A DNA stretch of 64,000 nucleotides from Patescibacteria group bacterium. Its GTDB lineage: Bacteria; Patescibacteriota; UBA1384; 2-12-FULL-50-11. The notes beneath the pieces were generated by a model. The model was not told where the DNA came from. It did no database searches and saw nothing but the letters and a program-made list of their open reading frames with translations. The stretch is from contig JALHMV010000003.1 in the NCBI GenBank assembly GCA_022843855.1, positions 6,560 through 70,559 of the forward strand. Reading direction: 5' to 3'. This document shows positions 1 to 64,000 of the stretch, piece by piece (positions within the stretch are counted from its first letter, which is position 1; each line of letters begins with the position of its first letter). Position numbers and translations under genes: made by a program.

Positions 1-563
1 AGGACCAGAAGACCGCCGACGAGCGCATTCCTCAACTGCTGCAAATACCGGCAGCCGTTCGGTTTCTGAGTATGGAACCGCTGCTCGGGCCGGTGGATTT
101 AACCAATTTAGCCATTATCCGACACGAGGACGGGTTTGGGGATGTATCCCTGAATTGTCTGAACGGGCACGTAAAAGGCCCGGACGATATGACCGATCTG
201 CAAATCAATTGGGTCATCGTCGGCGGCGAATCGGGCGGCAAGGCCCGGCCGATGCATCCGGATTGGGTGCGGTCGCTTCGCGATCAGTGCCAGGCGGCAA
301 GCGTTCCATTCTTTTTCAAGCAATGGGGTGAGTGGACCGTCGCTTCTGACGAAAATCTGGCGATGTGCCAAGTTCGCTGGAACGCCGACTCGGACAACAC
401 TTGCTGGCTCGATAGCGATGGCACTGTGCGGAGCGGAAGCTCTAACGGAATGAGCCCAAGAGCCTTTGGGATGATTCGTGTCGGCAAAAACAAATCCGGC
501 CGCCTGCTCGACGGCCGCGAATGGAATGAAGTGCCGGAGGAAAAACAACATGACAAAAAATAA
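1..563 (+). CDS. Phage Gp37/Gp68-family protein, C-terminal part (gene starts upstream of window; reading frame begins at nt 3)
   Basis: Frame is open from nt 3 through the track ORF 72..563. Contains the characteristic FFFKQWGEW motif of the phage Gp37/Gp68 family. Confidence 0.55.
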   Translation, partial: DQKTADERIPQLLQIPAAVRFLSMEPLLGPVDLTNLAIIRHEDGFGDVSLNCLNGHVKGPDDMTDLQINWVIVGGESGGKARPMHPDWVRSLRDQCQAASVPFFFKQWGEWTVASDENLAMCQVRWNADSDNTCWLDSDGTVRSGSSNGMSPRAFGMIRVGKNKSGRLLDGREWNEVPEEKQHDKK

Positions 564-717
564 AGAACTTTACAAAAACGCAGTGGCGGCGATCGACGCG
601 CTGTTCTCCGACGATTCGGTGTCCATCGATGAGGCGATCGAGAATCTCGAAGAGCTGCAAGCCGAGATCGAGGGCAAGATCGAGTGTTTGAAAGAGGACC
701 TGCAGCGGGGCGAATGA
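550..717 (+). CDS. hypothetical small acidic protein (55 aa)
   Basis: ATG at 550 preceded by GGAGG. In frame with track ORF 478..717. Start chosen by RBS. Confidence 0.4.
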   Translation: MTKNKELYKNAVAAIDALFSDDSVSIDEAIENLEELQAEIEGKIECLKEDLQRGE

Positions 718-1193
718 TGGCTGAATACGACGACAAATCAGAGCGGTACTGTGATCCGCAATGTGGGAGGGGCTGCACGCGAACGGAGCACGACCGTGTT
801 TTGGTGGTCGCTAGAGAAGTGGCGTCGATGTGCGGTGCGGACTGGACGGTCCGCGTTTGGGACAACCTCGGCTGGCAGTATCAGGCTATTTCGCCGTGCG
901 GCCGACTTCGCGTCTCCGACAACAGCCATCCGGGTGGAGACTTCACTCAGGGGTTTACCTGCTACATCTCACGGCCGGGTGAGGTCGCAATCGACTGGCT
1001 CGGTAAAGGCGACGGCCCTTTGGACGCTGTCCATGACGCACTCACTAACATGATGGCCGATATCGGGTATCTGTTTCGGGGTGGGAAGCTGCTTGGCCAG
1101 ACTGGACTACTTGCCGAAAGTGAAAACGAAAAGGTGGTGAGAATAAGTGATGATGATCAGACCGACCGGAATAATTCGAACGCTGCCGGGTGA
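714..1193 (+). CDS. hypothetical protein
   Basis: ATGA stop/start coupling with the preceding gene at 714-717. Frame of track ORF 684..1193. Confidence 0.4.
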   Translation: MMAEYDDKSERYCDPQCGRGCTRTEHDRVLVVAREVASMCGADWTVRVWDNLGWQYQAISPCGRLRVSDNSHPGGDFTQGFTCYISRPGEVAIDWLGKGDGPLDAVHDALTNMMADIGYLFRGGKLLGQTGLLAESENEKVVRISDDDQTDRNNSNAAG

Positions 1194-1530
1194 GGCTCGT
1201 CAGTACGCTCTGGACAGCACGGCACGGACCAGGATGATGCGGTCCTATGACGCGCTGAACGAAGGGAAGATCCCCGCCATCTACGTCGCTCTTTCACAGC
1301 GGCCGAAGATCGATGTGCTGCATCTGTACATCCTCGTCGGCGGTCAGATCATTTGCCGAATGAACATCGCCGGCTTTGAAAGTGGCGAAGGATGGGAGCT
1401 GGACTGTTGGGATGGAATGAAGCGATCCGCGAAGTGGTGGGTCATCTGCTCAGCTCCGGTCAGCTATCCGCCTCAGCCGATAGCCAGACGCGGCTTTCAG
1501 GGGTTTCGATACACGGAGGATCTGTGGTGA
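1147..1530 (+). CDS. hypothetical protein
   Basis: Track ORF. Compact gene packing with its neighbours. Confidence 0.35.
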   Translation: MMMIRPTGIIRTLPGEARQYALDSTARTRMMRSYDALNEGKIPAIYVALSQRPKIDVLHLYILVGGQIICRMNIAGFESGEGWELDCWDGMKRSAKWWVICSAPVSYPPQPIARRGFQGFRYTEDLW

Positions 1531-1955
1531 AACGATGCCCGGCGTGCGGGGAGGTAAAACCCCGAGAAGAATTCTCGAAAGCCGGCTACTGCCATCCGTG
1601 CAATAACCGCAAAGGCCGCGAGTATTCGAAGGCGAACCGCGAGATCTGCAACGCGGCTCGTCGCCGTCGCCGGCAGGCGAACCCTGGGAAGGCCCGGGCC
1701 GAGGATAAGCGGGCTCGGGAACTGAAACGGACACGCGATCCGCAGGCCTTCTACGCAAAGCAGTACGAGCGAACGAAGCGGTGGCGGGCAAGGCATCCGG
1801 AAAAGGTCCGCGAGATCCTGCAGCGGTCATACGACCGGAACCGCAGCCCGTTCGGCTACGAGCTGCGGCAGGCGATGCGACTTTTGGAAAAACTGAGAAA
1901 GGAGATAGCGAATGCCAAAGAACAAGATCGAGGATCTTCGCAACCTGTTGTTTGA
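1527..1955 (+). CDS. Zn-ribbon (CxxC...CxxC) basic protein, possible DNA-binding
   Basis: GTG start at 1527 overlaps the previous TGA (GTGA), with GGAGG 8 nt upstream. Motifs CPACG...CHPC followed by an Arg/Lys-rich tail. Confidence 0.4.
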   Translation: MKRCPACGEVKPREEFSKAGYCHPCNNRKGREYSKANREICNAARRRRRQANPGKARAEDKRARELKRTRDPQAFYAKQYERTKRWRARHPEKVREILQRSYDRNRSPFGYELRQAMRLLEKLRKEIANAKEQDRGSSQPVV

Positions 1956-2154
1956 GACGATCGAGAAGCTGGTCGACGGCGAAGAAACGATGGACGCCGA
2001 CCAGGCGAACGCCGTCGCCAATATCGCAAAGACGATCATCGATTCGGCCCGCGTCGAGATCCAATTCATGAATATTGTTGGCGGTACCGGTTCCGGCTTC
2101 ATCCCGACCGAACCAAGACAATTAACCGGAGGTCGTGAAAACAATGACTCTTAG
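1912..2154 (+). CDS. hypothetical protein
   Basis: Track ORF with GGAG upstream. Overlaps the previous gene by 44 nt. Confidence 0.35.
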   Translation: MPKNKIEDLRNLLFETIEKLVDGEETMDADQANAVANIAKTIIDSARVEIQFMNIVGGTGSGFIPTEPRQLTGGRENNDS

Positions 2155-2806
2155 ATACACATACAAATCACTTGAAGGCCAGTTCCCGCGGGAGCTGACG
2201 CCCGACCACAAACGCAAGCCGTCGCCGTTCGGTAAAAGCTGGACCGAGACGCTTGAGCTCCTCCACCGGGAGATGAAGATGCTCGGCTACCGCGAAGATT
2301 CGTGCGTGATCCAGACGGCACACACGCCGTATGACGTCCGGAACGACGGAATGCTCCGGCGCGGGGCTCGTGCTCCGTCACATCCCGGCTTGGTGGTCCG
2401 CTTCGATGTGTGGGACAGGCCGAACCGCCGATACATGCCGATGAGTTTTGAGTGCGACCAATTCACATCGTTCGAAGCGAACCTGCGGGCGATCGCTGAT
2501 GCTCTCGAAGCTCTTCGCAAGGTCGACCGGTATGGCGTGAGTGGTGGTGGCAAAGCGAACGCTCACTACGAAGGCTACAAAGCTCTCCCGCCTGCCAGCG
2601 ATGGCGGTTTCACGGTCGAAACGGCAGCTCTGTTCATCGCACAGCACACGCAATACAAAGCGGCCGACATCAAGGCTTACACAGAGATCCGCGACCGGGC
2701 TTTCCGGCACGCGTCGATGAAGCTCCATCCGGACGCAGGCGGATCGCACGAGGACTTTGTCAAACTCACCGCGGCAAAGCGGGTTTTGGAGGAGAATGCC
2801 ACGTAA
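2144..2806 (+). CDS. J-domain (DnaJ-like HPD motif) protein
   Basis: C-terminal ...FRHASMKLHPDAGGSHEDFVKLTAAKRVL matches J-domain helix II-HPD-helix III. ATG 2144 sits 12 nt after GGAGG (the track start 2135 is a GTG). Confidence 0.5.
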   Translation: MTLRYTYKSLEGQFPRELTPDHKRKPSPFGKSWTETLELLHREMKMLGYREDSCVIQTAHTPYDVRNDGMLRRGARAPSHPGLVVRFDVWDRPNRRYMPMSFECDQFTSFEANLRAIADALEALRKVDRYGVSGGGKANAHYEGYKALPPASDGGFTVETAALFIAQHTQYKAADIKAYTEIRDRAFRHASMKLHPDAGGSHEDFVKLTAAKRVLEENAT

Positions 2807-4166
2807 GAAAGACCAGACAACTCAGATCAAAGGCGAGGTACTTTTCTCGAAACCGCTGCCATCGTCGAACGACGCAGAGCGATGCGTTCTCGGAGCGGTG
2901 CTGCTCGACGAGAACATAATCGCACAGGCCGCAGAGGCTCTTGAGGCGGATGATTTCTACTCGCCGTTCCATCGTCGGATATATACGGCGATGCTCTCGC
3001 TGTTCAACTCTAACCGGACCATTGACCCGATCCTGATCGCCGAGGAATTGAAGCGCGACGGCGATGCGGCAACGGTCGGCGGCATCGCGGCGATCACAAA
3101 CCTGAGCTACGGGCTTCCGCACTTCACCGACGTCGGCGAGTACCTTCAGATCATCCGGCAGAAGTCTCTACTGCGTCGGTTGATCATGTCGTGTGCGCAG
3201 ATCACAAGCGACGCTTTGGAAGAGGAAGAGGATTCGGAGCTGGTGCTCGATCGTGCCGAGCAGATGATCTTCACCCTATCGCAAGAGCGCGACCAGGGAG
3301 CGGCCGGACCGGTGCTGGCCGAGCTGCTCGCCTACGAAAGCTTGACCAAGGCTTACGAGCGGCGAAAGAGCGGCGAGATAGTTCAAGGCATCAAGACCGG
3401 CCTGCGGGATCTGGACAGCTTCCTCGCCGGCTTCAAGCAGCAGGACCTCATCATCCTCGCTGCCCGGCCATCGATGGGCAAGACGGCCGCGGCTTTGCAG
3501 TTCCTCGTCAACGCGGCTCTTGATGACCATGTCGTCTTTTTCGCGTCGCTGGAAATGAGTAAAGAGCAGGTCATCGACCGGACGATCGCTCAGATAGCTG
3601 ATATTAGCCTCTGGGGCTACGCTCACAACGTTCTAAGCGATATGCAATGGAAACAGGCCACCGATGTCTATAACACGCTCCAAGGGCGACGATTCTTCAT
3701 TGACGACACTCCTGCCATGACACCGACACAGGTGCTCGCCAAGGCCCGGAAGATCAAGACGGAGCAAAAGAAGCTCGACCTGGTCGCGGTCGACTATCTA
3801 GGCCTGATGACTTCGAGCAAACCCAGCCGCGAACGCCGCGATGACATCAGCGCCATATCTCGCGAACTGAAGGCCATCGCCAAAGAGCTCAAATGCCCGG
3901 TGATCGCCCTTTCGCAGCTCTCCCGAGCTCCCGAGAATCGCAATCCGCCGCGGCCGAAGCTTTCGGACCTGCGCGACTCCGGAGCGATCGAACAGGATGC
4001 GGACGTCGTGATCTTTCTCTATCGCCCGAGCTACTACGAGAAGAAAGAGACAGACTCGACCAATTACACGACCGAGTTCATCATCGCCAAGAACCGGAAC
4101 GGGCCGACCGACACCGTCGAGGCTATCTGGCTCAGGGACAAGGTGAAATTCGGTAACAAGAATTAG
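2796..4166 (+). CDS. dnaB: replicative DNA helicase, DnaB family
   Basis: DnaB N-terminal domain followed by a RecA-like domain with Walker A (ARPSMGKTAAALQF), DYLGLM and SQLSR motifs. ATG 2796 after GGAGGAG. Confidence 0.85.
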   Translation: MPRKKDQTTQIKGEVLFSKPLPSSNDAERCVLGAVLLDENIIAQAAEALEADDFYSPFHRRIYTAMLSLFNSNRTIDPILIAEELKRDGDAATVGGIAAITNLSYGLPHFTDVGEYLQIIRQKSLLRRLIMSCAQITSDALEEEEDSELVLDRAEQMIFTLSQERDQGAAGPVLAELLAYESLTKAYERRKSGEIVQGIKTGLRDLDSFLAGFKQQDLIILAARPSMGKTAAALQFLVNAALDDHVVFFASLEMSKEQVIDRTIAQIADISLWGYAHNVLSDMQWKQATDVYNTLQGRRFFIDDTPAMTPTQVLAKARKIKTEQKKLDLVAVDYLGLMTSSKPSRERRDDISAISRELKAIAKELKCPVIALSQLSRAPENRNPPRPKLSDLRDSGAIEQDADVVIFLYRPSYYEKKETDSTNYTTEFIIAKNRNGPTDTVEAIWLRDKVKFGNKN

Positions 4167-4182
4167 GAATGGAGGTAAATGA

Positions 4183-5184
4183 ATGTCGGCACAGTGGGTT
4201 GGATATTACTTTGACAACGACGACACGAGGATTGATGGATCGCTGCTGCTCACGCTTCTGGCGATCGCGGACCACGCGGACTCGAGCGGGCTGGCATGGC
4301 CGCGACGCAGCCTGATCGCTAAAAAGGCAAGGATCCGCGTTAGGCAGGTAACCCGGAACTTCCGAACGCTTGAAGACCTCGGTTACCTAGAAACGAAACA
4401 AGCACAAGGGCGAGGGAAACAATCGTTGTATCAACTTCTTCGCCCGGAAGTGCCGGAAACAGCCCGATCCGAAAAGGGGACACCGGTGTCCTCTTTTCCC
4501 GAGCCCGAAATAAAGGGTGTCACCGGCGACACCTTTTCTGAGGAGATAAAAGAGGTCATGGATGACACCTTTTCTGAAATAAAAGGTGTCACCGGTGACC
4601 AAGAAAAGGCGTCATGGGTGACCGAAAAAGGTGTCACCCATGACACCCCCATATATAACCATCAAGAACCGTCAATAGAACCATCACACAAACCGCGTGT
4701 GCGTGCGTCCGCGAGTGAAAAATCTTCTCCCTTTGGTGAACCGCTTAACAAACCAAAAAAGATCGGCGAGCATACGCTCGCCGAATTCAGGGAGCTGCTC
4801 GACGCAGCCGCTCCTCACTTAAAAAGCGAACATCTGGAAGATGTTCGCAAGATGTGGCTATCCGGCACGCCGCCGCTTGAGGTGATCAAGTGCTACAACG
4901 TGATGCGGATGGAATCATGGCGGACAAGCCGCGTTACGTGGCGGACCGTCGCAGCCTACCTGCCGGATTGGCAGTTCAGGCAAGAAAAGGGCATCAAGCC
5001 CGGACAGGAGCAAAACAATGGCAGAAAGAAAATTCGAACCGCAGAAGACTACGATGCAGCACTCAAGCAATGGCGGGAAGAGCGCGGACATCTTTTCGCT
5101 GGACGAGATCGAGCGAATGATGAGCTTGATCAACCGGTCACGACTCTTGCAGGGTTACTCGCTGCTCGATCCGAAGGAAGCTGA
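4183..5184 (+). CDS. putative replication initiation protein (winged-helix N-terminus; iterons inside its own coding sequence)
   Basis: N-terminal HTH/winged-helix-like segment. Lambda-O-like arrangement with a palindrome/iteron cluster inside the gene. Codon GC3 collapses after ~4980, where the next gene overlaps. Confidence 0.45.
   Translation: MSAQWVGYYFDNDDTRIDGSLLLTLLAIADHADSSGLAWPRRSLIAKKARIRVRQVTRNFRTLEDLGYLETKQAQGRGKQSLYQLLRPEVPETARSEKGTPVSSFPEPEIKGVTGDTFSEEIKEVMDDTFSEIKGVTGDQEKASWVTEKGVTHDTPIYNHQEPSIEPSHKPRVRASASEKSSPFGEPLNKPKKIGEHTLAEFRELLDAAAPHLKSEHLEDVRKMWLSGTPPLEVIKCYNVMRMESWRTSRVTWRTVAAYLPDWQFRQEKGIKPGQEQNNGRKKIRTAEDYDAALKQWREERGHLFAGRDRANDELDQPVTTLAGLLAARSEGS
4486..4660. repeat. 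cluster of GGTGTCACC / GGTGACACC-type palindromes and repeats followed by an AT-rich tract (putative origin of replication)
   Basis: Seen directly: GGACACCGGTGTCC, AAAGGGTGTCACCGGCGACACCTTTT, GACACCTTTTCTGAAATAAAAGGTGTCACCGGTGACC, AAAAGGTGTCACCCATGACACC, then ATATATAACC. Confidence 0.5.
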
Positions 5185-5506
5185 CCTGATGGCCGCGGCC
5201 TGGCTTACGGAATTCAGACGCTGGCGCATCCCCGAGTGGACCTACGAGGATCTGCTGCAGAAAACGCTCGACGCTCGGGCAAAGGATTTCTACGACGGCC
5301 GGCAGCCGAGGAGCATCGAAGCCGCTTCGCTGATGGCGATCTTCGACGGCTACTACCGCATCGAGTTCGACCACTACTGCGACGAATGCCGTGAGAACCA
5401 AGGCACGATCTACGTCGTCAATCCCGAGACGGACCGGATCGAGAAGACCTACGAGTGCAAGCACGAGACCGGATATCGGTACCCGCCGAAAGTCATCAAG
5501 CGCTAA
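5018..5506 (+). CDS. hypothetical protein with C-terminal Zn-ribbon (CDEC...CKH)
   Basis: Track ORF with GGAG upstream. High GC3 in this frame within the 166-nt overlap with the previous gene. Confidence 0.4.
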   Translation: MAERKFEPQKTTMQHSSNGGKSADIFSLDEIERMMSLINRSRLLQGYSLLDPKEADLMAAAWLTEFRRWRIPEWTYEDLLQKTLDARAKDFYDGRQPRSIEAASLMAIFDGYYRIEFDHYCDECRENQGTIYVVNPETDRIEKTYECKHETGYRYPPKVIKR

Positions 5507-5529
5507 AAACCCAAATGATAACTTTTGTC

Positions 5530-5586
5530 TTGACATCTGCTTTACAAGAGGTTTATCATTCGGTGTAAAGCAACTTGCTTTACAGG
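5530..5586 (+). promoter_or_regulatory. sigma70-like promoter (TTGACA-N17/18-TATCAT) with operator palindrome TGTAAAGCAA-ct-TTGCTTTACA and an extra upstream half-site
   Basis: Seen in sequence at 5530-5535, 5554-5559 and 5563-5584. Half-site GCTTTACA also at 5539-5546. Confidence 0.45.
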
Positions 5587-5595
5587 AGAAACAAA

Positions 5596-6549
5596 ATGCA
5601 AAACACAATCGCGACAGAAATCAAACCAGACCAGATCTTGAACGTGCTTCATTCGGAGAACTTCCAAGGCCGCTACGTTGCCAAAAGCGACGACCCGAAC
5701 CTGCTGGAAAAATGGATCGCCATCGACAAGGCATCCACGCCGCCGACCATTCGGGCGTACTTCACCGAGGAAACGGCGCGGAGCTCGTTCGGGAACGAAC
5801 GCCTGATCGGTGCCGGTCGGGAGATCGACCCGCTCCAACAACCCGCGATCGAATCCATCCCGGTCGAAAGCATCCCGGCAGTCACACCCGGTCCACCACA
5901 GAACGGACACTATCCGCCGCAGGTAGAGCAGCCCGAGGAAACCCCAAGCGTGGAAGCTCAACCCGAGCCAGAGACAGCGGAGACAGCGGAGCCCGAGGAC
6001 GTCCAGCCCGAGCAACCGCTCACGTGGGAAGAAAAGATCCTCCGGATGAGCGACGACGAGCTCGTGGGCGCGATCCGCAAGGTCGAGGCCGCGTACTTCG
6101 CCGAGGCACGCGTGGTGAACTCGCTCGACGCGCAGTTCAAGGCGAAGCAGGAAAAGTTCAACAAAGAGAACGCCGAGCTGATCCAAGAGCGGAAGGCGGC
6201 GACCAACCGGCGCGACTCGGTCGTTGGCCAGTTGAAGTTTGCGTCGACAGAGTACGCCGAGCGCTACCCGAACGAATCGGAATTCGATCTGTACATCAAG
6301 TTCAGGAACAGCAAGACGTACGATTTCGACGAACCGAAGGGGATCACATGGGCCGAGAAGAACTACCCGGCCGCGATCGTCAACCACGGTCCGCAGCTCG
6401 ACCTTCCCCGCATCAAGGCGTACGTCAACGACCTCGTCAAGCGGAAGGAACCGCTGCCGGATTTCGTGACGGTGGAATCCAAACGGGTAGTCACTCTGGC
6501 GACGACGATCCCGGCCTCCGACGAGGAGCTTGAGAAGGCAAATTCGTAA
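5596..6549 (+). CDS. hypothetical protein with acidic, Pro-rich central linker
   Basis: ATG 5596 after ACAGGAGAA. In frame with track ORF 5575..6549. Confidence 0.45.
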   Translation: MQNTIATEIKPDQILNVLHSENFQGRYVAKSDDPNLLEKWIAIDKASTPPTIRAYFTEETARSSFGNERLIGAGREIDPLQQPAIESIPVESIPAVTPGPPQNGHYPPQVEQPEETPSVEAQPEPETAETAEPEDVQPEQPLTWEEKILRMSDDELVGAIRKVEAAYFAEARVVNSLDAQFKAKQEKFNKENAELIQERKAATNRRDSVVGQLKFASTEYAERYPNESEFDLYIKFRNSKTYDFDEPKGITWAEKNYPAAIVNHGPQLDLPRIKAYVNDLVKRKEPLPDFVTVESKRVVTLATTIPASDEELEKANS

Positions 6550-6553
6550 CTCA

Positions 6554-6630
6554 CGCGAGAATGGAGCAAGGGTGGCTCGTCGGCCTCATAAGCCGGAAAT
6601 CAGGCGGTTCAACTCTGCCTCTCGCAACCA
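6554..6630 (+). tRNA. tRNA-Met (anticodon CAU), initiator-like (C1xA72 mismatch, 3' end GCAACCA with encoded CCA)
   Basis: Cloverleaf by eye: acceptor CGCGAGA/TCTCGCA, D-stem GAGC/GCTC, anticodon loop CUCAUAA, T-arm GGCGG-TTCAACT-CTGCC. Strong resemblance to the E. coli tRNA-fMet layout. Atypical 3-nt 8/9 linker and 6-nt variable loop. Coordinates +/-2. Confidence 0.55.
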
Positions 6631-6676
6631 ACCACTAGACCGAGGCGGTCGCTTGACCGCCTAACAGGAGAAAGCA

Positions 6677-8524
6677 ATGGCAAAAGCAAAAGCAGCAACC
6701 TCGCCGGCAAAGAAGCCGGCTTTCGAGCGCGAGATACCCGCCGAAGTGATCAACCCGGATGGCATTGAACTGACCAAGATCGACCTCTCCACCTTCGACA
6801 CGCAGCTCCGCCGACGTAACCGGCTCAGCGACGACGAAATTCTCGAGCTGGCCAACAGCATCATCGAAGCGAAGGGACTGATCCATCCGGTCGTCGTTCG
6901 TCCGAAAGGCGACCGCTACGAGCTGGTCAGCGGTGAACGGCGGTACCGGGCCGTCCAGATGCTCGGGGCAAAGACGATCGCGGCATCCGTCCGCGAACTC
7001 ACCGACGACGAGGCTCTCACGATCCAGACGATCGAGAACCTGCAACGGGTGGACGTTCATCCGCTCGACGAGGCGTTCGGCTTTGCGTCGCTGCTCAAGC
7101 AGGGAGTGGATCCCCGCGAGATAGGGCTGCGTGTCGGCAAGACGCCGTCGTTCATCGCGAAGCGTGCGTCGCTCACGAATCTGCTCCCGGACCTGATCAC
7201 CGGTATCGAGCAAAACAAGGTATCTCTGACCGAGGCGACGATGATCGCGGCCTATCCGGAGAAGATCCAGAAGAAGGCTCTCGAAAAATACGGCAAGGAC
7301 TTCTGCCAAGCCCGGTGGGTGTCGGTCGAGTCGCTCCGCGATGTGATCGACCAGGCGACCGGTGAGCTGAAAACAGCTCCGTTCAGCCTCAAGAGCGCAT
7401 CGCTCCACAAGGAAGGGCTGACCTGCGTCGAGTGCCCGAAACGCGTCGGGGCCAACCCGAACCTGTTTGGCGAGGTCGAGCTCAAAGACGACCGCTGCCT
7501 CGACACATCCTGCTACAAGGGCAAGGTCCAGAAGCATTTCGAGGCGATCCTCGACAAATGGTCGACCGAAGGGCAGAAGAAGTGGGGCTCGGATTACCAA
7601 GCCGCGAAGGTGTTTCAGTACAGCAACCCGGGCGGCTGGTTCGGGAAAGGTGCGATAGGTTCCGGCAACTACGACTCGCCCGCAAAGGATGCCAGCTATT
7701 TCCCTGAGAAGTCGGACAAGACCAAGTACTGCCCGTCCGCCGAGAACGCGCTCAAGATGGGATGGGGTGACGCGTTCCCGAAGCAAGTGAAGATCTGCCG
7801 GGATAAGGACTGCGAGATCCATTGGCCGAAGGCGGGAGCGAGTGCCAGCAAATCGCGATCGTTTAATCAGTCGCCGGAATCCCTGAATCGTCAGTTTTGG
7901 GGGAACTGCCTGGACGCCGCAGCGGTCGACATCATCACCGACCACGCCGGCAAGTGGGCAGCCAAAGAAGTCAAAGCTCTCAAGGGCCTCGAAGCCGCCG
8001 TCCGCTTCGACACCGCGGCAATGCTGGTGGCAAGTGCGGTCGAGATGGACATCGGATGGGAACGGATCAGACTGTACTTCCGCAACGAGCTCGAAGCCCT
8101 CGTCGGCTTCGATTCGGATCGCTGGATCAGCGACGTTGACGAATTCGCGTTGTGGCTGCGTGAACGACTCGAAGCGGATCAACTGCTCCGACTCGGCAAG
8201 ATCGCCGAAGCCGCGTTCGCGATGTCGTACCGCGACCTCGACTATCAGCACATTCACAACATCGCCGAGCTCGCCGGACGCAACTTCCTGACCGTGGCGG
8301 CCGGCTACGCACTTCAGACCGAGAAGCTGACCGCAGGCCAGAAAAAGAAGATCGAGGCTTGGGCTCAAAAGGTCGTAAACGGCGATCTGGTGGACGCTCC
8401 TGCCCTTTTTGGCGGCAAAGAGGCATTCGCGGTCGTCCGGGAGCGGAAAACGCTGGCAGAGCTCGATTCTCGCTACCGTAAGCAGCCCGAGAAACCCGCC
8501 GAGGGCGAGGAAGCGGCAGCATGA
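6677..8524 (+). CDS. ParB-like nuclease domain (ParB/Srx) protein with long C-terminal extension
   Basis: N-terminal GLIHPVVVRP...YELVSGERRYRA...IENLQR motifs typical of the ParB N-terminal domain. Confidence 0.7.
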   Translation: MAKAKAATSPAKKPAFEREIPAEVINPDGIELTKIDLSTFDTQLRRRNRLSDDEILELANSIIEAKGLIHPVVVRPKGDRYELVSGERRYRAVQMLGAKTIAASVRELTDDEALTIQTIENLQRVDVHPLDEAFGFASLLKQGVDPREIGLRVGKTPSFIAKRASLTNLLPDLITGIEQNKVSLTEATMIAAYPEKIQKKALEKYGKDFCQARWVSVESLRDVIDQATGELKTAPFSLKSASLHKEGLTCVECPKRVGANPNLFGEVELKDDRCLDTSCYKGKVQKHFEAILDKWSTEGQKKWGSDYQAAKVFQYSNPGGWFGKGAIGSGNYDSPAKDASYFPEKSDKTKYCPSAENALKMGWGDAFPKQVKICRDKDCEIHWPKAGASASKSRSFNQSPESLNRQFWGNCLDAAAVDIITDHAGKWAAKEVKALKGLEAAVRFDTAAMLVASAVEMDIGWERIRLYFRNELEALVGFDSDRWISDVDEFALWLRERLEADQLLRLGKIAEAAFAMSYRDLDYQHIHNIAELAGRNFLTVAAGYALQTEKLTAGQKKKIEAWAQKVVNGDLVDAPALFGGKEAFAVVRERKTLAELDSRYRKQPEKPAEGEEAAA

Positions 8525-8748
8525 GCATCATCGTGACAGATATGGCGACCGCGGAAACGTACTTTCACGACTTCGACGCGGTCAGTAAACGCACCGGCAC
8601 CCGTCTCAGGCTTTGCGGCATTGGGACCGACCGGAAGGACGCCGAACGAAGGCTCAGGACCTACAATCTCGGGCCGAACTTCGACGAGGCATTTGAGCTG
8701 CGGGAACCCGCAGAGGAGGCAAAACAACGATATGGCCGAATTGGATGA
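8521..8748 (+). CDS. hypothetical protein
   Basis: ATGA-coupled to the ParB-like gene. Confidence 0.4.
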   Translation: MSIIVTDMATAETYFHDFDAVSKRTGTRLRLCGIGTDRKDAERRLRTYNLGPNFDEAFELREPAEEAKQRYGRIG

Positions 8749-9010
8749 TCTTAATTGGAAGGACGTACGGAGCGAGAGCGAGAAAGGATCCTGGATCAAG
8801 GCGATCGCTATCGACCACGGCAACAAGAAGCTGTTCATTGAGACGGCGTCGGGAAAGGCGTACGCTTACGAGGATGTGGACGAGGAAGTGCTCAACACCA
8901 TCGACGTCAGCTGCGACGACCCGACGACCTCGACCGGTGGACTGTTCAACTCGCTTGTTCGCAACCGCTATTCCGAGCGCAAGCTCGATGCGGTCGCCGA
9001 GGCGGCGTAA
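8732..9010 (+). CDS. KTSC-domain protein
   Basis: ...AIAIDHGNKKLFIETASGKAYAYEDVDEEVLNTIDVSCDDPTTSTGGLFNSLVRNRY matches the KTSC domain pattern. GAGGAGG RBS. Confidence 0.55.
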   Translation: MAELDDLNWKDVRSESEKGSWIKAIAIDHGNKKLFIETASGKAYAYEDVDEEVLNTIDVSCDDPTTSTGGLFNSLVRNRYSERKLDAVAEAA

Positions 9011-9015
9011 ATGGG

Positions 9016-9050
9016 AAATGGGCATCCATCGCGACATGGATGCCCATTTT
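9016..9050 (+). terminator. rho-independent terminator (14-bp perfect stem AAATGGGCATCCAT/ATGGATGCCCATTT, loop CGCGAC, then TTTTGG)
   Basis: Seen in sequence immediately after the KTSC gene stop. Confidence 0.6.
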
Positions 9051-9105
9051 GGAGAAGCAAAACGAACCTAAGAACGGGAACGTCTTAACAGGAGAATGTT
9101 AACCG

Positions 9106-9327
9106 ATGCAAAACACCATTGCAAGCGAAAAACGGGCCGAGGCAGTGCGGTGGCTAGGCGGTGTCCGGCCATGCGAGGACTGCTCCGCGTACACCCCGGT
9201 AGAGAGCCTCTTCGACCACGGCGATCTACTGCTCTGCCGGCGATGCCGCGACGCATCCGTCAGACGAGCGGCCGGGCGTGCTCAACAATCACTTTTTGAC
9301 CAGCAAGGAGAATTGGAATGGGCGTAA
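9106..9327 (+). CDS. hypothetical Zn-ribbon protein (CEDC...CRRC)
   Basis: Track ORF. Shares the ACAGGAGAA-ATGCAAAACAC start cassette with the gene at 5596. Confidence 0.35.
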   Translation: MQNTIASEKRAEAVRWLGGVRPCEDCSAYTPVESLFDHGDLLLCRRCRDASVRRAAGRAQQSLFDQQGELEWA

Positions 9328-9572
9328 ACAGCAAACACGAGGTCCTCATCCTGCTCAAGGACGAGCGGATCGGAGTCATCGCCCTTGAGCTGATCCCGAG
9401 CGTGAACACATTCACGGTCGCCAAGTTCGACACGAGCACCATGCCGGCACCGGTCACCCGGACCAACTTCATGGGCGAAGACAGCGCAATGGACGCCTAC
9501 ACTCAAGCCGAAAAGACCTCGCTCGAACGCGGCTGGACGATCGCACATCGCGGGGAACGTAACCGCGGATAG
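9318..9572 (+). CDS. hypothetical protein
   Basis: Track ORF with AAGGAG RBS. Confidence 0.35.
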   Translation: MGVNSKHEVLILLKDERIGVIALELIPSVNTFTVAKFDTSTMPAPVTRTNFMGEDSAMDAYTQAEKTSLERGWTIAHRGERNRG

Positions 9573-9580
9573 CAAAAACG

Positions 9581-10114
9581 ATGAAAGGCTACACAAAGAA
9601 ACCATGCCACGGATGCGGCGAAGTGCCGGAGAGTTACGGCGGACGGCCGACCGAAGGCGTTTGCGCGTCATGCTCCAAACTGCTTGAGTTCGCGAAGAAA
9701 ACAAAGGCCCGTTTGGAGACGAACCCCGAGAAGGGGCTGTACAAGCTGCCGTGGGCTCATTACGAACTGCCGTACATCAGCAAGACCGATACGGCCTTTT
9801 ACGACGAGGATCCCACCCCAACGACGAAGTTTCAAAAGGCGATCTTTCGTCTCATCCACGCGGTCGCAGAGATCGATAATCTCAACAAGCGATACGGCCC
9901 TGAGGATCACGTGGTCGAAGGCACAAAGTCACATGAAGGCCTGGGCTGGCTGAACCCCGGAGTTCGGGATGATCTGAACACGATCTATTTGTCCGTAATG
10001 GCGATGACCGAGGAAGCGTATGCCAAGGGCAAGAAAGACGGTGAGCGTTTCATCGTCGCACTCGCCACCGGCGATGTTTCGATCGAGAGATTCAACGAAG
10101 TAGTGACGAAATAG
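9581..10114 (+). CDS. hypothetical protein with N-terminal Zn-ribbon (CHGCG...CASC)
   Basis: Track ORF. Confidence 0.4.
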   Translation: MKGYTKKPCHGCGEVPESYGGRPTEGVCASCSKLLEFAKKTKARLETNPEKGLYKLPWAHYELPYISKTDTAFYDEDPTPTTKFQKAIFRLIHAVAEIDNLNKRYGPEDHVVEGTKSHEGLGWLNPGVRDDLNTIYLSVMAMTEEAYAKGKKDGERFIVALATGDVSIERFNEVVTK

Positions 10115-10120
10115 ATACAA

Positions 10121-10453
10121 ATGAAGTGGGATGAGATCAAGCAAACAGCCGATTGCCGATGTTGTAAAGGGACGGGCAAGACCTACGACCATCGGGAGAT
10201 TGGGCGAACGGTCAAGGATGCAAGAAAAGCGGCGGGGCTGAAACTGTGGGAAGTACATCGAGGTTCCGGTTATTCCATTTCCTACATCTGCGATCTTGAA
10301 CAAGGGCGAAAGCCGTGGAGTTCAGAGCCTTACGAGAAAATAATGGGAGCGATACTGCGGTTGATCAAGAGCGGCCCATTTGCCTATCGACGATACAATT
10401 CACCGGAACAAGACGAAGTAACACAGGGAGCTGACCAGGGCGATGACGCCTGA
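10121..10453 (+). CDS. XRE-family helix-turn-helix DNA-binding protein
   Basis: IGRTVKDARKAAGLKLWEVHRGSGYSISYICDLEQGRKP resembles a Cro/C1-type HTH. Confidence 0.5.
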   Translation: MKWDEIKQTADCRCCKGTGKTYDHREIGRTVKDARKAAGLKLWEVHRGSGYSISYICDLEQGRKPWSSEPYEKIMGAILRLIKSGPFAYRRYNSPEQDEVTQGADQGDDA

Positions 10454-10554
10454 CCACTGCAAAGCCAGACGCCGGGCATATCGGTCGTTGTAGCGGACGA
10501 TGTCGCGGTGCTCACGAGTCATAATCACGATGGACTAGGGAATTATACACAAAG

Positions 10555-10598
10555 TTGATTCAAAGCGGCGCAACCCTATAAAGAGCGCGCAACCCTAT
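10555..10598 (+). promoter_or_regulatory. promoter (TTGATT-N16-TATAAA) with 12-nt direct repeat GCGCAACCCTAT x2 (second copy overlaps the TerS-like start codon)
   Basis: Seen in sequence. Repeats at ~10568-10579 and ~10587-10598. Confidence 0.4.
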
Positions 10599-11298
10599 GA
10601 AGCAAAAAGCACCGGCGAAAAAACGTAAATGCGGAGCCAAAACAAAGACCACAGGGCTTCCGTGCGAAAAGTCGCCAATGACAAATGGCCGATGCAGGCT
10701 TCACGGCGGCAAAACACCGTCCGGCACGGCCAGTCCGCACTACAAACACGGCCTCTATTCGCGTTATCTACCGAAACCACTCCGAACCACCTTCGATTCC
10801 GTCGCCGAGGATCCAAAGCTTAACGAGCTATCGACCGAGATACAGCTGATCACAGCACTACTCGAACGCAGGCTTTCGCTGCTGTCGTCCAGCATCGGTG
10901 ACGACGATGCGATGGATCTTGCCGAGGAAGAATTCAACGCACTCGACGACGCTCTGTTTGCAAATGACATCAAGGCGGCTAAAATGGTCGCGAAGTCGCT
11001 TCGGAAGACGATTCTGGCGGCACGGCGCGAATATCAGATCTTCGACGAGGTCAAAGAACTGATCGCTCAGAAGGAAAAGCTGGTCCGGGCAGAATCGTTC
11101 CGGCTGGACAAACTCGGGGGCAATGTGCCGGTCGGACAAGTGATCGTTTACATCAACAAGGTCGAGAAGGCGATGGCAGTGATCCCGGATGCAGAGATAC
11201 GCGCAGCAGTTGTTGGGGAATTCAAAAGGCTTCTTGGCCCGGAGCTTCGTAGCGGCCTTGGAGGGGAAGAATTTAGGGACGGCGGTCCAGGCGAATAA
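10597..11298 (+). CDS. putative terminase small subunit-like protein (N-terminal Zn-ribbon/HGG motif ...NGRCRLHGGKTPSG...HYKHGLYS)
   Basis: This motif recurs in phage proteins found immediately upstream of large terminase genes. Position before the TerL-like gene. Identity from memory only. Confidence 0.4.
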   Translation: MKQKAPAKKRKCGAKTKTTGLPCEKSPMTNGRCRLHGGKTPSGTASPHYKHGLYSRYLPKPLRTTFDSVAEDPKLNELSTEIQLITALLERRLSLLSSSIGDDDAMDLAEEEFNALDDALFANDIKAAKMVAKSLRKTILAARREYQIFDEVKELIAQKEKLVRAESFRLDKLGGNVPVGQVIVYINKVEKAMAVIPDAEIRAAVVGEFKRLLGPELRSGLGGEEFRDGGPGE

Positions 11299-13456
11299 GC
11301 AAGACAACTTTCAGCTATCGAACGAATTGAAGGCGGCGATCCGGAAGAATTGGAGAGCCGCCTATTCTTTGCTCTTCGGCGACGAATTCGTTGATGTCCT
11401 CGCTCCGCACCACGAGCGAACGATCCGCTGGCATTGGGCTGCCCGGCACCGCATTTGCCGCAACGAGCGGCCTTTCCGCGGCTACTACGCGGATTTCCCG
11501 ATGTGGTCACGCGGTCACATGAAATCGACGATTGCGCGGCGTCTGGCGATCATGGACGCGGTCATTGAGCTGTTCTACGGGCGAAGCGGTTACTGCCTGT
11601 ACTTCTCCGGCACGGACAACAAGACCGAGAAGCACGCTCTTTCGATAATGCAGCTCCTGCAATCGTCCGCACTCCAAAAACATGCCCCAACCCTGACGAT
11701 GGTCAAGCGGGACGCTCAGACGAACAGCAGCCGCGGATGGAAGGCCACTCTGCTCTACACCGCAAGCGGCCATGTGTTCCACTTCGGTTCGCTGCAATCG
11801 GGACTGGCAGGCGGCAACATCGACAACGTCCGGCCGAGCATCATCATCCCGGACGACATCGACGACCGTAAGCTGTCCGCCACGATCACCGAGAAGAACT
11901 TCGAAACCTTCACCAGCGAGATCCTGCCGATGGGTGCGATCGGAACTCTGACCGTTTGGGCTCAGAACCTCATCAATCGCCATTCGATCATGTACCGGAT
12001 CTACACCAACCAAGCGCGAGTGCTCGTCAATCGCCGACCGTCGCGGCCGGTGCCGGCAGTTGTCGGGCTGCTCACAGAAAAGCGGAAGACCACGGTCCTC
12101 GGGATCGAGATAGTCCGCGATGTGATCACTGCCGGAACGGCAACATGGAGGTATATGGACATAACAGCGTGCCAGGACGAGCTCGACCGCATCGGCCTGC
12201 CGGCGTTCATGCGGGAGTGCCAGCACGAGGTCGAGGGCGAGGACGAGCGACGTATGCTCCACGCCTATCGTGACGACATTCATTGCATTTCGACGAGCGA
12301 ATTCGCATCGGTCTTCGGAACGACCGCGATGCCGAAATCGTGGCGTAAGGAATGGGGAAACGATTGGGCGAGAACCAAGACGCGATTCCACGCGAACGTC
12401 GCTCTCTGGCGGACCGTCTCACCGCGGAATTCACCGCTGCCCGGCTTCGAGTTCATCTTCAACCCGATGAGCTTCAAGGCGAACGCTCAGTTCGAGGACG
12501 TCGCCGAGCGTGTTCTCGGCTGCCTCGACGAGTACGCAGTGCGGCGGATCGGCGGATCCGGCAACAAGACCTGGTCGGACCTTCGCCGGGAGGAGCTGCT
12601 TCGCATCAACTCGGCCGCTCACGCTCAGAGCTCGCTCGAACGGATCGAGCTGGAACAATCTGCTCTGGCCGAGATAATACCGCAATACTCCGAACCGCTG
12701 CTTCAAGAGCACAACGTCATCGGCGGCGTCGTCTCGCACGAGCGGGAGGACATTAGACGGGCTTACGCGACCGTGTACGGGCTTTCGTGCGTCGGTGTCA
12801 ATCCCGGGAAGTTCGGCGGCGTAGAGCAGATCAACCGGGCGATGGCGGTCGACACCACCGAGGACCATCCGTTCCGGCCGGGCGTCAAAGGCTTCACACG
12901 CTGGTTCGTCGTCGTGCCGGACGACACCACCGTCAAGCCGCGGCTGGTCAACGGACTGCTCGTCTATCCGCCGAAGCCGTACCCGAAGAACATGGCTGCC
13001 GAAGATCTGCACGACGACGACCTGTTTCGCCGGCAGATGATCGAGTGGGAAATGGCAGAGCCGAAGCTGCTCGAATCCGGCGAGAAGATCGACGAGCCGG
13101 TCAAGGCGATGGACGACTTCGGCAACGAGCTGCAAATGATGTACGTCAACGGCGGACTCGACAACGAACCGCTGTCCATTCGCGAGGAGTACGAGCTGCT
13201 GGTCGAGCAGTCACCGGTGCAGGGCGTGATCGATGCGACCACCGAGCGAACGCGGTTCACCCGAATCCAACAGCTCGAAAAACTCGAGATCCGCGATCGG
13301 GCTCTTCGCCAGCTGCGGCATCGCCACGGCGACGATGCCGACGAGGACCTGACGCGGCAGATCCACTTCGACGACGACGATCCGGGGCCGGCCAACCCGC
13401 TCGACGAGGATGTCGATTTCGACGGCGATTCGGGGCCATGGTTCCAACCCCGTTGA
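11189..13456 (+). CDS. putative terminase large subunit (755 aa)
   Basis: Position after the TerS-like gene. Deviant P-loop-like SRGHMKST and a hydrophobic IIIPDD Walker-B-like segment. High GC3 from the ATG at 11189. Alternative TTG start at 11327. Confidence 0.4.
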   Translation: MQRYAQQLLGNSKGFLARSFVAALEGKNLGTAVQANKQDNFQLSNELKAAIRKNWRAAYSLLFGDEFVDVLAPHHERTIRWHWAARHRICRNERPFRGYYADFPMWSRGHMKSTIARRLAIMDAVIELFYGRSGYCLYFSGTDNKTEKHALSIMQLLQSSALQKHAPTLTMVKRDAQTNSSRGWKATLLYTASGHVFHFGSLQSGLAGGNIDNVRPSIIIPDDIDDRKLSATITEKNFETFTSEILPMGAIGTLTVWAQNLINRHSIMYRIYTNQARVLVNRRPSRPVPAVVGLLTEKRKTTVLGIEIVRDVITAGTATWRYMDITACQDELDRIGLPAFMRECQHEVEGEDERRMLHAYRDDIHCISTSEFASVFGTTAMPKSWRKEWGNDWARTKTRFHANVALWRTVSPRNSPLPGFEFIFNPMSFKANAQFEDVAERVLGCLDEYAVRRIGGSGNKTWSDLRREELLRINSAAHAQSSLERIELEQSALAEIIPQYSEPLLQEHNVIGGVVSHEREDIRRAYATVYGLSCVGVNPGKFGGVEQINRAMAVDTTEDHPFRPGVKGFTRWFVVVPDDTTVKPRLVNGLLVYPPKPYPKNMAAEDLHDDDLFRRQMIEWEMAEPKLLESGEKIDEPVKAMDDFGNELQMMYVNGGLDNEPLSIREEYELLVEQSPVQGVIDATTERTRFTRIQQLEKLEIRDRALRQLRHRHGDDADEDLTRQIHFDDDDPGPANPLDEDVDFDGDSGPWFQPR

Positions 13457-13515
13457 CATTTTCGCGGACTCTGGTAAATTGAACCTCAGCCACCTGCTTG
13501 CTACGAGCGAGCTTA

Positions 13516-13719
13516 ATGATCCGTCCCATAACCTGCCCGAACTGCAAAAAAGTTTCCGCCTGGTACGACGATGTTCAATGCTGCCTGATCGAGATCGAGA
13601 TGCCGCCCGGAATCATGGTTTTCGGTGCATATTTCACATGTCAGAGCTGTTCGGCCCGGTTCTCGTTCAACGGCTTGAAGCTGAAAAAGCTTCGCCAGCA
13701 GAGGAAAAGACACGAGTGA
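13516..13719 (+). CDS. small Zn-ribbon protein (CPNC...CQSC)
   Basis: ATG at 13516. In frame with track ORF 13498..13719. Confidence 0.4.
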   Translation: MIRPITCPNCKKVSAWYDDVQCCLIEIEMPPGIMVFGAYFTCQSCSARFSFNGLKLKKLRQQRKRHE

Positions 13720-13722
13720 GTA

Positions 13723-13831
13723 TTGACGTTCTCGCAAAAATGACGTAAATTTTTCGCAAATTTGAAGCGGCCGTACGGCCCGATCCGGATGAGAGCTCCG
13801 CGACGCTAATACAGCGTTGCGGAGCTTTTTT
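13723..13831 (+). promoter_or_regulatory. copy A of a thrice-repeated element: -35/-10-like (TTGACG-N17-TAAATT), conserved box TGAAGCGGCCGTACGGCCCGAnCCGGATGAnAGCTCCGC, terminator-like hairpin, T-run
   Basis: Alignment of the three copies (13763-13831, 33508-33575, 57277-57342) shows compensatory stem changes. Confidence 0.5.
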
Positions 13832-13862
13832 AATTGGCCAACACACACAGGAGATTTTAACG

Positions 13863-14165
13863 ATGTCTGAAACCTATCACGTTGCAACACAGCCTATCCG
13901 CTCAGGAGTCCGTGGCGGCATCAAGTTCGGCGAGCGCCAAGGAATGCTCGTGGATGGCGACCTGACCAGCGAGGCCAACGCCATTGCTGCGGTCGAGGCC
14001 GACCAGGCGACCCGCCACACCGCGGAGAACAACTTCGCACAACGCGTGATCCCGTCGCTCGAAGCTGCCGACGAGTTCGTGCCCGGCTTCACGTCCGGGG
14101 GCAGTATCGACGCGATCGATGTGATCACCGAGGAGGGCGACGAGCACCAGACGCTCCACTTCTAG
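13863..14165 (+). CDS. hypothetical protein (first gene after element A)
   Basis: Track ORF with AGGAG RBS. Confidence 0.4.
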   Translation: MSETYHVATQPIRSGVRGGIKFGERQGMLVDGDLTSEANAIAAVEADQATRHTAENNFAQRVIPSLEAADEFVPGFTSGGSIDAIDVITEEGDEHQTLHF

Positions 14166-14166
14166 G

Positions 14167-14577
14167 ATGGGAAAGCTTGCGGAATGGTTATGGACACGGC
14201 GGCTCTGCGAGGAACAGGCGGCAAGGATCAGCCATCTTGACGCCCAGAACGCAAAACTGCGCGAACGCCTCTACCAAGAGATCGACGCGAACCGCCGACG
14301 CGAGGACGCTCTCGTCGGAGCCATAACGCAAGCAGCCCTGGGCGAGCGGAGCGTAACTCCATTCCACGCTCCGCTCGCCAACGTACCCGATGAGCCACCG
14401 GATCCCGAAGACCTCGAACTCGACGAAATAGCGCCGAACGGGGTGCCGGAAGTGGTGATCCAGCAACGCATAAAACAGTACGTCATCGCCGCCGCGGAGC
14501 GGGGAGCGCCGTACCCGCCCGACGCGATCGAGCAGCTACGCGAAAAGCTTAGGACCTGCCCGCCCGAGGACATTTGA
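14167..14577 (+). CDS. hypothetical protein
   Basis: Track ORF. Confidence 0.4.
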   Translation: MGKLAEWLWTRRLCEEQAARISHLDAQNAKLRERLYQEIDANRRREDALVGAITQAALGERSVTPFHAPLANVPDEPPDPEDLELDEIAPNGVPEVVIQQRIKQYVIAAAERGAPYPPDAIEQLREKLRTCPPEDI

Positions 14578-17120
14578 TGCAGCCACAAGCACGTGCCATG
14601 AATCTCGCACCGGTCAAGCCGCTCACCAAATTGGGCGAGGCGGTAAAGCCGCGGGAATACTCCAATCTGGCCGAGTTCATCCGGGAGCTGCACCTGCACT
14701 TCAAGAACAAGAACGTCCGCGTCCGGCACGAGGTCGCCGAGCAAGGCCGCATGATGGCGAATCTGCGGTCCGGCAAGCTTGAGCTGCGTCGCGATCCGCT
14801 CTACGGCACCCTGACGCTCCTCGAACCGCTTCCGCACCAGCCGCGAAGCGATATGCACGTTTACCCGCTCGCGCAGACCAATTCCAGCCAGCTGACGAGC
14901 GTCTGGACGCTCTCTCGGCCTCGCGTGGTCCCGCGGCTGTTCGGCGACAGCGACCGGGCACAGATCCAGACCGCTCTCGTCCAGCAGGTGATCGATCACT
15001 ACGCGACCGAGTACCTCCACGACGAGATGTTCAATCAGCGGGAATCGCTCTCGATGATGGACTACGGCACCGCAGTTTACGGCGTCTATTACGACCTGAC
15101 GCTGAACAAGATCACATCCGTCCTGCCGGTCGTCGCAGACACCAACAAGAACATATTTCCGGGCTATCAGTACTGCATGTCATGCCCGATGGAAGGGACG
15201 CCAAAGGATTTCAAGATCAAGGGCGAAATGCTGCCCCGGTGTCCGCAGTGCGGCACCTACAACGTCTCGAACGCCCTGGCACCGCAGACCGCCAAAGTGA
15301 CCGAGGTCATTGGAGGCCGGGAGTTCGAACAAGGCGACATCCTGATCCAGCTCGAACCCGTTCCCGCGTTCAATTGGGACATGCGCAAGCTGATCCACGA
15401 ATCGTCCTACGTGCAGCAGGCGATCGAGGTCCCGCACCGGCTGCTCGAATCGCTGCTCAATGTGCCGATCGAGCATATCTCGCCGGACGCGGAGCACGGC
15501 ATCCGCGTCATGAACGACCTCGGCAGCCGCGGCGGATCGCAGCCCGGGCTCGGCCGCGAGAATCTGCTCGGGAACACTGATCAGAATCAGGAAGGCACGC
15601 TCGGCTGGCAGGAATGGTATCGCCCGGAGATCTACGCCGGAGTGCGGTTTACATCCGACGAAAAGACACTATCCGGCGAAACCATCAAGGCCGGAGTGCC
15701 GCTCGAAGAATACTTCAAAGAAAGCCTTGGCGTATTGCTGATCGGCGACGATCTGGTCATCGGAGCGTTCGACGAGAAGTGCCCGCTATTCTCATCCGTC
15801 TATCACATTCAAAGCCACTCGGGTTACGGCAAGGGCACCGGCGATGCGATAGAGATCGCTGCGGACCTGACGCAGGCACACTCGGCAGCTCTCGCCACGA
15901 TCAAGCGATACGGTGCCGGAGGCGGCTTCGTCTATGACAAGCGGGCGCTGACGCGGCAGGAAGCCAAACGCATCCTCAAGCCGGGCGGAATGGCCGGTGC
16001 CGACCTTGCTAAATCGGGAGCCGCACGCGTCGAGGACCTGATCCACAGCGTCACGACCAACGAGGTCAATCAATCGAACATGGTGATGATCGCCCAGCTC
16101 GTCAACATGCTCAACATGGCGTTCCAGACCACCGACTTCACGCAGGGTGTCGCTGACAGCCGCGTCAAGGTCGATACGCTCGGCGGACAGCAGCTCCTTC
16201 AAGCTCAGCAGCAGCAACGGACCGCAGCCCCGCTCAGGCTCAAGGGTTACGCCTGGGCGATGGTGCTCGAAGAGGCGGTTTCCTGCTTCCGGAAGCACGT
16301 TCGCATACCGCTCTACTTCATGACCGGCGACAACTTCAAGCTGACCAGCGGGAAGTACATCAGCGGAGAAGATCTTCCCAAGCGTGTCCGCTGCACGTTC
16401 GTTCGCGATTCGGAGATCCCGAACAACGAGCTGACCCGCCAGCAAAACCTGACGACGATGATGCAGGCCGCTCCCGGATTCGGTGTTCCGTTCGTCCAGC
16501 TGATGCAGATGGAACCGCGGATCGCCTCGTGGTTCGCCGATGAGTACAAGACCGACCTCCCGATCGCAGACTACGGCGAACTGCTGATGCGGTGCCGTGA
16601 ACGGCTTGATCAGGTGATCGAGCTCGCCGGCGAGGAAGAACAGGTCGCAATGCTGACCGGATTCGCTCCCGATCCGCAAATGTCGGTCGAACGCATCCTT
16701 AGCCAGCTATCGCCGCCGCTCGATGCCTCCGAGCTGTACCACGTGATCAAGGCGCAGATCCTCTCCGATTACCTCGACAACGACGAGGTCAAGGAATGGT
16801 CGCCGCTGACCCAAATGGCGGTCCGCGCACTGATCATGCGCCACTACCAGCTTGATCGTGATTTCCGCTACGGGCTGCAGGTGCTCGAAGCACAGGGGCA
16901 GGCAGGCGTTACCGGTGCCGCGATGGCAATGGCCGCTCCCGCCATGCAGGCGGAACGCGACCAGGCGACCGAGGATGAGGCCATGGGCCGGGCTGCCGAC
17001 GTCATCGGCGACGAAGAAGCCCACCTCCGGGAACAGGAAGCCGCCGATGCCGATCATGGCCGTGCGGTCGAACTTGAACAAATCAAACAGAGGTCGAAGG
17101 GTTCGGCCTCAAAGGAGTAA
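14577..17120 (+). CDS. large virion protein, portal candidate (848 aa; contains a CxxC...CxxC Zn-ribbon)
   Basis: Gene order TerS-TerL-X-scaffold-capsid. TGATG coupling to the previous gene. No diagnostic motif recognised. Confidence 0.3.
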   Translation: MQPQARAMNLAPVKPLTKLGEAVKPREYSNLAEFIRELHLHFKNKNVRVRHEVAEQGRMMANLRSGKLELRRDPLYGTLTLLEPLPHQPRSDMHVYPLAQTNSSQLTSVWTLSRPRVVPRLFGDSDRAQIQTALVQQVIDHYATEYLHDEMFNQRESLSMMDYGTAVYGVYYDLTLNKITSVLPVVADTNKNIFPGYQYCMSCPMEGTPKDFKIKGEMLPRCPQCGTYNVSNALAPQTAKVTEVIGGREFEQGDILIQLEPVPAFNWDMRKLIHESSYVQQAIEVPHRLLESLLNVPIEHISPDAEHGIRVMNDLGSRGGSQPGLGRENLLGNTDQNQEGTLGWQEWYRPEIYAGVRFTSDEKTLSGETIKAGVPLEEYFKESLGVLLIGDDLVIGAFDEKCPLFSSVYHIQSHSGYGKGTGDAIEIAADLTQAHSAALATIKRYGAGGGFVYDKRALTRQEAKRILKPGGMAGADLAKSGAARVEDLIHSVTTNEVNQSNMVMIAQLVNMLNMAFQTTDFTQGVADSRVKVDTLGGQQLLQAQQQQRTAAPLRLKGYAWAMVLEEAVSCFRKHVRIPLYFMTGDNFKLTSGKYISGEDLPKRVRCTFVRDSEIPNNELTRQQNLTTMMQAAPGFGVPFVQLMQMEPRIASWFADEYKTDLPIADYGELLMRCRERLDQVIELAGEEEQVAMLTGFAPDPQMSVERILSQLSPPLDASELYHVIKAQILSDYLDNDEVKEWSPLTQMAVRALIMRHYQLDRDFRYGLQVLEAQGQAGVTGAAMAMAAPAMQAERDQATEDEAMGRAADVIGDEEAHLREQEAADADHGRAVELEQIKQRSKGSASKE

Positions 17121-17129
17121 TTTACGACT

Positions 17130-18848
17130 ATGCCAGTAGAAACAAACACCACCGACGATCCAACATTCGAACCGCCCGTTGACGAGGCTCCGGCCGATGC
17201 CGCGCAAGATGACGCAGACTCCGGCCAAGCTGACGCTGATGAGCAAGCTGACGCAGGCCCTACGGATTCTGACGCCGATCAGCCCGCGGAAGCCGATCAG
17301 GCCGCGGAAGCGCCCGCTCTCAGCGACGAGCAGCTGATGAAACTGACGAACGACGACGTTCAGTTCATCATCAACAACCAAGGCAAGCTGCCGGCACATA
17401 TCTCGATCAACGCGGCCGGCGAGCTGGTCGTCGGCGACAAGGACGAGCCCGCGGCCGAACCGGAGGGGAAGGACGAGCCCGCGGCCGATGATGCGGCCGA
17501 TGCCGACGATGACATCGAGCGCCTGGTCAATGAATTTCAGTTCACCGACAACGCGGATCCCGACCTTCGTGCCGCCGAGGAAGCCAAATACCTCGACATG
17601 GTCGAATTGGCGGAGCCGGTCAAGAAGATGCTGGAGTACCGCGAGGAGAAACTCAAGGAGCTCCGGGAAAAGGTCGAAGAGCTCGAGAATTCGCCTGCCA
17701 ACGACAAGTACGCGGCCGAGCTTGCCGCGTCGCTCGACGAGTTGGTGAGCTTCGAGCGTGATCAATTCGGCGAGCTGACGCCCCGCACCGGTCCGCTTCG
17801 TGAGTATCTGCGGACGAACTTCCGCGATCAGTTGCCGTACCTGATCCGCGACCATCTGGCCGAGCCGAGCGCGGAGCATCCGGGCATGACGAACTTCCAA
17901 GCCATGCTCAAGACCTGGTTCGGTGCAAACGACGAGCAGATCGTCAATGTCGGCCGCTACCTGCTCCAGCAGGACCGGTACGCACTGCCCGAGCACGTGC
18001 CGGCCGGGATCGACGGCCGCGTTCGCGAAGCGTATCACCGCTCGCCCGATCGCGAGCGGATCGAACAAGCGGCCCGTGACCTGATCGACACCATCAACAA
18101 CGAGTCGGCAACGCCGGAAGCACGCAGCCGGGCACAGGAGGAGCTGCGGCAGATCAACCAGAATCTCGCCGTGATCCAGGACGGCATAGACGCCAAGAAT
18201 CGCGAACGGCAGGAAGCCCGGCAAGCCCCGATCCTCGCTCTGCAGAAACGGCAGGAACAAGCGTTCAACGAAACGCAGAAGCAGGCTGCCGGACTGCTCC
18301 GCGAATTCATCGACGACTACGTCAAGACCGTGGGCGAAATCGACCCGGCCGCCAATATCAATGGGCTCGCTCTCGGGAACGTGATCCGGAACGCTCTGTC
18401 GGACAACGATATCTACGCGCAAATGACCCGTGATCAGCTCAAGAATGAGGGCATTCGCGTCAATTGGGAGCTGGCTGAAAAGCACATCGAAAACCTCCAA
18501 GAGCTCCACGAAAAACGCCTCCTCCAAATGGAAGCCAAGGCCCATGACCGCGTGATCTCCAAGACCAACTCCGAGATCGAACGGATCGTCCGCGAGCTCC
18601 GCGGGATGCACAAGGATTTTCTCGGCCAGGTATCACGAAAACAGGCCGAATCGCTTAGCAAGAAGATCGCCAAGACCGCCAACGACGCTGCTCAACGGGC
18701 GAAGGTGCCCGCGACGCGTGCTCGGCCGCAGACGCGGACCGATTACGAAACCACAGTCATGGACTTCAGCAAAATGGAACCCGAGGAAGTGAGCAGCCGG
18801 GTTGGTGAGCTTCGTGCGAAATTGAGGGCCGCGGGCTTTCAAACCTAA
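17130..18848 (+). CDS. scaffolding-like protein (extremely acidic N-terminus with KDEPAA repeats, long coiled-coil)
   Basis: Composition and position between the portal candidate and the capsid candidate. Confidence 0.35.
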   Translation: MPVETNTTDDPTFEPPVDEAPADAAQDDADSGQADADEQADAGPTDSDADQPAEADQAAEAPALSDEQLMKLTNDDVQFIINNQGKLPAHISINAAGELVVGDKDEPAAEPEGKDEPAADDAADADDDIERLVNEFQFTDNADPDLRAAEEAKYLDMVELAEPVKKMLEYREEKLKELREKVEELENSPANDKYAAELAASLDELVSFERDQFGELTPRTGPLREYLRTNFRDQLPYLIRDHLAEPSAEHPGMTNFQAMLKTWFGANDEQIVNVGRYLLQQDRYALPEHVPAGIDGRVREAYHRSPDRERIEQAARDLIDTINNESATPEARSRAQEELRQINQNLAVIQDGIDAKNRERQEARQAPILALQKRQEQAFNETQKQAAGLLREFIDDYVKTVGEIDPAANINGLALGNVIRNALSDNDIYAQMTRDQLKNEGIRVNWELAEKHIENLQELHEKRLLQMEAKAHDRVISKTNSEIERIVRELRGMHKDFLGQVSRKQAESLSKKIAKTANDAAQRAKVPATRARPQTRTDYETTVMDFSKMEPEEVSSRVGELRAKLRAAGFQT

Positions 18849-18889
18849 TTTTTATCAAGGGGGAAATTCAGACTTAAAGGAGCACTAAT

Positions 18890-20230
18890 ATGGCAAATCC
18901 GACTTTGTTGCAGAACTATTCGGCCGCAGTTAAGGCCGACATGCGCAATAAGATCATCCAGCAGAAGACGCAAAAGGCCGTCACATTAGCTACCTTCAAA
19001 TCCGGTTCGGGTGCTCGCAACGAATCGGGTGCGATGGTGGGGCTGGAGATCCCGTACAAGCGTGGCGTCACGTTTGGTGAAACCGCTTTGAACCCGCTTC
19101 GGCGTGTGACCTCGTTCGAACCGATGGTCTCGCCGAAGACCGCGAAGATGTTCGTCGGCCTGACGTACTCAGGCTTTACGGTGGAATCTGAATGGTTCCA
19201 CGAAAAGGACGCTGCTCGCAACAAGCTGCCCGAGGGCGAAAGCGACTTTCAGCGCGATGTCGTGCTGACCTACTATCAGCACCAGAATTGGTACTCGATC
19301 GGACCCGGCACCGGGATCATCGGCTACTTCACGACCAGCGGCGGCAGCGGCCTCCATTCGTTCGCGTTCGATAACACCGCTCGCGGACGTTCGAAGGGTT
19401 CGCTTCGTGTCGCCGTGTCGCCGGGAACGAGCTCTGAGGAGCGTGTGCTCTATCAGGCGGTCGACGAGGCGACCAACACGGTGACCGCGACGTTCTACGT
19501 CGTATCGAAGCCGTCGTCCGTGACCGCTCAGGTCATCGTGCTTTCCGGTGCGATCACTGCCGGCAACGGTGTTGTTCGCTACGGACATTACAACCGCGTA
19601 ATGTACGGGCTCGGCTACCACATCAACCACGTTCCGCGGACCTCGTACCAGGGTGCGGACACCACGGTCGACGACTTCCTGAACTCGATCGGCATCGATT
19701 GCGACGGCGGACCGATGACGGCAACGCTGCTCGACAGCGGCAAGCTGGCCATGGAGGTCGAGGCGAACGATAGCACGGCGCATAAGAACAAAATGTTCCA
19801 CATGACGCACGGCCATCACCGATCCCTCGCCGCCTACGGCTACGATCTTCGCACCTACAATGCCGAAAAGGGCGACGCCATGAAGTCTTTTGGCGTTCCG
19901 CGGTATTACGAGGACGAGGACTCGATCTGGGCCCGCGACGAGGACATGGAAGACGCCTACCTCTACGGCCGTCACCGCTCCGACTATTGGGAGTATCGGC
20001 AGGCAGCGATCGATGAAGTTACGAACGGAAAAGAGCAGTATCCGGGCGTCAACCTCGTTGGTTCGACCGAGCACTACCGCAATTGGGGTGAAGCGAAGAA
20101 CATCGCATGGGACGCTCGCGGCGAAAAAGGCGACAACACCGGCAACGGTAAGCCGAACTCGTCGATCGTGTTCTATAACCTCGAAATTCCGGCGACGAAT
20201 CAGGTTGCCCGAGGACGTTCACTCGTCTAA
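18890..20230 (+). CDS. major capsid protein candidate (446 aa)
   Basis: Strong RBS AAAGGAG. Followed by the strongest terminator in the window. Position after the scaffold-like gene. Confidence 0.4.
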   Translation: MANPTLLQNYSAAVKADMRNKIIQQKTQKAVTLATFKSGSGARNESGAMVGLEIPYKRGVTFGETALNPLRRVTSFEPMVSPKTAKMFVGLTYSGFTVESEWFHEKDAARNKLPEGESDFQRDVVLTYYQHQNWYSIGPGTGIIGYFTTSGGSGLHSFAFDNTARGRSKGSLRVAVSPGTSSEERVLYQAVDEATNTVTATFYVVSKPSSVTAQVIVLSGAITAGNGVVRYGHYNRVMYGLGYHINHVPRTSYQGADTTVDDFLNSIGIDCDGGPMTATLLDSGKLAMEVEANDSTAHKNKMFHMTHGHHRSLAAYGYDLRTYNAEKGDAMKSFGVPRYYEDEDSIWARDEDMEDAYLYGRHRSDYWEYRQAAIDEVTNGKEQYPGVNLVGSTEHYRNWGEAKNIAWDARGEKGDNTGNGKPNSSIVFYNLEIPATNQVARGRSLV

Positions 20231-20244
20231 TCCTCCACTGGACG

Positions 20245-20276
20245 CAGGAGTACCCGATGGTGCTCCTGCATTTTTG
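20245..20276 (+). terminator. rho-independent terminator (stem CAGGAGTACC / GGTGCTCCTG with one G-U, loop CGAT, then CATTTTTG)
   Basis: Seen in sequence 15 nt after the capsid-candidate stop. Confidence 0.55.
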
Positions 20277-20284
20277 AAATTCTT

Positions 20285-21139
20285 ATGACCGACGAAACGA
20301 AAATTCCTTTGGCGACAGAAGCAGTAACGGCGTTGAACGATCCGGACGCCTGGGTGCGTGATTCGCAGCCGGCTACCGGACCGCATGACGACCGCCTGCC
20401 CGACGTTCAACGGCAATTGGATCAGCTCGTCGGACTGACGCGTGACCTGAAAAGTATCGTCAAGATCGTCTGGAACGGCGATCAGCGATATTGGAAGCGT
20501 GTCTATCGCAAGTGGGACACCGAAGGCGAGCCGATGGGTGATTCCATCGGCCGCCCGGTCCTGCTTTACAAGACCATTCGGGATCCGCACGGCAACGTCG
20601 TCCGCGATTCATTTCCGCCTCGCTACCTCGTGCTCACCCGGATCGAGCCCGAGCAGTACCACGACGAATGGGCAAAGGACGGCACGATCTACCATCCGCG
20701 ATTCAGAAAGCGTATCCGGATCAAGCCGGCCGAACCGCCGAAGGATTGGTACATCTGGCTGATGACGGTCGCCGAGCACGACGGGCGATGCTGCTTTGAA
20801 GCTCAGCAGCAGGAACGCTCGTGTTTCGGTTCGTACGCGCCTCCGGCAGCGTGTTTGCCCGCGATCAAGGCGATGGTCGATGGGGCGAAGGAATCCGGGA
20901 TCAAGACGAACCCGTTCGACTCGTCGGACGCTCTGACTCGTCGCCAGATCGACAACTCGATCAACAACTACAACATGCAGGCACTCAAAGATGCCGAGTT
21001 CACGCTGTCCATGGCAGCCTCAGAATTCCCGCTCGCGTTCGCTACTCCGCAGGAGCTCGCCGGGGGCCTCAGCCTGGCCGAGATCCGGCGACGAGCAGCT
21101 GACCGGGCCAAGAGAAAGGTCGAAACGTTCGACCGCTAA
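20285..21139 (+). CDS. hypothetical virion-module protein
   Basis: Track ORF. Confidence 0.35.
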   Translation: MTDETKIPLATEAVTALNDPDAWVRDSQPATGPHDDRLPDVQRQLDQLVGLTRDLKSIVKIVWNGDQRYWKRVYRKWDTEGEPMGDSIGRPVLLYKTIRDPHGNVVRDSFPPRYLVLTRIEPEQYHDEWAKDGTIYHPRFRKRIRIKPAEPPKDWYIWLMTVAEHDGRCCFEAQQQERSCFGSYAPPAACLPAIKAMVDGAKESGIKTNPFDSSDALTRRQIDNSINNYNMQALKDAEFTLSMAASEFPLAFATPQELAGGLSLAEIRRRAADRAKRKVETFDR

Positions 21140-21147
21140 GGAGAAAT

Positions 21148-22416
21148 ATGGAACCAACGATCGCAACAGCACCACAGACCGTGGATTATGATTTCGAAAG
21201 ACCGGCCGTTCCGACAAAGACCAGCCGCTATGTCTTCTTTGCCGGCAACGTGATCCCGCCATCCGTCCGGGCCTTAACGCAGGCGTGGACGCGCGGCGGA
21301 GTGATCCGTGCCGAGTATGGCAGCCTCCGGCACAACGGCGGCTACATCCCGCAGTGCGAGATAACGCCCTGCCGCCCGTACATGGTCGCCGAGGACGTCA
21401 ATCTCGTTCACGCCGAACGGCGCGGAGATAAGCAGGAAACCGCGATCCTCAACGTCAAGGGCCAGCGCACCGAGGTCGGCTACTACGTCGATGCCGATAC
21501 CGGCGAACGGAAGTGGGATGGCCTGCTTCGGACGCTCCGCTATCCGGACCGGGAGATCATGACGCTCATCGGAAAGCAGGACGGCATCGTGGAAATGCCC
21601 GTCCAGAACGATGAGGAAATGATGGCCGCTCAGTTCTTCCTGTTCCCGAATTGGGACCGGATCAGCACTAACAGCCTGATCCTGCCGCCGACGCTGAATT
21701 CGCTTGAAGCGTACTTTCAGGAACGACGCCAGGCGGCCACGACGCAGTTCGAAATGGACGTCGCCGAGGCTGCTCTGCGGAGCTGCCGCGACTTCCGTGT
21801 CTTTGGCAACGCGGTCATTGCCCGAGCCAACGAGGCGTTCGAAATGCACAAGACCAAGGGCCTTTCGTATCGCTACGGCCAGACCGCAGAGATCATGTTC
21901 GCGTTCCTCGAAGTTCCGCGGCTCGACATCGTCAACCAGCAGCAGGCCCAGATGATGGACAAGCTGACCAAGGCACTGACGACGCTCGCCGAAACGCAGT
22001 CGGTCATGGCGTCGAACCAGATCGCAGGCAGTTCTCCGGCACCTGCTGCGGCAGCCCCGAACGTCGACGCTCCGGCCATCAAGCCGGAAGCGCTTGAGAT
22101 CGCGTCAATGCTGTCCAGCTTGAAGCCCGAGGATCTGGCTGCAATTCGCTCTGTGATCGACGTAAACCGCTCGACGGCTACCGAACTACCCGTCGAGGGC
22201 GAAAACGAGCAGGAAAGCCCCATTCCGCCTAAAACAGCAGGCATTAAAACGCCGCTGCCACTGGCCGGTGACGTTGTTCGCGTCGGTGAGCGGACCGGCA
22301 AGATCGCAAAGATGCTCGCCGGCATCGCAGCCGGAAAGGGCAAGGTGCTTTTCGACGGCGACGAGAACCCGGAAACGGTCGATTTCACCAAGGTCGAGTT
22401 TGAGGTTGTGAACTAA
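21148..22416 (+). CDS. hypothetical virion-module protein (422 aa)
   Basis: Track ORF with AAGGAGA RBS. Confidence 0.35.
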   Translation: MEPTIATAPQTVDYDFERPAVPTKTSRYVFFAGNVIPPSVRALTQAWTRGGVIRAEYGSLRHNGGYIPQCEITPCRPYMVAEDVNLVHAERRGDKQETAILNVKGQRTEVGYYVDADTGERKWDGLLRTLRYPDREIMTLIGKQDGIVEMPVQNDEEMMAAQFFLFPNWDRISTNSLILPPTLNSLEAYFQERRQAATTQFEMDVAEAALRSCRDFRVFGNAVIARANEAFEMHKTKGLSYRYGQTAEIMFAFLEVPRLDIVNQQQAQMMDKLTKALTTLAETQSVMASNQIAGSSPAPAAAAPNVDAPAIKPEALEIASMLSSLKPEDLAAIRSVIDVNRSTATELPVEGENEQESPIPPKTAGIKTPLPLAGDVVRVGERTGKIAKMLAGIAAGKGKVLFDGDENPETVDFTKVEFEVVN

Positions 22417-23180
22417 TGCTGACACGCGGCGAAGAGTTTCAGGAAGTGAGGCGGCTTTTGGGATTTCCGAAGTTCCAAAAGCCCAGCCCCGACGAGATCT
22501 TCTCGGGGCTCTTCGCCGCGGAGCAGTACATCCGCAACGCAATGACCAATTCGCGTCGTGAGTGGACGCTCAACCGGGCAACCATTACCACGGTCGCGGA
22601 CCAGGCGGAATATCAGGTCGTGCCGGCAGATGTCAACGGACGGCCGGGAATGCCTCCGGGCAAGCCATGGAACATCTATCACGTGCTTGAGAACGGGCAG
22701 ATCCTGCCGATCCCGTGGACCGATGTCGTCAACGAAATGAGCAACCAGCATTACGAGTTCGTTGTTCTGCCGCCGACGATCAACGTCAATCCCGGCTATT
22801 ACAACCTCTCGGCGCAGAAGGCAGCCTTCTTTCGTCAGGATTCGCAGCTGTGGGTGCGTCTGTTCCCGATCCCGGATACGGCAGATACCGAGTACGTGAT
22901 CCAGTACATCACGGGGCGTTCGGATTACGGGCTTTACGATTGGAACGATCGCCCGGAATCGTTCGAGTACACGACGCTGAAGACCGTAATGGCCGCAATG
23001 CGGGTTGTTGGGAACAGCGAGTGGGAAGGCCACTCGCTCGAACAAACCCTTCGCCGTCGCAGCGATCTGCGGGCAGACCTCGCGAATCAATTCACGCTGT
23101 TCAGGGAACAGTTCGAAAGCCATATCGGCAATCTGCAGAATGAACCGGTTTCAGATACCGGCTATTGGTGGGAGATCTAA
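22416..23180 (+). CDS. hypothetical virion-module protein
   Basis: Track ORF with ATGA-type coupling. Confidence 0.35.
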   Translation: MLTRGEEFQEVRRLLGFPKFQKPSPDEIFSGLFAAEQYIRNAMTNSRREWTLNRATITTVADQAEYQVVPADVNGRPGMPPGKPWNIYHVLENGQILPIPWTDVVNEMSNQHYEFVVLPPTINVNPGYYNLSAQKAAFFRQDSQLWVRLFPIPDTADTEYVIQYITGRSDYGLYDWNDRPESFEYTTLKTVMAAMRVVGNSEWEGHSLEQTLRRRSDLRADLANQFTLFREQFESHIGNLQNEPVSDTGYWWEI

Positions 23181-23181
23181 C

Positions 23182-23580
23182 ATGGGAGCAATTCATTCAA
23201 GAGTTTCGCACGAGGCCAAACGGCTGCGGCAAGTGACGGGAGCGACCAACAACGTCCTGGTCGTGCCGTACGTCGAGGTAATTCCGGTCAACGGCTATAC
23301 CGAATCCGTTGGCCTCGCCAACACGATCATGGACATCGAGATCCGTAACGTCGGCGGAGCTCCTTCGGGCGGAGCGGTGAGCGTGCTGATCGAGTCACAT
23401 ACGAATCAGGCATTCCCGACCACTCCGCGCACGCTGGCGACCGTAGCCTTTGCCTCTATTCCCGATGACACATCGGTCATGGTCGAGGACGTCGCGGACG
23501 GCAAAAGCTACATTCGCGTCAGCAACACTTCGGACGTCGAGATCGAGGTCCGTTATTGGAGAAAGCCGGATAGGATCTGA
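23182..23580 (+). CDS. hypothetical virion-module protein (132 aa)
   Basis: ATG at 23182 directly after the previous stop. In frame with track ORF 23005..23580. Confidence 0.35.
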   Translation: MGAIHSRVSHEAKRLRQVTGATNNVLVVPYVEVIPVNGYTESVGLANTIMDIEIRNVGGAPSGGAVSVLIESHTNQAFPTTPRTLATVAFASIPDDTSVMVEDVADGKSYIRVSNTSDVEIEVRYWRKPDRI

Positions 23581-24608
23581 TGCCATACCCTTATCAGGAC
23601 ATAGCTAAGTTCGTCGCTCTCCGCACTCGTCAGATCGAGGGCGGGGATGAGGCTGCTCGGCGTGCCGCGTTCGAGGCCGTCAGCATCGACACCGAGCTTG
23701 ATGGTGCCGATATTCCGTGGGGATCACTCAAGCGGGACATCATCGCCGTCGCCACAGAGCTCGCGAACGCGATCGCCAACTCCAACAATCCGCAGTTCCG
23801 CCGAGCATTGCAGTCCGAAAGCCTTAGCGTAGCAAGTCCGGGGCTAGTGCCGCTGAACGATGCCGCAGGCGTTCGTTTCATCGGCAGCTTCGACGCGATC
23901 TACGATGCGACGGACGGTAAGGCGTTGACCGAGCAGCCGTTTCGCGTCGTCAGCCGGCGCATCGAAAACGCCGGAGCGTTCTACAAGATCCCGGCGTACT
24001 ACTACGCGATGCTCGGGTCGAGGATCTATCACACGCGGCCGAACGTAAGATTTCGCGGATGTGCCTGGGACGTCGACCAGCAATCGACCTTGTTCGATAC
24101 TGTCGGCACCGTGCCGGCAACGCGGACATTCAATGCCGGCAACGTCGATACGGCGACCGATCAGATCGACATTACCGCTCACCCGTTCTATACCGGCCTT
24201 CGGGTTCAACTCACGACCGATGGGACGCTGCCTGCTCCGCTGACGCCGGGGCAGTTCGTATTCATCATCGTCGAGGATGTCGACAATATCGCGTTCGCGA
24301 ACACCTATACCGATGCGCTTTTAAACAACCGCATCAACCTGACGACCGCGGGGTCCGGGACGCACACAGTTACGCCGCAGGAAGCATCCGTTGGAGGGCT
24401 TTGCCCGCTTCCTGACGCATTGAAGGTCTTGCACGCGTGCAAGGTGTTGGCCCGTCAACCACAGGAGGATTGGCTGGCCAACGAGGGCGGCTACTACCAA
24501 GGGATCGCCGATCGGCTAGAAGCCGACGTGATCGCTGGTCGTGCCGAGCTTAAAACGCTACCGGCGATGCCGCTGAATACGGTCAATGCCGATCCGATCA
24601 AAGGCTAA
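23580..24608 (+). CDS. hypothetical virion-module protein (342 aa)
   Basis: Track ORF, coupled start. Confidence 0.35.
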   Translation: MPYPYQDIAKFVALRTRQIEGGDEAARRAAFEAVSIDTELDGADIPWGSLKRDIIAVATELANAIANSNNPQFRRALQSESLSVASPGLVPLNDAAGVRFIGSFDAIYDATDGKALTEQPFRVVSRRIENAGAFYKIPAYYYAMLGSRIYHTRPNVRFRGCAWDVDQQSTLFDTVGTVPATRTFNAGNVDTATDQIDITAHPFYTGLRVQLTTDGTLPAPLTPGQFVFIIVEDVDNIAFANTYTDALLNNRINLTTAGSGTHTVTPQEASVGGLCPLPDALKVLHACKVLARQPQEDWLANEGGYYQGIADRLEADVIAGRAELKTLPAMPLNTVNADPIKG

Positions 24609-24634
24609 ATTTCAATAATTCAAGGAGCAATCTT

Positions 24635-25189
24635 ATGACTGAAGCAAGAAAAAGAGCAGATTTTATAGAGCCGACGAGCGTCGGCATCGGCGTCAAAGCA
24701 GACAGCGACCTCATCGTGGACGAGCAAAAAGGCCTCATCCATCGGACGCTGATCAATCTCGTTGACGAGGAGATCGCGATCATCGACACAGGCGGTGCGA
24801 ACGGCGGCTACGGTTCGAAAAAGCTGATGGACCTGCCGAAGGGCAACATCCTATTCCTCGGAGCCACGACTCGCCTGACCAGCATCGTCGCGGCTGCCGG
24901 TATCGGAGTGACCGCAGCCGTCAAGCACTCGGTCGGTTCGGCCGCAGAAGCCACGAACGATACGCTTGATTCGGTGCAGGCCAACATCGTGCCTTCGACC
25001 AGCATCACGCTGGCCGCGAGTGCCGGTTCGGGCGGCGGGGCGAGCACCGGACAAACGGTCGTTGATGGCCGGTCATCGGCAGCCGATATCGTCCTCAACT
25101 TCGGTGTCGCCGATGCTGGCATCAGCGCGAACAGCTCGGTGACCGTCAGCGGCCAGGTCGAAGTGTTCTGGCTCAATCTTGGAGCATAA
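24635..25189 (+). CDS. hypothetical virion-module protein (Gly/Ala/Ser-rich, strong RBS)
   Basis: CAAGGAGCAA RBS. Track ORF. Confidence 0.35.
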   Translation: MTEARKRADFIEPTSVGIGVKADSDLIVDEQKGLIHRTLINLVDEEIAIIDTGGANGGYGSKKLMDLPKGNILFLGATTRLTSIVAAAGIGVTAAVKHSVGSAAEATNDTLDSVQANIVPSTSITLAASAGSGGGASTGQTVVDGRSSAADIVLNFGVADAGISANSSVTVSGQVEVFWLNLGA

Positions 25190-26226
25190 TGGCAACACTA
25201 ACTGAAATCATTGCCCGCGCCGAACAGCTTGCTGTTGGGCGCGGCATTGATCCCCATCAAAGCCAGCTGATCGATTCGGAAATGACCGCCGAGACGATCA
25301 TGCCGCACGCTCTCCGATACGTGATCCGAAAGCAGATCGCGGAGGAGCCGGGTGCGCTCAACAACCTCGTCCGTGAACAGTTCATCGACCTCACCAACGG
25401 TGAGGGCGTTCTCGATGAGACGTTCATGCGGGAATATCTCGATTCTTCGTACATCACCGGCAAGCCTTATGCGTCACTCGTGCCGTACACGGATTTCGAC
25501 CGCCAGCGGTACGACAATCTGATCTGTTACTACACGGCGAGCGGGCTCAAGTTCCGGACGAGCTGCGGCGCTGACGATCCCACGGAAACCCCGGTCCCGA
25601 ATAATGGTGAGATGGACGCGACCGCAGACTTTACGGTCATGATCGCCCCATCGGCGAACTTCTCGGTCGATAACAAGGACAATCGGTTGCAGATCACGGA
25701 TGGGACAACGCTCGTGTTCGACGGGTTCGTTGACGATGCCAACTCGGCGACGGAGCTGGAGCTGCGGGGCCGCAATCTGGCGACGACATCGGCCGGAAAT
25801 GCGATCATCTGGAGCCAGGTCGATTACATCACGCTCCGCGAACATGACGCCACGGTCACGACGACGGCGTTCTCGAACGTGGTCAACGTCACCAACGGCC
25901 GCTTTACCAGCCGCGACATCGGACGGCGATACACCATCACGGATAATACCGGCGCGATCGTCGTCGATGCGATCATCACGGCGGTCAACTCGCTGACACA
26001 GATCGAACTTGGGGCAAAGGTCCTGGCTGCCGGCAGCAACCTGCATGGATCGGTCCGTGGCCTCGGTGTGTACCTGAACATTCCGTCGTTCCCGTCGACC
26101 GACCTCGACGCGGACGAGGAGCTCGATATCTCGGAAAAGCTCGTTGACGATGTGGTCGTTACTATCGCTGCGGTACTGACCGGCGACATTCGCTTCGATC
26201 AGCTTTTGAATTACAAAATGCAATGA
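25189..26226 (+). CDS. hypothetical virion-module protein
   Basis: Track ORF with TAATG coupling. Confidence 0.35.
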   Translation: MATLTEIIARAEQLAVGRGIDPHQSQLIDSEMTAETIMPHALRYVIRKQIAEEPGALNNLVREQFIDLTNGEGVLDETFMREYLDSSYITGKPYASLVPYTDFDRQRYDNLICYYTASGLKFRTSCGADDPTETPVPNNGEMDATADFTVMIAPSANFSVDNKDNRLQITDGTTLVFDGFVDDANSATELELRGRNLATTSAGNAIIWSQVDYITLREHDATVTTTAFSNVVNVTNGRFTSRDIGRRYTITDNTGAIVVDAIITAVNSLTQIELGAKVLAAGSNLHGSVRGLGVYLNIPSFPSTDLDADEELDISEKLVDDVVVTIAAVLTGDIRFDQLLNYKMQ

Positions 26227-28625
26227 TCCAACGCATCCCGCTACTCGGGGCAGAATTCATGCCGACGACGTCGGTCTCAGGAAGCGAACCGCAGACGATC
26301 TATCGCGGCCGCAATGCCGTTGTCCGCAATCTCGGCATCATCCCGTACGTCGAAGTGTTCCAGGGCAACAAGGATCTACAGCAAAGCTACGCTCTCGGCG
26401 ACCATACGCTTACCGGCACCGCGTCGTTCACCGCGGGCAGCACAACGGTCACCGGAGCAGGAACATCGTTCCTCGACGACGTCGTGCCGGGAATGTTCCT
26501 CCTCATCGGCGACGAAGTTTTTGTCGTCAACACGGTCGAAAGCAATATCATCTTCATCGCAGACCGGGCTCCGACGACGACCGCGGCAGGGCAAACCATC
26601 TATGGGCTGCTCCGGCTGTTCGAGCTCGACCGAAAACGCGGCGTGCTGCGACGAGGGAGTGCGATCGTCCGCGAACGCAAGGACATCACATTCGTCGGCC
26701 GCGGCAAGTTCTACATCGACGGAGCTGATACCGGCTTCGTGGCCACATCGACACCGAAGCGGCTTCAACGGGCCCCGAACGGCACCTACACAGAGTTTCC
26801 GCTCGGCTTTCCGGACGCTCCTCCGGCACCGGTATTCGATATGCACTCGGGCGGATGGAAAGGCATGTTCGGGGGCAAATACTCGTTCATGGCGAGCTGG
26901 TGGAACTCGCAGACAAAAGGGTTTTCAAATCCTTCTCCGCGGGTGAAAGAGAACTCACTCTCTGTTCAGCTTGAGATCGGACTCTCGGGGCGTTTCAGCG
27001 TCGATGTCACCAACCTGCTCTCGATCAAGCCGGCAAATGCGGACGGCGTCCGTATTTGGGGAACGCTCTCGGGCGGCGGCGTAAGCGGCGTGAATCTCGA
27101 GAATTTTCAGACGGGAGCATTGCTGCTCGTCAAGGACATGCCGTTCGCAGGAAAGACCATCACCGCGATCGACACCGGCGACGACTCGCTCACTATTCCG
27201 GATCACGACTTCAAGCCCGGCGATTTCGTCCATTACATCCGAACGGGCGGCACGACCGACGCTGCTCCGCTAGTGAGCAATACCGGCTATTGGGTTTTCG
27301 TCAAGGACCGCAACACGGTCCGCCTGGCATCGAGCGTGGCCAACTTTAAGGCGAATACCGTGGTCAATCTGACCGGTGCGGGCGACGGCACGCAGACGCT
27401 CGGATTTTTCAACACGAGCGATCAGGCGTTCTTCGAGTACCTCGATTACGAAATGGGCATCGTCGCTACGGGCGACAACGACCAGCCGCCTGAATGTGAA
27501 TGGGTGGCGGACTACGCCAACCGGCCGTTCTACATTTCCTGCTTCGGGAACCGAAAGACCGCGGGCGGGCTCGGCTCGGCACCGGGTAACTTCGTCGTTC
27601 CGGGCAAGGACTCGAATCCCGAGGCGGCGCCGTTCCGGTGGCGAGTGAGCGTCGAGGATCCGATCACCGGATGGGCCAAAGGGCTCGGCCGTCTGTTCTG
27701 CCAAACGCCAACAGGCGTCTGGTTCGTCACGCCGACCGGCCGCACCGAGCTGGCCCGCTTCACGGCAACACCGCTCGATTCGCCGTTCACATCGCGGCCT
27801 CTCTGGACCAAGGGAGCGATTTCGCCATACAACATCACCGTCGTCCAGGCGGATGTTTATTCAGTGTCTGGTGGGCAGCCTTACCGCTCGCCGTCGCTGG
27901 CGGATGATCGGCAAAGCCCGTTCGAGATCGGAAAGTTTGTCCGCGACCTGATGCGGAATATGACGGACGGCTATCTGCTGGTTGTGTCGGACCCGAAGAA
28001 CACGCAGCTCTGCATCATCATGTCGGCGGTGCGTAAGAATGGCTCGGGCTATTGGGAATCGGAGATCCTGCCGCTCGACCTCTCGACCAACCCCGGCTCG
28101 TGGCAGCCAAAGATCGTGCTCTCGTCCACGACGGGCGACATGATCGTCAGCGGAGCGGCGATCGTCAACAATCGACTCGAGTTTCTTGCCGGTGGCCGGC
28201 AATCGGTCGGCAGTCCGGTGATGCGAACGTACCGCTATGATGAACGGGCCGGATCGGGATCGATCCCATGGTCGATCGCATTTCAGCCAAGCGATATGAA
28301 CGAGGAAGCAAAGGCGAAGTTCATTCGCTCATTCCGGGCGACCGGGCGTTTGACGGATCCGGTCGTTCAGGTCCACGGCACGACCTGGGCGAATCGGACG
28401 CTAAACCCGGACGATATCGAGCTCGGGCTTAACAGCATTTCCGGCAATATCCCGCTCCAAGCATCGGGCGGCATTGCCCGGAACTTCGAGGTCCGTCACA
28501 TGGTCAAGAATCTCGGCCTCGCTTCGATCCGTCTCGCGGGAACGTGGGTGGACACAGGCACCAATCTCCCCGACCGGCTGGACGAGCTTGTCGTCGAGGT
28601 TGGAACACACGGTACAGGACAATAA
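26223..28625 (+). CDS. large tail/virion structural protein candidate (800 aa)
   Basis: Size and position in the structural module. ATGA coupling. Confidence 0.4.
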   Translation: MIQRIPLLGAEFMPTTSVSGSEPQTIYRGRNAVVRNLGIIPYVEVFQGNKDLQQSYALGDHTLTGTASFTAGSTTVTGAGTSFLDDVVPGMFLLIGDEVFVVNTVESNIIFIADRAPTTTAAGQTIYGLLRLFELDRKRGVLRRGSAIVRERKDITFVGRGKFYIDGADTGFVATSTPKRLQRAPNGTYTEFPLGFPDAPPAPVFDMHSGGWKGMFGGKYSFMASWWNSQTKGFSNPSPRVKENSLSVQLEIGLSGRFSVDVTNLLSIKPANADGVRIWGTLSGGGVSGVNLENFQTGALLLVKDMPFAGKTITAIDTGDDSLTIPDHDFKPGDFVHYIRTGGTTDAAPLVSNTGYWVFVKDRNTVRLASSVANFKANTVVNLTGAGDGTQTLGFFNTSDQAFFEYLDYEMGIVATGDNDQPPECEWVADYANRPFYISCFGNRKTAGGLGSAPGNFVVPGKDSNPEAAPFRWRVSVEDPITGWAKGLGRLFCQTPTGVWFVTPTGRTELARFTATPLDSPFTSRPLWTKGAISPYNITVVQADVYSVSGGQPYRSPSLADDRQSPFEIGKFVRDLMRNMTDGYLLVVSDPKNTQLCIIMSAVRKNGSGYWESEILPLDLSTNPGSWQPKIVLSSTTGDMIVSGAAIVNNRLEFLAGGRQSVGSPVMRTYRYDERAGSGSIPWSIAFQPSDMNEEAKAKFIRSFRATGRLTDPVVQVHGTTWANRTLNPDDIELGLNSISGNIPLQASGGIARNFEVRHMVKNLGLASIRLAGTWVDTGTNLPDRLDELVVEVGTHGTGQ

Positions 28626-28873
28626 TGGCACGCGACCCGCACACAGATCCCGATATGATCCAGGCGCTCGAACTCGACCCCGAGAACGAGCTGCTTCTGG
28701 TCGAATACGCACTTCAGACCGGAGGCGTGCAGCTCGGCCTCACCAATTCCGGTGGCGGCCCGGCATTGCCGCAGATCGACGCGGCCGACAGCCTCCTTGA
28801 GATCGCCGGCATCGGCGGCGGCCCGATCGCCGGCGAGCTGCCGATCAATCCACAGGGAGGGCCGGACGTATGA
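28625..28873 (+). CDS. hypothetical small Gly-rich protein
   Basis: ATG overlaps the previous TAA. In frame with track ORF 28544..28873. Confidence 0.3.
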   Translation: MARDPHTDPDMIQALELDPENELLLVEYALQTGGVQLGLTNSGGGPALPQIDAADSLLEIAGIGGGPIAGELPINPQGGPDV

Positions 28874-29364
28874 TGGAATGGCGTGAGCTGCGACAAAACG
28901 GACTGATCTACGAGCACTTACCCGCTATCTGGAAAGCAGAGCGGGCAATGCCGCGATGGTTCCGCGATGCCGCTAAGACGTTCACGCGTAGCCTCCCCGA
29001 GTACGTGACGCAGATCGACACGTATGCGGCCGTTCACGGACTCTTTGACGGCGACCAGCTCGTCCTCGCCGTTTACTTCGAACCACAGGAAGTTCAGGGC
29101 CTTCAATTCATCCATTTAAGCGTGCTCGACCATGCTAAGGCGGCGACGGCGGATGCCGTCGCTCAAATGCGGAAGCTTCGCGACCGAACGCTGACCGCGG
29201 GAGCTCGAATCATTCGCTGCTGGCCGCTCCGCAAGAACCGCGGCGTGATCGCGATCCTAAACGCCATTGATTTCGCATCAACCGGCTTGTTCATGGACCT
29301 CGGACAGTCACGCGGCCGGATCCTGCGATGGGAAATGATGGAGGTACGCCGTGCCCTTCGTTGA
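28870..29364 (+). CDS. hypothetical protein
   Basis: Track ORF. Confidence 0.35.
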   Translation: MMEWRELRQNGLIYEHLPAIWKAERAMPRWFRDAAKTFTRSLPEYVTQIDTYAAVHGLFDGDQLVLAVYFEPQEVQGLQFIHLSVLDHAKAATADAVAQMRKLRDRTLTAGARIIRCWPLRKNRGVIAILNAIDFASTGLFMDLGQSRGRILRWEMMEVRRALR

Positions 29365-29590
29365 TCCCTTAGCCCGGGTGCGGGTGATCACGGACATCGA
29401 GCATCGGTCGCAGGCCGCAGCCGATGAGGCCGTCGACGGACTGACGGCGGCGGACATTGCCTTTGATAATTCGGGCGGGTCGCTGGTGGCCTCAAACGTC
29501 CAGTCGGCGATCGATGAGCTTGAGTCGCTTTCCGGTGGCGGAAGCGGGTCGGGCGGCTTCGTGGAGCCCTTTCTGTTAATGGGAGCATAG
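29351..29590 (+). CDS. small protein with tail-fibre N-terminal-like motif (IAFDNSGGSLVASNVQSAIDELE)
   Basis: Motif resemblance only. Confidence 0.3.
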   Translation: MPFVDPLARVRVITDIEHRSQAAADEAVDGLTAADIAFDNSGGSLVASNVQSAIDELESLSGGGSGSGGFVEPFLLMGA

Positions 29591-29920
29591 ATGCCGATCG
29601 CATATAAAATATTGGGACAACAGAGCCCGTCCGCGTCGGTCGAAACGGATCTTTACACAGTGCCGGCCGCGACGCAGGCCGTCGTGTCGTCTTTAGTGAT
29701 ATGCAATCGGAGTGGTTCGTCGACGACGTTCCGTGTGTCGGTCTCGGCAGGTGGTGGGGCGACAGTAAATAAGGACTACCTGTATTTCGATATTGCGATC
29801 CCGGCCTACGAAACCTTCATTGCTACGGTCGGGCTTTCCCTAGGGACTGGCGATAAGGTGCGCGTTCTTGCGGCAAGTGCTGATCTCAGTTTCAACTTAT
29901 TCGGGAGCGAGGTGACGTAA
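29591..29920 (+). CDS. hypothetical protein
   Basis: Track ORF. Confidence 0.35.
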   Translation: MPIAYKILGQQSPSASVETDLYTVPAATQAVVSSLVICNRSGSSTTFRVSVSAGGGATVNKDYLYFDIAIPAYETFIATVGLSLGTGDKVRVLAASADLSFNLFGSEVT

Positions 29921-29921
29921 A

Positions 29922-32120
29922 ATGGCTCAAGGGTTTGCAGGATCAGGACAAAGCGTTACGGTCAATGTCGGCGGGGCCACGAATACTCTCGGTATGTCGA
30001 ACCTCGGCAATACGGCCGGGACCTCGGGTGTTATTTCTGGCTCTAATCTTCAGATGCTGTTTGCGGGTGGAAGCAATGTTACGCTTTCGCAGTCCATTAA
30101 CGGAGCGAGTGCCACGTTATCCATCGCAGCTCAGTCGCAGAGCGTTCAGACACAGAACATGGTCTCGCTGCTTGGATCGACCGGAAACATCAGCCTGGAC
30201 AATGCCAACGGGATCACGTTCGGCGGGAACGCATCGACGATCACCGCTTCGCATAACGCACTGACCTCGCAAAGTGTCCAAACACAGAGCAACGTCCAGG
30301 GCATTTCGGCAGGGACTGGCGTCGGCCGGACCGGGGACATTATTTTCGCAGACTCGAACGGCATAAGTTTCGGGCTGAGCGGAGGCAGCCGGGTCACAGC
30401 CAGTTACACCGTTCCCGCGGTGCCGGCCCAAACGGTCGAATCGCAGACGTTCGGTATGTCGAACTTGGGTAACACCTCCGGAACCTCGGGGGTGGCGTCA
30501 GGCGGACAGGTTCGTGTCTTATTCGCGGGCGGCAATAACATAACACTCTCGCAGTCACTCAACGGGGCAAGCGCGACCATCACCGTTTCAGCATTTAACC
30601 AGAGCGTCCAGACGCAGAACCTTGTAAGCCTATTGGGTTCGACGGGAGCCATCTCTTTACAGAACTCCAACGGTATTACCTTCGGGGGCAATAACTCGAC
30701 CATCACGGCGAGTCACAACGGCCTGACCTCTCAATCGAATCAAGCGGTAAGTGCGGCTAATGGTTCATCGACATTTCAAACGCTTTCATTGGCTAACTCT
30801 AATGGTGTATCGTTCTCCACGGGGACGCAGGGGCTTTATGCGTCACACAACGGGCTCACCTCTCAGAGCGGACAAGCTCTATCAGGATCGAACGGTTCGT
30901 TCGCATTCCAGACCGCGACATTTGGCAACTTGAATGGGGTCTCATTCTATTCGTCTAACGGCTCTTTGGTGGCGTCACACAACGGCCTGACCTCTCAATC
31001 GAATCAGCAATTGAGTGCCTACGCGGCCGGGAACACGACACAGTCCTCGTCTGGGGCACTGAACGCCTCTAACTTATCGTTCCGCGGAGAGGGCGTAGCG
31101 AGCGTCGGCGTGTCCAACGGAAGCGTTGTTGTGAGCGTTCCTTCTGGCGGCGGAGGGGCGGGAACGAATACTCTCGGCATGTCCAATCTAGGAAATACCG
31201 TAGGGACAAGTGGCGTCATATCAGGCACGAACTTAGCGATGTATCTCGCGGGTGGGAATAACGTCACCCTTTCACAATCCATAAACGGATCAAGTGCGAC
31301 ACTATCTATTAGTGGGCAGAACGTGGATGTGTCTATTGGAATGGATGCTGCCGGCAACACGTTAGGTGAGGCCGGCCTGGTAGGGCTCGGGAATGCCGGC
31401 AGGTTTCAGTTTGTCGGCGGGAGCAACATCACGCTTTCACAGTCCTTGCAAACGTCGATCAATCGCGGAACGATCACCATCATCGGCCCAACTCCGGGCG
31501 GCGGCGGCGGATACAGCCTGTTTGACTACCAGAACATCGACCGTATTTCGATGAACAACATCACGAATATGACGGCGACGGGGGTAACGCAGAGACCGAT
31601 ATTGATACCATTTGAATTGGGCGGATCGCTTACTCACAACGCCTTACACTTTGAGGCATCAAGAGCGACGAACGGCTCTAACGCATTTACGGTTCAGGCG
31701 GCACTCTATACATTCGTTGCGTCCAATTCCATCTCCAGGCTTGCGTCATTACAGAACGTCTTTTCCAACACCGATACCGGATCAATTTCAGGTGTGAGGT
31801 TGTTTCGATTAACAGGATGGGAGACGGCGGGAACGGCTCTTACCCCCGGTCATTATGTGATGATGTTATACGCATCAGCAACAGCTACGGCGTCAATGAA
31901 TTATTCGTGGAGAGGCGGAGGCACGGTTGCTCCGCCCGTGGGACTGATCGGTGGCGGAACGGACGCAGTGACCACAGCCAACCTTTCAAGCGTGTCGTGG
32001 AAGGGATTTAACGGGCGCTACACAGCCACCACAATATCACCGCCCGACGCGATACACATTAGTCAGGTTCAACAGTGGACTTCTGGCGGTTCAATATACT
32101 TCAATTTAGCGAGGACTTAA
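29922..32120 (+). CDS. tail fibre / tailspike-like protein with complex internal protein repeats
   Basis: Ser/Gly/Asn/Thr-rich. Repeated blocks GMSNLGNTxGTSGVxSG...AGGxNxTLSQSxNGASAT and NGITFGGNxSTITASHNxLTSQS recur several times. Confidence 0.5.
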   Translation: MAQGFAGSGQSVTVNVGGATNTLGMSNLGNTAGTSGVISGSNLQMLFAGGSNVTLSQSINGASATLSIAAQSQSVQTQNMVSLLGSTGNISLDNANGITFGGNASTITASHNALTSQSVQTQSNVQGISAGTGVGRTGDIIFADSNGISFGLSGGSRVTASYTVPAVPAQTVESQTFGMSNLGNTSGTSGVASGGQVRVLFAGGNNITLSQSLNGASATITVSAFNQSVQTQNLVSLLGSTGAISLQNSNGITFGGNNSTITASHNGLTSQSNQAVSAANGSSTFQTLSLANSNGVSFSTGTQGLYASHNGLTSQSGQALSGSNGSFAFQTATFGNLNGVSFYSSNGSLVASHNGLTSQSNQQLSAYAAGNTTQSSSGALNASNLSFRGEGVASVGVSNGSVVVSVPSGGGGAGTNTLGMSNLGNTVGTSGVISGTNLAMYLAGGNNVTLSQSINGSSATLSISGQNVDVSIGMDAAGNTLGEAGLVGLGNAGRFQFVGGSNITLSQSLQTSINRGTITIIGPTPGGGGGYSLFDYQNIDRISMNNITNMTATGVTQRPILIPFELGGSLTHNALHFEASRATNGSNAFTVQAALYTFVASNSISRLASLQNVFSNTDTGSISGVRLFRLTGWETAGTALTPGHYVMMLYASATATASMNYSWRGGGTVAPPVGLIGGGTDAVTTANLSSVSWKGFNGRYTATTISPPDAIHISQVQQWTSGGSIYFNLART

Positions 32121-32863
32121 TGGAGGCGAAGATCATCGTTCCCAACTTTGAAGGGAGCCACAATAAGGATCTGCTTGCGTCGGCGGCGAGGCTGACGCGC
32201 GGCGGGACGTATCAAGACCTGTCAACTATCATCATCTGTCCAACGCGGGGTGTAATACCCGCGACGGTAGTGCAGTCGTGGATGGGGCTGATGAGGCCGA
32301 TGAACCAAAAAGTGGTCGGGCCGATCTTTATTCAAGGTATGGAGGTCGGGGCGGCATACGAAGCGGCGATCGATATGATAACGGCGCAGCCTGAGCTCGC
32401 GTCGTACAAATACGTTATGACCATTGAAGAGGATAACTGTCCGCCGCCAGACGGCTTAATGAAGCTCTACGAAAGCATCGAGGGTAAGATCGATGGGGCA
32501 AAATACGATTGTGTCGGCGGGCTTTACTGGACCAAGGGCGAACACGGCCAACCGATGTGTTACGGCGATCCGAATGTAATGCCGAGAAATTTTATTCCGC
32601 AGATACCTAACCCGGAGGGCGTGACGCCGGCAAATGGCCTCGGCATGGGTTTCAACCTTTGGAGAATGAGCATCTTTCTCGACGGTAGGGTGCAGCGTCC
32701 GCTGTTCCGCACCGTGCAAGAGGTCGTACCGGGCGTTGGGGCCCGGGCGTACACGCAGGATCTGTGGGCATTTGAGCAGCTTGCCGGATGGGGGTATAAG
32801 TTTGCCTGTGACGGTCGGGTTCGCGTCGGGCACTGGGATCAGCAGAATCAGATAATGTGGTGA
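32120..32863 (+). CDS. putative glycosyltransferase (GT-A-like)
   Basis: TIIICPTRG strand and EED acidic motif resemble the family-2 GT N-terminus. TAATG coupling to the tail fibre gene. Weak. Confidence 0.35.
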   Translation: MEAKIIVPNFEGSHNKDLLASAARLTRGGTYQDLSTIIICPTRGVIPATVVQSWMGLMRPMNQKVVGPIFIQGMEVGAAYEAAIDMITAQPELASYKYVMTIEEDNCPPPDGLMKLYESIEGKIDGAKYDCVGGLYWTKGEHGQPMCYGDPNVMPRNFIPQIPNPEGVTPANGLGMGFNLWRMSIFLDGRVQRPLFRTVQEVVPGVGARAYTQDLWAFEQLAGWGYKFACDGRVRVGHWDQQNQIMW

Positions 32864-32864
32864 T

Positions 32865-33410
32865 ATGGCAACGAAAGCACAAAAAACAAAAGAACAGCCC
32901 GCTCCCGTAAGGATAGACCTCGGGTGCGGGAACAACAAACGCGAGGGCTTCACAGGGGTCGACCTTATTAAGACTGACGCGGTCGACATTGTATTTGACC
33001 TCGACAGGCCGAAGTGGACGTTCGCGAAGGACAACTCGGTGGACGAGATCCATTGCAGCCACTTCATTGAGCATACCGCGGACCTTATCGCCTTCATGGG
33101 CGAGTGCCACCGCATTCTCAAACCAGGTGGCCAAATGGTCGTCATTGCGCCTTATTATACTTCTATACGATGTTGGCAGGATCCGACGCACAAGAGGGCG
33201 ATCAGTGAGCACACCTTCCTGTATTTCAACAGGCAGTGGCGGGAAATGAACGGGCTGACGCACTACCCGATCGACACTGACTTTGACTTCAACTTCAATT
33301 ATTTTCTTGATCCCGCCTGGGCAGCCCGGAGCGACGAAGCAAAGGCATTCGCCATTAAGCACTACTGGAATGTCGTATCCGACATTCAGGTCGCCCTAAC
33401 CAAGCGATAA
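32865..33410 (+). CDS. class I SAM-dependent methyltransferase
   Basis: Motif I IDLGCGNNK. Also VDEIHCSHFIEH and LKPGGQMVV (methyltransf_11-like). Confidence 0.65.
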   Translation: MATKAQKTKEQPAPVRIDLGCGNNKREGFTGVDLIKTDAVDIVFDLDRPKWTFAKDNSVDEIHCSHFIEHTADLIAFMGECHRILKPGGQMVVIAPYYTSIRCWQDPTHKRAISEHTFLYFNRQWREMNGLTHYPIDTDFDFNFNYFLDPAWAARSDEAKAFAIKHYWNVVSDIQVALTKR

Positions 33411-33498
33411 CAGGGCGCCAAGGACTACTCGATAGCGGGGATCTAGCCCCGCGAAACCGTAAACTCGTTGCGTTTCACGCGGTGAAGTGCTATTTTTC

Positions 33499-33575
33499 TT
33501 GACAACCTGAAGCGGCCGTACGGCCCGAACCGGATGAAAGCTCCGCAGCTCAAATTTGAGCTGCGGAGCTTTTTC
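33499..33575 (+). promoter_or_regulatory. copy B of the conserved box + terminator-like hairpin element (with TTGACA just upstream)
   Basis: See copy A. Hairpin AAAGCTCCGCAGCTCA-AATT-TGAGCTGCGGAGCTTTTT. Confidence 0.5.
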
Positions 33576-33590
33576 TCATTGGAGTCACAG

Positions 33591-34067
33591 ATGGGGAAAA
33601 AAAAGACCACCACGACAACTAAAAACACGCACGGTTACGTGCCGTACCAGGACACTCAGGACACCAAGTGGGCCCGCGGGCTTGTCCGCGAAGGTGCTGA
33701 CTTCACCTCTCCGCTGGCATTTGCCTACGGCCAGGCCGAGAACGACATCGACAATCAGGTGTTCGAGCAAGACCTGCCCGAGCCTGCCCGCAACAAGGTC
33801 AAAGCCGGCCAGCTCTTCAATATCCGGATGCAGAAGGGGGCAGCGCTCTCCGATGCTCGATCGCGGGAGCACATGGCCAAGACCAGCGGGGCAATGAACC
33901 TCGCCAACATGACGCAGGACAAGTTCGTCCAGACGGGCGGCACGCAAACGACCGTCCAGCCGTTCGATTGGGGCGGAATGCTCACTCAAGGTTTGATGGG
34001 CGGAGCGATGCTGGCGTCGGCGATACCGACCGGAGGGGCGTCGGTCGGCGCGGCCGGAGCTGCGTAA
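33591..34067 (+). CDS. hypothetical protein with Gly-rich hydrophobic C-terminus (possible internal/ejection protein)
   Basis: ATG 33591 in the conserved context GGAGTCACAGATG, shared with the gene after copy C. Confidence 0.4.
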   Translation: MGKKKTTTTTKNTHGYVPYQDTQDTKWARGLVREGADFTSPLAFAYGQAENDIDNQVFEQDLPEPARNKVKAGQLFNIRMQKGAALSDARSREHMAKTSGAMNLANMTQDKFVQTGGTQTTVQPFDWGGMLTQGLMGGAMLASAIPTGGASVGAAGAA

Positions 34068-34074
34068 GCGTGAT

Positions 34075-34827
34075 ATGACCAAACTCGACCAGCTTAAAGA
34101 GCGAGTCAGCGAGACCTTCACCACGAATGCCGCGTTGTGGTTTTCGGGCGGCAAGGACTCGCTGCTGCTCTATCACGTTGCCCGAAGCCTCGGGGTTACC
34201 GTGAATCTTCTTCGTTTCGATGATGGCTGGTCAGCCCTGCAAAAGAACCTCGTGTACAAGCTCCTGGCTCGCGAACGGGCGGCACTCTACAGCTACCGGC
34301 CGGTGCGCGGAATGATGGTCGGGAACGCGAACAAGGACACTGCCTTCATCTCGTTCTATCCGATCGGCCCCGAAGGACAGTGCCTCCCGGTGATCCGCGA
34401 CATGGTCCACGGTGAACGCTGCTCGTTTGACGTCGGGATCAGGTTCGAGAACGATCGGGTGACGCCACCGGTCCGCTTCAAAACCCACGTGCTCGGCACC
34501 AAGCGGACCGACCGCCACTTCATTTGGGGCGATCTGCCTCTCGCTCCGAGCGACCGGATGGATCTCGGCTACGCGGTCCTCGATTTTCCGCTTTATGAGT
34601 GGACGGACGACGAGGTTGTCGATGTCCTTCGTCAGCTCAACATTCCCTACGAAAAGCCAAGCGAAACACGTGATACCGGCAATATCGCGGCGTGCACGGC
34701 ATGTTTGAGGCCGGGCGTGGGCCCGGTGTTCTGCCCGAAGGCCAAGACTGACATCGAGCGTGTCGAATGGTCGCCAACTGCAAACCTCGAAGCAGCTCGC
34801 AAAATTATCGGAGTACCTGAGCAATGA
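34075..34827 (+). CDS. PAPS-reductase-like / PP-loop ATP pyrophosphatase family protein
   Basis: PP-loop motif LWFSGGKDS. C-terminal Cys cluster. Confidence 0.65.
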   Translation: MTKLDQLKERVSETFTTNAALWFSGGKDSLLLYHVARSLGVTVNLLRFDDGWSALQKNLVYKLLARERAALYSYRPVRGMMVGNANKDTAFISFYPIGPEGQCLPVIRDMVHGERCSFDVGIRFENDRVTPPVRFKTHVLGTKRTDRHFIWGDLPLAPSDRMDLGYAVLDFPLYEWTDDEVVDVLRQLNIPYEKPSETRDTGNIAACTACLRPGVGPVFCPKAKTDIERVEWSPTANLEAARKIIGVPEQ

Positions 34828-36383
34828 ACATCGGAGAACTTCTTTTCAATACAGCCAAAAAGGCGAAGCCCGTCAGCGATATGAAATATCGGCCGCAGCT
34901 CGACGAAGGGATGGCGGAGCAGCTCGGCGAGGTCCTGCACCGGCCCGGCATCGACCAGGCGGCACGCCGGATGGTCGGCGAGGCGATGGACGGCGGTGGC
35001 CACAGGCCGCGCTTCTTCGAAGCTCCTCCCGAAATGACGGATCAGACGATGACGATGGGCGGCACCGAGGGGGATCAGTTCGCCGCTCAGCCTCAGCAGG
35101 ATCCGCGAGCGGCAGCAATGTTTCAGCAGCAGACGATCGGCAACACCGACCCGGCCGCGATGATGATGCTCGGGCAGTCGCCGGAAGGTGCCGGACCGTC
35201 CACGTTGCCGGGCGGAGCGATGTCGGGCGGCGATCTTCCGATCGATCAGATTCAGCAGTACCTTGCCAACAACCCGGAAGGCACCGGTTCGCAGGGCGAG
35301 GTTGATATGTACAGCAGGCGGCGGGAAATGTCGCCACTCGAAGCTGCCAGAAACCGCTACGAAACGACGCCTCCGGCACCGCGGGAAAGATCGGTAATGA
35401 ACCGTATCGGTTCCGGACTCTGGAACGCGTTCCGGATGTGGGGCGAGAACGGCGGGCAGGGCGGACTTGCCGGCCTCGCGGGAGCTGCCGCGACGGGAGC
35501 GGGAGCGTTCGGCCTCAAGCCCGAAATGCACCAGCGATTCAAATCCCAGCAGTACAAGGATCGGGCTCTCGGTGAGTATCAGCAGGAAATGGAGAAAGAG
35601 AAGGCCCGGCAAGGCGTCACGCAGGAAGGGCTCAAAAGCCAGCAAGCTCTCTACGACCTAGCGAAGCCCGAGATCGACATGCTGGCCGGCAAAGGCTATT
35701 TGGACGACGCGGACCTGAACCATATCTCGCAGAAGTACGGGATAGATCTGCGCGACCCGAACAACCCGCGTTTCGTCGAAATCGACGGACCGGGCGGCAA
35801 GCGACTGATCCGCCTCCAGAACGAAGCCGAGTACGGAGTCAATACCAGCGTCGGCATCGACCCGCTAAAACAAGAGCATGACGTCGAAGTACCGGGAAGC
35901 CCGGGCAAGTACGTGCCGGCACTTCCGAAGGATGTTCTCGGCACCGCAGTCGGTGTCGCTCAGGCGAATGCCGGCAGGACCGAACGGGCGGAAACCCGCG
36001 AGGAGCGTGCGGCGGAACGAGCACAGGACCAGGCGGCGAAGACACGCGGAGCAATTGGTGAGGCCGATGCTCAGATCGCAAAAGCTTCGAGCGAGTTGAC
36101 CGACCTTTCAGTTGCTCGGCAACGCGATATCGACCAAGGGCTTGACGTCAGCGACTACGATCGGCGGATCGCTGCTCTCAAGGGTGAGATTGCCGCGGCT
36201 CAGACCAGGAAGCGGAACGCAGAGAAAGAAGCGAGCAAACCCCAAGGCGGAGCGGCCCAGCGGCGGGCGGGCGGCACGTTCAGCGAAGCCGAGGCCCGGC
36301 GCTACTACCAGAACCGCGGGATGAGCCCTGAAGCCGTCGAATCGGCGGTCGCAAAAGCTAAGCAAAATGGCGTGATCAAGTAA
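34824..36383 (+). CDS. low-complexity Gly/Gln/Ala-rich protein, internal virion protein candidate
   Basis: Composition. ATGA coupling upstream. Stop is 2 nt before the giant gene start. Confidence 0.4.
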   Translation: MNIGELLFNTAKKAKPVSDMKYRPQLDEGMAEQLGEVLHRPGIDQAARRMVGEAMDGGGHRPRFFEAPPEMTDQTMTMGGTEGDQFAAQPQQDPRAAAMFQQQTIGNTDPAAMMMLGQSPEGAGPSTLPGGAMSGGDLPIDQIQQYLANNPEGTGSQGEVDMYSRRREMSPLEAARNRYETTPPAPRERSVMNRIGSGLWNAFRMWGENGGQGGLAGLAGAAATGAGAFGLKPEMHQRFKSQQYKDRALGEYQQEMEKEKARQGVTQEGLKSQQALYDLAKPEIDMLAGKGYLDDADLNHISQKYGIDLRDPNNPRFVEIDGPGGKRLIRLQNEAEYGVNTSVGIDPLKQEHDVEVPGSPGKYVPALPKDVLGTAVGVAQANAGRTERAETREERAAERAQDQAAKTRGAIGEADAQIAKASSELTDLSVARQRDIDQGLDVSDYDRRIAALKGEIAAAQTRKRNAEKEASKPQGGAAQRRAGGTFSEAEARRYYQNRGMSPEAVESAVAKAKQNGVIK

Positions 36384-36385
36384 TC

Positions 36386-39300
36386 ATGGAACGAGAAACC
36401 GACTTTTCTGCTCTCGACGCGTTTGCGGATGATCCCGAGTCTCAACAGACTCAGGATTTTTCCGCTTTAGATGCCTTCGCAGACACTCCAAAAGCCGCCA
36501 AGCCAAAACCGAGGGCTCAGCGGCCCAAGCGAACCGCGTCGGCACCGGCAAATAAAGAAGCCGAGCGTCGCCAACGCGTGCTCGACCGGCTGCGTGGCCT
36601 CAAGCTCGACATGGAGGACGATGTCTTCGACGACTTCGATATGGTCACGAAGCACGAGTCCGGGCGCAGGCATTTTGACGACGCCGGCCGCGTGATCAGG
36701 GGCGTCCCGACCAAGTCCGGTGAGCGGGCGATCGGTTTCTCGCAGGTGATGCCGTCCACGGCAAAGAAATGGCAGAAGCACGGCCTCAACCCCGACGACG
36801 AGATCGACAATATCGCCATCGGGGCTCTGGAGTTCCGCAGCGGTTCCGATGACCCGATCGGTCGTCGCCTGGCCTACGTCGGCGGACCGAAGTCCCGGGC
36901 GCTCAAATACTACAAAAAGCACGGCGAGGTGCCGGATTGGAAGATGTACTCCTATCTTCCGAACAACAAGGAAACATTCCGGCACTACGTCGACCGGACG
37001 GGTGGATTCAAGGATCTGCGGCGGCTCGACGAGGTCGCAGGCGGCATTACCCGCGATCCGGTGTCCGGAGCTCCGCAGGTGGACTTCAAGGTCGGCGGTC
37101 CGACTGCTCCGATCGCGCACCGGCCGGAGGATATTGCTGCGTTCGATGCCAAGTTCCGGAAGGGCAAGCCGCCGAGGCAGCCAGCTCTTCAGCCGGGCGT
37201 GGAGGGTGCAGAAGACCCCAACGTCGATCAGTTCGGCAAACCGTTCAAATACGAGTGGCAAAAGACGGGCGATGTCGGCAACGGGCTGAAGTACGCCGGC
37301 GAGATCGACGGCCGCTATTTCGCCAAGAACGAGGACGGCGATACTTACGAGCTGGACGAAAAGACGAAGCAGTTCAAGCCGACCGCTCCGACAAAGCGGG
37401 CATACGATGCCGAGGGCAACGAGTACCAGCTCGACGCAAACCAGGACAACGTGCCCGAGGGCCACGTCCGCAGGCTGCGCGACGGCAAACCGTTCGTGTT
37501 CTCGCCGGACGGCACGATCCGCGAGGAGGGCGTTCCCGAGCTGCCACCGTGGGTGGCCGGCAAGACCCCGCCAAAAAGTGAGCTGCCTCCTGATCCGATG
37601 CTTCGCAAAGCGTATCAGACGCGATTGGAGCAGGGTTTTACCGATTCCGAAGAGCTGCGGCAGAAGTTCATTGAAGGCTGGGCCGCGGTCCAGGCCGGTA
37701 AGCAGCAAAGGATCTTCACGGACGAGGAGATCAAGCAGATCGAGGCCCTTGAGCTCTACGCGGCGAACAATGCCCAACAAGGCATCGTTCCGCAGGTGCA
37801 GGAAACGCCGACACGAGCGCGCCGGGCCCCGCGAAGCACGACCGCAGGACCGTCAACCGAGGGGATCGGCACGTTCTACGCCGACGTTGACCCGGCAACC
37901 GCTCCGCTCGGCTCCGATCCACGGCAGCACGTGTTCGAACAAGCGGTCCGTCAGCTCGGCAATGAGCTGTACGGCCGGCCGCTCGACAAGGTCGAGGTTC
38001 AGGCCGCTATCGAGTTCCAGAAGCGGCGAGGCGGCGACTTCGTCTATCTGACCGAGGGCGGCAAGGCTACCAACGTGCCGACCGAACCGACCAAGGGGCG
38101 TTATCAGATCACAGCGGAGCGTGCGGCCGAGATCCGCGACTTCCTCAAATTCAACCAACCGCTGCTGGAGCGGACGCGCGACGACGCGATCGCCAAGTTC
38201 ATCGCGAGCACGTTCGAGATCGACGATGCGAAGATCGCCGAATTTGCCGAAATGGGCATCAACGCAGACCGGCTCCGGGCGGCTCTCGAAAGTGACCCGA
38301 AGTTCGCCGACGCACGCAAGAAGCGACTTGAGAACGAGCAGTTCATCAAGGACTACGTCGCCAAGCAAACGACCGGGGCGAACGCGACCGCGGACAGTGC
38401 CGCGAACCAGACCGGACGCGTCCTCGAAATGCTTCGCAGCAAGGATCCCGCGGAAAACCGGCTCGGGCAGCAAGCTCTCGAGAATCTTTCCCGGCGATCA
38501 CCGAACATCGCCTACGTCGAAGCACTCGCCAACCTCGGCATCGTCCCGCGTGACGTGCTCGACAAGGCCAAGGAAGCCGAGCAAAGCGAGCTGATCAACG
38601 CCATCGCCAGTCTCAACGACCCGAGCTGGTACAAACGACTTCTCAACGACGTCCAGGACGGCGGCACCGGGTTCTATGAATTCGTCGTCGGCCCGTTCAA
38701 GCGGGCAGACCGGATCAAGGCCGCGAGGGAGCAGGCCCGGCCCGGCAAGGACGGCAAGCCATCGAACGCCGGCATCCTCCTGCCGATGGTCTATTCGGCA
38801 TGGGAAGGCCCGCCAGAGCTCCGTGGCGTGAACAGCCCGGAAGCCCAGAAGCGGCGGCGAGAAGCGATCGGCGATTCGCTGCGGTCGATGCAGGCTGAAT
38901 TCGGATCGATCGGCGAATTCCACAAGTTCATGGAAGCCAATGCCGGCGAGGAAGCGAACATCGGCCGGCAGTTGAAATTCTTCGGCTCGAACGTGCTCAA
39001 GAACATCGCCAGCTTCGGCAAGTCCGCGGCGGTGATAGATTCGGCAGCCGAAGATCTCGAAGTGCTCGGCATCAAAGTGCCGAAGGACTACATGCCGACC
39101 GTGCGGAATGCGATGAACGTCGTCGTCGCTCTTCGGAACGTGATGGCATCCGGCTCGGGGGTGATGCGGCCGTCCGACATCCTGACCCGCGACATCGAAG
39201 GGGCTCAGGACGATCCGCGGAATGCTCGTCTCTGGCAGTATGCCCGCTGGCTGGAGGAGTTTGCCGGCGATGACCGGTATCTGCAGCACACGTTCTCCGG

Positions 39301-42300
39301 CGAGGTCAATCAGGGCTTAGCGTCCGGTGTCGTCTTCCTCGGGGCAGGTTTTGCTCTCAAGAAGTTCAAGTACGCGATCCCTGCACTCGGCGCCGGAATG
39401 GAGATCGGCAACACGTTCGAGGAAATGGTCAAAGCGGGCATTCCCGTCGAACAGGCCAAGAATTGGGCGGTCCTCGTCGGTGCCGGCTCCGGCTACATGG
39501 AGAAGTTCGGATTGGGCGGCACGGCAAACCGTATGCTGGCCCGGCTCGGCACCGAGCTCTCCGATGAATCGGTCAAGACGCTTTCCCGGTCGATGGTCGA
39601 GTTCGCCAAAGCGGCCGGCCGCGGAGCTGCACAGGGCATCGCTCGCGAAATGCCCGAGGAAGCGATCCAAGAGTGGGCTCAGTCTTCGTTCGTGGATGCT
39701 GCGGTCAAGGCCATTGCCGCTCAAAACCCGAGCGAAGGCCGCCTGATCCTCAATTTTCTCGACGAGCTGCCAAAGGCGATCGCCGAGAACTTCCATTCTG
39801 CCGTGATCGGCGGCGCGACGGGCGGCATCCTCGGCGGCGGAACGCAGACGGTCGGCTCTGTGATCGGCGAGGGCATCCGTCAAAGCCGGATGCCGGGCGA
39901 ACAGCCGGAAGCGGAAGCAGAGATCCCGGAAGGCGAGCTCCGCACGCCACAGGCGGCCGAGGATGCGGGCGAATCCGCCATTCTCGAAAAGTTCGGCGAC
40001 CGGACCGGCCAGGCGACGGTCCGCGGGCTTGATATGGGCGGGCGAGATACGGCCGCATTGGACGATATTGCCAACGAGGTCGCTCCGGGAACCGTTCAGA
40101 CGCCTCAACAGGCGGCCACAGAGCCCGCTGGAGGCGTTCAAACGCCTGAAGGCACCCAAACACCCCCGGCAACGCCTCCAACGCAGCCAGCGGGGCAGGC
40201 AAAACCAAAAACAAGGCTTCCTCGCAACGTCATAGGCAAGGAAGTCGAGATCGAAGGCAAAGGCACCGGCCGCATCGTCGCAATTCGGCAGGGCAAGTTC
40301 GTCGTCGATTACGATTACCGCGGCAGACCGGGCGAAGAGTTCTACCATCGGCAGGACTTCTTCACGCCGGAGCAGCTCGCGATCGGCGGCACCAGCCTGA
40401 CCGAGTACAAGCCGCCGAAAGCTCCGAAGCAGACGACATCGGCACGGCAGCCGACGCAATTCGGTGCCGAGGACTTCGGGGGAGAGATCATCGAACGCGT
40501 TCCGCAGCCGGGGCAGGCCGGACAGCCGGCACAGCCTGCCGGACAGCCGACGACCGCCGAGGTCGTGCGGAAGATCCGCACCGGGCGGGCAGCTTCCGGA
40601 AAGGGTGCCGCGATCCAGAAATTCACGCCGACCGAGGACATGCCGATCGATACGGTCTATACCTCGACCAACGACAAGTACGATGTGGTCCCGGTCGTGA
40701 TCAGCCGCGACGACATCATCGGTTCGTGGGAGGAAGGTTATCCGGAGCTGCTTCAGCCGCGTGACCGTGACTCCATCGCCTCGGACGCTCAGGCCGATGA
40801 GATAGCACGCAACCTGATCCCGGCGAAGCTCGGCGACAACGTCAACGCCGGCGACGGCAGAATGCTCGTCGTTCCGGTCGAGGTCGACGGAAAGATCAAG
40901 TACGCATTGATCACCGGCAACGGCCGGACGCTGGCGCTCGACCTCGCCCGCGAACGCTACCCGGAGCGTTTCGAGGAGTACCAGGGATTCGCGAAATCAA
41001 AGGACCCGAGCGTTCAGGGCGACAACCTGATGTATGTCGGGATCCTCGACAACACAAAGCTCGAAGACGGCGACCTGCGGCAGATCGCAGTAGATGCCAA
41101 CAAATCGACAGTTGCGGCGATGAGCCCGGTCGAGCAGGCCAAGGTCGATTCGGAAACACTCGACTCCTCGCTGATGCAGAAGTTCGTCGTCAACGACGCA
41201 GGCGACATCGACACCGCAGGGAACCGCGAATTCATTGCGGACACTCGTCAGGACGACGACCAGGACGAGGCTCTTTCCGATGGAGAGCGGAAGCACATCG
41301 ACAAGCTGATCGAACAGGGCTTTACTGCAACGACCGGCAGGATGACGCCGAACGGGCAACAGTGGTTCCTCCTCGACACGAAAACGGGATCGCAAGAGCA
41401 GATCAGCCGAGCCGGCCGCGACTACGCTTATGAAAAACTCGGAACGCCGGACAAGCAGGGTTTGCGATCCGGGCCGATGTTCGACGAGCCGATCGAAATG
41501 CGTGGCGATACGCCGTCCGACGACGACCTCGGCAAGATGTTCGACGATCTGGTGCCGGAGGAAGATTCTGCCCCGTCGCTGTTTGACGCGGAAGTGAAGG
41601 CGGCGGACGCAGATAAGGCACGCATTGCCCGTCTGCCGGATGATGAGTTTCGCAAGGAGCTCGATAAGATCAGCCCCGAGGCCCTCGACAAACACGCCGA
41701 TCGATCGAACGGCGGACGCGACATTTCGTTTACGACCGCCGACTCGCCGGCGACCGAACTTTCCGGCCGAGGCAGGATCATCGGTGAGGCGATATCGAAC
41801 AATGAGAGTGTGTTCAAGGTTCGCCATTACGATCAATCGAAGGGCGAATGGCTTACCGCCTATGTTGCCGAAGCGGATGTTGACGAATGGCTGCCGGACG
41901 GCACGCTGAACGAATTCCTTGCCGCAAACCCGGACTCGGCGATCACGAAGGTGGGATTGCAGAACGGCCCGCTGCCCGAGCCAGAGCGGACGCCGGAAAC
42001 AGTCAAAAAGGCACTCGCACAAACCAAGCGGCAGATCAAAAAACTTGAGAACGCCGACGAGGTTGACGAGAACGCTCTGGCCGCAGCAGAGCAGCAGCTT
42101 GACAGCCTAGAAGCCGAGCTTGCAGCAATGGCGACGACAACCGCTCCTAAGCCCGAAGACCTCAAGGCCAAATATCCTGTTGGCCGCAAGCTGCTTCATC
42201 GCACGGGCGGTAAGCCATGGAAAGTTACGGGCCATCAATCGGATTTCGGTAAGTCAGGCCAGATTGGCATCAGGCTCGAACGCGGAACGGACAGGACGAT

Positions 42301-45300
42301 CATGTCCGTCGCCGATCTGGAGAAAAAGTTCAAAACAGAAAAGCCGACCGAATCGAATCGCCGGACCGCTGAGGACCTGTTCAGCGACACGGCCGCGACA
42401 ATCGGCGACCTGTTTGATACGCTCCAGACCTTCGAGATCGACCCGGACGCGACGGCAGGGCAGTTGGAGGAGATCGAGAAGATCAAACCCCAGGTGAACG
42501 CTATCAAGGGCCAGAGCAAGGCGGCAAAGGCCCAGCGGGAGCCGCTGCGTGCGAGGATCCGCGAACTGCAAGCCGAAATCACGTCCTACATGGACTCGCA
42601 GGAAACGGCATGGGTGCAGTTCACGGAGGACGTGCTTCAACAGCTCGTCAAGGCTGCCCAACAGTACAAACTGCTGGAGCAGCCTACGGACGAGAACATT
42701 CATTCGCTGTATGACGTCATCGAACGCCTGACCGACCCGCGATTCTTCGACGGCATCAACATGGATGTGCTGCTAGAGGATCACGTGGACGATCTTCTCG
42801 GCGAAGCATTCGATACGATACAACGGATAAAACGTACGTTCGTAACGGCTCCGCAAACGTCCGACACGACGCGGGCTCTGACCGCCGATCCCGAAAACCG
42901 CAGCCTGACTGACACGCCGGAAAAGCGGGCAGCAATGAGCCGGGCGTACCTCGCGGCCTACGCTGAAGATTCCGAGGAAACGTGGGGCGGGCCGATGGAT
43001 TGGGCCGCGGTCGACCAGCTGATGACGATGCCGCGAGAGGAATACGGCCTGGTCGGTGTTATCGAGCGATTCATGACGGATCCCGCCGTCGCACCGATAC
43101 TCGCCGAGCTCGAGCGGTCCGCAGGCGTGAGCGATGCGGAGATCGAAATACTCAAAGACTTTGGAGGAATTTATGGACTTGACCCGGACATCATCGAAGA
43201 CATCATCGGCGAGATCCTCGAAATCGCCCGAGATAGGGGAGAAACGGATGGAGGAGCTGCGGACACGCTTCCCGAACCTGACGGATCAGGCGCACCGGAT
43301 AGCGATCAAGGCAGCGAAACGAGCATCTTCAAGGAAGAACCGGAAGGCGAAGTCGGCAACCCCGACACGTCCGGCCTCTTTGCCGAGCAAGAAAAGCAAG
43401 AAGACGAAGAGCTGAGCAAGGAAGCCGAGGCAGAACGGCAGGCCGAACGCGAACGGCACCGCGATTTCCGGAATTCGGTGGCGGCTCAGGTCCCGGCATT
43501 GGACGATGTGCTTGCTTTTGAGAACCCGTTCTATAACGCAGGCAAGTTTCCAAAGAAAAAAGGGCAGGGATACGCCTCGAATGAAGAAGCATTGGCGGCG
43601 GAACGCGCAGAACTTGAGCGGCTGACAAATCGCTATAACGCGAATTTGGCCGATCTGAAAAATCCGGAAGCGACCGAGGAGCTTGATCAGTACCTCTGGA
43701 ACAGCGCACCGGTCAACATGAAGCTCGTCCTGACCCATATCGGATGGGCGAAGGCGAACATCAACGAGCTCGAAAAGGCACTCGGCAACACGCCTCCGTT
43801 CAAGGCCGGAAAGCAAAAATTCGATTGGTATTTCCCCTCGAAGGAAGAGGTGCGTGAGACGGACCAGGCGGACAATGCCGCGACGCCGGAGGCACAACCA
43901 CCGTCGCTCGAAGCGCTCCGCGGCGCCGAGCAGACCGACCTGTTCGGCCTCGAAGCCGACAACACCGGTCTGTTCGCTCAGGACGGCCCGACCGCGATCG
44001 AGCCAAAGCAAGCCGAGGATAACTCCAAAGCGGCGATCAAGGAATCGCTGCTCAGTAAGGCAGAAACCGAAGCACGCCGGCAGGTCATTGAGACGTTCGG
44101 CGAGGAGATCGGGGAGCTGCTCTACGACACGCGGAACGACAAAGCGACGCCGAAGGCTTCCTCGGCCGCACAGGGCATTATTTCCCGCTGGTCGGGCGAA
44201 GACACGGACAGCGAGGCGGTCCAGCAGCTGATCGCCGATGCCGCGACCGCGATAGAGTGGATCCGCGAGGCCGAGCTCCGCGGTGCGAACCTAGACGAAT
44301 TCGTCCGGCAAGCCGCGATCGGCCGCGAGGGGCTGACGATAGCTCAACGGAAGATCTACGACCTGATCGCCTCGAACAAATTCGGGAGACAGGCCGACGA
44401 GCTGCTCCGAAATGCGAAAACCGCCTCAGAAGTTGCCGCAAATGTTGCCGAGATAGAGGGCGGTTTAGAGGACGGCAAGGTCACGCTCCAGCAGCTGATC
44501 GATGTTTACGGCTACACGCACAAATGGGAACAAAACAAAAAGCTTGAACCGGCGTTCCGCGGTGCCTATGTGATCGGACGGAACGATGATTTTGTTTACG
44601 TCGAGGAGGTCTATGCCGGCGAGGGCGATCTTCCGCCGATGGTGGATGTCGTAATTGAGCATGTTGGCGAGTTCAGTGAGTTCGAAGCACCGGGCGAATA
44701 CGTCGTCACGGAGGACGATTTTTATTACTACTTCGGCTTTGATGTTAGAATCCCGGAAGGAGCAAAGGTTTATGATGACTATTTCGAGCGAGATCTGGAA
44801 CCGGATAGCGAGGACGGAACCGATGATGTCGAAGTTCGGGAAGACGATGTTCCGACTGAGCGAACCGGAGATGCGGATAGCCTGCGAGAGAGCGATGCGA
44901 AGCCTCCGGGCCAAAGGATTGAACCCGGAAGTGAGCAGAGCCTTTTTGGAGATAGCTCCGCTCTGGAAGGAACACCAGGCGATAGCAATGTACGCGAGGA
45001 AGCAGCCGAGCGTCCCGATGCCGTCGATCGAGACGCTGGACGAGGCGATGGAGTATCTCAGGAAGGAATCTCCGATGATCAGCAAGCAGCAAGCGACGCT
45101 GGCGGAGAAGCTGTTCCGCGAACTGAAGTAGATCTCGGAGCCCTATTCGACGAGCTGGTGCCGCCTGCCGGCGAAGCCCCGACCACCAACCTTTTTGGCG
45201 AACAATCTCGCACCGAGCCGGTTTATCTCGGCAACCAAAAGAAAGTACGAAAAGCGATCGAAGCCGGGCACGGTTTCCTCGCAGTTGCACCGAGCGGCCT

Positions 45301-48300
45301 GAGCCGCGACGAGGTCGCAAAGTCTGACATCGCCATTGCGGCGGTCGGTGGGGCGATCAAGCATCTTGCTGACCGTGCTGCCGAACTCGGCCTGACCGAT
45401 AACACGCACACCATCTATCAAGTCTCAAACGAAAACGTCTGGGAATACGAGATCGAGGCCAACCGCAGTGCCGAATCTCGCGGCACGACGAAAAAGCAAA
45501 GGGCTGCGGCAAAGCAGACCTCAATCCCGAGAGGCTCAGTACCGATCACAAAGTATCGCGTCTATGACGCGAACGGCGTCGAGCAGGTGGGCAATATCGT
45601 TGATCCGGCGATCGCTCAAAGGCAGTTAGAGCACTATCCGGGCGGTCGCATTGAAGCCTACGACGGATACATCCTGAAAGAGTTTGCCGACAAGCTCACA
45701 TCTGCCAAAGAGTCGACCGGCAAAGGCATCGACGAGGCCATCAAGGGGCTCGGGAAGCTGTTCGATCCGAAGAAGTTCAAATCCTCGACCGTGCCGGCGT
45801 TCGACGATGAGACGTATCAGGCCGCTAAGCCACACTTCCTAGAGGCTTACAACCACTTCAAGGATGCCGCTCAAAACATCGGCGACGCGATGCGTCTGCT
45901 GATCGACCAGATGCGGGCCGAGGGCTACGATAACGAGACGCTGCGGCTGATGAAGCCGTATATCGTGCAGTTCGTCGCCGACATCCGCGACGGAGTGATC
46001 GGGCAGGACCTGACCACACCCGAGGACATCATTGATTCGGTTCCCGAGCCGGAATCGAAGGACGCAGCGGAACGCCTCGAACAGCAGAAGGCTGCCGAAG
46101 GTAAATCGGTCAAGATCGGCGACCTGGCCAACATTCAGGCGACCGTTCCGGTGCTCTTCAAGGAGCAGCACGAGGACGTTCGTTTCGTCGAAGATGCCCT
46201 ATTCGTCCGCGATGGCAACGGCGTGATGCTGACCAACGGCACCGGCACCGGCAAGACCTTCTCCGGGCTCGGAGTGGTCAAGCGAATGGCGATGCAGGGC
46301 AAGGACAATATCTTCATTGTCGTGCCGTCGCAGGAGATCGCGAACGCGTGGATCTCGGCCGCCACGAACTTTGGGCTGCAGGTCCGGCAGCTCGCGGACA
46401 CGCAAGACAACGGCGCTGAGGGCATCGTTATCACGACCTACGCGAACATGCAGCAGAACCCGTCGCTGATCAAGCGTCAATGGGACCTGATCGTGGCAGA
46501 CGAGGCTCATACGCTTTCGTCGAACAAGGACGGTAAGCCGACCGGGGCGTCGAAGGCGTTGCGGGCGATGACACTGCACAAACGCGGGAAAATGGACTAT
46601 TGGCGGCAGGCGACCATCAAGGAGGTCACCGAACGCGAACAGGCCGAAGCCCGGATCGAGGTCGTACGGGCTCTTCTCGAGCGCTACGAGGACGAAGGCC
46701 CGCAAATGGCCGATCGCGCGAAGGAGGCCCGCGAGGAGCTGCGTTCACTCGAAGATGCGGTCGCTACGCTGAACAAGCAGATCGAGAAGATCGGAAATGC
46801 CGCCGTAGCCGAGTGGGACCGGCGAATTGCCGACGAACCAAAGGGCAAGGCGTTGATGCTTTCGGCGACGCCGTTCGCTTATCGGAAATCGGTCGATTAC
46901 GCGGAAGGCTATTTGTTCGACTACGACGATGGAAAGGTCCCGGACGACCAGCTCGGACGGACGCGCCACTACAACGAGCCGAACAACCAAGAAGCGTTCA
47001 TGATCGAGCACTTCGGCTACCGGATGCGGTACAACAAGCTGACCGAACCCGGGCCGGAGGTAGATACGGACATCATGGAGCGGCAGTTCAACACGTGGCT
47101 GAAACAGCAGCGTGTCCTGAGCGGCCGTATGCTCGGCATCGACCAGGACTATTCCCGCGAGTTCCTGCTGATCAAAGAGGGCATTGGCCAGAAGATCGAC
47201 GACGGCCTGAAGTGGCTGCAGGAAGCCGAGGGCGGAAGGTTCCGGCCGCTTGCCGAGATCGTCAATAAGAGCTTCAGTTACCACAACCGGATGTTCCTGC
47301 TCGAAGCCATCAAGGCCAAGGCGGCGGTGCCGATCATTGACGCCCACGTCGAAGCCGGCCGCAAGGTCGTCGTCTTCCACAAGTTCAACGTCGGCGGCGG
47401 TTTCCATCCGTTCAAGCCGAAGGTGCCGAACGAAAAGACGCTGATCAGCGTCGGCGGCAAGACCATCGAGGTCAATCTGAAAGATCTCTACGCCGAATTC
47501 ACGCGAAAACGGCCGGACCTGATCGCTCTGCCATTCGAAGGGCTGGAATCGCCGATCGAGACTTTCGCCGAATCGTTCAAGGGTGGAGCCACGAGCCTGC
47601 AACACGTGCAGCTCAACGGTACGCAGTCGAAAAAAGCGAACCGCGAGTCGATGGCGATCTTCAACACGGATAACTCCGAGATCGATATCATCCTCGTCCA
47701 GGCCGACAAGGGGCAGGCGGGGATCAGCCTTCACGACACGACCGGCAAGCATCAGCGGGTAATGATCGACCTCGGGCTGCCGTCGCGTCCGGTCGAGGCC
47801 ATCCAGAAGGAAGGCCGCATCTACCGTCTCGGCACCAAGACCAACGCTCCGATGTTCTATTTCACGACCGGAACGCTATGGGAGGCGACCGCGTTCGCAC
47901 AGACCATGGCAGAACGCTCCTCGACCGCCGAGAACCTCTCGCTCGGCGAAGAGGCCCGAGCTCTCCGGCAGTCGATAATCGATTCGTTCCTCGAACCGCG
48001 GACCGATCCGATGCCGACCGAGCTGGACGGCGTCGGGGGCAAGGAGCGTGACCGGGCGGGGCAGCAGGCCATATCCGAATATGAGCGGGCGAAGACGTTC
48101 TTCTTCGGCCAGCAGAAGAAGACCTCAAAGACCAAATCGGCCGAGGGCGAGGACTACTATCCGACACCTGAACCGCTCGGCTTGAAGATGGTCGAGTTTG
48201 CCGATATCGCTGCTGGCCACAGCGTCCTCGAACCGAGTGCCGGCCACGGGGCGATCGCCCGCTTCCTGCCGCAGACCTCACGGAACACCGTGATCGAACC

Positions 48301-51300
48301 TTCGCAGGAGCTGATGACCAGGCTACGGCTGCATATACCGCCGTCCGACACCAACCGCTTCGAGCAGGACGTCTTCGAATCGCTCGACGTTCGCGCGAAC
48401 AAGTTCGACGTCGTCCTGATGAATCCGCCGTACGGAAAGGGCGGCAAGACCGCGATGGAGCACCTCGCGAAAGCGTTCGAGCATTTGCGAACCAATGGCC
48501 GCGTCGTGGCGATACTGCCGGAAGGCCCGGCCGCCGACAAGCGGCTTGAGCAGCTGATGGCGGGGCAGACGGAAAAGGCCCGCAAGCTGATAGTGCGATC
48601 GGATCCGAACACTTTTGCGCCGCTCTCGCTTTACGAGGGCGACACCGTCCAAGTCACCGACAAAGGGACTATCTACGGCGTCACCAGAGCTGAGACCGTC
48701 CGCCGCGGTTTTGAGTTCATCGCAACACTCCACGGCACCGACGCCCAGGGCAGCCCAATGACAATGGAGCTGAGAGGCTCCGACCGGTTCGACAAGGTCA
48801 TTGCAGGTCCGAGGATAGTGCCGGCAAGCACTCGCGTCGTCAAGACCGCCGAGATCTCGCTGCCGACGAAGACCTTCGAACGTGCCGGCACCGGCGTCAA
48901 AACGCGGATGGTCGTGCTCGACAAACTTGCCGGGAAGGAACTTGAACTCCACGAACCGTGGGGGCTGCTCGATCTTTCTGACGTCCGCACGTTCGACGAG
49001 CTGTTCGACGAGTTCGAGGAGCTGACGATCCCGCCACGTCCGTATGGCGGCGAGGCTGCCCGCAGGGCCGAGCAGGAAGCGATCGAACGTGAAGCAAAGT
49101 TCGAGGCCGAGCGGGAAGCCAGGGCACAGCAAAACGCATCGGGGCGGGCCGCAGCGATTCCGCACGGCCAGCACGCGTTCGATCTTCGTGAATTTCAGCA
49201 TACGACGCAGGGTCACATGATCTACGTCGCCAAGCCGACCGGTCCGAAAATGAACAAGGACGAGTTCAAGCGGATCTCGGCCATCGCCCGCACGCACGGC
49301 GGCTATTATTCGAGCTTCAAGAAGGACGGAGCGATCCCCGGCTTCCATTTCCGCAGCCCGGAAGCTCGGGACGCGTTCAATGCCGAAGCAGAAGGTGATT
49401 CGACGATGCTCTCCATCGCCGAACCGGCAGCCGCTCCTGCGTTTTACTCGGCCGCGGAACGAGCGATCGAAACGAAGATGCCGAATCGTGCTCCGGCCGA
49501 TCAGGTGCGGAAGATCCTCGAAGGTCCGGGCATCAAGCGCGAGGAAGTGGAATGGCTCGGCGTCGATGAGTGGCTTGAAGGCAAGCGGACCGTGACGAAG
49601 GACGAGATGCTCGAATTCATGCGAGACGCCCGTATCCAGATCGAGGAAAAGGTGCTTCGCAAGCGTGAACGCGACGAACGCTCGCCGGCCGACCGCAACT
49701 CGACCGACGTCGACGAGCGCCACGAGGCGGCTCGGGAGGAGCTCGCCGAGATGTTCGACCTCGACACGTGGGACATAATACCGGCAACCGTGGAAGCAAC
49801 TCGGCAGCAACTCATAAACGACCTTCTCAACCGCGCCGACCAAGACGACGATCTTGACGAAGCCTTAACAAGCGTGATCGGGGCCAGCAGTGAAGAGTAT
49901 TGGGGCATTGAGGAAGACGACTACGAAGAGTTGGAAGAAGCATGGGACAACCTGCGAATGGCGTCTCGCGAAGCCCGCGGAGCTGACGGTGCGATGGACG
50001 AACAGGACCCGGCTACCGGAGCTCTTCAGTACGACAACCCGGATTGGCGACTCTCAGGACCTCACAGTAACTACCGCGAATTCGTCTTCACCCTGCCGCA
50101 GCAGTATTCGATGTTGCGGATGAAGTATCGCGATGAGCTCGCCGCGAAATACGGAAGCGGAGAAGCGGTGTGGCAAAATTGGACGGAGGCGGAACAGGCC
50201 GAGTTTGACAGGCTTACGGACATCGACCTCGGCAACGACGCGAACAGCCCTGCGTTCACCACCGGCCACTTCGGCGGAATGCCAAACATCCTGTTTTGGG
50301 TGCGGGCGACCGAACGCATCGACGCCGATGGGAAGCGTGTATTCGTGATCGAGGAGATTCAGAGCGATTGGCACCAACGCGGAAGGAAACAGGGCTACAA
50401 CACAAAAATGCCCGAGCCCGTCTTTGAGTGGACCACCACGGAAGGTGTTGCGTCGGGGGAATGGAAAGCTGCGATTTCGTCACCTCACGGCGACATTATT
50501 GGCTACGGCCCAACAAAAGAACGAGCGGCGGAAGCTGCTAAGCAATCGTGGCGTGGCAAGTTTTCCGCAATTCCCGATGCTCCTTTCAAGAAGTCCTGGC
50601 ACGAGCTGGCGTTCAAGAAGATGCTCCGCAGAGCGGTCGAAGAAGGCTACGATCGCGTTGCCTGGACGACCGGTAAGCAGCAGAACAAACGGTGGAGCCT
50701 GTCGAAGGTGGTCGATGAGATCGAGTCGGGCATTGACCATTTCGATTCCAACCATCCGACAAGGCCGGACCAGGAGTATCTCCACATCACCCTGCGGCGA
50801 GACGGCGGCGACCTGTATCTAAAGGTGGACCCCGAGAACGGTGTTGTGATCTCAGCTCCGGACGCTTTGCTAAAGACCGAGGGAGAACACTTGTCAGAAG
50901 TTCTTCCAAAGGCGATCGCCGATAAGATCCTCAGCGAACAGTACGTCCTTATCGAGGACATCGCCGAGGTCGAAATCGGCGGCGAGGGTATGCGCGGCTT
51001 CTACGACAAGATGGTCCCGGGCTTTGTGAGCAAGTACGTGAAGAAGTGGGGGGCGAAGGTTGGCCGGACAGAAATACCTACTATCAACGACGAGCGCAGC
51101 ACGCTCGGTGGGCAGCGCGACCGGAACGAGCTGCGAAAGGTAGCTGATGATTTTCTTACCCGCAACGCCATTGGTATTCGCGAATTGAACGATTTTGTTT
51201 CCACCGGTAGAGATATTTCGGAAGCGGATGCCAGGGCGATGAGTGTTGACGAGCTGACCGCATATCTGCTCGGCACGAAGTATGAGTCGCTTCACTCCGT

Positions 51301-54300
51301 CGACATCACGCCGGCGATGAAGCAATCGGTCATGGACGAAGGGCAGCCGATGTTCTCGATCTACGAACCGGCACGAAAAGAGGTCCGGTTCTACTCCGGG
51401 CTCGAGCGGGCGGTCGAAGGGCTCAAGCAAGAGAAGTTCTCGGTCGATCAGGTAATGAACGTGATCAATAAGCTGCCCGGCATCCGCGCGGAGGAGCTTG
51501 ATCACACCCTGCTGGATGTGTTCGTCCAGCTGCAAGCGGACCTCGGGGCAAGATCCATCACGAAGGACGAGCTGCTCAAGAAGATCCGGGCCAGCAAGAT
51601 CGTCGTCGAACCGCTCGCGCTCGGCTGGGACGGCGATCAGGACTCGGCCAAGTTCCGCGGCTATGCCGAACCGTTCCCGGCTTCGCGTGAGGACTACAAG
51701 GAAATGTTCCTCACCGCTCCGTTCGCAGAGGGCGGCTGGATCGACGGGCATCCCGAGTATGCCGACGTCAAGAACCCGGTCGTCCGCATCCGGATGGACA
51801 AGGTCACGCTCGACGATGGCCGTCGCGCGCTGATGGTCCACGAGGTTCAGGGGCCGGACGAGGACAACATGGCGAAGATGCCCGCGGTCCTGCAGAAGTA
51901 CCACAAGCAGATGGGGCTCAAGTACGCGATGCAGTACGCGATCGACCAAGGGCTTGATGCCGTCGCCTGGACGACCGGCGAACAGCAGCTTGCCCGCTAC
52001 CCGATCGAGAAAACGGTCGACCGGATAGAGTTCAGCAAGAACCTTTCCGGGCAGTCGCTTATCCGCGTAACGGCAAAGGGCGACCGCGATCCGATCAGGA
52101 TCACCGCGGGGCCGCACGGCACCATCATCAATTCGTCGGAGGACAAGTTCGTTGACCGGAAGCTGACCGAGGTGTTTCCGAAGGCTCTCGCCAATCAGAT
52201 ACTCGAACAGACAAGCGGCACCATCGAGGGCGACGGGCTAAAGATCGGCGGCGATTCGCTCCGCAACCTGTACGACAAGGTCATTCCGGCCCACATGAAG
52301 AAGATCTATGGGCGGTATGCGGCAAAGGTCGAAAACGGCGAGATCTCTTACGATCCCTATCTCAAGCTGACCGACTTCCGCGTCGAGGAGCTGGAGCTGG
52401 AGCTGGTCAACCCCGCTCCGCACCTGCATCGCTTCAAGGTCACGGCGACCGATTCGGCGACCGGCCTGCCGGCTTACCGCGGCACCTTCCTGACGCGGGA
52501 GGCGGCGGAACAGTACATCAAGGAAGCCAAAGAGGTATTCCGGCGTAAGACGCATCCGGTCTGGACGATGGGCATTACCGATCCGCTCCGCGAAGCTCTC
52601 GCGACCGATGAGCAGCCGATGTATTCGATCGAGGAAGAAAATCGCAAACAGGCGATCAAGATCCTCAAGACGCTCGATATCGAGGACGTCGTGCCGATGG
52701 TGGAAGCCACTCGCAGCGGTGACCGCGTGAAGCTCAATCTGCCGGCAATGGAACTGCTTCGCCGGGCTTTCGAGCAGGTCGATATCGAGGCAGGGAAGCG
52801 AAAGGTCGGCGACGAAAGCACGTATCCGGCGTTTCTCGGGCTGTTCACCGATGCCGCGAAACTGATCAAGGTCGAACAGGCGTTAATGGCCGCCGCCGTC
52901 AACGCGGCCGAAACGGGGCATCCGGCCGCGGACGCTATGCTGAGCGGCCTTGCCAACGACATCGCTGACGCACGCAAAGCCGGACAGCAGACCGCGGTGT
53001 TCTACGTGTACGATGCCAAGCTGCCGCAGGAGATCTTCCACCAGGCGGTCTATCTCGGTTCGGTCGAGAAGCACCTGACCAAACGCCATGCACGCCCGGC
53101 CGAGCTCGACAAGATGCCGCAGGTCCGGAAAGCGTGGGACAGCTTCTTCTCGCAGCAACCCGAGTACAGCCCCGAGCGGCTTCGCCAAACCGCCAACATG
53201 AGCAAGGCGAACGCTGAGGCTCTGAGCAAAGCTCTCGTTCGCGAGGAGGTCGCTGCGTGGGTCGCCGAGGGAAGCTGGGAAGAGCTCGGCCTGACCAAGG
53301 ACGAGGGGCAGGAATACTTGTTCGAGTTTCTTGAGTCGTTCGCCGACAAGGTCTATGCTGACACGAAGAAAGAGGGCAAGTCCGATGAGGACGCTGAGCG
53401 TGCCGTTGAGGCGGCACTCCGTCGATTTGAGGAGATTGAACATGTCCAAGAAGCAACCCAAAGAGTTCTCGCCGCAGCCCGAAAAGAGGTCGATGCTGGC
53501 ACAGACGGCCGACCTGATGGCCGAGATACGCAAGGAAATGCCAAAGGCAAGCCGAGCGGAGCGTCTGGCGGAGTTCAAGAAGCGCCACGACCTGATGCTG
53601 AGCAAGGAGCAAAGCCCTACGACCTCGAAGGATTCGAGCCCAAAACCCAAAGCAAAGTAGCCGGCGACGCGTCCGAGATCCCGGAAACCAAGCAGTTCCC
53701 CGGCGTCCGCTCCAAAACCGAACTTGCCAGCCTGCCCGGCACCGAGCGTGCGGCCGGCATCGCTGCCGACGATGTGATCTACACGGTGTTCAGCGACCGG
53801 GCAGCTCAGGCCGCGGCAAAGCGGATGCTCACCGAGAACAGCACCGAGGAAGTGCTGAAGATCCTCAAGAACACGGAAAGCCCCGACGTTCATCACGCGA
53901 TCGCCGCGTTCTCCATCCAGCAGTCGCTCCGTGAAGAAGCAACCCGCATCGAGGCGACGAAACCGGACGAGGCTGCCAAGCTTCGCCGCGTGTCAATCGA
54001 CCTCGGCGTCCATCTGGCAATGAAGATGGTCCGTGCCGGCCGCTTCATCCGGGCGGCAGGCGTGATCCTCAAGACAACGGACGGACTGATCGCCGTCGCC
54101 CAAAAGACGTACCAGGACCGCCACGGCGTCGGGAACGATCTGCCGGCCGACATCATTCGCCGGATCGAGGAAAAGGCCGGGAAGGCAGAAGTTGACCTCG
54201 CTGAGCATGAGGCTTTCCGTCGTCAAATGGAATCGCTGCAGCGACAGCTCGACGCGCTCAAGCAAGAGCTTGCCGGGTCCGAGGACGCCATCCGGACCTC

Positions 54301-57241
54301 GCGAAAAGTTACCGGCCGTCGCAAGAAGTTCGTAACCGAGATCCGCGAATCGCAGAAGGAATCGGTCGCTGCCGCCTTACAGCGAATGCAAAGCCGGGCA
54401 TTGATCCGGGCGGCATTCCCGCAGCACGTTTCGCCGATGTCGGCAAGCGAACAGCAGGTGCTCGACGATGTGACGATGATGTCGGTCTTTGACGAGGCGA
54501 AACTGCCCGACGAGATCCTGAAGGACATGGGTATCCTCGGCGCCGACATTCTGCTCGAAGGCCTCGCCCTGCCATCCGACAAGATGATCCGGCCGTTGAC
54601 GTTCGACGAGCAAATGATCGCCATGTACGGCGAGGACATCCGTCCGCATCTTGAAGACGTTCACCGCGAATCGCTTCGTCAGCGGGATGTGTGGATCAAG
54701 GAAAACCAGCGAAAGAAAGAGATCAAGGCCATCATTGACGAGCTCGGCGACCACCTGACCGAGGACGATATCGAGGCGATCATTCAGGCCCGTGCCGACG
54801 AACTCGAGCGCCGGGTGCTGATCACCAAGCTTCACCGTGTCCGGGCAGAGCGTGGGCAGAAGACCGAGGCCGTGACGACGATCGAGGGAGTCATTGCCCG
54901 CATCGCCAAGCCCGGCCAGGAAGCCGCCGTTGCGGCTGCGGTAGAGCTGATCCATCGCAAGCCGTCCGCGCAGGAATTCTACCGGCTGCTCGAAGCGATC
55001 GGGATCAAGAACAAGGATGCCCGCGAGGCTCTCCGCGAGGGCAAAGAGCTGCTCGATCAGGCCCGGCTTGTATTCAAACGCGAGGAGGAGGAGCGGAAGG
55101 ACGAGCTGCGGGACCGGATCAAGCAGGGCGACGAGGAGCTGCACCAGCTTGAGAAAGAGGTTGCGGCAAGCCGTGTCCGTGCCCGTGAATCGCAGGCCGA
55201 GATCGAGAAGGAGCTCAAGCGGATCGGTTCGGGCGAATTCATGTACCGCGTCTCGCAGGCACGAGAAGCGATAAACACGCCTCGGGCGATAATGGCATCG
55301 GCGGACCTTTCGTTCTTGCTTCGGCAGGGCGGTTGGTTCATGTTCGCCCGGCCGGAGGATCAGGGGCCGGCCTTCCTCGCGTTACTCAATGCGACAACGG
55401 AGCGGTTCAACCGGCTGGGCTACGAACGGACGATGGATGCGATGGAGGACAATCCATACTTCGAGCTGTCCGTTCAGGCGGGTATGGACTATGCCGGACT
55501 CGGCAAGCACGGCGAATTCTCGATCACGAAAGGCGAGGAAGAATTCCGCTCAAATATGCTCCGGCACATGGCGAATTGGAGCAAAGGGAAAAGCTTCCAC
55601 AAGTTCAATATCGCCCGCCTGCCGAACGCGATCATTCAGAAGTCGGACGAGCTGTACACCGCCTTCCTCGACGCTCAACGGCTTTCGACGTTCGCCCAGA
55701 CCGCCGAGTTGTGGGCTTCCCGCGGGATCACCTTCGAAACTCATCCAAAGGAGTACCGTGCGTTGGCGTCCTACATCAACGACGCGACCGGGCGGGCCGC
55801 GATACCGGAGCTGCTCGGCGGATCCAGAGCTGCCAGCCTGCTGATGAACCTGCCGCTGTTCGCTCCGCGGTTCACGCTCAGCCGGTTCAAGCTGCTCTGG
55901 AAATCGACGCTCGGCATGGCTTTCCTCCCACCGGAAACCCGGAGGATCGTCTTCCGCGATGCGCTCCGCTTCTACGGCACGACCGGGGCGTTGATGTCGC
56001 TGGCATGGCTCGGCGGGGCGACGATCGGTTTCGATTGGGACGATGCGGACTTCCTCAAGCTTAGATGGGGTCCGGAGGACAAAGACACGACGGACATGTT
56101 GATCGGTATGCAGCAATCGCTTCGCGTGACGATGCGGATCATCCAGGCATCGCTTCGCCGATTCGTCGGGCCCGAGTGGTCGAACGGGCTGATCCGCGAC
56201 AGCCTCTACCACGTCGACGACAATGGCCGCGTCCTGGTCAACGAGTTCCGGGCGGAAATGGGGCTCAACGTCGAAACGAGCATTTGGATGAACTTCCTTC
56301 GCACCAAGCTCGGGCCACCGGCCTCGCTCATGGTCGATTGGGTGCAGGATTCCAACGTGATCGGAGAAAAATTCCGATGGGACAAGGCGATCGTGTCCAG
56401 AGTAACGCCTCTCGGCCTCCAAGAGACGGTCGAGGCGGGCTACGACGGCGGCGTTGCGACCGCTCTGGCCGCGTTTGCTCACACAATGCTCGGCGTCGGG
56501 TACGGACACTATCAAAAGTCGCTCACAGGGCAGCGAACGGAAGCACAGAAGCTTGCTGCGAAGATCAATGGACTACGTTTCAGCTCAACGGTCGAAACCG
56601 AAGAGGCGAAAGCGGCCCGCGACGTCCTGAACGGGCTCCGCGATGCTGCCCGGCAGGGCGAGGATATCTCCGAGCAAGTGAAGGCAATGTACGAAGCCGG
56701 CGACCTGACCAAGCAAGAGGCTGAACGGCTTCTTCTTGGTGGTGAGGTCAACCCGCTCTTCCTGCAGATCCGCAATATGCCGGTCGGGCTCATCAAGGAG
56801 GTTCGCAAGATCGCGACGCCATCGGAAACGGAGATGATCGATACTCTGCTGGACTCCAAGCAGGCCCGCAAACAAAAGACCGATCGGCGACAATCGGCTG
56901 CCGAGGAGCTGTTCGGTAAAACGCCACTTATGCGCGGTGGCGTAACCGACGCCCCGACCAAGCCGCTCGCGGAGCGGATGAAGCGGGCAAGCGTCCGGGA
57001 CGCATTGATTCTGTATCAGGAGTACCAGGCACAGCTTTCCGACGAGCAAAAGGCGACGCTCCGCTCCGAACTACGCCGAAAACTCACGACGAGCAGCCGT
57101 CGCGGGACGCTGAGCGACGAAAATCGCGAAGCCGCGGAGAAGATCTTCGGCGGGGAATTGAACCTGCCTCGCCCTCGCCCACGACGGCGGAGCCCAAGCC
57201 GTTCACGGCAGCCGCTCCGCGGACTTGAAGGGGTATATTGA
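36386..57241 (+). CDS. giant multi-domain 'polyvalent'-type protein (6,951 aa): SLT-like, ParB-like, SF2 helicase, N6-adenine-type MTase, duplicated modules, C-terminal hydrophobic region
   Basis: Single stop-free frame of 20,856 nt. Motifs HES...GFSQVMPSTA (SLT), LQPR...GNGRTLAL (ParB-like), GTGKT/DEAH/SAT/QKEGRIYRLG (helicase), YYPTP/LEPSAGHG/NPPY (MTase). Confidence 0.8.
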   Translation: MERETDFSALDAFADDPESQQTQDFSALDAFADTPKAAKPKPRAQRPKRTASAPANKEAERRQRVLDRLRGLKLDMEDDVFDDFDMVTKHESGRRHFDDAGRVIRGVPTKSGERAIGFSQVMPSTAKKWQKHGLNPDDEIDNIAIGALEFRSGSDDPIGRRLAYVGGPKSRALKYYKKHGEVPDWKMYSYLPNNKETFRHYVDRTGGFKDLRRLDEVAGGITRDPVSGAPQVDFKVGGPTAPIAHRPEDIAAFDAKFRKGKPPRQPALQPGVEGAEDPNVDQFGKPFKYEWQKTGDVGNGLKYAGEIDGRYFAKNEDGDTYELDEKTKQFKPTAPTKRAYDAEGNEYQLDANQDNVPEGHVRRLRDGKPFVFSPDGTIREEGVPELPPWVAGKTPPKSELPPDPMLRKAYQTRLEQGFTDSEELRQKFIEGWAAVQAGKQQRIFTDEEIKQIEALELYAANNAQQGIVPQVQETPTRARRAPRSTTAGPSTEGIGTFYADVDPATAPLGSDPRQHVFEQAVRQLGNELYGRPLDKVEVQAAIEFQKRRGGDFVYLTEGGKATNVPTEPTKGRYQITAERAAEIRDFLKFNQPLLERTRDDAIAKFIASTFEIDDAKIAEFAEMGINADRLRAALESDPKFADARKKRLENEQFIKDYVAKQTTGANATADSAANQTGRVLEMLRSKDPAENRLGQQALENLSRRSPNIAYVEALANLGIVPRDVLDKAKEAEQSELINAIASLNDPSWYKRLLNDVQDGGTGFYEFVVGPFKRADRIKAAREQARPGKDGKPSNAGILLPMVYSAWEGPPELRGVNSPEAQKRRREAIGDSLRSMQAEFGSIGEFHKFMEANAGEEANIGRQLKFFGSNVLKNIASFGKSAAVIDSAAEDLEVLGIKVPKDYMPTVRNAMNVVVALRNVMASGSGVMRPSDILTRDIEGAQDDPRNARLWQYARWLEEFAGDDRYLQHTFSGEVNQGLASGVVFLGAGFALKKFKYAIPALGAGMEIGNTFEEMVKAGIPVEQAKNWAVLVGAGSGYMEKFGLGGTANRMLARLGTELSDESVKTLSRSMVEFAKAAGRGAAQGIAREMPEEAIQEWAQSSFVDAAVKAIAAQNPSEGRLILNFLDELPKAIAENFHSAVIGGATGGILGGGTQTVGSVIGEGIRQSRMPGEQPEAEAEIPEGELRTPQAAEDAGESAILEKFGDRTGQATVRGLDMGGRDTAALDDIANEVAPGTVQTPQQAATEPAGGVQTPEGTQTPPATPPTQPAGQAKPKTRLPRNVIGKEVEIEGKGTGRIVAIRQGKFVVDYDYRGRPGEEFYHRQDFFTPEQLAIGGTSLTEYKPPKAPKQTTSARQPTQFGAEDFGGEIIERVPQPGQAGQPAQPAGQPTTAEVVRKIRTGRAASGKGAAIQKFTPTEDMPIDTVYTSTNDKYDVVPVVISRDDIIGSWEEGYPELLQPRDRDSIASDAQADEIARNLIPAKLGDNVNAGDGRMLVVPVEVDGKIKYALITGNGRTLALDLARERYPERFEEYQGFAKSKDPSVQGDNLMYVGILDNTKLEDGDLRQIAVDANKSTVAAMSPVEQAKVDSETLDSSLMQKFVVNDAGDIDTAGNREFIADTRQDDDQDEALSDGERKHIDKLIEQGFTATTGRMTPNGQQWFLLDTKTGSQEQISRAGRDYAYEKLGTPDKQGLRSGPMFDEPIEMRGDTPSDDDLGKMFDDLVPEEDSAPSLFDAEVKAADADKARIARLPDDEFRKELDKISPEALDKHADRSNGGRDISFTTADSPATELSGRGRIIGEAISNNESVFKVRHYDQSKGEWLTAYVAEADVDEWLPDGTLNEFLAANPDSAITKVGLQNGPLPEPERTPETVKKALAQTKRQIKKLENADEVDENALAAAEQQLDSLEAELAAMATTTAPKPEDLKAKYPVGRKLLHRTGGKPWKVTGHQSDFGKSGQIGIRLERGTDRTIMSVADLEKKFKTEKPTESNRRTAEDLFSDTAATIGDLFDTLQTFEIDPDATAGQLEEIEKIKPQVNAIKGQSKAAKAQREPLRARIRELQAEITSYMDSQETAWVQFTEDVLQQLVKAAQQYKLLEQPTDENIHSLYDVIERLTDPRFFDGINMDVLLEDHVDDLLGEAFDTIQRIKRTFVTAPQTSDTTRALTADPENRSLTDTPEKRAAMSRAYLAAYAEDSEETWGGPMDWAAVDQLMTMPREEYGLVGVIERFMTDPAVAPILAELERSAGVSDAEIEILKDFGGIYGLDPDIIEDIIGEILEIARDRGETDGGAADTLPEPDGSGAPDSDQGSETSIFKEEPEGEVGNPDTSGLFAEQEKQEDEELSKEAEAERQAERERHRDFRNSVAAQVPALDDVLAFENPFYNAGKFPKKKGQGYASNEEALAAERAELERLTNRYNANLADLKNPEATEELDQYLWNSAPVNMKLVLTHIGWAKANINELEKALGNTPPFKAGKQKFDWYFPSKEEVRETDQADNAATPEAQPPSLEALRGAEQTDLFGLEADNTGLFAQDGPTAIEPKQAEDNSKAAIKESLLSKAETEARRQVIETFGEEIGELLYDTRNDKATPKASSAAQGIISRWSGEDTDSEAVQQLIADAATAIEWIREAELRGANLDEFVRQAAIGREGLTIAQRKIYDLIASNKFGRQADELLRNAKTASEVAANVAEIEGGLEDGKVTLQQLIDVYGYTHKWEQNKKLEPAFRGAYVIGRNDDFVYVEEVYAGEGDLPPMVDVVIEHVGEFSEFEAPGEYVVTEDDFYYYFGFDVRIPEGAKVYDDYFERDLEPDSEDGTDDVEVREDDVPTERTGDADSLRESDAKPPGQRIEPGSEQSLFGDSSALEGTPGDSNVREEAAERPDAVDRDAGRGDGVSQEGISDDQQAASDAGGEAVPRTEVDLGALFDELVPPAGEAPTTNLFGEQSRTEPVYLGNQKKVRKAIEAGHGFLAVAPSGLSRDEVAKSDIAIAAVGGAIKHLADRAAELGLTDNTHTIYQVSNENVWEYEIEANRSAESRGTTKKQRAAAKQTSIPRGSVPITKYRVYDANGVEQVGNIVDPAIAQRQLEHYPGGRIEAYDGYILKEFADKLTSAKESTGKGIDEAIKGLGKLFDPKKFKSSTVPAFDDETYQAAKPHFLEAYNHFKDAAQNIGDAMRLLIDQMRAEGYDNETLRLMKPYIVQFVADIRDGVIGQDLTTPEDIIDSVPEPESKDAAERLEQQKAAEGKSVKIGDLANIQATVPVLFKEQHEDVRFVEDALFVRDGNGVMLTNGTGTGKTFSGLGVVKRMAMQGKDNIFIVVPSQEIANAWISAATNFGLQVRQLADTQDNGAEGIVITTYANMQQNPSLIKRQWDLIVADEAHTLSSNKDGKPTGASKALRAMTLHKRGKMDYWRQATIKEVTEREQAEARIEVVRALLERYEDEGPQMADRAKEAREELRSLEDAVATLNKQIEKIGNAAVAEWDRRIADEPKGKALMLSATPFAYRKSVDYAEGYLFDYDDGKVPDDQLGRTRHYNEPNNQEAFMIEHFGYRMRYNKLTEPGPEVDTDIMERQFNTWLKQQRVLSGRMLGIDQDYSREFLLIKEGIGQKIDDGLKWLQEAEGGRFRPLAEIVNKSFSYHNRMFLLEAIKAKAAVPIIDAHVEAGRKVVVFHKFNVGGGFHPFKPKVPNEKTLISVGGKTIEVNLKDLYAEFTRKRPDLIALPFEGLESPIETFAESFKGGATSLQHVQLNGTQSKKANRESMAIFNTDNSEIDIILVQADKGQAGISLHDTTGKHQRVMIDLGLPSRPVEAIQKEGRIYRLGTKTNAPMFYFTTGTLWEATAFAQTMAERSSTAENLSLGEEARALRQSIIDSFLEPRTDPMPTELDGVGGKERDRAGQQAISEYERAKTFFFGQQKKTSKTKSAEGEDYYPTPEPLGLKMVEFADIAAGHSVLEPSAGHGAIARFLPQTSRNTVIEPSQELMTRLRLHIPPSDTNRFEQDVFESLDVRANKFDVVLMNPPYGKGGKTAMEHLAKAFEHLRTNGRVVAILPEGPAADKRLEQLMAGQTEKARKLIVRSDPNTFAPLSLYEGDTVQVTDKGTIYGVTRAETVRRGFEFIATLHGTDAQGSPMTMELRGSDRFDKVIAGPRIVPASTRVVKTAEISLPTKTFERAGTGVKTRMVVLDKLAGKELELHEPWGLLDLSDVRTFDELFDEFEELTIPPRPYGGEAARRAEQEAIEREAKFEAEREARAQQNASGRAAAIPHGQHAFDLREFQHTTQGHMIYVAKPTGPKMNKDEFKRISAIARTHGGYYSSFKKDGAIPGFHFRSPEARDAFNAEAEGDSTMLSIAEPAAAPAFYSAAERAIETKMPNRAPADQVRKILEGPGIKREEVEWLGVDEWLEGKRTVTKDEMLEFMRDARIQIEEKVLRKRERDERSPADRNSTDVDERHEAAREELAEMFDLDTWDIIPATVEATRQQLINDLLNRADQDDDLDEALTSVIGASSEEYWGIEEDDYEELEEAWDNLRMASREARGADGAMDEQDPATGALQYDNPDWRLSGPHSNYREFVFTLPQQYSMLRMKYRDELAAKYGSGEAVWQNWTEAEQAEFDRLTDIDLGNDANSPAFTTGHFGGMPNILFWVRATERIDADGKRVFVIEEIQSDWHQRGRKQGYNTKMPEPVFEWTTTEGVASGEWKAAISSPHGDIIGYGPTKERAAEAAKQSWRGKFSAIPDAPFKKSWHELAFKKMLRRAVEEGYDRVAWTTGKQQNKRWSLSKVVDEIESGIDHFDSNHPTRPDQEYLHITLRRDGGDLYLKVDPENGVVISAPDALLKTEGEHLSEVLPKAIADKILSEQYVLIEDIAEVEIGGEGMRGFYDKMVPGFVSKYVKKWGAKVGRTEIPTINDERSTLGGQRDRNELRKVADDFLTRNAIGIRELNDFVSTGRDISEADARAMSVDELTAYLLGTKYESLHSVDITPAMKQSVMDEGQPMFSIYEPARKEVRFYSGLERAVEGLKQEKFSVDQVMNVINKLPGIRAEELDHTLLDVFVQLQADLGARSITKDELLKKIRASKIVVEPLALGWDGDQDSAKFRGYAEPFPASREDYKEMFLTAPFAEGGWIDGHPEYADVKNPVVRIRMDKVTLDDGRRALMVHEVQGPDEDNMAKMPAVLQKYHKQMGLKYAMQYAIDQGLDAVAWTTGEQQLARYPIEKTVDRIEFSKNLSGQSLIRVTAKGDRDPIRITAGPHGTIINSSEDKFVDRKLTEVFPKALANQILEQTSGTIEGDGLKIGGDSLRNLYDKVIPAHMKKIYGRYAAKVENGEISYDPYLKLTDFRVEELELELVNPAPHLHRFKVTATDSATGLPAYRGTFLTREAAEQYIKEAKEVFRRKTHPVWTMGITDPLREALATDEQPMYSIEEENRKQAIKILKTLDIEDVVPMVEATRSGDRVKLNLPAMELLRRAFEQVDIEAGKRKVGDESTYPAFLGLFTDAAKLIKVEQALMAAAVNAAETGHPAADAMLSGLANDIADARKAGQQTAVFYVYDAKLPQEIFHQAVYLGSVEKHLTKRHARPAELDKMPQVRKAWDSFFSQQPEYSPERLRQTANMSKANAEALSKALVREEVAAWVAEGSWEELGLTKDEGQEYLFEFLESFADKVYADTKKEGKSDEDAERAVEAALRRFEEIEHVQEATQRVLAAARKEVDAGTDGRPDGRDTQGNAKGKPSGASGGVQEAPRPDAEQGAKPYDLEGFEPKTQSKVAGDASEIPETKQFPGVRSKTELASLPGTERAAGIAADDVIYTVFSDRAAQAAAKRMLTENSTEEVLKILKNTESPDVHHAIAAFSIQQSLREEATRIEATKPDEAAKLRRVSIDLGVHLAMKMVRAGRFIRAAGVILKTTDGLIAVAQKTYQDRHGVGNDLPADIIRRIEEKAGKAEVDLAEHEAFRRQMESLQRQLDALKQELAGSEDAIRTSRKVTGRRKKFVTEIRESQKESVAAALQRMQSRALIRAAFPQHVSPMSASEQQVLDDVTMMSVFDEAKLPDEILKDMGILGADILLEGLALPSDKMIRPLTFDEQMIAMYGEDIRPHLEDVHRESLRQRDVWIKENQRKKEIKAIIDELGDHLTEDDIEAIIQARADELERRVLITKLHRVRAERGQKTEAVTTIEGVIARIAKPGQEAAVAAAVELIHRKPSAQEFYRLLEAIGIKNKDAREALREGKELLDQARLVFKREEEERKDELRDRIKQGDEELHQLEKEVAASRVRARESQAEIEKELKRIGSGEFMYRVSQAREAINTPRAIMASADLSFLLRQGGWFMFARPEDQGPAFLALLNATTERFNRLGYERTMDAMEDNPYFELSVQAGMDYAGLGKHGEFSITKGEEEFRSNMLRHMANWSKGKSFHKFNIARLPNAIIQKSDELYTAFLDAQRLSTFAQTAELWASRGITFETHPKEYRALASYINDATGRAAIPELLGGSRAASLLMNLPLFAPRFTLSRFKLLWKSTLGMAFLPPETRRIVFRDALRFYGTTGALMSLAWLGGATIGFDWDDADFLKLRWGPEDKDTTDMLIGMQQSLRVTMRIIQASLRRFVGPEWSNGLIRDSLYHVDDNGRVLVNEFRAEMGLNVETSIWMNFLRTKLGPPASLMVDWVQDSNVIGEKFRWDKAIVSRVTPLGLQETVEAGYDGGVATALAAFAHTMLGVGYGHYQKSLTGQRTEAQKLAAKINGLRFSSTVETEEAKAARDVLNGLRDAARQGEDISEQVKAMYEAGDLTKQEAERLLLGGEVNPLFLQIRNMPVGLIKEVRKIATPSETEMIDTLLDSKQARKQKTDRRQSAAEELFGKTPLMRGGVTDAPTKPLAERMKRASVRDALILYQEYQAQLSDEQKATLRSELRRKLTTSSRRGTLSDENREAAEKIFGGELNLPRPRPRRRSPSRSRQPLRGLEGVY

Positions 57242-57345
57242 CAAGGAACGGCTAAAGGTTTATTTTATAGCCAATTTGAAGCGGCCGTACGGCCCAAACC
57301 GGATGAAAGCTCCGCAACCTTACCAAGGTTGCGGAGCTTTTTACT
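57238..57345 (+). promoter_or_regulatory. copy C of the conserved element (TTGACA-N17-TATTTT, conserved box, hairpin GCTCCGCAACC-TTACCAA-GGTTGCGGAGC, T-run). Overlaps the giant gene stop.
   Basis: See copy A. Confidence 0.5.
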
Positions 57346-57366
57346 TTTACCACCACGGAGTCACAG

Positions 57367-57693
57367 ATGCCAAACTCACGCACCGCAACCATTACGGCCG
57401 GATTTTCCGCCTCAGAATATAAACCACTTTTAACACTTCTCGGTTCATCGCTTGCCTCAAAGACACGCCGCTACCGCGACGTCAAGCTTGAGAACAAAGG
57501 CGACACTGACCTTTACATCGCCTCAATGCAGGCCGGATCAAGTCCGGCGACGCCGACCGCGGGCGACCGCAAGACGATCGAGGCAGGCGATGCCGAATTC
57601 CTCGGCGAGATCGAGACCGACCAGCTCTTTGTCCTGACCGCGAACGAAAGCGGCAACAACCAACTCGAGTTCGTCGGCGAACCGCAGAACTGA
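57367..57693 (+). CDS. hypothetical protein (first gene of lysis block)
   Basis: ATG in the GGAGTCACAGATG context. Confidence 0.4.
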   Translation: MPNSRTATITAGFSASEYKPLLTLLGSSLASKTRRYRDVKLENKGDTDLYIASMQAGSSPATPTAGDRKTIEAGDAEFLGEIETDQLFVLTANESGNNQLEFVGEPQN

Positions 57694-58460
57694 TGATCAA
57701 GAAACACGACAATCAGGCGAACATCCTTGCGTGGCAGGGCTTTCTGAACACGCAGGGCGAGGCATTGCGTGCCGATGGCCGATGGGGGCCGCTGACCAAG
57801 GCGGCGACCGGCCGCTTTCAGATGAAGCACTCGCTGACGCCAGACGGCATTGTCGGCGAGGACACGCTTTCGGTTGCGATGCAGAATGGGTTTGAGGGGT
57901 TTGCGGCGCCGATCAAGCCGATAAGCCGGAAGGCCCTGATCTGTATCTCTGCCGGCCATACCAACACGGCAGGCCGCGACCAGGGCGTTGCCGCCAACGG
58001 GCTCATCGAAGGCCGCGAAGCGGTCAAGATCCGTGACCGCGTGGCCGACCTCGTCCGACAGAAAGGCTTTGCAGTGATCGAGGACGGAGCGGACGGCGTC
58101 AATGATCCGCTCTCAAAAGCGCTAGACCTCGTGCCGCTTGCCAAGTTCGCGATCGAATTCCATTTCAACGCGGGTCCGCCGACCGCCACCGGGATCGAAG
58201 TACTTTCGCTTCCGAACAACAGGCCTCGCTCGCAGGATATCGCTGGAGCTCTGGCGTCGTCGCTCGGGCTCAGGCTTCGCGGAGCGAATGGCTGGAAGTC
58301 CGACACCGAAGGGCAGCACTCGCGTCTCGCGTTCTGCCGGGCGGGCGGGCTGGTCGTCGAAACATGCTTTCTCACCAACACCGGGGATGTGGCCGCCTAT
58401 CAGGCGAACTTCGAGAAGATGTGCGTCGCCCTCGCCGACGCCATCGAACGATGTGTGTAA
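57693..58460 (+). CDS. endolysin: peptidoglycan-binding domain + N-acetylmuramoyl-L-alanine amidase
   Basis: N-terminal PG_binding_1-like WQGFLN...DGRWGPLT...DGIVGEDT. Amidase_3-like ICISAGHTNTAGRDQGV...E... Confidence 0.65.
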   Translation: MIKKHDNQANILAWQGFLNTQGEALRADGRWGPLTKAATGRFQMKHSLTPDGIVGEDTLSVAMQNGFEGFAAPIKPISRKALICISAGHTNTAGRDQGVAANGLIEGREAVKIRDRVADLVRQKGFAVIEDGADGVNDPLSKALDLVPLAKFAIEFHFNAGPPTATGIEVLSLPNNRPRSQDIAGALASSLGLRLRGANGWKSDTEGQHSRLAFCRAGGLVVETCFLTNTGDVAAYQANFEKMCVALADAIERCV

Positions 58461-58465
58461 CTACT

Positions 58466-58984
58466 ATGCAAACAAAAGAGATCGCAAAAATATGTCACGA
58501 GGCGAATCGGGCTTACTGCCAGATACTCGGTGACTCGTCACAGCTTCCGTGGGGCGACGCTCCGCAATGGCAGCGGGATTCGGCCATCAAGGGCGTCGAG
58601 TTCTGTCTTATGAACCCCGAAGCTCCGCCTTCAGCCAACCACGAATCGTGGCTCAAGCAGAAAGAGGAAGAGGGATGGAAGTATGGTCCGGTGAAAGACG
58701 CCGAAACGAAAGAACACCCATGCTTCGTGCCCTACGATGAGCTGCCGGCCGAACAGAAGGCAAAGGATTATTTGTTCAAGGCGGTCGTCGCCGGCCTCGC
58801 TCCGTTCGTAACCGAGTCCTACGGCGAACCGCAGGACGAGGAGCCGAAAGCCGAGGATGGAATTGCCGCGTCGACCATTGAGAACGGCACGCCCCTGACC
58901 GACGTCTTCCCCGAAGGGATCCTCGTCGGCGGTGTCGATGAAGCATTGCTCGACGGCGAAGGCAGCGAGGCGGCGGCAGCGTAA
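58466..58984 (+). CDS. RyR (ryanodine-receptor-like) domain protein
   Basis: ...ESWLKQKEEEGWKYGPVKDAETKEHPCFVPYDELPAEQKAKDY matches the RyR domain pattern. Confidence 0.5.
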   Translation: MQTKEIAKICHEANRAYCQILGDSSQLPWGDAPQWQRDSAIKGVEFCLMNPEAPPSANHESWLKQKEEEGWKYGPVKDAETKEHPCFVPYDELPAEQKAKDYLFKAVVAGLAPFVTESYGEPQDEEPKAEDGIAASTIENGTPLTDVFPEGILVGGVDEALLDGEGSEAAAA

Positions 58985-59138
58985 CAAGGTCCGGCGTCCG
59001 GGCAGGGCGGTTTCATAGGAAGATCTACCATACTTCCGCGAAAAGCCTTACCAAACGCCGAATACGCGGATGAGCGGTGCCGCCCGAACGCTCACCTGCC
59101 AACTCGGCCCCACAAGCCGGACGCCGGGCAGAAAAACG

Positions 59139-59291
59139 ATGAGCCGACACGACAAAGAAATGGCAATGATCGTAGCGATGTTCGTATTGGTCGCACTTGC
59201 CGTCTTTGCGGTCTGGTTCTCGGTTGTAATGATCGCGGATGCCCTTGATCACGACAAGGCACATCCGCCGAGTGCTTGGAAGGAGAAATGA
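59139..59291 (+). CDS. small single-pass membrane protein
   Basis: MAMIVAMFVLVALAVFAVWFSVVMI hydrophobic helix. Start uncertain. Confidence 0.3.
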   Translation: MSRHDKEMAMIVAMFVLVALAVFAVWFSVVMIADALDHDKAHPPSAWKEK

Positions 59292-59292
59292 T

Positions 59293-59523
59293 ATGGAACA
59301 TAACTACCAACCGCTTTTGGTCGTGCTCGGCACTATCGTCCGGCACTTTCTAACCATCGTTGCTGGATGGCTGTTCGCCTACGGCGTGACGCAGGAGCAG
59401 GCGGACGCGGCGATCGACGCGAGCGTCGCGATCGTGCTTTCGCTGGTCACGACCGCCATAGCCCTCGCGTGGTCCTATATCTCGAAACGGAATGCGTTCG
59501 AAACACCAACGGAGAATCAATGA
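59293..59523 (+). CDS. putative holin (77 aa, two predicted TM helices)
   Basis: AGGAGA RBS. Hydrophobic segments LLVVLGTIVRHFLTIVAGWLFAYGV and VAIVLSLVTTAIALAW. In the lysis block. Confidence 0.45.
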   Translation: MEHNYQPLLVVLGTIVRHFLTIVAGWLFAYGVTQEQADAAIDASVAIVLSLVTTAIALAWSYISKRNAFETPTENQ

Positions 59524-59990
59524 AGCAACTACTTATCGCACTGATCGTTATCGGGAGCATGATACTGACCGGCTGCCCGAACAAGAGCATCCAGAAGGCG
59601 AAGGACGCAAGCTCGAAGCTCGCGTCCTATGCCAATGCCGGGGTGAACATTACGCGGGATCTATACCGCGAGAATGTCATTTCCAGAGACACGAAGGACC
59701 GCATCGCCGACGCCTTCATTCTGCTGGCAGACGGCGGGATCGCATTCGACCTGGCCGTGAAGAAGGCCGAGGAAGCATACGGATCTTCGGCGCCGAAGGC
59801 AGAGGTCGAGAGGCTTTTTGCCGTCTTCGACCGGGAGGTCGTCGCACGGTTCCTCGCTGTACTTGAAAAGCTTAAAGCCGTGACCAATGCGACCGCGTAT
59901 CTGGCGGTCATTGAATCACTAAAGGCCGCGATCCTGATCGTGGCCGGGGCTTTCGGCAAGAAGCAGGCCGTCGAGGGGAGGATAGGCTAA
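59520..59990 (+). CDS. lipoprotein, possible unimolecular spanin (N-terminal lipobox LTGC, C-terminal hydrophobic helix)
   Basis: ATGA coupling to the holin. Signal peptide plus LTG|C, and C-terminal AAILIVAGAFG. Confidence 0.4.
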   Translation: MKQLLIALIVIGSMILTGCPNKSIQKAKDASSKLASYANAGVNITRDLYRENVISRDTKDRIADAFILLADGGIAFDLAVKKAEEAYGSSAPKAEVERLFAVFDREVVARFLAVLEKLKAVTNATAYLAVIESLKAAILIVAGAFGKKQAVEGRIG

Positions 59991-60169
59991 TGGACAGCGT
60001 ATTTCTATTTGCAGCGATCGAGATCATCCGCAAGCTGATCACGATTGTCGGTAACGTCACGTTGAAGGAATCTCTGACGTGGCTAGAGGTCAAAGCGAAC
60101 GCGGAAGCGTTGCGCGAAGAGGGTCACGACGTAGAGCCAACGCCACCTGAGAAGCCAAATGGCCAGTAA
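59990..60169 (+). CDS. hypothetical small protein (59 aa)
   Basis: TAATG coupling. Below the ORF-track length cutoff. Coordinates +/-1. Confidence 0.25.
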   Translation: MDSVFLFAAIEIIRKLITIVGNVTLKESLTWLEVKANAEALREEGHDVEPTPPEKPNGQ

Positions 60170-61289
60170 TGGGTTACTACAAAAACAGTTGGCCGGGCTT
60201 CGGACGAAGCTAAGGACATTCGTGTCGTTAGGGGCTCGAGCTGTGTTCAACGCCATCGGCTTGACCACCAACCACAGGAGCGTGCTCACTCTCTACCCAG
60301 GCCCGGCCAACAACCCGTTCGTCGTGCAAGACAACCCATCGACGCACGTAATAACCCCGACTCTGTGCGTCGATCAGAACCTGGATTTCACCGGCATTAC
60401 CGGTCCACGGTATTTGATAGGCCAGATGATCAGGCAGTACGTGGGGTGCAGTGACGTTCCGGCCGGAAGCCCAGAGATCATCGGTAGCTGGGTCATACAG
60501 GCCAACAACATTGACGACAGTGGAAAACTGAGGATGACGGCCGGACAATTCCATTGCGAGGTCGAGCACCCGGTAGCGAACGCGGTCGGAGCCCGCAACT
60601 CCGCGGCGATCGGGAGTGGCTGGGCATACACGGAGGCGAACACCAACGTAGTCGTGGGAACCTTCGCTTACGCCGGGGTCGGTCACCAGTGGTCGAACTG
60701 CAAATCCGGGACCGCGGTAGTAGCAGAGGTCAGTAACACCGGAGCTGCCTACGGAACGGCCGATGAGGTCGTCAACGTAGAGATCAGGAACAACATCCGC
60801 GGCACTATCGATACGGTCAACGGAGCGATCACGGTCGGCCGGTACCGCGGCATCGCATTCACGCAGCCGTCTCAGTACGGCACCGAGGCTCCCGAGTTCG
60901 GAACTTACATCGGGATTCACTTCGAGAACACGTTTGACCACCTAGCAAATAACTCTACCGTCGAGAAATGGCTGATCAAATCAGAAAGCGTTCTTGAGTC
61001 TTACTTCAAGGGCAAGTTCAACTTTGACAACACCGTTGTAGCTCCGGCCGACACCGGGAATAAGACGATCGATAAACCTTCCGGTCAGGCGCGGATCGCA
61101 GCGGCCGGGACCAGTGTTGTTATCACCAATTCCCAGGTCACGCCAGACAGCGTGATCATCGCAACGGTCGCTTCGAACGACGCGACTCTCAAGACAGTGG
61201 CGGTCGTCGCAGGAACAGGATCGTTCACGATACATGGCAACGCAGCGGCTACCGCAGAAACCTTGATCAAGTGGATCGTTTTCAACTAG
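60159..61289 (+). CDS. hypothetical Gly/Thr/Asn/Val-rich protein (structural or receptor-binding-like composition)
   Basis: Track ORF. Confidence 0.4.
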   Translation: MASNGLLQKQLAGLRTKLRTFVSLGARAVFNAIGLTTNHRSVLTLYPGPANNPFVVQDNPSTHVITPTLCVDQNLDFTGITGPRYLIGQMIRQYVGCSDVPAGSPEIIGSWVIQANNIDDSGKLRMTAGQFHCEVEHPVANAVGARNSAAIGSGWAYTEANTNVVVGTFAYAGVGHQWSNCKSGTAVVAEVSNTGAAYGTADEVVNVEIRNNIRGTIDTVNGAITVGRYRGIAFTQPSQYGTEAPEFGTYIGIHFENTFDHLANNSTVEKWLIKSESVLESYFKGKFNFDNTVVAPADTGNKTIDKPSGQARIAAAGTSVVITNSQVTPDSVIIATVASNDATLKTVAVVAGTGSFTIHGNAAATAETLIKWIVFN

Positions 61290-61299
61290 GAGTATAAAG

Positions 61300-61647
61300 A
61301 TGAAGAAACTGCTTTTAGCAATCACACTACTCGCACTGTTTGCTCTCCCGGCGCAGGCATCGTGGTATTCGGTAACGAATACCTGGACATACGGACAGGT
61401 GACACGAGACTCAAGCTGCGAGGAAGGGTCGGTCGCCATCATTGTATACGACGACCAAAGCAATGCGGTCGCCACAGGGCTCACCAATCAGTTCGGGTAC
61501 TACACTTCGTCTCCGTTTCAAGTGAACGGGGTTATGAATAACGCGGACACCGTGGCGACCGGAAAGCCCGGAACGGATTGGGCCCGCCATATCACTATCA
61601 TCGGTGGCGGCGGAAATCCCTTTAACTTCCACATTGACTGTGACTAA
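61300..61647 (+). CDS. secreted small protein (N-terminal signal peptide)
   Basis: MKKLLLAITLLALFALPAQA signal. AAAGATG RBS. Confidence 0.4.
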   Translation: MKKLLLAITLLALFALPAQASWYSVTNTWTYGQVTRDSSCEEGSVAIIVYDDQSNAVATGLTNQFGYYTSSPFQVNGVMNNADTVATGKPGTDWARHITIIGGGGNPFNFHIDCD

Positions 61648-61656
61648 GGCAAAGCA

Positions 61657-62442
61657 ATGGATCTACTTCAAAAACAATTAGCGTGGATGAAAGGCCTGTC
61701 CAGAAAAAAGCTCTCCGGTAGTGACGTTCTCGGTATGGTGGGCGGAGCATCGCTCCTAGGGGCTAGTCCAAAAGGAGGGCGCGTAATAGGGATCAATGGC
61801 ACGACCGATCTGTATACCGTGCCGGATGGAAGGGTTGCGGTCGGCGTGGGTTGGTTCCGAAACAACCCAACAGGCGGGGCGATCACGACCGGCATTGACA
61901 TTATCACCGGGGTAGACTCCATCAGGGTAAACACATCCCCGGCCTCCCTTGGCGCCGGTGTGGCTAATAACATCTCCATGGCGATCGGTTCGCTCATGTC
62001 GGCAGGCGACATACTGCGCGTGACCGACAGCGCGGCCGGGGTGGCTCACTCCTGGTCGATCGTTGAGGGGCCGGCCGATCTGAACTCCTTTCTCAAGGTC
62101 GCCCGATCATTCGGGATGTCCACAACGCCTGAAAAGATCTACGAAGCCCCGGCGGGAAAGATCGGCTCGCTAACAACCACCCCGCTCAGCGGCAGCAGCT
62201 CCCTGACCTGCTTCAATAACTCAGGTACGGGGGCGAAGACTGTTTCAGTGTACCTGGTACCGCCAGGGCAGGCCGTCGCCGCAGAGTACCTTATCGGGAC
62301 GGCGGCCCCTGCCGACAATGGCAATGGGGCGGCCGTGGGTGGTGTGCCGCATATCCCCTCCGGGTACGGCCTTTGGGTGACATCCTCCAATAATGACGCC
62401 GGCGTGAAATGCAGGGCGATTGTTGCGGAGTTCGACGCATAA
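61657..62442 (+). CDS. hypothetical Gly/Ala/Ser-rich protein
   Basis: Track ORF. Confidence 0.4.
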   Translation: MDLLQKQLAWMKGLSRKKLSGSDVLGMVGGASLLGASPKGGRVIGINGTTDLYTVPDGRVAVGVGWFRNNPTGGAITTGIDIITGVDSIRVNTSPASLGAGVANNISMAIGSLMSAGDILRVTDSAAGVAHSWSIVEGPADLNSFLKVARSFGMSTTPEKIYEAPAGKIGSLTTTPLSGSSSLTCFNNSGTGAKTVSVYLVPPGQAVAAEYLIGTAAPADNGNGAAVGGVPHIPSGYGLWVTSSNNDAGVKCRAIVAEFDA

Positions 62443-62828
62443 TGAATCTACTCCGAAAAATGATCGAGAATCTCCGTAACCGCGTCAAGGCTCTTGAGTC
62501 TGGCGGGGGCGGAGGTGTTCCGTACCTAACATACGTTGCGGAGATCGACCAAAGCGGAACGGCAAACCCGACCGCTTTGGTGCGAGAAAACACGCTCGGT
62601 GTCGACGTGGTCTGGACGAGGGGCGGTGTCGGCTCCTATACAGGGGCATTTACGCCTGCGCTCGATCCCGGGGCAAAGGTGTGGCCTCGGATCCTAGAAG
62701 TGCAGCCGTTCCCGGGTGGGGCCGAGCTTTACGCCGAGGCAGGCAACTCTGGCATTAACATTTATGTGACGGGTGACAGCCAGTTGTATCGCTACCCGGT
62801 CGAAATCAGAATTTATCCAGATGCATAA
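62442..62828 (+). CDS. hypothetical protein
   Basis: TAATG coupling. Frame of track ORF 62409..62828. Confidence 0.4.
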   Translation: MNLLRKMIENLRNRVKALESGGGGGVPYLTYVAEIDQSGTANPTALVRENTLGVDVVWTRGGVGSYTGAFTPALDPGAKVWPRILEVQPFPGGAELYAEAGNSGINIYVTGDSQLYRYPVEIRIYPDA

Positions 62829-63645
62829 AATACTAATCATCATCATCGCACTGCTCGCCCTCGGGGCGACCGACTGTAAGAAGAAGCCTTCGATGCCGGA
62901 CATCGTGAAGAAAGCGGCCTCGATGCCGAGCGGAGCGGTGGCCATTTCCACCAACTCGCAACAGCGGACGACGAAAGGGGCTCATCATCACGGCTTCAAA
63001 GATCTATCGCAAGCACAGCTCGACCTGATAGACATCGGCATCGATCAGCTCTACGCATCGGCGATCGCGGACGGCTTTAAGCCCGAGGCTCGCAAAGAGT
63101 ATTCGTGGTTCGTCGTCTCGACTCCGCCACTGCCCTGCATACCGTCCCCGGTCAGCCGGACGCCTAGCTTTGTTATCAACGGCGGGCCTTACTACGACGG
63201 AACCGAATGGGATCAATACAACACGAAAGGCGTCGGAGTGCCGGATGGCATCTCTGTGATCTTCGCGGCCGAGATGGTCCTGAGCATCGGGACGGAAATA
63301 TCTGTTCCGAACTACGCATGGATGTACGTCTGCCCCGACACGAGCGTGCTCGTCAATGCGGTTCGCTACGGCGGCGATCACGCCTTTCTAGCGAACTTCC
63401 CGTACACCGAGAAATACCGCACGACCGGGCCATACGACGGTTACGCATGGTTTAATGCGACGATAGTCCACGGGCCGGGGCATCCGCTGCTCCCGCGGCC
63501 GGCCTCGGCGCTCGAGGGCGGCTTTGAGGAAATGGTGAAGCTACCGGAAGGGCGAGAGGTCGAAGGGTCGAAGGATTTGGCTGACGCATTTGGCGTCGGC
63601 GAAGTGAAGTGGGTGACCGGTCAGGTAACGCGGCCGGCTAGATAG
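62821..63645 (+). CDS. secreted/membrane-anchored protein (signal peptide MHKILIIIIALLALGATDC)
   Basis: ATG 62821 in frame with track ORF 62773..63645. Confidence 0.4.
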   Translation: MHKILIIIIALLALGATDCKKKPSMPDIVKKAASMPSGAVAISTNSQQRTTKGAHHHGFKDLSQAQLDLIDIGIDQLYASAIADGFKPEARKEYSWFVVSTPPLPCIPSPVSRTPSFVINGGPYYDGTEWDQYNTKGVGVPDGISVIFAAEMVLSIGTEISVPNYAWMYVCPDTSVLVNAVRYGGDHAFLANFPYTEKYRTTGPYDGYAWFNATIVHGPGHPLLPRPASALEGGFEEMVKLPEGREVEGSKDLADAFGVGEVKWVTGQVTRPAR

Positions 63646-63688
63646 ATGGCCGAAAGGACATCGTAAAAAACAAAAGGAGAGAAAAAGC

Positions 63689-64000
63689 ATGAAACACATA
63701 CGAGTCATAGCATTTGCGTTCGCGATCTTGTTCGCGTTCGCGGCTTTCGTAGTGGTTTCGTCAGGCGAGCAGTCGGCATCGACGACGGCCGCGGCCTCCG
63801 AAGAGGTTCAGGATGTGACGCAGAGCGTTGCTCCCGACCTTTCGGGCGTTGTGGCCGCTGTACCGATGCCCGAAAGCGAACCCGCGAAAGCCATACGATT
63901 TAGGCATCGTGTCGTGTCTTCGGCCGAGCTTGCCAACTATACAAGCTGGATCGCCGAAGTGCCGATACCGCCGAACAAACCAACTACTTATCAGCCGTTC
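63689..64000 (+). CDS. secreted protein, N-terminal part (runs off window end)
   Basis: AAGGAGAG RBS. Signal peptide MKHIRVIAFAFAILFAFAAFVVVS. Frame open to nt 64000. Confidence 0.35.
   Translation, partial: MKHIRVIAFAFAILFAFAAFVVVSSGEQSASTTAAASEEVQDVTQSVAPDLSGVVAAVPMPESEPAKAIRFRHRVVSSAELANYTSWIAEVPIPPNKPTTYQPF

Follow-up and report, generated by a model that had tools for sequence, protein, structure and literature searches.

Where does a phage begin to replicate its DNA when there is no close relative to suggest the answer? The question is raised by a gene in the window (the whole stretch of 64,000 nucleotides analyzed here) that evidently encodes a replication initiator and that carries in its midst an array of palindromic repeats. 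The phage, whose host is probably acidobacterial, has no close relatives among deposited phages, apart from short DnaB segments. An earlier note, made from the letters of the sequence, proposed a candidate origin at 4486-4660, on the model of lambdoid O-type initiators, which carry their origins inside the initiator gene. That proposal is supported by the O-like winged helix of the protein, the position of the repeats in its linker, constraint on the DNA, the arrays of relatives, and covariation with the wing, and it is very likely that positions 4472-4713, situated where the initiator gene codes for a disordered linker, are the phage's origin of replication. All genes are on one strand, and those of concern here are given below, with the layout of the initiator protein taken from an AlphaFold model (AF2).

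2757-4166, + strand: DnaB-type replicative helicase gene (NCBIfam TIGR00665, E = 2.8e-133; Pfam DnaB_C, 8.8e-91, and DnaB N-domain, 5e-27)
4183-5184, + strand: initiator gene (333 aa; HTH_36 N-domain, O-like PHROG matches, AF2 layout, 15 homologues)
4183-4452, + strand: winged-helix N-domain of the initiator, aa 1-90 (AF2 layout)
4453-4749, + strand: disordered linker of the initiator, aa 91-189 (AF2 layout)
4750-5082, + strand: helical C-domain of the initiator, aa 190-300 (AF2 layout)
5018-5506, + strand: conserved partner ORF, overlapping the 3' end of the initiator gene; candidate adaptor

The helicase gene does stand immediately upstream of the initiator gene, as the note had said. On the other side, the partner ORF is 40-53% identical to the ORF found right after the initiator in four related loci (L001, L005, L007, and L009), and since homology begins at aa 31-34, the likely start is the ATG at 5117. 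It matches no family in Pfam, PHROGs, or NCBIfam, and no homologue of a helicase loader was found.

The sole Pfam match of the initiator is to HTH_36 (aa 17-69, E = 5.4e-7), and nine PHROG families of replication initiators match it as well, four of them named 'replication initiation O-like' (among the nine is phrog_391, which bears that name, at 1.8e-10). There is no match to Pfam Phage_rep_O, the family of lambda O, nor are the matching O-like PHROGs lambda O itself; the N-domain is HTH_36, and the protein is not a homologue of lambda O. In the AF2 model, pLDDT is 70-89 over the winged helix and below 50 over aa 91-189, and the array and the AT-richer tract that follows it sit exactly where the linker has a pLDDT of 30. 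This flexible linker, poorly conserved at the protein level, joins the N-terminal DNA-binding domain to the C-terminal domain, as an origin of the lambda type requires. No relative of known function was detected for the C-domain, and recruitment of the helicase is therefore unsupported.

The array consists of six dyad-symmetric units of about 26 bp each, at 4472-4651 (aa 97-157), with the consensus AAAAGGTGTC-N6-GACACCTTTT and with starts at 4472, 4512, 4548, 4581, 4604, and 4626 (spacings of 40, 36, 33, 23, and 22). The units and the tracts that follow them are listed here, the palindromic units and the GC-rich tract without a strand.

4472-4497: iteron U1, AAAAGGGGACACCGGTGTCCTCTTTT; 11/12 dyad pairs, reading-frame phase 1
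4512-4537: iteron U2, AAAGGGTGTCACCGGCGACACCTTTT; 10/12 dyad pairs, phase 2
4548-4573: iteron U3, AAAAGAGGTCATGGATGACACCTTTT; 10/12 dyad pairs, phase 2
4581-4606: iteron U4, AAAAGGTGTCACCGGTGACCAAGAAA; left arm intact, right arm degenerate; overlaps U5
4604-4629: iteron U5, AAAAGGCGTCATGGGTGACCGAAAAA; phase 1, with a different peptide, EKASWVTE
4626-4651: iteron U6, AAAAGGTGTCACCCATGACACCCCCA; the last iteron, ending in CACCC like most related origins
4652-4692, + strand: AT-richer tract with three AACCRTCA motifs; proposed unwinding or single-strand capture element
4693-4713: GC-rich alternating purine-pyrimidine tract, CCGCGTGTGCGTGCGTCCGCG, bordering the tandem of motifs; read from the sequence

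The array reported earlier is thus confirmed, except that its start had been placed 14 nt too late, and the functional tract reaches to about 4713, past the end then given. The note had counted at least five copies or inversions of the repeat, and between 4476 and 4638 there are in fact three exact copies of GGTGWCACC and three more with one mismatch. The composite palindromes it described are also present, AAAGGGTGTCACCGGCGACACCTTTT as U2 and GACACCTTTT...AAAAGGTGTCACC at 4564-4593, and CATATATAACC, named as the end of the array, comes after it at 4650-4660. On both strands of the 64 kb, the 10-nt half-site AAAAGGTGTC occurs exactly four times, each time inside the array; with up to one mismatch allowed, six of seven copies lie there. 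No second cluster was found in the 64 kb. The array is unique there and lies far outside what chance would produce.

In the protein, the repeats read as KGVTGDTFSE, MDDTFSE, KGVTGD, and KGVTHDT, much as the note had described (repeated peptides of the type KGVTGD(T)FSE). Perhaps, then, the repeats are no more than a repetitive peptide linker, the product of in-frame duplication, with no role for the DNA. In keeping with this, U2-U4 are 36 and 33 nt apart, both multiples of three, and repeated peptides result. But the units occupy two reading-frame phases, with U1 and U5 in the other phase encoding unrelated peptides, and the protein in question is predicted to be disordered and is poorly conserved. 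Furthermore, 47 of 72 dyad pairs are formed in the array, as against 27.2 +/- 2.7 when the same peptide is recoded synonymously (20,000 recodings, all below 47), and the rare codons of the array (AAA, 26% of Lys codons; GGT, 13% of Gly; TTT, 19% of Phe) likewise exceed all 20,000. Third codon positions tell the same story. In an ungapped comparison of the window with L001, used only up to nt 510 since the register is lost beyond that point, the N-domain has the usual third-position excess of change (identity of 0.87 at positions 1+2 and 0.56 at position 3), but there is none in the array (0.71 and 0.72) or in the tandem that follows it (0.89 and 0.93). Duplication of a peptide, already refuted by the recoding and phase tests, keeps practically no chance of being the explanation. 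The repeats are a DNA-level feature, constrained as DNA rather than as peptide, as the note had held.

The note had also proposed comparing the repeat across related phages. Among loci fetched by protein similarity, every relative examined has an array of its own, with its own sequence and two to six units (mostly dyad-symmetric), at the same position, directly after the part of the gene encoding the winged helix. (Relatives from IMG/VR came from an alignment-based scan; an IMG/VR scan with a single protein gave no matches.) The spacing pattern of the window, 36/33-35/23/22, recurs in L001 and L012, and among arrays the half-sites keep their sequence but the central 6 nt do not. In P0004-P0007, identity is 60-70% over the C-domain but only 33-35% over the N-domain, and the iterons are different. 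This is modular exchange of the kind known from lambdoid O genes, in which N-domain and iterons move together and the C-domain stays. The sequence of the array tracks the DNA-binding domain, in that a GRG motif in the wing accompanies units flanked by AAAGG (for GRG wing versus AAAGG/CCTTT-rich array, a table of 15/4/3/63, Fisher p = 1.5e-10, uncorrected for phylogeny). One relative, P0009, has the half-site AAAAGGTGTC with only 33% identity in the N-domain, and specificity therefore does not track the overall identity of the domain.

An AT-rich tract had been claimed as part of the candidate origin, and an AT-richer stretch does follow the iterons directly, but it is only moderately so (38% GC over 45 nt from 4648, compared with 59% in the whole window) and is really a tandem of AACCRTCA motifs. 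It nonetheless belongs to the lowest 1% of 45-mers, those with still lower GC being mostly at gene boundaries. The last iteron ends at 4651 and the motifs start at 4657, 4667, and 4679 (the tandem occupying 4657-4686), 10 and 12 nt apart and in phases 0, 1, and 1. DNA identity to L001 over 4652-4692 is 90%, and 93% at third codon positions. Tracts resembling CCGCGTGTGCGTGCGTCCGCG come after the tandem in L003 and phiE125 and, in L005 and L006, after a different AT-rich segment.

The tandem is found after the last iteron in the initiator genes of many lineages, that of the cultured Burkholderia phage phiE125 included. It occurs in phages and tRNA-linked islands of Acidobacteriota, Proteobacteria, and Chloroflexota and, as GAACCGTCC, in Actinobacteria. 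AACCRTCA is invariably on the coding strand, at a density of 2.9 per kb in the stretch encoding the linker and 0.014 per kb elsewhere, and at 41 other loci the spacing is 10 nt (9 cases), 11 nt (26), or 12 nt (21). When IMG/VR was scanned blindly for the tandem as DNA, an initiator N-domain lay just upstream on the same strand at 62 of 120 viral loci, compared with 0 of 120 with a permuted control. The motif is missing from 8 of the 24 loci retrieved by protein similarity, the tandem did not turn up in E. coli genomes, and only one plasmid match is convincing. No paper was found linking 'iteron' with these 8-mers (the sole co-occurrence is a primer), an absence that carries little weight given incomplete coverage of the literature. 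These loci define, in this analysis, a class of HTH_36 O-like initiators of the phiE125 gp60 type, recognized by AACCRTCA motifs, two to four of them, that are spaced by 10-12 nt, lie on the coding strand, and begin at most a few nt from the last iteron. The initiator of the window belongs to this class: its HTH_36 N-domain is encoded just ahead of the array, on the strand of the array, and the tandem is in the expected place.

Granted that the repeats act as DNA, they might still be sites where initiator or repressor binds for the sake of control only (autoregulation, copy control, handcuffing, or exclusion), replication starting elsewhere. The iterons of plasmids and of lambda have control roles too, and GC skew does not single out the site: the cumulative skew, a check proposed in the note, has its minimum across the window near 28 kb and only a shallow local dip at 5-7 kb, which is uninformative and therefore neither supports nor refutes an origin. 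However, an AT-richer repeated tract always lies directly after the array, the iteron-then-DUE order typical of origins, and this tandem is conserved as DNA. Half-sites form no second cluster within the 64 kb, and a scan for promoters and terminators gave nothing above shuffle expectation, with no promoter in or beside the array. Control by itself is unlikely.

Sites of the parS type are also palindromic, and a ParB-like protein (ParB_N plus HTH_ParB) is encoded at 6677-8524, 2 kb downstream of the array; a ParB-like gene adjoins the initiator of phiE125 as well. Yet arrays accompany the initiator at loci with no ParB in the flanks (3-8 kb, or to the contig end), vary in sequence together with the wing of the initiator itself, and keep a fixed position within the linker-coding part, all of which makes a centromere highly improbable. 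Nor is it easy to credit that the palindromes and the strand-specific tandem work in RNA, whether as hairpins or a motif governing translation or decay of the mRNA or as a replication-priming transcript. The array region does fold strongly as a single strand (z = -6.0 relative to shuffles) and AACCRTCA is always on the coding strand, but an asymmetric origin locked inside a gene gives a fixed strand anyway. Moreover, conserved half-sites around 6 variable nt are what one expects of a dyad bound by protein rather than of a stem maintained by compensatory change, U4-U6 retain one arm only, and Rfam offers no matching family (only sub-threshold chance matches). An origin of replication is much the better account.

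As an origin inside an initiator gene, the locus is of ordinary design, like lambda O, a new case of a known kind. In lambda and Stx phages, the middle of gene O contains the ori, made up of four to six inverted-repeat iterons and an AT-rich tract (PMC7466680). The window resembles this ori in the location of the origin mid gene, in the part encoding the linker between domains (PMC7466680), in the four to six imperfect inverted repeats with an AT-richer tract beyond them (in the sense of transcription), and in the swapping of N-domain and iterons as one module with the C-domain retained. It differs in its N-domain (HTH_36 rather than Phage_rep_O), in its units (26-bp dyads rather than 19 bp), and in its AT tract, a conserved AACCRTCA tandem. 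It also has its own DnaB gene upstream, where lambda has a P-type loader downstream, and a downstream partner ORF without similarity to P. Gp60 of phiE125 and its relatives (phi1026b and phi644-2), annotated 'replication initiation O-like', are of the same winged-helix family as the window's initiator and have, within the gene, iterons of the AAAGGGTGCAA type, a last full dyad ending in CACCC, GAACCRTCA three times, and a GC-rich tract. The core of the iteron is GGTGCA, however, instead of GGTGTC, the C-domain is another one, and the host is of another phylum. Since no published mapping of the phiE125 origin was found (in an incomplete coverage of the literature), phiE125 serves as a sequence relative, not as a characterized model.

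For the tandem, the best model may be the Reps of iteron plasmids. [quoted passage not shown] Plasmid origins differ in lying outside rep, and the Reps in having two winged-helix domains (Rep_3 type). The top Foldseek matches of the initiator model are 4pql, 4pt7, and 5kbj ('Structure of initiator', 'Rep-DNA complex'), which we take to be RepA structures of RepA_N-family plasmid initiators. In such initiators (e.g., RepA of the Gram-positive plasmid pSK41), the iterons of the origin lie in rep, with a winged-helix domain encoded on the N-terminal side of them and a host-factor domain on the C-terminal side. The intragenic placement between two domains is alike, but the Foldseek matches are weak (E of only 0.01-0.03) and there is no match to Pfam RepA_N (PF06970); the modeled likeness is a general winged-helix resemblance. 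When the family profile was run against PDB sequences, the sole match was to a winged helix, with an E-value of 0.3.

How might such an origin work? Judging from homology and covariation, dimers of the initiator would bind the six 26-bp dyad iterons through the N-terminal winged helix, with the GRG-containing wing probably reading the AAAGG flank. Among the three iterons on the promoter-distal side and the first motif of the tandem, neighbors are 22-23 bp apart, about two helical turns, a spacing that should give a compact complex like lambda's 'O-some' beside the three AACCRTCA motifs. The AACCRTCA tract, the least GC-rich coding stretch of the region, might then melt, and the initiator may take hold of a single strand of the repeated motif, as with winged-helix plasmid Reps. 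Conceivably the conserved C-domain, perhaps with the conserved downstream partner ORF, recruits the DnaB encoded immediately upstream.

For an uncultured phage without a close relative among deposited phage genomes, this amounts to a confident and testable origin call. The stretch from 2757 to 5506 is a minimal candidate replicon, one from which genetic tools might be developed for a phylum poorly supplied with them. To go by sequence comparison, a large and poorly annotated class of phage proteins labeled 'helix-turn-helix domain' appear to be initiators carrying their own origins. The design is ordinary, but the array ends in a short repeated motif common, at the same spot, to many unrelated phages, a motif that presumably functions in the origin. 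Lineage-specific iterons joined to one shared 8-nt tandem would be a simple signature for finding origins, and the tandem offers a concrete substrate for studying how initiators with a single winged helix open DNA. One may go further and suppose, tentatively and with the odds somewhat against it, that every HTH_36 O-like initiator relies on AACCRTCA, in two to four copies one helical turn apart, as an element of its origin, and that a conserved face of the protein recognizes it, probably in single-stranded form. Islands in Acidobacteria that have the C-domain and the partner ORF of this phage, but no helicase gene, could on that view be satellites dependent on the DnaB of a helper phage. The tandem would then be for O-like initiators the counterpart of DnaA-trios for DnaA or of the 13-mers for TrfA and RepE, and the origins of thousands of uncultured phages could be located by their sequence alone.

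The repeats and palindromes that the earlier note had listed inside the initiator gene are all present at 4460-4720. By repeat finder they are six copies of one unit (starts at 4472, 4512, 4548, 4581, 4604, and 4626; start-to-start spacing 40, 36, 33, 23, and 22 nt), the first of which begins 14 nt before the start that the note had given. Tandem Repeats Finder independently called units U4-U6 as a 23-nt array and found a second array, of period 10-11 nt, at 4649-4686. The features considered below, in window coordinates, are:

2757-4166, plus strand: DnaB-type helicase gene, full-length
4183-5184, plus strand: initiator gene, 333 aa
4400-4440: codes for the wing of the initiator, QGRGKQS
4472-4651: iteron units U1-U6
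4657-4686, coding strand: tandem of three AACCRTCA motifs
5018-5506, plus strand (likely start 5117): partner ORF of about 130 aa, overlapping the initiator gene's 3' end
6554-6630: tRNA-Met (CAT) gene, followed at 6677-8524, 2 kb downstream of the putative origin, by a 615-aa ParB_N + HTH_ParB protein
36386-57241, plus strand: one ORF of 6951 aa, very large considering that the phage-like window spans 64 kb

Every unit forms a dyad of 26 bp whose best representation is AAAAGGTGTC-N6-GACACCTTTT. U1-U3 are near-perfect (10-11 of 12 arm pairs); U4-U6, which are packed at an interval of two helical turns, lack the outer part of the right arm but retain the left. Over the 64 kb, both strands considered, the half-site occurs exactly four times, always inside the array; allowing up to one mismatch gives seven sites, six of them in the array. 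Two looser patterns have window-wide totals near chance, and the best matches of both (at most one mismatch in one, exact in the other) all fall within the array. Chance does not explain the iteron array.

The KGVTGD(T)FSE-like peptides that had been taken as a sign of constraint at the DNA level are indeed encoded by U2, U3, U4, and U6, which share a reading phase; U1 and U5 are read in another phase, giving the peptides KGTPVSSF and EKASWVTE. The arm codons AAA, GGT, and TTT are only 26% of Lys, 13% of Gly, and 19% of Phe codons in the window's long ORFs. When the same peptide was recoded in 20,000 synonymous versions according to the window's codon usage, 27.2 +/- 2.7 of the 72 arm positions were complementary (maximum 38), compared with 47 observed. 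Codon positions were also compared between the window and its closest relative:

Codon-position identity, window versus L001
Region; positions 1+2; position 3
N-domain; 0.87; 0.56
Iteron array; 0.71; 0.72
Tract 4652-4692 (90% identical overall); 0.89; 0.93

The normal third-position excess of change, seen in the N-domain, is absent from the array and the tract, and so selection on both acts on DNA. Repetition of a peptide as the source of the repeats is excluded by the two phases, the recoding test, and the third-position identity.

Comparison of the repeats across relatives, which the note had proposed, was carried out on loci found through the protein. A protein search gave 15 homologues, all with HTH_36, and the DNA of seven of these was compared, together with 18 more loci taken from GTDB genomes and IMG/VR. 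Every locus examined has an array at the corresponding position, consisting of 2-6 copies of a 15-26-bp unit, usually a dyad, just after the part encoding the winged helix. The sequence varies between lineages:

Iteron units of related loci
L001: AAAAGGGGACACCGATGTCCGCTTTT
L003, L009, L011: AGTGACATNNNTGTGTCACCA
L012: AAAAGGTGCAGGATAATGCACCTTTT
L013: GGGTGAAGCCCACTTCACCC
L020: GGGGGCTCCCCC-type
L025: CGAGTTCCGAGGGGT

The spacing of 36, 33, 23, and 22 found in the window recurs in L001 (36, 33, 23, 22) and L012 (36, 35, 23, 23). The initiators show mosaicism of the lambdoid type. Homologues P0001-P0003, with N-domains 64-84% identical to that of the window protein, have variants of the window's iterons; in P0004-P0007 the C-domain matches that of the window protein at 60-70% identity, the N-domain at only 33-35%, and the iterons are different.

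Covariation of protein and site is the strongest evidence in this analysis that the N-domain reads the array. In 85 non-redundant initiator loci, those with a GRG wing motif have an array rich in AAAGG/CCTTT flanks in 15 cases and not in 4, and those lacking the motif have such an array in 3 cases and not in 63 (Fisher p = 1.5e-10, a value that overstates the case because the loci are not phylogenetically independent). The three exceptions lacking GRG carry near-variants (GGRS twice, GKG), and the GRG group covers clearly distinct subfamilies (the window type, L008, L012, L014, L033, the phiE125 type, and L109). The covariation would account for homologue P0009, which has the same AAAAGGTGTC half-site as the window despite an N-domain only 33% identical. 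By eye only, a GRST-type wing seems paired with CCCCGCAG...TGCACCC iterons.

The note's "AT-rich tract" is present as well, but it is better read as a conserved tandem. From the end of the array at 4651, the sequence runs ATATAT-AACCATCA-AG-AACCGTCA-ATAG-AACCATCA, with motifs at 4657, 4667, and 4679, then CACAAA, then a GC-rich tract, CCGCGTGTGCGTGCGTCCGCG (4693-4713). This last is an alternating purine-pyrimidine tract encoding RVRA(R/S)A-like peptides; L003, L005, L006, and phiE125 have comparable tracts past their AT-richer tract (CGCGCGGCGTGCGCCGCG in phiE125). Of the 24 loci that protein similarity had turned up, 16 have AACCRTCA at the corresponding place, mostly in 2-4 copies (three loci have a single copy), spaced 10-12 nt (occasionally 15 or 21), starting a few nt from the last iteron, always on the coding strand, and using all three reading phases. 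The iterons of these loci are entirely different from one another. The density of the motif is 2.9 per kb at this place versus 0.014 per kb elsewhere in the 286 kb examined.

AACCRTCA tandems, all on the coding strand
Window: 4657-4686
L001: 6475-6492
L013: 6401-6429
L015: 6402-6442
L016: 6385-6414
L018: 6425-6452
L024: 1122-1153
L027: 3991-4040
L150 (phiE125): 2502-2531

In the reverse direction, IMG/VR was scanned for the bare DNA pattern AACCRTCA-N2-4-AACCRTCA, which occurs in at least 120 loci. Among the matches listed, 62 of 120 encode an HTH_36-like N-domain upstream in the same orientation, no more than 1 kb away, versus 0 of 120 listed for a permuted control pattern, and inspection by eye of 41 scan loci found the tandem abutting the last of several lineage-specific iterons. 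In cultured phages, the tandem lies within a gene annotated 'replication initiation O-like' in Burkholderia phages phiE125, phi1026b, and phi644-2, within one annotated 'primosomal protein I' in Pseudomonas phages, and as three copies of GAACCGTCC in Arthrobacter phage Basilisk. It is common but not universal, since L005-L008 have another AT-rich segment, Vibrio phage vB_VpM-pA2SJ1 (L148) has the same layout of iterons and AT tract with another repeated element, the tandem is rare in plasmids, and it was not found in the E. coli genomes searched. In L148 (2765-2880), three CCCCCGCAGAATCTGCG iterons precede a GATCCTAACAAT-type repeat where AACCRTCA would stand, in a gene annotated only 'helix-turn-helix domain protein'. 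No description of the shared tandem was found in the searchable literature, which is incomplete.

The initiator product matches Pfam HTH_36 (aa 17-69, E 5.4e-7) and nine PHROG families. Each of the nine bears a replication-initiation annotation, and four are named 'replication initiation O-like' (best phrog_391, 1.8e-10). AlphaFold2, given a ten-sequence alignment, models aa 1-90 as a winged helix (pLDDT 70-89), aa 190-300 as a helical C-domain, and aa 91-189 between them as disordered (pLDDT about 30). The iterons (coding for aa 97-157) and the tract after them (aa 157-177) fall entirely within this disordered part. By Foldseek the N-domain groups with DNA binders of the winged-helix type; top matches include 4pt7 and 5kbj ('Structure of initiator', 'Structure of Rep-DNA complex'), with E only about 0.01. 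The partner ORF is 40-53% identical to the ORF at the same position in L001, L005, L007, and L009 and matched no known family; neither it nor the C-domain resembles anything characterised. In the window's copy of the partner ORF, the C-terminus is Cys/His-rich (CDEC...CKHE). The helicase gene upstream is as the note had it, a terminase match is present, and a search of deposited phage genomes found no near relative; the window as a whole has the look of a tailed phage that is highly divergent. The phiE125 initiator, too, adjoins a ParB-like gene.

The nearest homologues of the initiator are not in phages but in small elements by tRNA genes in Acidobacteria MAGs (L001, L003/L010, L005, L006, L009, and L011; three adjoin tRNA-Arg or tRNA-Thr). 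These carry an AlpA-like HTH_17 gene, the initiator, the partner ORF, and a conserved 66-aa ORF, with type I restriction-modification and OLD/AAA_15-type genes downstream. Such elements could be integrative islands or satellites of phages. Their C-domains are 60-70% identical to that of the phage protein and no helicase is encoded within the stretches seen, which invites the idea of satellites that would use a helper's DnaB.

Could the sites serve another purpose? That the palindromes are parS for the nearby ParB-like protein does not fit, as arrays remain with the initiator in loci that have no ParB in the flanks examined. Nor does a role in mRNA structure: half-sites are conserved while the centre varies, some units have one arm, and an Rfam search gave no match. 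The sites might serve control only, with initiation elsewhere, but this we consider improbable.

The reading chosen is a putative lambda-type intragenic origin. The anatomy is that of an iteron origin, with sites for the initiator first and a repeated, easily melted tract after them, in fixed order. In ori-lambda, 4-6 inverted-repeat iterons and an AT tract lie midway along gene O (PMC7466680), and the window element would work like it. The window initiator, however, gave no match to the Pfam family of lambda O and so is not a sequence member of it; its place is among the HTH_36 'O-like' initiators, a group that phiE125 gp60 exemplifies in a cultured phage. In the proposed mechanism, winged-helix dimers on the dyads would form a compact complex and the adjacent AACCRTCA tandem would open. 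The C-domain and the partner ORF are the obvious candidates for bringing in the helicase. Winged-helix plasmid initiators TrfA and RepE bind repeated DUE elements strand-specifically (PMC4081077; PMC10602881), the closest tested precedent for the tandem, and lambda O likewise binds single-stranded AT-rich DNA (PMC7466680).

The call of an origin by itself would not surprise a specialist; the shared AACCRTCA tandem is the less expected part of the result. The N-domain is the only protein region common to all these loci with the tandem. Since conservation of the tandem extends over hosts of four phyla, we would argue that it is read by an element-borne factor or by a universal part of the replisome.

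Follow-up and report, generated by a model that had tools for sequence, protein, structure and literature searches.

A structured leader between promoter and terminator opens three operons of a novel phage: a candidate late-gene antitermination cassette

Described systems and how the cassette compares

The use of terminator read-through to time the expression of phage late genes is understood mainly from lambdoid coliphages. In the PR'-qut-tR' arrangement of these phages, a host-type promoter is followed within about 70–200 nt by an intrinsic terminator that lies ahead of the late genes, a short RNA is the default product, and the gene for Q is located directly before PR'-tR'. Small zinc-finger proteins are a second group of phage regulators: Ogr of P2 and Delta of P4 are late activators, with the Ogr sites lying upstream of the promoter, and Com of Mu is an RNA-binding translational activator.

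The DNA analysed here (the window, a stretch of 64,000 nt) is that of a novel phage. Most of its proteins belong to no Pfam or PHROG family, and a blastn search of 50,697 GenBank phage records with a 2-kb probe returned no match; an identical sequence is present in activated-carbon metagenome assemblies, the source habitat being an activated-carbon filter sampled in the SRR2905840 series. The recognisable products comprise a DnaB helicase, an HTH_36 protein, a ParB-like protein, the small and large terminase, tail-fibre-like proteins, a methyltransferase, an amidase endolysin and a holin, together with a 6951-aa protein that carries ddrB-ParB, SNF2/ResIII helicase and methyltransferase domains. 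The portal protein was assigned through a weak SU10_portal match on its homologue P0014, and a tRNA at 6555–6626 is the sole feature of the window to reach an Rfam gathering threshold.

Three times in this genome, a promoter is followed by a short leader and then by a terminator, and each of these cassettes opens a block of genes. An earlier, sequence-only reading of the window had described a promoter-proximal RNA element, conserved and structured, that is coupled to a terminator and heads gene blocks, and the present analysis upholds that description. It had also drawn an analogy with lambda PR'-qut-tR', for which the similarity of layout is real: the promoter is of the host type, a promoter-proximal intrinsic terminator stands before late genes, the predicted default product is a short RNA, and the cassette is directly preceded by a candidate regulator gene, just as PR'-tR' is by Q. 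Membership of the lambdoid class, however, does not follow. There are three cassettes per genome here as opposed to one, and no Q-family protein was found with Pfam, PHROGs or both among approximately 60 reading frames of the window, a search that divergent members could escape. The promoter hexamers have no conserved DNA site beside them or in the spacer, the latter differing among the three copies. Furthermore, orthologues place the leader hairpin anywhere from 12 to 44 nt after the -10 hexamer, in contrast to the fixed geometry of the DNA-binding and sigma-dependent pause elements of qut, and what is conserved behaves as RNA. The wider search that had been recommended, for a Q-like or any other antiterminator, likewise identified no known antiterminator family among these reading frames, which were put through Pfam, PHROGs or both.

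With lambda N and nut, the cassette shares a small hairpin (here SL1) and an adjacent linear RNA motif upstream of a terminator, and the candidate factor resembles N in being small and in possessing an Arg/Lys-rich helix. Yet no boxA (CGCUCUUUA-like) was seen in any leader read, the conserved linear motif being RRRYGARAG instead; hairpin and terminator are directly adjacent; the cassette serves both late operons and, in the loci L129 and L134, early-type operons; and the candidate is a Zn-ribbon protein without homology to N. In the comparison with boxB, the SL1 hairpin is well supported, and binding by the candidate protein, which has a basic C-terminal helix, is putative. This protein also recalls Ogr, Delta and Com, which are proteins of 60–100 aa with four Cys, in being encoded beside the late genes that it possibly controls, but no sequence, Pfam or fold similarity to them was detected, and the Ogr sites are not located in a leader.

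As in the BglG/LicT-RAT and ANTAR systems, the conserved leader overlaps the 5' arm of the terminator, where an alternative helix (SL2, described below) can be drawn. The leaders nevertheless lack a RAT consensus, and neither the SL1 loops of 3–6 nt nor the SL2 loops of 7–8 nt fit the ANTAR hexaloop rule (AxxGxx); no protein with a PRD or ANTAR domain was found in the window. The put RNA of HK022 and canT of Tn916 are similarly promoter-proximal, structured RNAs of mobile elements paired with insulating terminators, but they are larger, multi-helix RNAs with no element-encoded protein and with distant terminators (PMC11658703), whereas the terminator of the cassette is immediately adjacent. 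Viral solitary repeat units (SRUs), or RNA anti-CRISPRs, are short hairpin-containing RNAs of phages and prophages that come directly behind a promoter and can be present in several copies (PMC10651486). The cassette has a comparable placement, but no matching CRISPR array was found for it, its motif spacing is variable while its position at operon starts is fixed, and where spacer-like sequence would be expected it has a long perfect hairpin.

Anatomy of the three cassettes

The three cassettes share a box, TGAAGCGGCCGTACGGCCCRANCCGGATGANAGCTCCGC, which occurs exactly three times in the window (13763–13801, 33508–33546 and 57277–57315), always on the + strand and with no mismatches to the degenerate pattern; 100 shuffles produced no match. 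The places and parts that the sequence-only reading had listed, namely the palindrome, the conserved arms, the differing and fully paired inner stems and the run of five or six T, were all recovered. In each copy, a sigma-70-type promoter is followed by 10–11 unconserved nucleotides, the box, a hairpin, the T-run, 15–30 nt that include GGAG, and an ATG.

Promoter P1 (13723–13751, + strand) reads TTGACG-N17-TAAATT, with a predicted start at about 13758–13760. P2 (33468–33496, + strand) consists of TTGCGT (33468–33473), a 17-nt spacer with TG at 33488–33489, and TATTTT (33491–33496), with a predicted start at about 33504–33505, and P3 (57238–57266, + strand) reads TTGACA-N17-TATTTT, with a predicted start at about 57273–57274. 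While one promoter per copy had thus been correctly proposed, its wording as TTGAC(A/G) situated 10–35 nt upstream was imprecise. In particular, the TTGACA beside the box of copy 2 (33499–33504) is not a -35 hexamer, as no -10 hexamer lies at the right spacing from it, and the proper -35 is TTGCGT. From the end of the -10 hexamer, the box is 10–11 nt and SL1 16–17 nt distant in the three copies, and the box begins about 4 nt past the predicted start site in all of them.

Within the box, GGCCGTACGGCC forms a perfect 12-bp palindrome at approximately +11 to +22 of the three promoters. SL1 occupies 13769–13780 in copy 1 (GGCC GUAC GGCC), where the linker, GGAUGAGAG and the terminator's outer 5' arm come after it; the corresponding positions are 33514–33525 in copy 2 and 57283–57294 in copy 3. 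In the predicted fold of the leader, the 4-bp GC hairpin SL1 (GGCC-GUAC-GGCC) is connected by a linker to a terminator helix of 17 bp, where the U-run is the pairing partner of GA(A/G)AG; across the three copies, the minimum free energy lies between -36 and -40 kcal/mol, with z between -5.4 and -7.1. The linker between SL1 and the terminator is purine-rich, and its 3' end is GGAUGA(A/G)AG.

The 17-bp hairpins lie at 13791–13831 (core 13795–13825, -24.4 kcal/mol, T6), 33536–33574 (core 33540–33569, -26.1 kcal/mol, T5) and 57305–57342 (core 57309–57337, -22.6 kcal/mol, T5), all on the + strand, and each has the GC-rich stem and subsequent U-run of an intrinsic terminator. When both strands of the window were scanned for a hairpin with a T-run, the three copies took ranks 1–3 among the + strand sites; the next-ranked + strand site is a terminator without the box, at 20244–20270, after the gene for a 446-aa protein. 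The hairpin arms AGCTCCGC/GCGGAGCT are kept in all three copies, and the outer arms AGCUCCGC/GCGGAGCU are part of the box. The inner stem and loop vary by copy, with the differing stems fully paired in each case: GACGCT/AGCGTT (one G-U), AGCTCA/TGAGCT and AACCTT/AAGGTT. These compensatory changes had been taken to indicate a functional RNA. Within a single genome, however, they show only that a terminator hairpin has been kept, as any would be; the changes in SL1 and in the outer stem across phages are the informative ones.

The box is identical at 36 of its 39 positions among the three copies. Two of the differences fall in the unpaired linker between SL1 and the motif, and the third is a loop or A-tract base at which either A or G pairs with U. 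Since the promoter spacers and the inner stems have diverged alongside a nearly invariant box, the leader appears to be under sequence-specific selection from about +5, beyond what hairpin stability would demand.

Downstream of the cassettes, genes with strong ribosome binding sites start at 13863, 33591 and 57367, as previously noted. At copy 1, GGAG and the ATG (13850–13865, + strand) open the head/tail block, of which the first gene spans 13863–14165 and the portal gene 14574–17120. The context GGAGTCACAGATG, comprising the ribosome binding site and the start codon, is common to copies 2 and 3. At 33581–33593 (+ strand, ATG at 33591) it opens a block with genes for proteins of 158, 250 and 519 aa that ends in the giant gene for the 6951-aa protein, and at 57357–57369 (+ strand, ATG at 57367) it opens the lysis block, with the amidase at 57693–58460 and the holin at 59239–59523. 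The gene content therefore agrees with the earlier assignment of the copies to a head, an internal-protein/giant-gene and a lysis block. All long open reading frames of the window are on the + strand, and no promoter fits between the U-run and the ATG in any of the three copies. Consequently, every polymerase that expresses one of these blocks has to cross a terminator.

Conservation in related phages

The portal protein has 28 homologues with 42–48% identity, and the DNA around ten of them was compared, five of the loci being duplicates of another (L114–116 of L113, L139 of L138 and L148 of L147). The contigs of the relatives include logan SRR32059651_1345 (71 kb), ERR13655519_2436 (79 kb), JGI Ga0613621_000053, Ga0436436_00004, SRR15221268_9858, ERR1883824_3046 and Ga0642625_10142. 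At portal identities of about 45%, the cassette is present at the orthologous site in seven of nine related lineages, or in eight of ten when the phage of the window is included. This site lies past the terminase region and before a conserved 100-aa gene that precedes the portal gene, and a single cassette occupies it in L112, L117, L138, L140, L146, L147/L148 and L151. Related phages thus carry the element, the lack of which in them had been named as evidence against it.

A covariance model (R1) built from 11 sequences recovered all members at E <= 2e-7 in a restricted search, and L151, which was outside the seed, at 3e-8. The model found no copy in the window beyond the three, and no cassette in L113–116, L141 or L145; grouped by portal identity, L113 and L141 constitute one lineage (81%) and L145 another. 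Copies 2 and 3 were sought in the relatives by way of the 519-aa protein, which had no homologues. The giant protein gave only patchy domain matches, and the best of these, L149/150, was set aside as an unrelated phage without the element. The two related lineages from which the cassette is absent have the same genes, and the cassette is dispensable for gene order as such.

Outside these phages, a degenerate-motif scan of metagenome contigs gave 18 matches, of which two, L129 and L134, are true members; the others, which match the pattern by construction, were rejected as coding sequence or ordinary terminators. In L129 and L134, the cassette is located between a promoter and a gene for a small Xis/AlpA-like HTH protein, and this gene is divergent from repressor-like and HEXXH-protease-like genes (identities read from translations). 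These loci represent a different, prophage-like mobile element with the cassette in the leader of an early-type operon. No Rfam family was matched at the gathering threshold, a permissive scan of copy 1 yielding sub-threshold hairpin look-alikes only. Scans of IMG/VR with an 18-mer, the degenerate motif, the portal protein and a portal alignment returned chance coding matches or nothing, and nothing similar to the cassette was found in GenBank phages or PLSDB plasmids. The exact 18-nt core had 110 single-site matches in 185,579 species genomes, with no array and no element among them, and every inspected flank reads as coding (GPYGRF-type peptide).

In all 12 members, the 80 nt ahead of the element include a TTGNNN-N17/18-TANNNT promoter, a pattern seen in 1.4% of random 80-nt windows. 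The distance from the -10 hexamer to SL1 is 12–20 nt in eight members and 38–44 nt in four. SL1 is represented by nine different arm sequences, all perfectly paired over 4–6 bp, with G-C/C-G/U-A swaps at three of four stem positions, and its loops of 3–6 nt are not conserved. Both the variable distance to the promoter and the variable loop size favour recognition of RNA rather than of duplex DNA. The linker motif RRRYGARAG includes the variants GGAUUAAAG, GAGUGAAAG, GAACGAAAG and GGUGAGAG in the relatives, at 3 to 9 nt from the hairpin. In the outer terminator stem (12 pairs in 11 sequences), 95.5% of the cells are paired and 7 of the 12 pairs have changed on both sides; none of 500 shuffles paired as well, and in slid registers the value falls to 29–61%. 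Further downstream, the members have a U-run of 4–8, a ribosome binding site and a co-oriented gene. The order of promoter and then terminator is that of gated leaders such as lambda PR'-tR' and also that of attenuators.

The alternative helix SL2, of 3–6 bp, can be drawn in all members by pairing the purines 5' of YGARAG with the first bases of the terminator 5' arm. It has loops of 7–8 nt, (A)YGARAGN, is mutually exclusive with the terminator, and in most members is predicted to form in the nascent RNA as long as the 3' arm has yet to be made. A shuffle test gave per-lineage P values of 0.02–0.4 (Fisher combined about 0.01–0.02), and a composition-preserving energy test gave a combined p of 0.12; SL2 as a putative anti-terminator hairpin is not statistically secure.

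As to the host of this phage lineage, two of the portal homologues bear Pyrinomonadaceae MAG labels, which hints at Acidobacteria.

A possible antitermination gate, its rivals and its candidate factor

Taken together, the arrangement leads us to favour, if tentatively, a gate in which antitermination depends on a factor that acts on the leader RNA. The host RNA polymerase would initiate at the sigma-70-type promoter and produce a leader of about 70 nt that contains SL1, the purine-rich linker ending in GGAUGA(A/G)AG, the stable terminator hairpin and the U-run. By default, the polymerase would halt at the terminator and a small RNA would be released, such that the head/tail, internal-protein/giant-gene and lysis blocks would be expressed only upon read-through, whether the polymerase came from the local promoter or from upstream. 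A phage-encoded factor would recognise the leader through SL1 and the linker motif, which abuts or overlaps the terminator 5' arm, and would either block folding of the terminator or render the polymerase resistant to termination; a single factor could in this way switch on three operons together. Antitermination control of late operons had been proposed by the sequence-only reading, and it is the most economical interpretation, since the stretch from terminator to gene holds no promoter, although the control of read-through is a step that we infer. Termination and read-through at the hairpins are likewise predictions, and recognition at the RNA level, regulation of termination and the identity of the factor are all put forward as what the comparisons suggest.

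Several other explanations account for part of these observations. The cassettes might instead be genes for an abundant, trans-acting small RNA of about 70 nt that serves as a CRISPR-repeat mimic (SRU/Racr) or as a regulator of host or phage mRNA, in which case the three copies would provide dosage and their place before operons would follow from genome compaction. A small-RNA gene would likewise have a promoter and, some 70 nt on, a terminator, and SRUs in viral genomes are described as directly following a promoter (PMC10651486), as the cassette does. Against a mimic, none of the 185,579 species genomes matches the exact 18-nt core in multiple copies, as an array would, and there are no array-like matches in plasmids or phages. 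The 3' end of type I-C/I-G CRISPR repeats is GGAUUGAAAC, with covarying stems and a fixed handle, and the GC hairpin followed by GGAU(U)GAAAG, or hairpin plus GGAUGAAAG, resembles it; in the relatives, however, this 'handle' degenerates to GAGUGAAAG, GAACGAAAG and GGUGAGAG and stands 3 to 9 nt from the hairpin. When full texts were searched for the motif in the role of a CRISPR repeat, the matches were all irrelevant. As for a regulator of mRNA, the window offers no better antisense target than a 12-mer, of which about 0.1 would be expected by chance. The small-RNA explanation is rendered unlikely also by the retention of the cassette at one orthologous operon boundary across phages with portals about 45–59% identical, and by the strong terminators, which would still have to be passed for essential proteins to be made. 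Passive punctuation is similarly improbable. Here, a partly efficient terminator or 3' stabiliser would end the upstream operon, the promoter would re-initiate, leak-through would suffice, and SL1 would be a 5' stabiliser, with no dedicated factor involved. That ordinary punctuation exists in this genome is illustrated by the box-less terminator after the 446-aa gene, and the complete absence of the cassette from two related lineages would be easily accommodated. Yet the promoter is upstream of the terminator in 12 of 12 members, which is the wrong order for stopping and restarting and favours regulated read-through. Moreover, stability alone does not explain why loop and linker are nearly identical between diverged flanks, and hairpins of 17–22 bp with U5–8 are predicted to be efficient terminators.

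A leader that modifies its own polymerase in cis, without any factor, as put (HK022) and canT (Tn916) do, would agree with the placement of a promoter-proximal structured RNA directly before terminators, and cis-acting RNA antiterminators have precedent in mobile elements (PMC11658703). Every polymerase that arrives at the terminator, however, has just transcribed the leader, so the conserved adjacent terminator would have no function; the put-like variant of the earlier proposal would make that terminator pointless. As only one short hairpin of 4–6 bp is securely supported, and as there is no likeness to any Rfam family, we consider a factor-free RNA very improbable. Slightly more remote still is a DNA operator, in which the palindrome GGCCGTACGGCC would bind a dimeric phage protein that controls the three promoters, whether a repressor or the 615-aa ParB-like protein in a manner of silencing akin to that of KorB or N15 SopB. 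The perfection of the palindrome, its position just inside three transcription units and the ParB-family proteins encoded by the phage all fit such an operator. In the orthologues, by contrast, the arms stay complementary while their sequences change freely and their spacer ranges from 3 to 6 nt, as is typical of an RNA hairpin, and conservation is not confined to the palindrome but takes in the linker, which is not palindromic, and reaches the terminator arm.

For the factor-dependent gate, a candidate trans-acting factor is encoded between the terminase gene and copy 1, immediately upstream of the latter. This 67-aa Zn-ribbon reading frame (13516–13719, + strand) has a sigma-70-like promoter of its own at 13453–13480 (+ strand; TTGACA-N16-TAAATT with TG, 10/12 match). 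The protein has four Cys and a basic tail, KLKKLRQQRKRHE, and its AF2 model (pLDDT 92) consists of four strands plus an Arg/Lys-rich C-terminal helix at residues 53–66; it has no Pfam, PDB or fold match. By tblastn and profile search, homologues were found in the window and in L112, L117, L138/139, L140, L146, L147 and L151, and none in L113, L141, L145, L129 or L134 (4–6 kb of L129/L134 examined). As a family, these Zn-ribbon proteins have 23 representatives. Gene and cassette are thus both present in eight lineages and both absent from two (Fisher exact about 0.02, ignoring phylogeny), and the gene is always upstream of and co-oriented with the cassette, at a distance of about 50 nt to 2.5 kb. 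Its synteny, which parallels that of Q before PR', and this co-occurrence suggest the Zn-ribbon protein as the best candidate for the antitermination factor. The co-occurrence across the ten lineages could, however, reflect the inheritance of one variable module, and the short DNA examined from L129/L134, which is without the Zn-ribbon gene, counts against a universal link.

A more specific proposal, which is possible but doubtful, is that of a previously undescribed two-part system in uncultivated phages that probably infect Acidobacteria. In such a system, a family of Zn-ribbon proteins (67–126 aa, with an Arg/Lys-rich C-terminal helix) would bind a leader RNA made up of a covarying GC hairpin and RRRYGARAG overlapping the terminator 5' arm, and would thereby open several late operons. 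More generally, the cassette is a new RNA leader motif, likely with a new small protein partner, that operates on a known regulatory principle. A late-gene logic similar to that of the lambdoid phages would then be found in a phage lineage whose proteins are almost all unrecognisable, with a new RNA motif before three operons and a plausible new regulator. If confirmed, the pair would constitute a new antiterminator and its RNA, the cassette would be a compact and portable promoter-terminator switch, and model R1 would provide a sequence signature for the starts of late operons in metagenomic phage genomes.

Some minor readings of the leader were discarded. A CsrA-type site would consist of a single GGA that lies outside a loop and is degenerate in the relatives. 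Recognition by a phage RNA polymerase, or an N4-type hairpin promoter, is at odds with the variable lengths of loop and linker, which are unlike those of a rigid promoter, and no such polymerase was detected. If the AUG in GGAUGA began a leader peptide, the latter would have no Shine-Dalgarno sequence and no consistent frame or length, and the AUG itself is absent from L112, L138, L140 and L151. This AUG inside the motif is nonetheless being called as a gene start, which serves as a warning for annotation.

Annotation of the cassette and of the sequence preceding it

The cassette, in which a promoter is followed by the conserved box, a terminator hairpin and a U-run, carries an AUG within GGAUGAAAG that gene callers take as the start of the cassette-downstream gene, with the result that the called frame crosses the terminator hairpin. 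Such miscalled starts lie at 33534 in the window, in comparison locus L142 (4721-5254), and in two related phages with the cassette at the orthologous site, L147 (6159) and L151 (8668). The true start is instead the ATG following the ribosome-binding site, which is 33591 in the window.

The DNA upstream of the cassette was also inspected in two comparison loci. In L134, a prophage-like element, the interval from the repressor-like gene to the cassette (3744-4134) gives low-complexity repetitive peptides in frames on both strands, Pro/Ser/Leu-rich on one and Gly/Arg/Glu-rich on the other, implying that these approximately 390 bp are repetitive DNA. In L147, approximately 900 bp without a called gene (4466-5360) separate the cassette from the region of the Zn-ribbon protein, the candidate trans-acting factor; within this stretch, several hairpins accompany a strong promoter-like site.

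Terminase-position and giant proteins, and contig context

Three related phages, L117, L146 and L151, harbor inteins in the large ORFs at the TerL position (2285-7783, 4145-7465 and 1901-5413, respectively), and it is because of these inteins that the ORFs reach 1832, 1106 and 1170 aa, compared with 755 aa for the window ORF at this position. The giant gene of the window (36386-57241) encodes, in one uninterrupted ORF, a 6951-aa protein with ddrB-ParB, SNF2/ResIII helicase and methyltransferase domains, whose similarity to other giant "polyvalent" phage and plasmid proteins is only patchy.

A protein identical to the 519-aa P0030 (34824-36383) is recorded on contigs as large as 759 kb, and the relatives' loci L138 and L140 sit in contigs of 180 kb and 928 kb. 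The phage group may thus include prophages, or its members may have been mis-binned.

Further sequence elements of the window

Directly after a 446-aa gene (18890-20230) lies a terminator (20244-20270) that ranks fourth in strength on the + strand (-21.3 kcal/mol) and is accompanied by neither promoter nor box. Within the same gene, the 12 nt ATCCGGTTCGGG (19000-19011) are perfectly complementary to the linker within the box of copy 2, the cassette preceding the internal-protein and giant-gene block; approximately 0.1 such match would be expected by chance.

The 333-aa HTH_36 ORF (4183-5184) contains a palindromic unit of approximately 22 nt, resembling AAAAGGTGTCACCGGTGACACCTTTT, that is repeated five to six times at a spacing of 33-45 bp (4468-4650). 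These repeats form an iteron-like array and a candidate replication origin inside an initiator gene. The sole Rfam match reaching the gathering threshold is a tRNA gene at 6555-6626.

Follow-up and report, generated by a model that had tools for sequence, protein, structure and literature searches.

The locus raises the question of what a single 20.9-kb gene in a 64,000-nucleotide stretch of DNA (the window) encodes, and whether so long a frame is one gene at all. The original prediction was of one stop-free plus-strand gene, its 6,951-aa product a virion-delivered polyvalent protein.

36386..57241, + strand: giant gene, a single ORF with an ATG start, encoding a polyvalent giant protein of 6,951 aa and about 772 kDa without cysteine

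The frame contains no internal stop and no N across its 6,951 codons. The base composition predicts one stop per 31 codons or so (probability of a stop-free frame about 1e-99), and each of the other five frames of the region holds 41-232 stops. The 6,951-residue product is called in both the JGI and the ENA assemblies, which were made with different pipelines; the exact product is on record from three public contigs, and an unrelated sequencing project yielded fragments that match the gene at 100% identity. The GC1/GC2/GC3 pattern is coding-like over the full length of the ORF, with a measured GC3 of 0.63-0.82, below the ~85-90% first estimated, and cysteine is missing over the same length. 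We conclude that the giant ORF is a real gene. It is extremely unlikely to be an artefact, be it an assembly chimera, a set of adjacent genes fused by error or a defunct gene of a prophage in decay: the conserved pieces described below occur in the same order as in other giants, relatives of 6,327 to 7,483 aa are known and the catalytic motifs are intact, all of which adds to the stop statistics, the agreement of the two pipelines and the uniform composition. What speaks for an artefact is the short-read metagenome from which the sequence derives, a length about twice that of annotated relatives, and the identity of all available contigs, which leaves no population variation for a selection test (dN/dS across samples is impossible because every independent contig is 100% identical).

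The gene belongs to a temperate phage that resides as a prophage in an Acidobacteriota genome. This prophage measures at least 72 kb, and the giant gene makes up roughly 29% of it. The left side of the prophage carries an S24 repressor and DnaB. Tail-like genes lie upstream of the giant gene, an endolysin and a holin directly after it, and an integrase and host genes beyond, so that the expected position ahead of the lysis genes was confirmed as a prophage late region. The two flanking genes are as follows.

34824..36383, + strand: upstream gene of 519 aa, separated from the giant gene by a 2-nt gap and likewise without cysteine; a candidate for co-packaging or ejection
57693..58460, + strand: endolysin (PG_binding_1 + Amidase_3), opening the lysis region just downstream of the giant gene

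The upstream gene indeed ends (TAA) 2 nt before the giant gene, as had been noted; its product has no family match and no phage match, including in tblastn against phages. Similarly, megablast of the giant gene against 50,697 phage records gave no match. The surrounding structural genes have almost no PHROGs or Pfam matches, so that the link to podophages is drawn from the giant gene and its position.

To establish what the protein may do, we examined its domains, beginning with the N-terminal half.

36401..36484, + strand: two 'DFSALDAFAD' repeats at the extreme N-terminus (aa 6-15 and 24-33)
36563..37060, + strand: SLT/lysozyme-like domain (aa ~60-225), a putative peptidoglycan-cutting head
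38783..40585, + strand: Gly/Ala-rich, mildly hydrophobic region (aa ~800-1400), common to a few relatives (collinear HSPs with P0125 and P0130; four local matches)
40628..41236, + strand: DdrB-type ParB domain (aa 1415-1617; Pfam core 1429-1538, PF18763, E 2.5e-10)
41243..45685, + strand: acidic, largely orphan linker of about 1,480 aa, with D+E up to 24%

The two repeats are present as predicted, and the relative P0132 carries a similar 'DDFSALD' after its SLT-like domain. The predicted SLT-type motif held at the level of the fold and in an invariant E91-S92 pair, and fell short of the Pfam threshold (SLT, PF01464: 13.4 bits, under the 21.3 gathering cut-off). The domain shares about 50% identity with the extreme N-termini of nine other giants; across these ten sequences E91-S92, AIGFSQVM and AYVGG are invariant, and four of the ten have Pfam SLT matches (best E 0.0071). 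When an AF2 model of the domain (pLDDT 78) was compared with the PDB by Foldseek, the top matches were the lytic transglycosylases MltD, Slt70, MltF and EtgA (probability 0.99, E 7e-3), pointing to a catalytic Glu-Ser and a lysozyme-like fold at a TM score of only 0.42-0.46, which is moderate. A profile search of the domain against PDB sequences returned nothing, and phmmer, run with the N-terminus and with the full-length protein, returned nothing meaningful. At the fold level only, the N-terminal domain thus appears to be a divergent SLT-like domain and a putative muralytic head.

The hydropathy peaks of the Gly/Ala-rich region (aa 909-927 and 973-991) were judged to be below transmembrane grade. 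The ParB-like domain proposed earlier proved to be of the DdrB type, aligning with aa 44-226 of P1 DdrB at 28% identity (E 1.7e-11). For aa 1640-3100, which cover most of the linker, we found no homologs in a word-indexed search or with local jackhmmer on the collected giants, and other long stretches of the protein likewise gave none. The word-indexed searches returned only nine matches for the N-terminal 3,200 aa and two for the C-terminal 1,530 aa, and local jackhmmer was used in their place for both ends. The linker contains nine [DSGNTA]LF[GDASE] motifs (3.1 +/- 1.8 in shuffles). We considered these LF motifs as docking or clamp-binding sites and did not use them as evidence, the enrichment being modest here and weak in homologs (207 vs 160).

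The central part of the protein carries the enzymatic core.

46157..47920, + strand: SF2/SNF2-type helicase (ResIII/SNF2 aa 3258-3383; Helicase_C aa 3737-3845)
48218..48562, + strand: SAM-dependent methyltransferase (MTase; aa 3945-4059), C-terminal to the helicase, with NPPY at 4013
48785..49405, + strand: conserved post-MTase segment (aa ~4134-4340; phrog_11358 and phrog_15406), common to the giants of phages Parlo and ZX1 and to other polyvalent proteins

Both enzymes had been predicted from their motifs, and Pfam scans recovered ParB, helicase and MTase. The helicase motifs are intact (GTGKT at 3287, DEAH at 3372, QxxGRxxR at 3807), and the region belongs to phrog_10691 with an E-value of 1.7e-288. 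The MTase region, read as N6-adenine type, matches Pfam MTS (E 9.6e-6), Eco57I weakly, and DNA methyltransferase PHROGs. In NCBIfam we obtained only far-below-threshold helicase and MTase matches, and no match to the PLxRFG model.

This architecture places the protein in a known class, the polyvalent proteins that phages and conjugative elements encode (Iyer, Burroughs, Anand, de Souza and Aravind 2017, J Bacteriol, PMC5512222). As in that class, disparate activities are joined in one chain: Pfam identifies the ParB domain, the SF2 helicase and the MTase, the fold points to the SLT-like domain, and a module with a GNAT-like core is tentatively assigned. The hallmark domains are likewise present (PF18763, ResIII/SNF2 and MTS), corresponding to the DdrB-type ParB, the SNF2 helicase with an adenine-type MTase, and the lysozyme/transglycosylase-like domain of polyvalent proteins; the late prophage context and the predicted delivery with DNA are also shared. 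The giant differs in two respects. Polyvalent proteins usually have the MTase N-terminal to the helicase (PMC5512222), whereas here the helicase comes first, and the most conserved piece, a duplicated module, is without a Pfam family. A Pfam scan of the giant detected no LPD, MuF, ART or zincin domain. It is an unusually large member of the polyvalent class, though others are larger and the kind is not new; the suggestion that it ranks among the largest phage proteins stands as far as its size is large, and within its family, where relatives reach 7,483 aa, that size is unexceptional.

The closest described relatives are gp81 of Serratia phage Parlo (3,764 aa) and the giant of Klebsiella phage ZX1 (3,867 aa), proteins of temperate podophages annotated as 'DarB-like' or 'PLxRFG'. 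They share 45% identity over about 850 aa of the helicase-MTase region, a homologous core of the phrog_10691 type. Like the protein studied here, they have no cysteines, place the helicase before the MTase (shown for Parlo) and are encoded by the last large gene of the virion block, just before the lysis cassette; Parlo gp81 moreover has a bona fide Pfam SLT domain at aa 44-150, N-terminal as in the giant. The giant, from another host phylum (Acidobacteriota), is nearly twice as long and has three parts that they lack, namely its ParB domain, its module and its C-terminal domain. BLAST similarity to them ends at aa 4218. The PLxRFG motif is not in the giant, which has only 'PLFAPRF' at 6490, and LPD39, detected in Parlo gp81 only, matched neither the giant in Pfam nor its C-terminal pieces in NCBIfam. 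Two further proteins, Burkholderia phage JC1 gp69 (4,515 aa, DarB-like) and Bcep22 gp75, resemble the giant by annotation and by gene position as given in the literature, not by alignment. For JC1 gp69, mass spectrometry of CsCl-purified virions yielded 51 unique peptides (PMC9144972).

P1 DarB (2,255 aa) joins the same pair of domains, MTase and SF2 helicase, in a capsid-internal antirestriction protein that shields DNA in cis from type I restriction, and had been named as a precedent. That likeness holds as a functional analogy, with intact MTase and helicase motifs in the giant, and not as homology: BLASTP of DarB against the whole giant gave no HSP at E<0.01. DarB has its domains in the opposite order (MTase 145-290, SNF2 849-911, Helicase_C 1455-1517), the DarB MTase matches N6_Mtase/Eco57I whereas that of the giant matches MTS, and DarB contains nine cysteines against none. 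The homologous P1 component is instead DdrB, through the ParB domain.

The duplicated module had been described as two tandem units of ~430 aa. The tandem duplication was confirmed, and the copies turned out to be unequal in size.

49391..51370, + strand: module A (aa 4336-4995, about 650 aa), a full-length copy of a widespread unnamed domain, its core with a tentative GNAT-like fold
51350..52645, + strand: module B (aa 4989-5420, about 430 aa), a shortened, diverged second copy

Self-BLASTP of the full protein gave the identity match only; the duplication was visible only on direct comparison of the two protein halves, in which A and B share 32% identity (E 5e-22). M[LFY]SI recurs at each module boundary (4341, 4989 and 5412), and the conserved motif 'EGQP[ML]F / M[LFY]SI' falls exactly at the three boundaries. 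The module family is large, with about 970 word-indexed matches and 15,040 cluster representatives (50% identity), mostly proteins of 1,500-7,500 aa. It spans many bacterial phyla, mostly Gram-negative, and includes at least 583 loci on IMG/VR viral contigs, in some of which the module is a stand-alone ORF of 700-900 aa. Where matches had precomputed Pfam domains, these were polyvalent-protein families of the PF187xx-PF188xx series (PF18760, PF18834, PF18857, PF18823 and others). The module itself has no Pfam match, GNAT included (13 members), and no NCBIfam match; Foldseek of its model against the PDB gave no significant match, and a profile search against PDB sequences gave nothing. On reading the sequence, the conserved 'WHQxGRKxGY' has a spacing unlike that of the canonical GNAT Q/RxxGxG/A motif. 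Residues E4656, E4657, Q4659 and H4663 of module A are invariant. The GNAT-like fold of the module core is a tentative assignment.

Beyond the modules, two regions complete the chain.

52643..54685, + strand: conserved, fast-evolving region (aa 5420-6100), collinear with P0129, P0130, P0132 and P0125 at 23-27% identity (eight local matches)
54683..57238, + strand: C-terminal domain (aa ~6100-6720) and basic tail (aa 6720-6951); candidate packaging or anchoring element

The C-terminal domain shares 23-28% identity with the C-termini of nine relatives (P0007, P0009, P0010, P0011, P0021, P0028, P0047, P0124 and P0129). In relatives this domain and the tail are always C-terminal, the matches stopping a median of 118 and 25 residues before the C-terminus. 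The several hydrophobic helices foreseen here did not materialise: the 19-residue Kyte-Doolittle mean peaks at 1.38 in the whole protein and at 1.17 within aa 6339-6705, which we judged too low for a transmembrane helix, and we rejected a transmembrane C-terminus on these values. A zincin self-processing domain was rejected as well, for there is no HExxH in the chain. With neither a transmembrane-grade segment nor HExxH, both channel formation and self-processing are without support, and amphipathic or oligomeric membrane insertion is conceivable.

The same observations bear on whether the chain functions at full length. It could be a polyprotein precursor, cut before packaging or after ejection into functional units far smaller than 6,951 aa. 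The long acidic interdomain linkers would be open to proteases, a conserved motif lies at exactly the three module boundaries, the module occurs in some viral contigs as an ORF of its own, and P1 DdrB and DarA are processed before packaging (PMC5512222). The lack of any peptidase family match, as of HExxH, anywhere in the chain argues against this, as does the N4 virion RNA polymerase (3,500 aa), which is packaged unprocessed (PMC5512222). We consider a precursor unlikely.

The composition of the chain bears on its fate as well. Cysteine accounts for 0 of 6,951 residues, compared with 0.93% in neighbouring genes (P about 8e-29), and for 30 of 357,839 residues in the 120 homologs. Known ejected proteins, namely T7 gp15 and gp16 (0/1,318 aa in gp16) and N4 gp50, gp51 and gp52, have no cysteine, whereas the non-ejected proteins of T7 and N4 have 0.3-1.4%. 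T7 gp16 is an internal virion protein with an N-terminal SLT, annotated as an endolysin domain, and the giant shows the same pair of features, a cysteine-free chain and an N-terminal muralytic-like domain; N4 gp50, the virion RNA polymerase, is a giant enzyme that is ejected and active. Both are carried in the capsid and expelled via a short tail. Neither has sequence similarity to the giant in Pfam and PHROGs searches, and the giant has no RNA polymerase domain. Being cysteine-free like T7 gp15/gp16 and the N4 virion RNA polymerase, the giant therefore finds support as an ejected protein. More generally, near-total cysteine exclusion may be a signature, computable from sequence, of proteins that leave the capsid via the tail across the oxidising periplasm; the word 'cysteine' is absent from three key papers.

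This composition also weighs on a further reading, in which the protein is a late cytoplasmic enzyme complex that is never packaged and acts in the producer cell, where it might for instance methylate progeny DNA ahead of packaging. A helicase and an MTase would be equally usable on replicating DNA, and the flanking structural genes are unrecognisable. Such a role leaves unexplained the N-terminal muralytic-like domain, the complete exclusion of cysteine as in proven ejected proteins, and the place in the virion/lysis block as in Parlo and ZX1; moreover, JC1 gp69, of similar annotation and position, was detected in virions. We regard it as very unlikely.

The giant is probably a polyvalent protein that a temperate phage packages in its virion and ejects with the DNA, as originally predicted. 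The domains, the late position in the prophage, the homology to the Parlo and ZX1 giants, the absence of cysteine and the virion detection of JC1 gp69 all support this. From the ORF, its domains and homologies, the gene position and the missing cysteines we infer packaging, ejection and every biochemical activity. Synthesised late, the protein would be enclosed in the capsid. On infection it would leave through the tail in a largely unfolded state, either preceding the DNA or travelling with it, and the N-terminal SLT-like domain would cut peptidoglycan locally. The chain would introduce several enzymes into the cell, in cis with the phage DNA: the DdrB-type ParB domain could act in a nuclease- or NTPase-like manner, and the SNF2-type translocase, coupled to the NPPY methyltransferase, could protect the entering DNA from restriction by modifying or shielding it, as a functional analogue of DarB. 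The two modules with a GNAT-like core would possibly act as an acyltransferase on a host target, and the conserved C-terminal 850 aa or so may hold the protein in place within the particle or set its position there.

A broader proposal joins two claims, that the module (570-650 aa) is the core of a huge unnamed family of ejected proteins, maybe an injected GNAT-fold acyltransferase, and that cysteine exclusion is a signature of ejection. Taken jointly we hold these to be possible and somewhat doubtful. TacT/AtaT toxins acetylate aminoacyl-tRNA; by analogy, the module may modify some host target during the very first seconds after infection. The signature would then allow ejected proteins to be predicted across whole genomes.

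Overall, the giant extends the known size range of a described class, its gene being an extreme example that is not of record size, in a domain combination unseen in the relatives examined here. Its module belongs to a family that counts about 15,000 cluster representatives, has no Pfam match and may represent a new injected enzyme activity. In T7 and N4, cysteine exclusion cleanly sets the known ejected proteins apart from the remaining virion proteins, and it holds in hundreds of giant homologs. It could serve as a simple predictor of injected phage proteins.

The giant gene lies at 36386..57241 (+), as originally predicted, with an ATG start, 6,951 codons, 0 internal stops and 0 ambiguous bases, and the TAA of the preceding ORF ends two bases 5' of it. 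At its base composition a stop is expected about every 31 codons, the chance probability of a stop-free run of this length is ~1e-99, and the five other frames hold 41-232 stops each. GC by codon position follows a coding-like pattern over the full length; the proposed third-position GC of 85-90% was too high, the measured values being 0.63-0.82. The identical 6,951-residue product is recorded on three contigs. Two of them, one at JGI (759,380 bp) and one from a separate assembly at ENA (55,886 bp), stem from the same activated-carbon drinking-water-filter project. Fragments covering the protein's C-terminus and the lysis genes, obtained in unrelated runs, match at 100% identity too. That the ORF is an artefact is thus hardly credible, and we consider it a real gene. 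The fragments come from two Logan runs outside the original project (SRR28154529 and SRR28154524) and include the 3' end of the gene; their identity indicates that the phage or lysogen recurs without sequence change. Antisense frame -1 of 36386-57241, with only 41 stops and open stretches of up to 559 codons, is taken as a by-product of codon bias in a GC-rich gene and not as a sign of antisense genes.

The window is a prophage; its layout, flanks included, is as follows.

Early region and to its left: S24 repressor, DnaB and ParB protein
6677-8524: 615-aa ParB_N + HTH_ParB protein, separate from the giant, in the early region beside DnaB-like and HTH genes
17130-18848: cysteine-free gene, 572 aa
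29922-32120: cysteine-free gene, 732 aa
Upstream of the giant gene: tail-like genes, small methyltransferase and PAPS-reductase-like gene
32865-33410 and 34075-34827, in the stretch from the tail-like genes to the giant gene: the small methyltransferase (SAM type; phrog_6636, E 6.6e-10) and the PAPS-reductase-like protein, whose match to phrog_424 (E 1.2e-6) covers just an N-terminal piece
33534-34067: cysteine-free gene, 177 aa
34824-36383: cysteine-free gene, 519 aa
36386-57241, forward strand: giant gene
Downstream of the giant gene: small ORF, endolysin (PG_binding_1 + Amidase_3), RyR-domain protein and holin
58466-58984, between endolysin and holin: the RyR (ryanodine-receptor repeat) gene, a strong match to function-unknown PHROGs (phrog_5154, E 3e-46)
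About 6 kb beyond the holin: tyrosine integrase, then host genes DedA, pcm, surE and rpsU

With the integrase and host genes on the right and the repressor, DnaB and ParB genes on the left, this layout implies an element of at least ~72 kb, ~29% of which is the giant gene. The flanking host proteins fall into 90%-identity clusters with Acidobacteriota/Pyrinomonadaceae MAG proteins. Most structural genes of the window had no match in PHROGs and Pfam, and the phage is therefore distant from cultured phages. The small methyltransferase and the PAPS-reductase-like protein may form a DNA-modification pair. The 615-aa ParB protein is unrelated to the ParB domain within the giant protein.

Pfam recovered three of the domains read from the sequence: a DdrB-type ParB (aa 1429-1538, E 2.5e-10), an SF2 helicase (ResIII/SNF2, aa 3258-3383; Helicase_C, aa 3737-3845) and a SAM methyltransferase (aa 3945-4059). 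The catalytic motifs GTGKT, DEAH, QxxGRxxR and NPPY are all intact. The postulated SLT domain is a weaker call, sub-threshold in Pfam (13.4 bits), which matches four of ten family members (best E 0.007), but it has support at fold level: the top PDB matches of an AlphaFold model (pLDDT 78) are the lytic transglycosylases MltD, Slt70, MltF and EtgA (probability 0.99, E 7e-3, TM 0.42-0.46). This region (aa ~60-225) shares ~50% identity with nine other giants, at the very N-terminus of each, and E91-S92, AIGFSQVM and AYVGG are invariant in the family. The N-terminal "DFSALD" repeat also follows the SLT-like domain in one database relative (P0132). The hydrophobic helices proposed for the C-terminus are not borne out, since the 19-residue Kyte-Doolittle mean nowhere exceeds 1.38. 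Between ParB and helicase lies an acidic stretch of ~1,500 aa, for which a homolog search detected none. Nine [DSGNTA]LF[GDASE] motifs cluster in acidic linkers (41243-45685, aa 1731-2935), compared with 3.1 +/- 1.8 expected from shuffles; this enrichment is weak in homologs (207 vs 160).

The protein belongs to the polyvalent class described by Iyer et al. 2017 (PMC5512222), in which ddrB-ParB, SNF2-MTase pairs and lysozyme domains are recurrent parts of injected giants. Its helicase-methyltransferase core matches phrog_10691 (E 1.7e-288). Over ~850 aa this core shares 45% identity with two phage giants: the 3,764-aa "DarB-like antirestriction" protein of Serratia phage Parlo and the 3,867-aa "PLxRFG protein" of Klebsiella phage ZX1. 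In both phages, as in the window, the giant gene is the last of the virion block, with endolysin and holin directly after it. The Parlo giant, gp81, has a bona fide SLT at its N-terminus and the same helicase-then-methyltransferase order. However, Parlo and ZX1 lack the duplicated module, ParB domain and C-terminal domain of our protein, which in turn has no PLxRFG motif; a search of it for LPD39 gave no match. P1 DarB is not a detectable homolog (no BLASTP HSP at E<0.01); there the methyltransferase precedes the helicase and matches N6_Mtase/Eco57I, whereas ours matches MTS. The only P1-homologous part is the ParB domain, related to P1 DdrB (E 1.7e-11). These differences mark the protein as a mosaic, a Parlo-type helicase-methyltransferase cassette in a different chassis. 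Four genes upstream of the giant gene, Parlo (gp77, 6972-7397 of its locus) and ZX1 (6714-7169) each carry a small gene annotated as GNAT/acyl-CoA N-acyltransferase; neither matches Pfam at E<=0.001, and they may parallel the module here, which is tentatively GNAT-like.

The chassis itself consists of three pieces that keep their order in other giants: the SLT-like domain at the N-terminus, the duplicated module, and a region at the C-terminal end (aa ~5420-6951), whose last ~850 residues are always C-terminal in relatives. The two tandem ~430-aa modules proposed originally are real but unequal (A, aa 4336-4995; B, aa 4989-5420; 32% identical, E 5e-22). By far the most widespread chassis piece, the module gave ~970 matches in a word-indexed search; an exhaustive one, cut at E<=0.001, yielded 15,040 cluster representatives, 9,813 of them at E<=1e-30. 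It occurs at 150 loci in species-representative genomes, mostly of Gram-negative phyla and including several Acidobacteriota, and at no fewer than 583 IMG/VR loci, mostly on 35-70 kb contigs. Most of its database homologs are giants too, 1,500-4,600 aa long, and where Pfam domains were precomputed for them, families of Iyer et al. 2017 appear (ART-PolyVal, LPDs and others). In eight IMG/VR loci (L009, L010, L024, L026, L037, L040, L045 and L062) the module forms an ORF of its own (~700-850 aa), suggesting that it can act alone. IMG/VR ORFs hosting it typically span 2,500-3,100 aa; the complete ones include one of 6,327 aa, and several others run past 4,700-5,300 aa where the fetched flank ends. 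The description "among the largest phage proteins" is accurate but not distinctive, as proteins of 7,483, 7,091, 7,058 and 6,796 aa are among the best 150 of the 15,040 module representatives.

An M[LFY]SI motif stands exactly where module A starts, where A meets B and where B ends (aa 4341, 4989 and 5412; nt ~49406, 51350 and 52619), preceded by "QP" at the latter two, and EGQP[ML]F closes the family consensus. The motif may mark the limit of a domain or a site of processing. Its conservation at every module boundary, together with the long acidic linkers, would fit the main rival explanation, in which the chain is a precursor and cleavage releases smaller proteins; yet no protease was found, and we regard this as the less likely reading. 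The giant protein itself contains no HExxH peptidase motif.

A virion-delivered polyvalent protein is the best-supported reading, and the observation behind it was largely right. The protein has 0 Cys in 6,951 residues (chance ~8e-29 at the 0.93% rate of the other window genes). The Parlo and ZX1 giants are likewise cysteine-free; 120 database homologs hold 30 Cys in 357,839 residues (103 of them without any), and the IMG/VR ORFs hosting the module 47 in 156,136. As a control, we compared T7 and N4 proteins of established ejection with the same phages' other proteins. T7 gp15 (747 aa) and gp16 (1,318 aa) and N4 gp50 (3,500 aa), gp51 and gp52 each have 0 Cys, whereas portal, tail, fibre, terminase, polymerase and primase proteins have 0.3-1.4%. 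Unlike the cysteine-free giant, P1 DarB, head-borne in a myovirus, has 9 in 2,255 residues. By these counts, cysteine exclusion behaves as a signature of proteins leaving through a short tail into the oxidising periplasm, and it is our strongest sequence-level argument for ejection of the giant protein. A cytoplasmic, non-packaged protein appears very improbable. The word "cysteine" is absent from Iyer et al., an ejection-protein review (PMC8954989) and a 2026 N4 ejection paper. In Bcep22-like phage JC1, gp69 (4,515 aa), likened to DarB-like giants by annotation and gene position and not by alignment with our protein, yielded 51 unique peptides from CsCl-purified virions (PMC9144972). The four cysteine-free late-region genes upstream, which had no family matches, could encode co-ejected or internal virion proteins.

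We infer packaging, ejection and enzymatic activities as follows. The protein would be synthesized late and packaged into the capsid, where its conserved C-terminal region may position it, and would leave the particle at infection largely unfolded. Its N-terminal muralytic-like domain would open the peptidoglycan, and the chain would carry into the cell a ParB-type nuclease/NTPase, two tentatively GNAT-like modules, and a DNA translocase coupled to an adenine-type methyltransferase, which could protect the entering genome from restriction by modifying or shielding it. The giant protein adds to the known polyvalent class and is no new kind of protein; the broader value lies not in gene size or domain string but in class-wide cysteine exclusion and a very large unnamed module family.

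Follow-up and report, generated by a model that had tools for sequence, protein, structure and literature searches.

Phage polyvalent proteins are multi-domain, late-operon products, among which Iyer et al. 2017 (PMC5512222) described a methylase-helicase dyad and proposed a mechanism for it. The order LPD36-methyltransferase-helicase is nearly universal in these dyads, their methyltransferases carry a TP-capped helix and an NPP[YF] motif, and Strawberry-notch-like ATPases account for only a few instances (PMC5512222). In phage P1, DarB (YP_006479, 2255 aa, PHROG 1685) joins a gamma-class adenine methyltransferase (residues 90-290) and a SNF2-related SF2 ATPase (833-1660) in one polypeptide; its virion location and protection against EcoB/EcoK have been shown experimentally. 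P1 DarA and DdrB are capsid-internal, co-ejected proteins. The Lessievirus proteins Bcep22 gp75 and JC1 gp69 (4515-4602 aa) are giants that close the virion module and hold a methyltransferase-helicase pair, which in Bcep22 gp75 is a DarB-type dyad in DarB order, with DarB matched in three blocks. The JC1 protein was detected in purified virions by mass spectrometry, with 51 unique peptides (PMC9144972). Related phage proteins have already been annotated and published as DarB-like. They include giant proteins of Serratia phage Parlo (QBQ72230, 3764 aa), Klebsiella phage vB_KpnP_ZX1 (QZE12048, 3867 aa) and Pseudomonas phage Skulduggery, which bear the names 'DarB-like antirestriction' or 'PLxRFG' and fall in PHROGs 10691 and 5143. 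Type I and III restriction-modification enzymes (HsdM/HsdR, Mod/Res) likewise combine an SF2 translocase with a gamma-class-like N6-adenine methyltransferase.

We analysed a 64,000-nucleotide stretch of a Patescibacteria group bacterium assembly (the window), which encodes a helicase-methyltransferase module within a giant ORF of 6951 aa (36386..57241, a single frame without internal stop; this and all features below are on the forward strand). We read its product, identically called in public assemblies, as a polyvalent virion-type, 'DarB-like' protein. The gene lies in a late/structural block, with tail-type genes upstream and an amidase endolysin gene at 57693, shortly ahead of the lysis genes. 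Domain searches detected no domain over ~85% of the protein. Besides the module, it has a DdrB-type ParB domain (aa 1429-1617, 40670..41236; Pfam ddrB-ParB E 2.3e-10, above cutoff) that is 28% identical to P1 DdrB (blastp E 1e-11) and is matched in 12 related giant ORFs and an Acinetobacter DdrB homolog. Three hubs of the polyvalent-protein network (PMC5512222), the SNF2 ATPase, the N6A methylase and DdrB-ParB, are thus combined here. A search for the PLxRFG motif found none in the 6951-aa protein. The order of a PAPS-reductase-like gene, a ~510-530-aa protein and the giant gene loosely resembles that in Bcep22 and JC1, whose giant proteins show no blastp similarity to this one. The 519-aa protein encoded upstream of the giant gene had no match in the phage collection, and the rest of the phage had no relatives among INPHARED records at the sensitivities tried.

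The first-pass annotation had placed a DarB-like helicase and amino-methyltransferase segment at 46150-48560, with motifs at ~46245, ~46500, ~46870, ~47805 and ~48421. Translation of the ORF bears out these estimates: motif I GTGKT (aa 3287, 46244-46258), motif II DEAH (aa 3372, 46499-46510), motif III SAT (aa 3493, 46862-46870), motif VI QKEGRIYRLG (aa 3807, 47804-47833) and the methyltransferase NPPY (motif IV; aa 4013, 48422-48433). All seven reported motifs share one frame in canonical order, and GTGKT, DEAH and NPPY each occur once across the 6951 aa. Both domains stand; the proposed end does not, as the methyltransferase reaches ~48985, ~430 nt further, and the conserved unit begins at nt 46022 or earlier. 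The helicase is preceded by a conserved stretch (aa ~3101-3245, 45686..46120) that ~24 of 85 related loci match (tblastn) and that aligns with residues 187-306 of L008_helMT, a stand-alone-gene version.

Sequence and model comparisons support assigning aa ~3246-3845 to the SWI2/SNF2-like ATPases, of the dsDNA-dependent translocase type. Lobe 1 (46121..46915), with motifs I-III, matches Pfam ResIII (E 9.6e-12) and SNF2-rel_dom (30.7 bits, cutoff 24.9). Lobe 2 (47063..47920), which includes the conserved motif VI, scores slightly under the cutoffs for Helicase_C (22.4 bits) and Helicase_C_4 (27.3 bits). AlphaFold models predict a SNF2-like fold with both typical helical inserts: a ~85-aa hairpin between motifs II and III of lobe 1 (46577-46831, helices H186-224 and H227-270) and a multihelical insert after the first strand of lobe 2. 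Foldseek matched Chd1, CSB, RapA, Snf2 and Rad54 at E ~1e-12.

A helical linker (47921..48145), modelled as four helices around a glycine motif, connects the helicase to the methyltransferase. This motif, G-x-G-G-K (GVGGK, aa 3882-3886, 48029-48043), is conserved in the alignment of 69 homologs, where G670 never varies and G672, G673 and K674 hardly do. The linker may be akin to LPD36 as that domain is described in PMC5512222.

The methyltransferase domain (aa ~3921-4200, 48146..48985) was delineated by Pfam, models and profile searches. It carries motif X YYPTP (aa 3924, 48155-48169), motif I LEPSAGHGA (aa 3948, 48227-48253), NPPY and motif VIII LPTKTFERAGT (aa 4159-4169, 48860-48892), and this X-I-IV-VIII order supports the gamma-like class suggested at first pass. 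Its end lies near 48985 rather than 48560 because strands beta6-beta7 and motif VIII follow an insertion of ~90 aa (aa 4060-4149, 48563..48832) between helix E and strand 6. Predicted to be beta-rich (pLDDT 46-72 in model 2), this insertion is missing in Parlo, ZX1 and stand-alone homologs; one aligned homolog has a similar insert, and 37 of 85 related loci match there (tblastn). MTS was the best and sole methyltransferase model above its Pfam cutoff (26.3 bits against 23), with N6_Mtase and Eco57I below theirs. A profile search of PDB sequences put StySJI M (4e-4), M.TaqI (7e-4) and EcoKI M (6e-3) on top and ranked MJ0882, METTL5 and RsmC below these DNA N6A methyltransferases. Foldseek could not distinguish among class I methyltransferases; its best low-rmsd matches were HsdM subunits. 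The methyltransferase has the conserved D-Y-x-x-T-P helix cap that is typical of EcoKI/TaqI enzymes. Model and homolog comparison found no target-recognition domain. Taken together, sequence and model evidence supports a gamma-class, EcoKI/TaqI/DarB-like enzyme, which we read as an N6-adenine DNA methyltransferase. Downstream, the module continues in a conserved C-terminal extension (aa ~4230-4340, 49073..49405; PHROG 11358, E 1.4e-35) that ~40 of 85 related loci match (tblastn).

The motifs are not chance matches, since Pfam and PHROG matches, invariant residues, well-predicted model regions and a GC3 of 0.80 in the module frame (0.74 over the giant ORF) all coincide. HMM, profile and structure comparisons agree on the domain pair, and a disordered placement of the motifs is contradicted by two AlphaFold models of the segment (pLDDT 82-83), in which motif-bearing 10-residue blocks average 72-92 (model 1) and the methyltransferase core exceeds 90 (model 2). 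Antisense ORFs over the module show a mirror-image GC3 pattern and are therefore best regarded as shadows. Across the alignment of the 69 homologs (38-49% identity), no helicase or methyltransferase motif varies in its core residues; in motif VI, Q, E, R, R and G are invariant. Among the 120 best homologs, the catalytic motifs are each present in 104-120; their retention at only ~40% overall identity indicates selection on catalysis.

PHROG 10691 covers the whole helicase-methyltransferase unit in one stretch (1100 bits), and the domain order is fixed in 112 of 112 homologs. Clustering at 50% identity puts the unit in at least 815 clusters; it also occurs on 353 IMG/VR contigs and in PHROGs 10691 and 5143. 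Among the best 80 IMG/VR relatives, on contigs mostly of 40-65 kb, it always lies in ORFs of 2.5-6 k aa; its usual place is mid-protein in ~60-kb phages, ahead of lysis genes. The lysis cassette comes right after the gene in Parlo, ZX1 and the metagenomic phage L008, and the mid-protein position of the unit in Parlo and ZX1 is shared here. Proteins of the Parlo/ZX1/Skulduggery type are 44-46% identical to the unit over ~850 aa in one stretch, whereas Parlo and ZX1 show no blastp similarity beyond it; the giant protein here is nearly double their length, lacks PLxRFG, and has the DdrB-ParB domain and the ~90-aa insertion. Stand-alone copies of ~850 aa adjoin TraG and TraM in Bacteroidota conjugative transposons, a location that fits a role at DNA entry. 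The module is another copy of a widespread, already known DarB-like kind, real but ordinary.

The first-pass annotation had likened the module to the pairing that defines P1 DarB, a reading that the evidence supports with qualifications. Homology is demonstrable only for the methyltransferase, which aligns with DarB residues 90-278 (hhalign probability 96.1%, E 2.9e-9) through DarB motifs YYTP, LEPSAGTG, NVPF and LPTGTF, the third a variant of the NPPY found here. The Parlo copy matches DarB directly (blastp E 6e-7), whereas the 6951-aa protein gave no blastp match. The helicase comes from a different SNF2-like family: its alignment to that of DarB is confined to the P-loop surroundings (probability 58%). 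The helicase-first order is the reverse of that in DarB and of the dyads of PMC5512222. Strict DarB-family membership is ruled out by this order, the undetectable helicase kinship and the missing blastp match, and DarB belongs to a PHROG other than those of the module family. Kinship of context is seen in an Acinetobacter prophage, where a module homolog (P0047) directly follows homologs of DarA (E 2e-12 to the P1 protein) and DdrB (41% identity, E 2e-101). HsdM subunits are the best profile matches of the methyltransferase, but the module sits in a phage structural operon, unlike type I/III enzymes, and domain searches detected neither a nuclease nor a target-recognition domain, nor a specificity subunit, in or beside the unit.

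Sequence evidence supports a DarB-like functional reading, and the module is probably the catalytic core of a polyvalent virion protein that protects incoming phage DNA. The giant protein would be packaged in the virion and enter the cell along with the genome, where the SNF2-type ATPase would track along the duplex as it comes in. The methyltransferase tethered to it could then modify adenines largely irrespective of sequence, and/or the motor could block or displace translocating type I restriction complexes, so that DNA would be protected in cis until phage gene expression. We infer an antirestriction role of this kind, in which injected DNA is methylated or remodelled, as had been proposed at first pass. 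Evidence of virion location is from the Bcep22/JC1 proteins, which carry a DarB-type dyad; helicase-first members, in contrast to the experimentally studied P1 DarB, are known from sequence. Against this protective reading, a 760-kDa protein would need to traverse the tail or be processed beforehand.

An unlikely alternative is late action in the producer cell, where the module, an orphan methyltransferase with a helper motor, would modify replicated phage DNA before or during packaging instead of injected DNA in the next host. A late/structural gene would be expressed at a time when there is progeny DNA to modify, pre-packaging methylation is a common means of DNA protection among phages, and virion packaging of the giant protein is only inferred; yet the unit consistently lies inside giant multi-domain proteins that close the virion module, co-occurs with homologs of the co-ejected DarA and DdrB, and has copies near conjugative transfer genes, where the unit would most naturally act at entry. 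We consider it equally doubtful that the motor serves genome entry or early handling, pulling in DNA or stripping host nucleoid proteins, with the methyltransferase labelling phage DNA as self on behalf of a phage-encoded function and not of antirestriction. SNF2 ATPases, including the best structural matches Chd1, CSB, RapA and Snf2, are dsDNA translocases or remodelers, the ATPase motifs are strictly conserved, and some podophages need enzyme-driven genome internalisation. However, the link to DarA, DdrB and a DarB-type methyltransferase indicates restriction avoidance, and stand-alone units occur in conjugative transposons, whose type IV secretion system brings its own motor.

An RNA or protein substrate, as for HemK-, RsmC- or METTL5-like enzymes, is very improbable. 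It would account for MTS, an rRNA/protein methyltransferase family whose rank as best Pfam match also speaks against the protective reading, for weak NCBIfam matches that are HemK-related and for the absent target-recognition domain; NPPY, too, is common to HemK-type, m2G, RsmC- and METTL5-like methyltransferases. The profile ranking, the EcoKI/TaqI-typical cap, the DarB homology and the fusion to a dsDNA-type SNF2 motor in all homologs argue instead for DNA. There is similarly little chance that either domain, or both, has decayed and now serves only as a structural part of a very large virion protein. The long domain-free portion of the protein and the variant NVPF of DarB itself would suit such decay, but the homologs retain Walker A, DExH and SAT, the arginines of motif VI, motif I and NPP[YF] either invariantly or in 104-120 of 120 cases. 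Under the protective reading, the module would be a functional counterpart of DarB, one with a homologous methyltransferase that is coupled, in the opposite order, to a different SNF2-like motor.

The giant protein fuses an SNF2-type ATPase to a DarB-related, gamma-class methyltransferase in a fixed order. Translating its single, uninterrupted ORF (36386-57241, plus strand, 6951 codons) placed every helicase and methyltransferase motif listed in the first-pass annotation in one plus-strand frame and in canonical order. The helicase contributes GTGKT (motif I; aa 3287, nt 46244), DEAH (motif II; aa 3372, nt 46499), SAT (motif III; aa 3493, nt 46862) and QKEGRIYRLG (motif VI; aa 3807, nt 47804), and the methyltransferase follows with YYPTP (motif X; aa 3924, nt 48155), LEPSAGHGA (motif I; aa 3948, nt 48227) and NPPY (motif IV; aa 4013, nt 48422). 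GTGKT, DEAH and NPPY are each unique within the 6951 residues. Codon-position GC of the segment is 0.62/0.40/0.80, and neighbouring genes are alike. Antisense ORFs of 168-506 aa beneath the segment were rejected as shadows because their codon-position GC mirrors that of the plus frame. The segment contains no RNA families or tRNAs; the sole tRNA of the window is a tRNA-Met (CAT) at 6554-6630, between replication genes and a ParB-like gene (6677-8524).

We assigned the helicase half using Pfam models and structure prediction. On this segment, ResIII (E 9.6e-12, 45.6 bits) and SNF2-rel_dom (30.7 bits, cutoff 24.9) pass, DEAD lies at its cutoff (26.0 bits, cutoff 26), and both Helicase_C (22.4 bits, cutoff 23.5) and the Strawberry-notch C-terminal model Helicase_C_4 (27.3 bits, cutoff 30.5) fall below theirs. 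Motifs I, II (DExH), III and VI appear in order and are invariant in 69 homologs. An AlphaFold model built from 69 sequences (aa 3213-4105; mean pLDDT 82.8, pTM 0.78) predicts a pair of RecA-like lobes. In this model motifs II and III are separated by a helical hairpin of ~85 residues, and lobe 2 carries a multihelical insert (helices 387-444) after its strand 1. Two helical inserts, one in each lobe, are typical of SWI2/SNF2 ATPases according to Iyer et al. (PMC5512222). The best PDB matches of the modelled helicase by Foldseek were Chd1, CSB, RapA, Sth1, Snf2 and Rad54 (E 1e-11 to 7e-13), and in a viral structure library the top ranks went to phage proteins that share the helicase-methyltransferase unit, ahead of many SNF2-type helicases. 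The original helicase call is thus upheld by Pfam and by fold, and the motifs on two predicted lobes, together with the inserts and modelled fold, identify this half as a SWI2/SNF2-like ATPase of SF2. An affinity with Strawberry-notch (SBNO) is only suggested by the profiles, with a precomputed Helicase_C_4 match in about a third of homologs.

The methyltransferase proved longer than first annotated. The segment had been ended at 48560, a boundary that cuts the enzyme; the family consensus continues after strand 5 to LPxxTFERAGTxVxxKII. The corresponding motif VIII, LPTKTFERAGT, lies at aa 4159-4169, beyond an ~90-residue insertion (aa 4060-4149, nt 48563-48832). A second AlphaFold model (aa 3880-4240) predicts the class I fold complete with its seven strands (pLDDT above 90); the insertion sits between helix E and strand 6 and is itself beta-rich and poorly predicted (pLDDT 46-72). 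This insertion is missing from the giant-protein relatives of Serratia phage Parlo (QBQ72230) and Klebsiella phage vB_KpnP_ZX1 (QZE12048) and from stand-alone homologs, and only a subset of relatives carries one. One aligned homolog shows a comparable 'Y-x-GDT' insert.

The motif order X-I-IV-VIII on a class I Rossmann fold agrees with the earlier proposal of a gamma-like amino-methyltransferase, as does profile ranking: A3, the family profile of the methyltransferase region alone, placed type I M subunits and M.TaqI first among PDB sequences (StySJI M, E 4e-4; M.TaqI, E 7e-4; EcoKI M, E 6e-3). The family profile was needed because a single-sequence phmmer search of PDB sequences returned only marginal matches. 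Of the curated Pfam models, both N6_Mtase (12.7 bits, cutoff 20.4) and Eco57I (17 bits, cutoff 25.3) fall short of their cutoffs. Among Pfam methyltransferase models run on the giant protein alone only MTS passes, and NCBIfam yielded no match near cutoffs. Foldseek, queried with the modelled methyltransferase, returned mostly generic small-molecule methyltransferases at high rmsd and did not enter the classification. The X-I-IV-VIII order, a conserved D-Y-x-x-T-P cap and NPP[YF] together match what Iyer et al. give as the signature of EcoKI/TaqI-like, gamma-class methyltransferases in polyvalent proteins (PMC5512222). We classify the enzyme as DarB-related and gamma-class, predicted to act on N6 of adenine in DNA, with modest E-values for the classification. 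Preceding it is a four-helix linker with a conserved GVGGK. A domain of four helices with a GxG[GAS] motif, LPD36, has been described N-terminal to the methyltransferase as a feature of polyvalent proteins (Iyer et al. 2017; PMC5512222). The GEGG of DarB lies much nearer to its YYTP, which leaves the linker no more than a candidate LPD36. We detected neither a target-recognition domain after the methyltransferase nor a partner specificity subunit, and stand-alone family members terminate ~50 aa past motif VIII.

The first-pass annotation had likened this pairing to that of phage P1 DarB, a likeness that survives for the methyltransferase and fails for domain order and helicase orthology. In DarB (YP_006479; 2255 aa, PHROG 1685), the methyltransferase occupies ~90-290 and the helicase ~833-1660. 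By blastp, the giant protein has no match to DarB at 1e-3 and none to P1 DarA; DdrB alone was matched. Profile comparison was more sensitive for the methyltransferase: hhalign of A3 against DarB 90-278 gave a probability of 96.1% (E 2.9e-9), and a further family profile, A1, gave 94.6% against DarB. The methyltransferase alignment spans the YYTP, LEPSAGTG, NVPF and LPTGTF of DarB. Copies from Parlo, a metagenomic phage (L008) and an Acinetobacter prophage (L005) match the DarB methyltransferase directly by blastp (E 6e-7 to 2e-5). On these alignments, the methyltransferase is homologous to that of P1 DarB. In contrast, the helicase profile aligns to the helicases of DarB and the Lessievirus phage Bcep22 over only 62 columns at Walker A (probability 57.6%), and the helicase here and that of DarB belong to different PHROGs and lack the full-length similarity expected of orthologues. 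Domain order also differs. DarB and Bcep22 gp75 place the methyltransferase first, whereas the helicase comes first here and, among the best 120 homologs (35-53% identity), in all 112 in which both domains were found. The Bcep22 protein matches DarB in three blocks and in DarB order, and blastp found no match between it and the giant protein. 'DarB-like' annotations therefore span two architectures, methyltransferase-first as in DarB and helicase-first as here; their methyltransferases are homologous, but they use different SNF2-like motors in opposite domain orders.

The helicase-first unit is widespread. An exhaustive search of 1.84 billion cluster representatives recovered at least 815 with the unit at E <= 1e-30; the best 150 are mostly 2,000-6,300 aa, and the giant protein is longer than all of them, the next being 6327, 5968 and 5875 aa. 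Motif IV among the best 120 homologs reads NPPF in 107 and NPPY in 9. In IMG/VR, 353 contigs contain a relative, and the best 80 of these, mostly 40-65 kb long, all encode the unit inside a 2.5-6.0 k-aa ORF. Across 85 related loci, aa ~3200-4100 is common to 84, with fewer sharing 4151-4350 and 3101-3200. Stand-alone copies of ~850 aa occur in conjugative transposons of Bacteroidota, beside RteC, TraG and TraM.

Outside the unit, the giant protein offers few landmarks. About 85% of its length has no Pfam match (E <= 0.5), the ddrB-ParB, helicase and methyltransferase domains being the only ones detected. Self-blastp at 1e-5 found no internal repeats, and the PLxRFG motif carried by the ZX1 and Parlo proteins is absent. 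The DdrB-type ParB domain (aa 1429-1617, window 40670-41236) is 28% identical to P1 DdrB, and the region around it (aa 1400-1650) is common to 12 of the 85 related loci, in related giant ORFs. With this domain, an SNF2-like ATPase and a methyltransferase in one 6951-aa ORF, the protein is polyvalent in the sense of Iyer et al. (2017). Its C-terminal regions aa 4562-4998 (~50069-51379) and aa 5165-6154 (~51878-54847) are shared with loci L024, L059, L066, L072, L089 and L092 and match overlapping stretches of the same target ORFs. A weak match to PHROG 7348, labelled 'endolysin', covers aa 4646-4775. The closest overall relative is a 6028-aa ORF of L024 (IMGVR_UViG_3300043480_000021, 69,421 bp), whose similarity extends to the N-terminus (aa 55-465) and to aa 2505-2666.

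The giant gene follows tail-type genes and precedes an amidase endolysin (57693-58460), and in Parlo and ZX1 it is the last gene of the virion block, directly before the lysis cassette. The metagenomic phage L008 has this region divided among separate genes for InPase, helicase-methyltransferase and LPD38, with holin and amidase genes next. The endolysin of the window combines PG_binding_1 and Amidase_3 domains and is overlapped by an ORF at 58364-58984 with an RyR domain (E 1.9e-11); an identical public contig (L011) has a Phage_holin_10 gene called farther downstream. Closely preceding the giant gene are those for a small class I methyltransferase (Methyltransf_11/23; 32865-33410) and for a protein of 250 aa that weakly matches PAPS reductase (34075-34827); Bcep22-like phages carry a PAPS reductase gene at the equivalent place. 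Bcep22-type synteny of the window is only loose. The giant gene had no megablast match among phage records, and tblastn at 1e-5 against 50,697 phage records returned none for the putative large terminase (11189-13456; weak PHROG 38 match) or for the 519-aa protein encoded ahead of the giant gene (34824-36383). Judged by these searches, the phage backbone appears to be without a close cultured relative in the reference phage collection. The sequence derives from an activated-carbon metagenome (PRJNA301005, WGS LNFM01). A host search by protein-pattern and exact 40-mer scans of genome contigs gave no match, and an exact-protein look-up of window 1392-1955 found no record. A public contig from an activated carbon metagenome (L093, ENA SRR2905840) overlaps the left end of the window. 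About 10 kb upstream of the replication initiator gene (window 4183-5184) it shows, on the opposite strand, a gene for a Peptidase_S24 of LexA/CI type, which suggests a temperate-type early region. A 759-kb record of WGS LNFM01 is listed with these proteins as well.

The unit is part of a giant protein encoded in the late operon, and its relatives accompany Dar-system proteins. In the Acinetobacter prophage (L005; GCA_031197435.1, JAVILI010000028.1, 6462-13831), a 1276-aa helicase-methyltransferase protein from a 750-member cluster directly follows a DarA_N protein homologous to P1 DarA (E 2e-12) and a homolog of P1 DdrB (41% identity, E 2e-101). Drawing on P1 biology and on virion proteomics of the analogous protein of phage JC1, we infer that the giant protein would be packaged in the virion and enter the cell together with DNA. 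Its motor would track the incoming duplex, and the tethered methyltransferase, having no recognition domain, would methylate adenines broadly, and/or the motor would interfere with translocating type I enzymes. We consider this joint model probable, though well short of assured; it is essentially the one that Iyer et al. proposed for the methylase-helicase dyad (PMC5512222).

Other readings of the same unit fit less well in our estimation. A late-operon protein might methylate DNA in the producer cell, prior to packaging, or it might serve primarily in DNA entry or remodelling; we regard either role as unlikely. In the A3 search of PDB sequences, MJ0882, METTL5 and RsmC ranked lower than DNA methyltransferases, and RNA or protein as the substrate strikes us as very improbable. 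The aligned catalytic residues of helicase and methyltransferase are strongly conserved, and we give equally little credence to the idea that these domains have decayed.

The pairing of helicase and methyltransferase is among the commonest cores of giant proteins thought to be sent into cells with the DNA of phages and conjugative elements. Taken alone, this instance adds little new knowledge. Relatives, that of Parlo among them, are already in print as DarB homologs in which helicase and methyltransferase domains are noted (PMC6606913), and the general methylase-helicase theme was described in 2017 (PMC5512222). Features particular to this instance are record length, a DdrB-type ParB domain on the same chain, the methyltransferase insertion and a phage backbone lacking a near relative in the reference phage collection. 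What it documents is the presence of two architectures beneath one annotation. The Acinetobacter dar-type gene row looks like a tractable system for functional tests of the family, and together with the present instance it argues for examining translocase-coupled methylation directly in a stand-alone homolog of ~850 aa. We hold, as a tentative possibility and a rather doubtful one, that the helicase-first unit is an independent, permuted answer to the problem that DarB solves, in which a motor-carried methyltransferase without a target-recognition domain deposits m6A processively and with little or no sequence specificity. If this permuted reading is true, entering DNA would be resistant to many adenine-sensitive restriction systems at once, and a one-polypeptide Dar system would have gained the ~90-aa insertion and the DdrB-type ParB domain in this lineage specifically.
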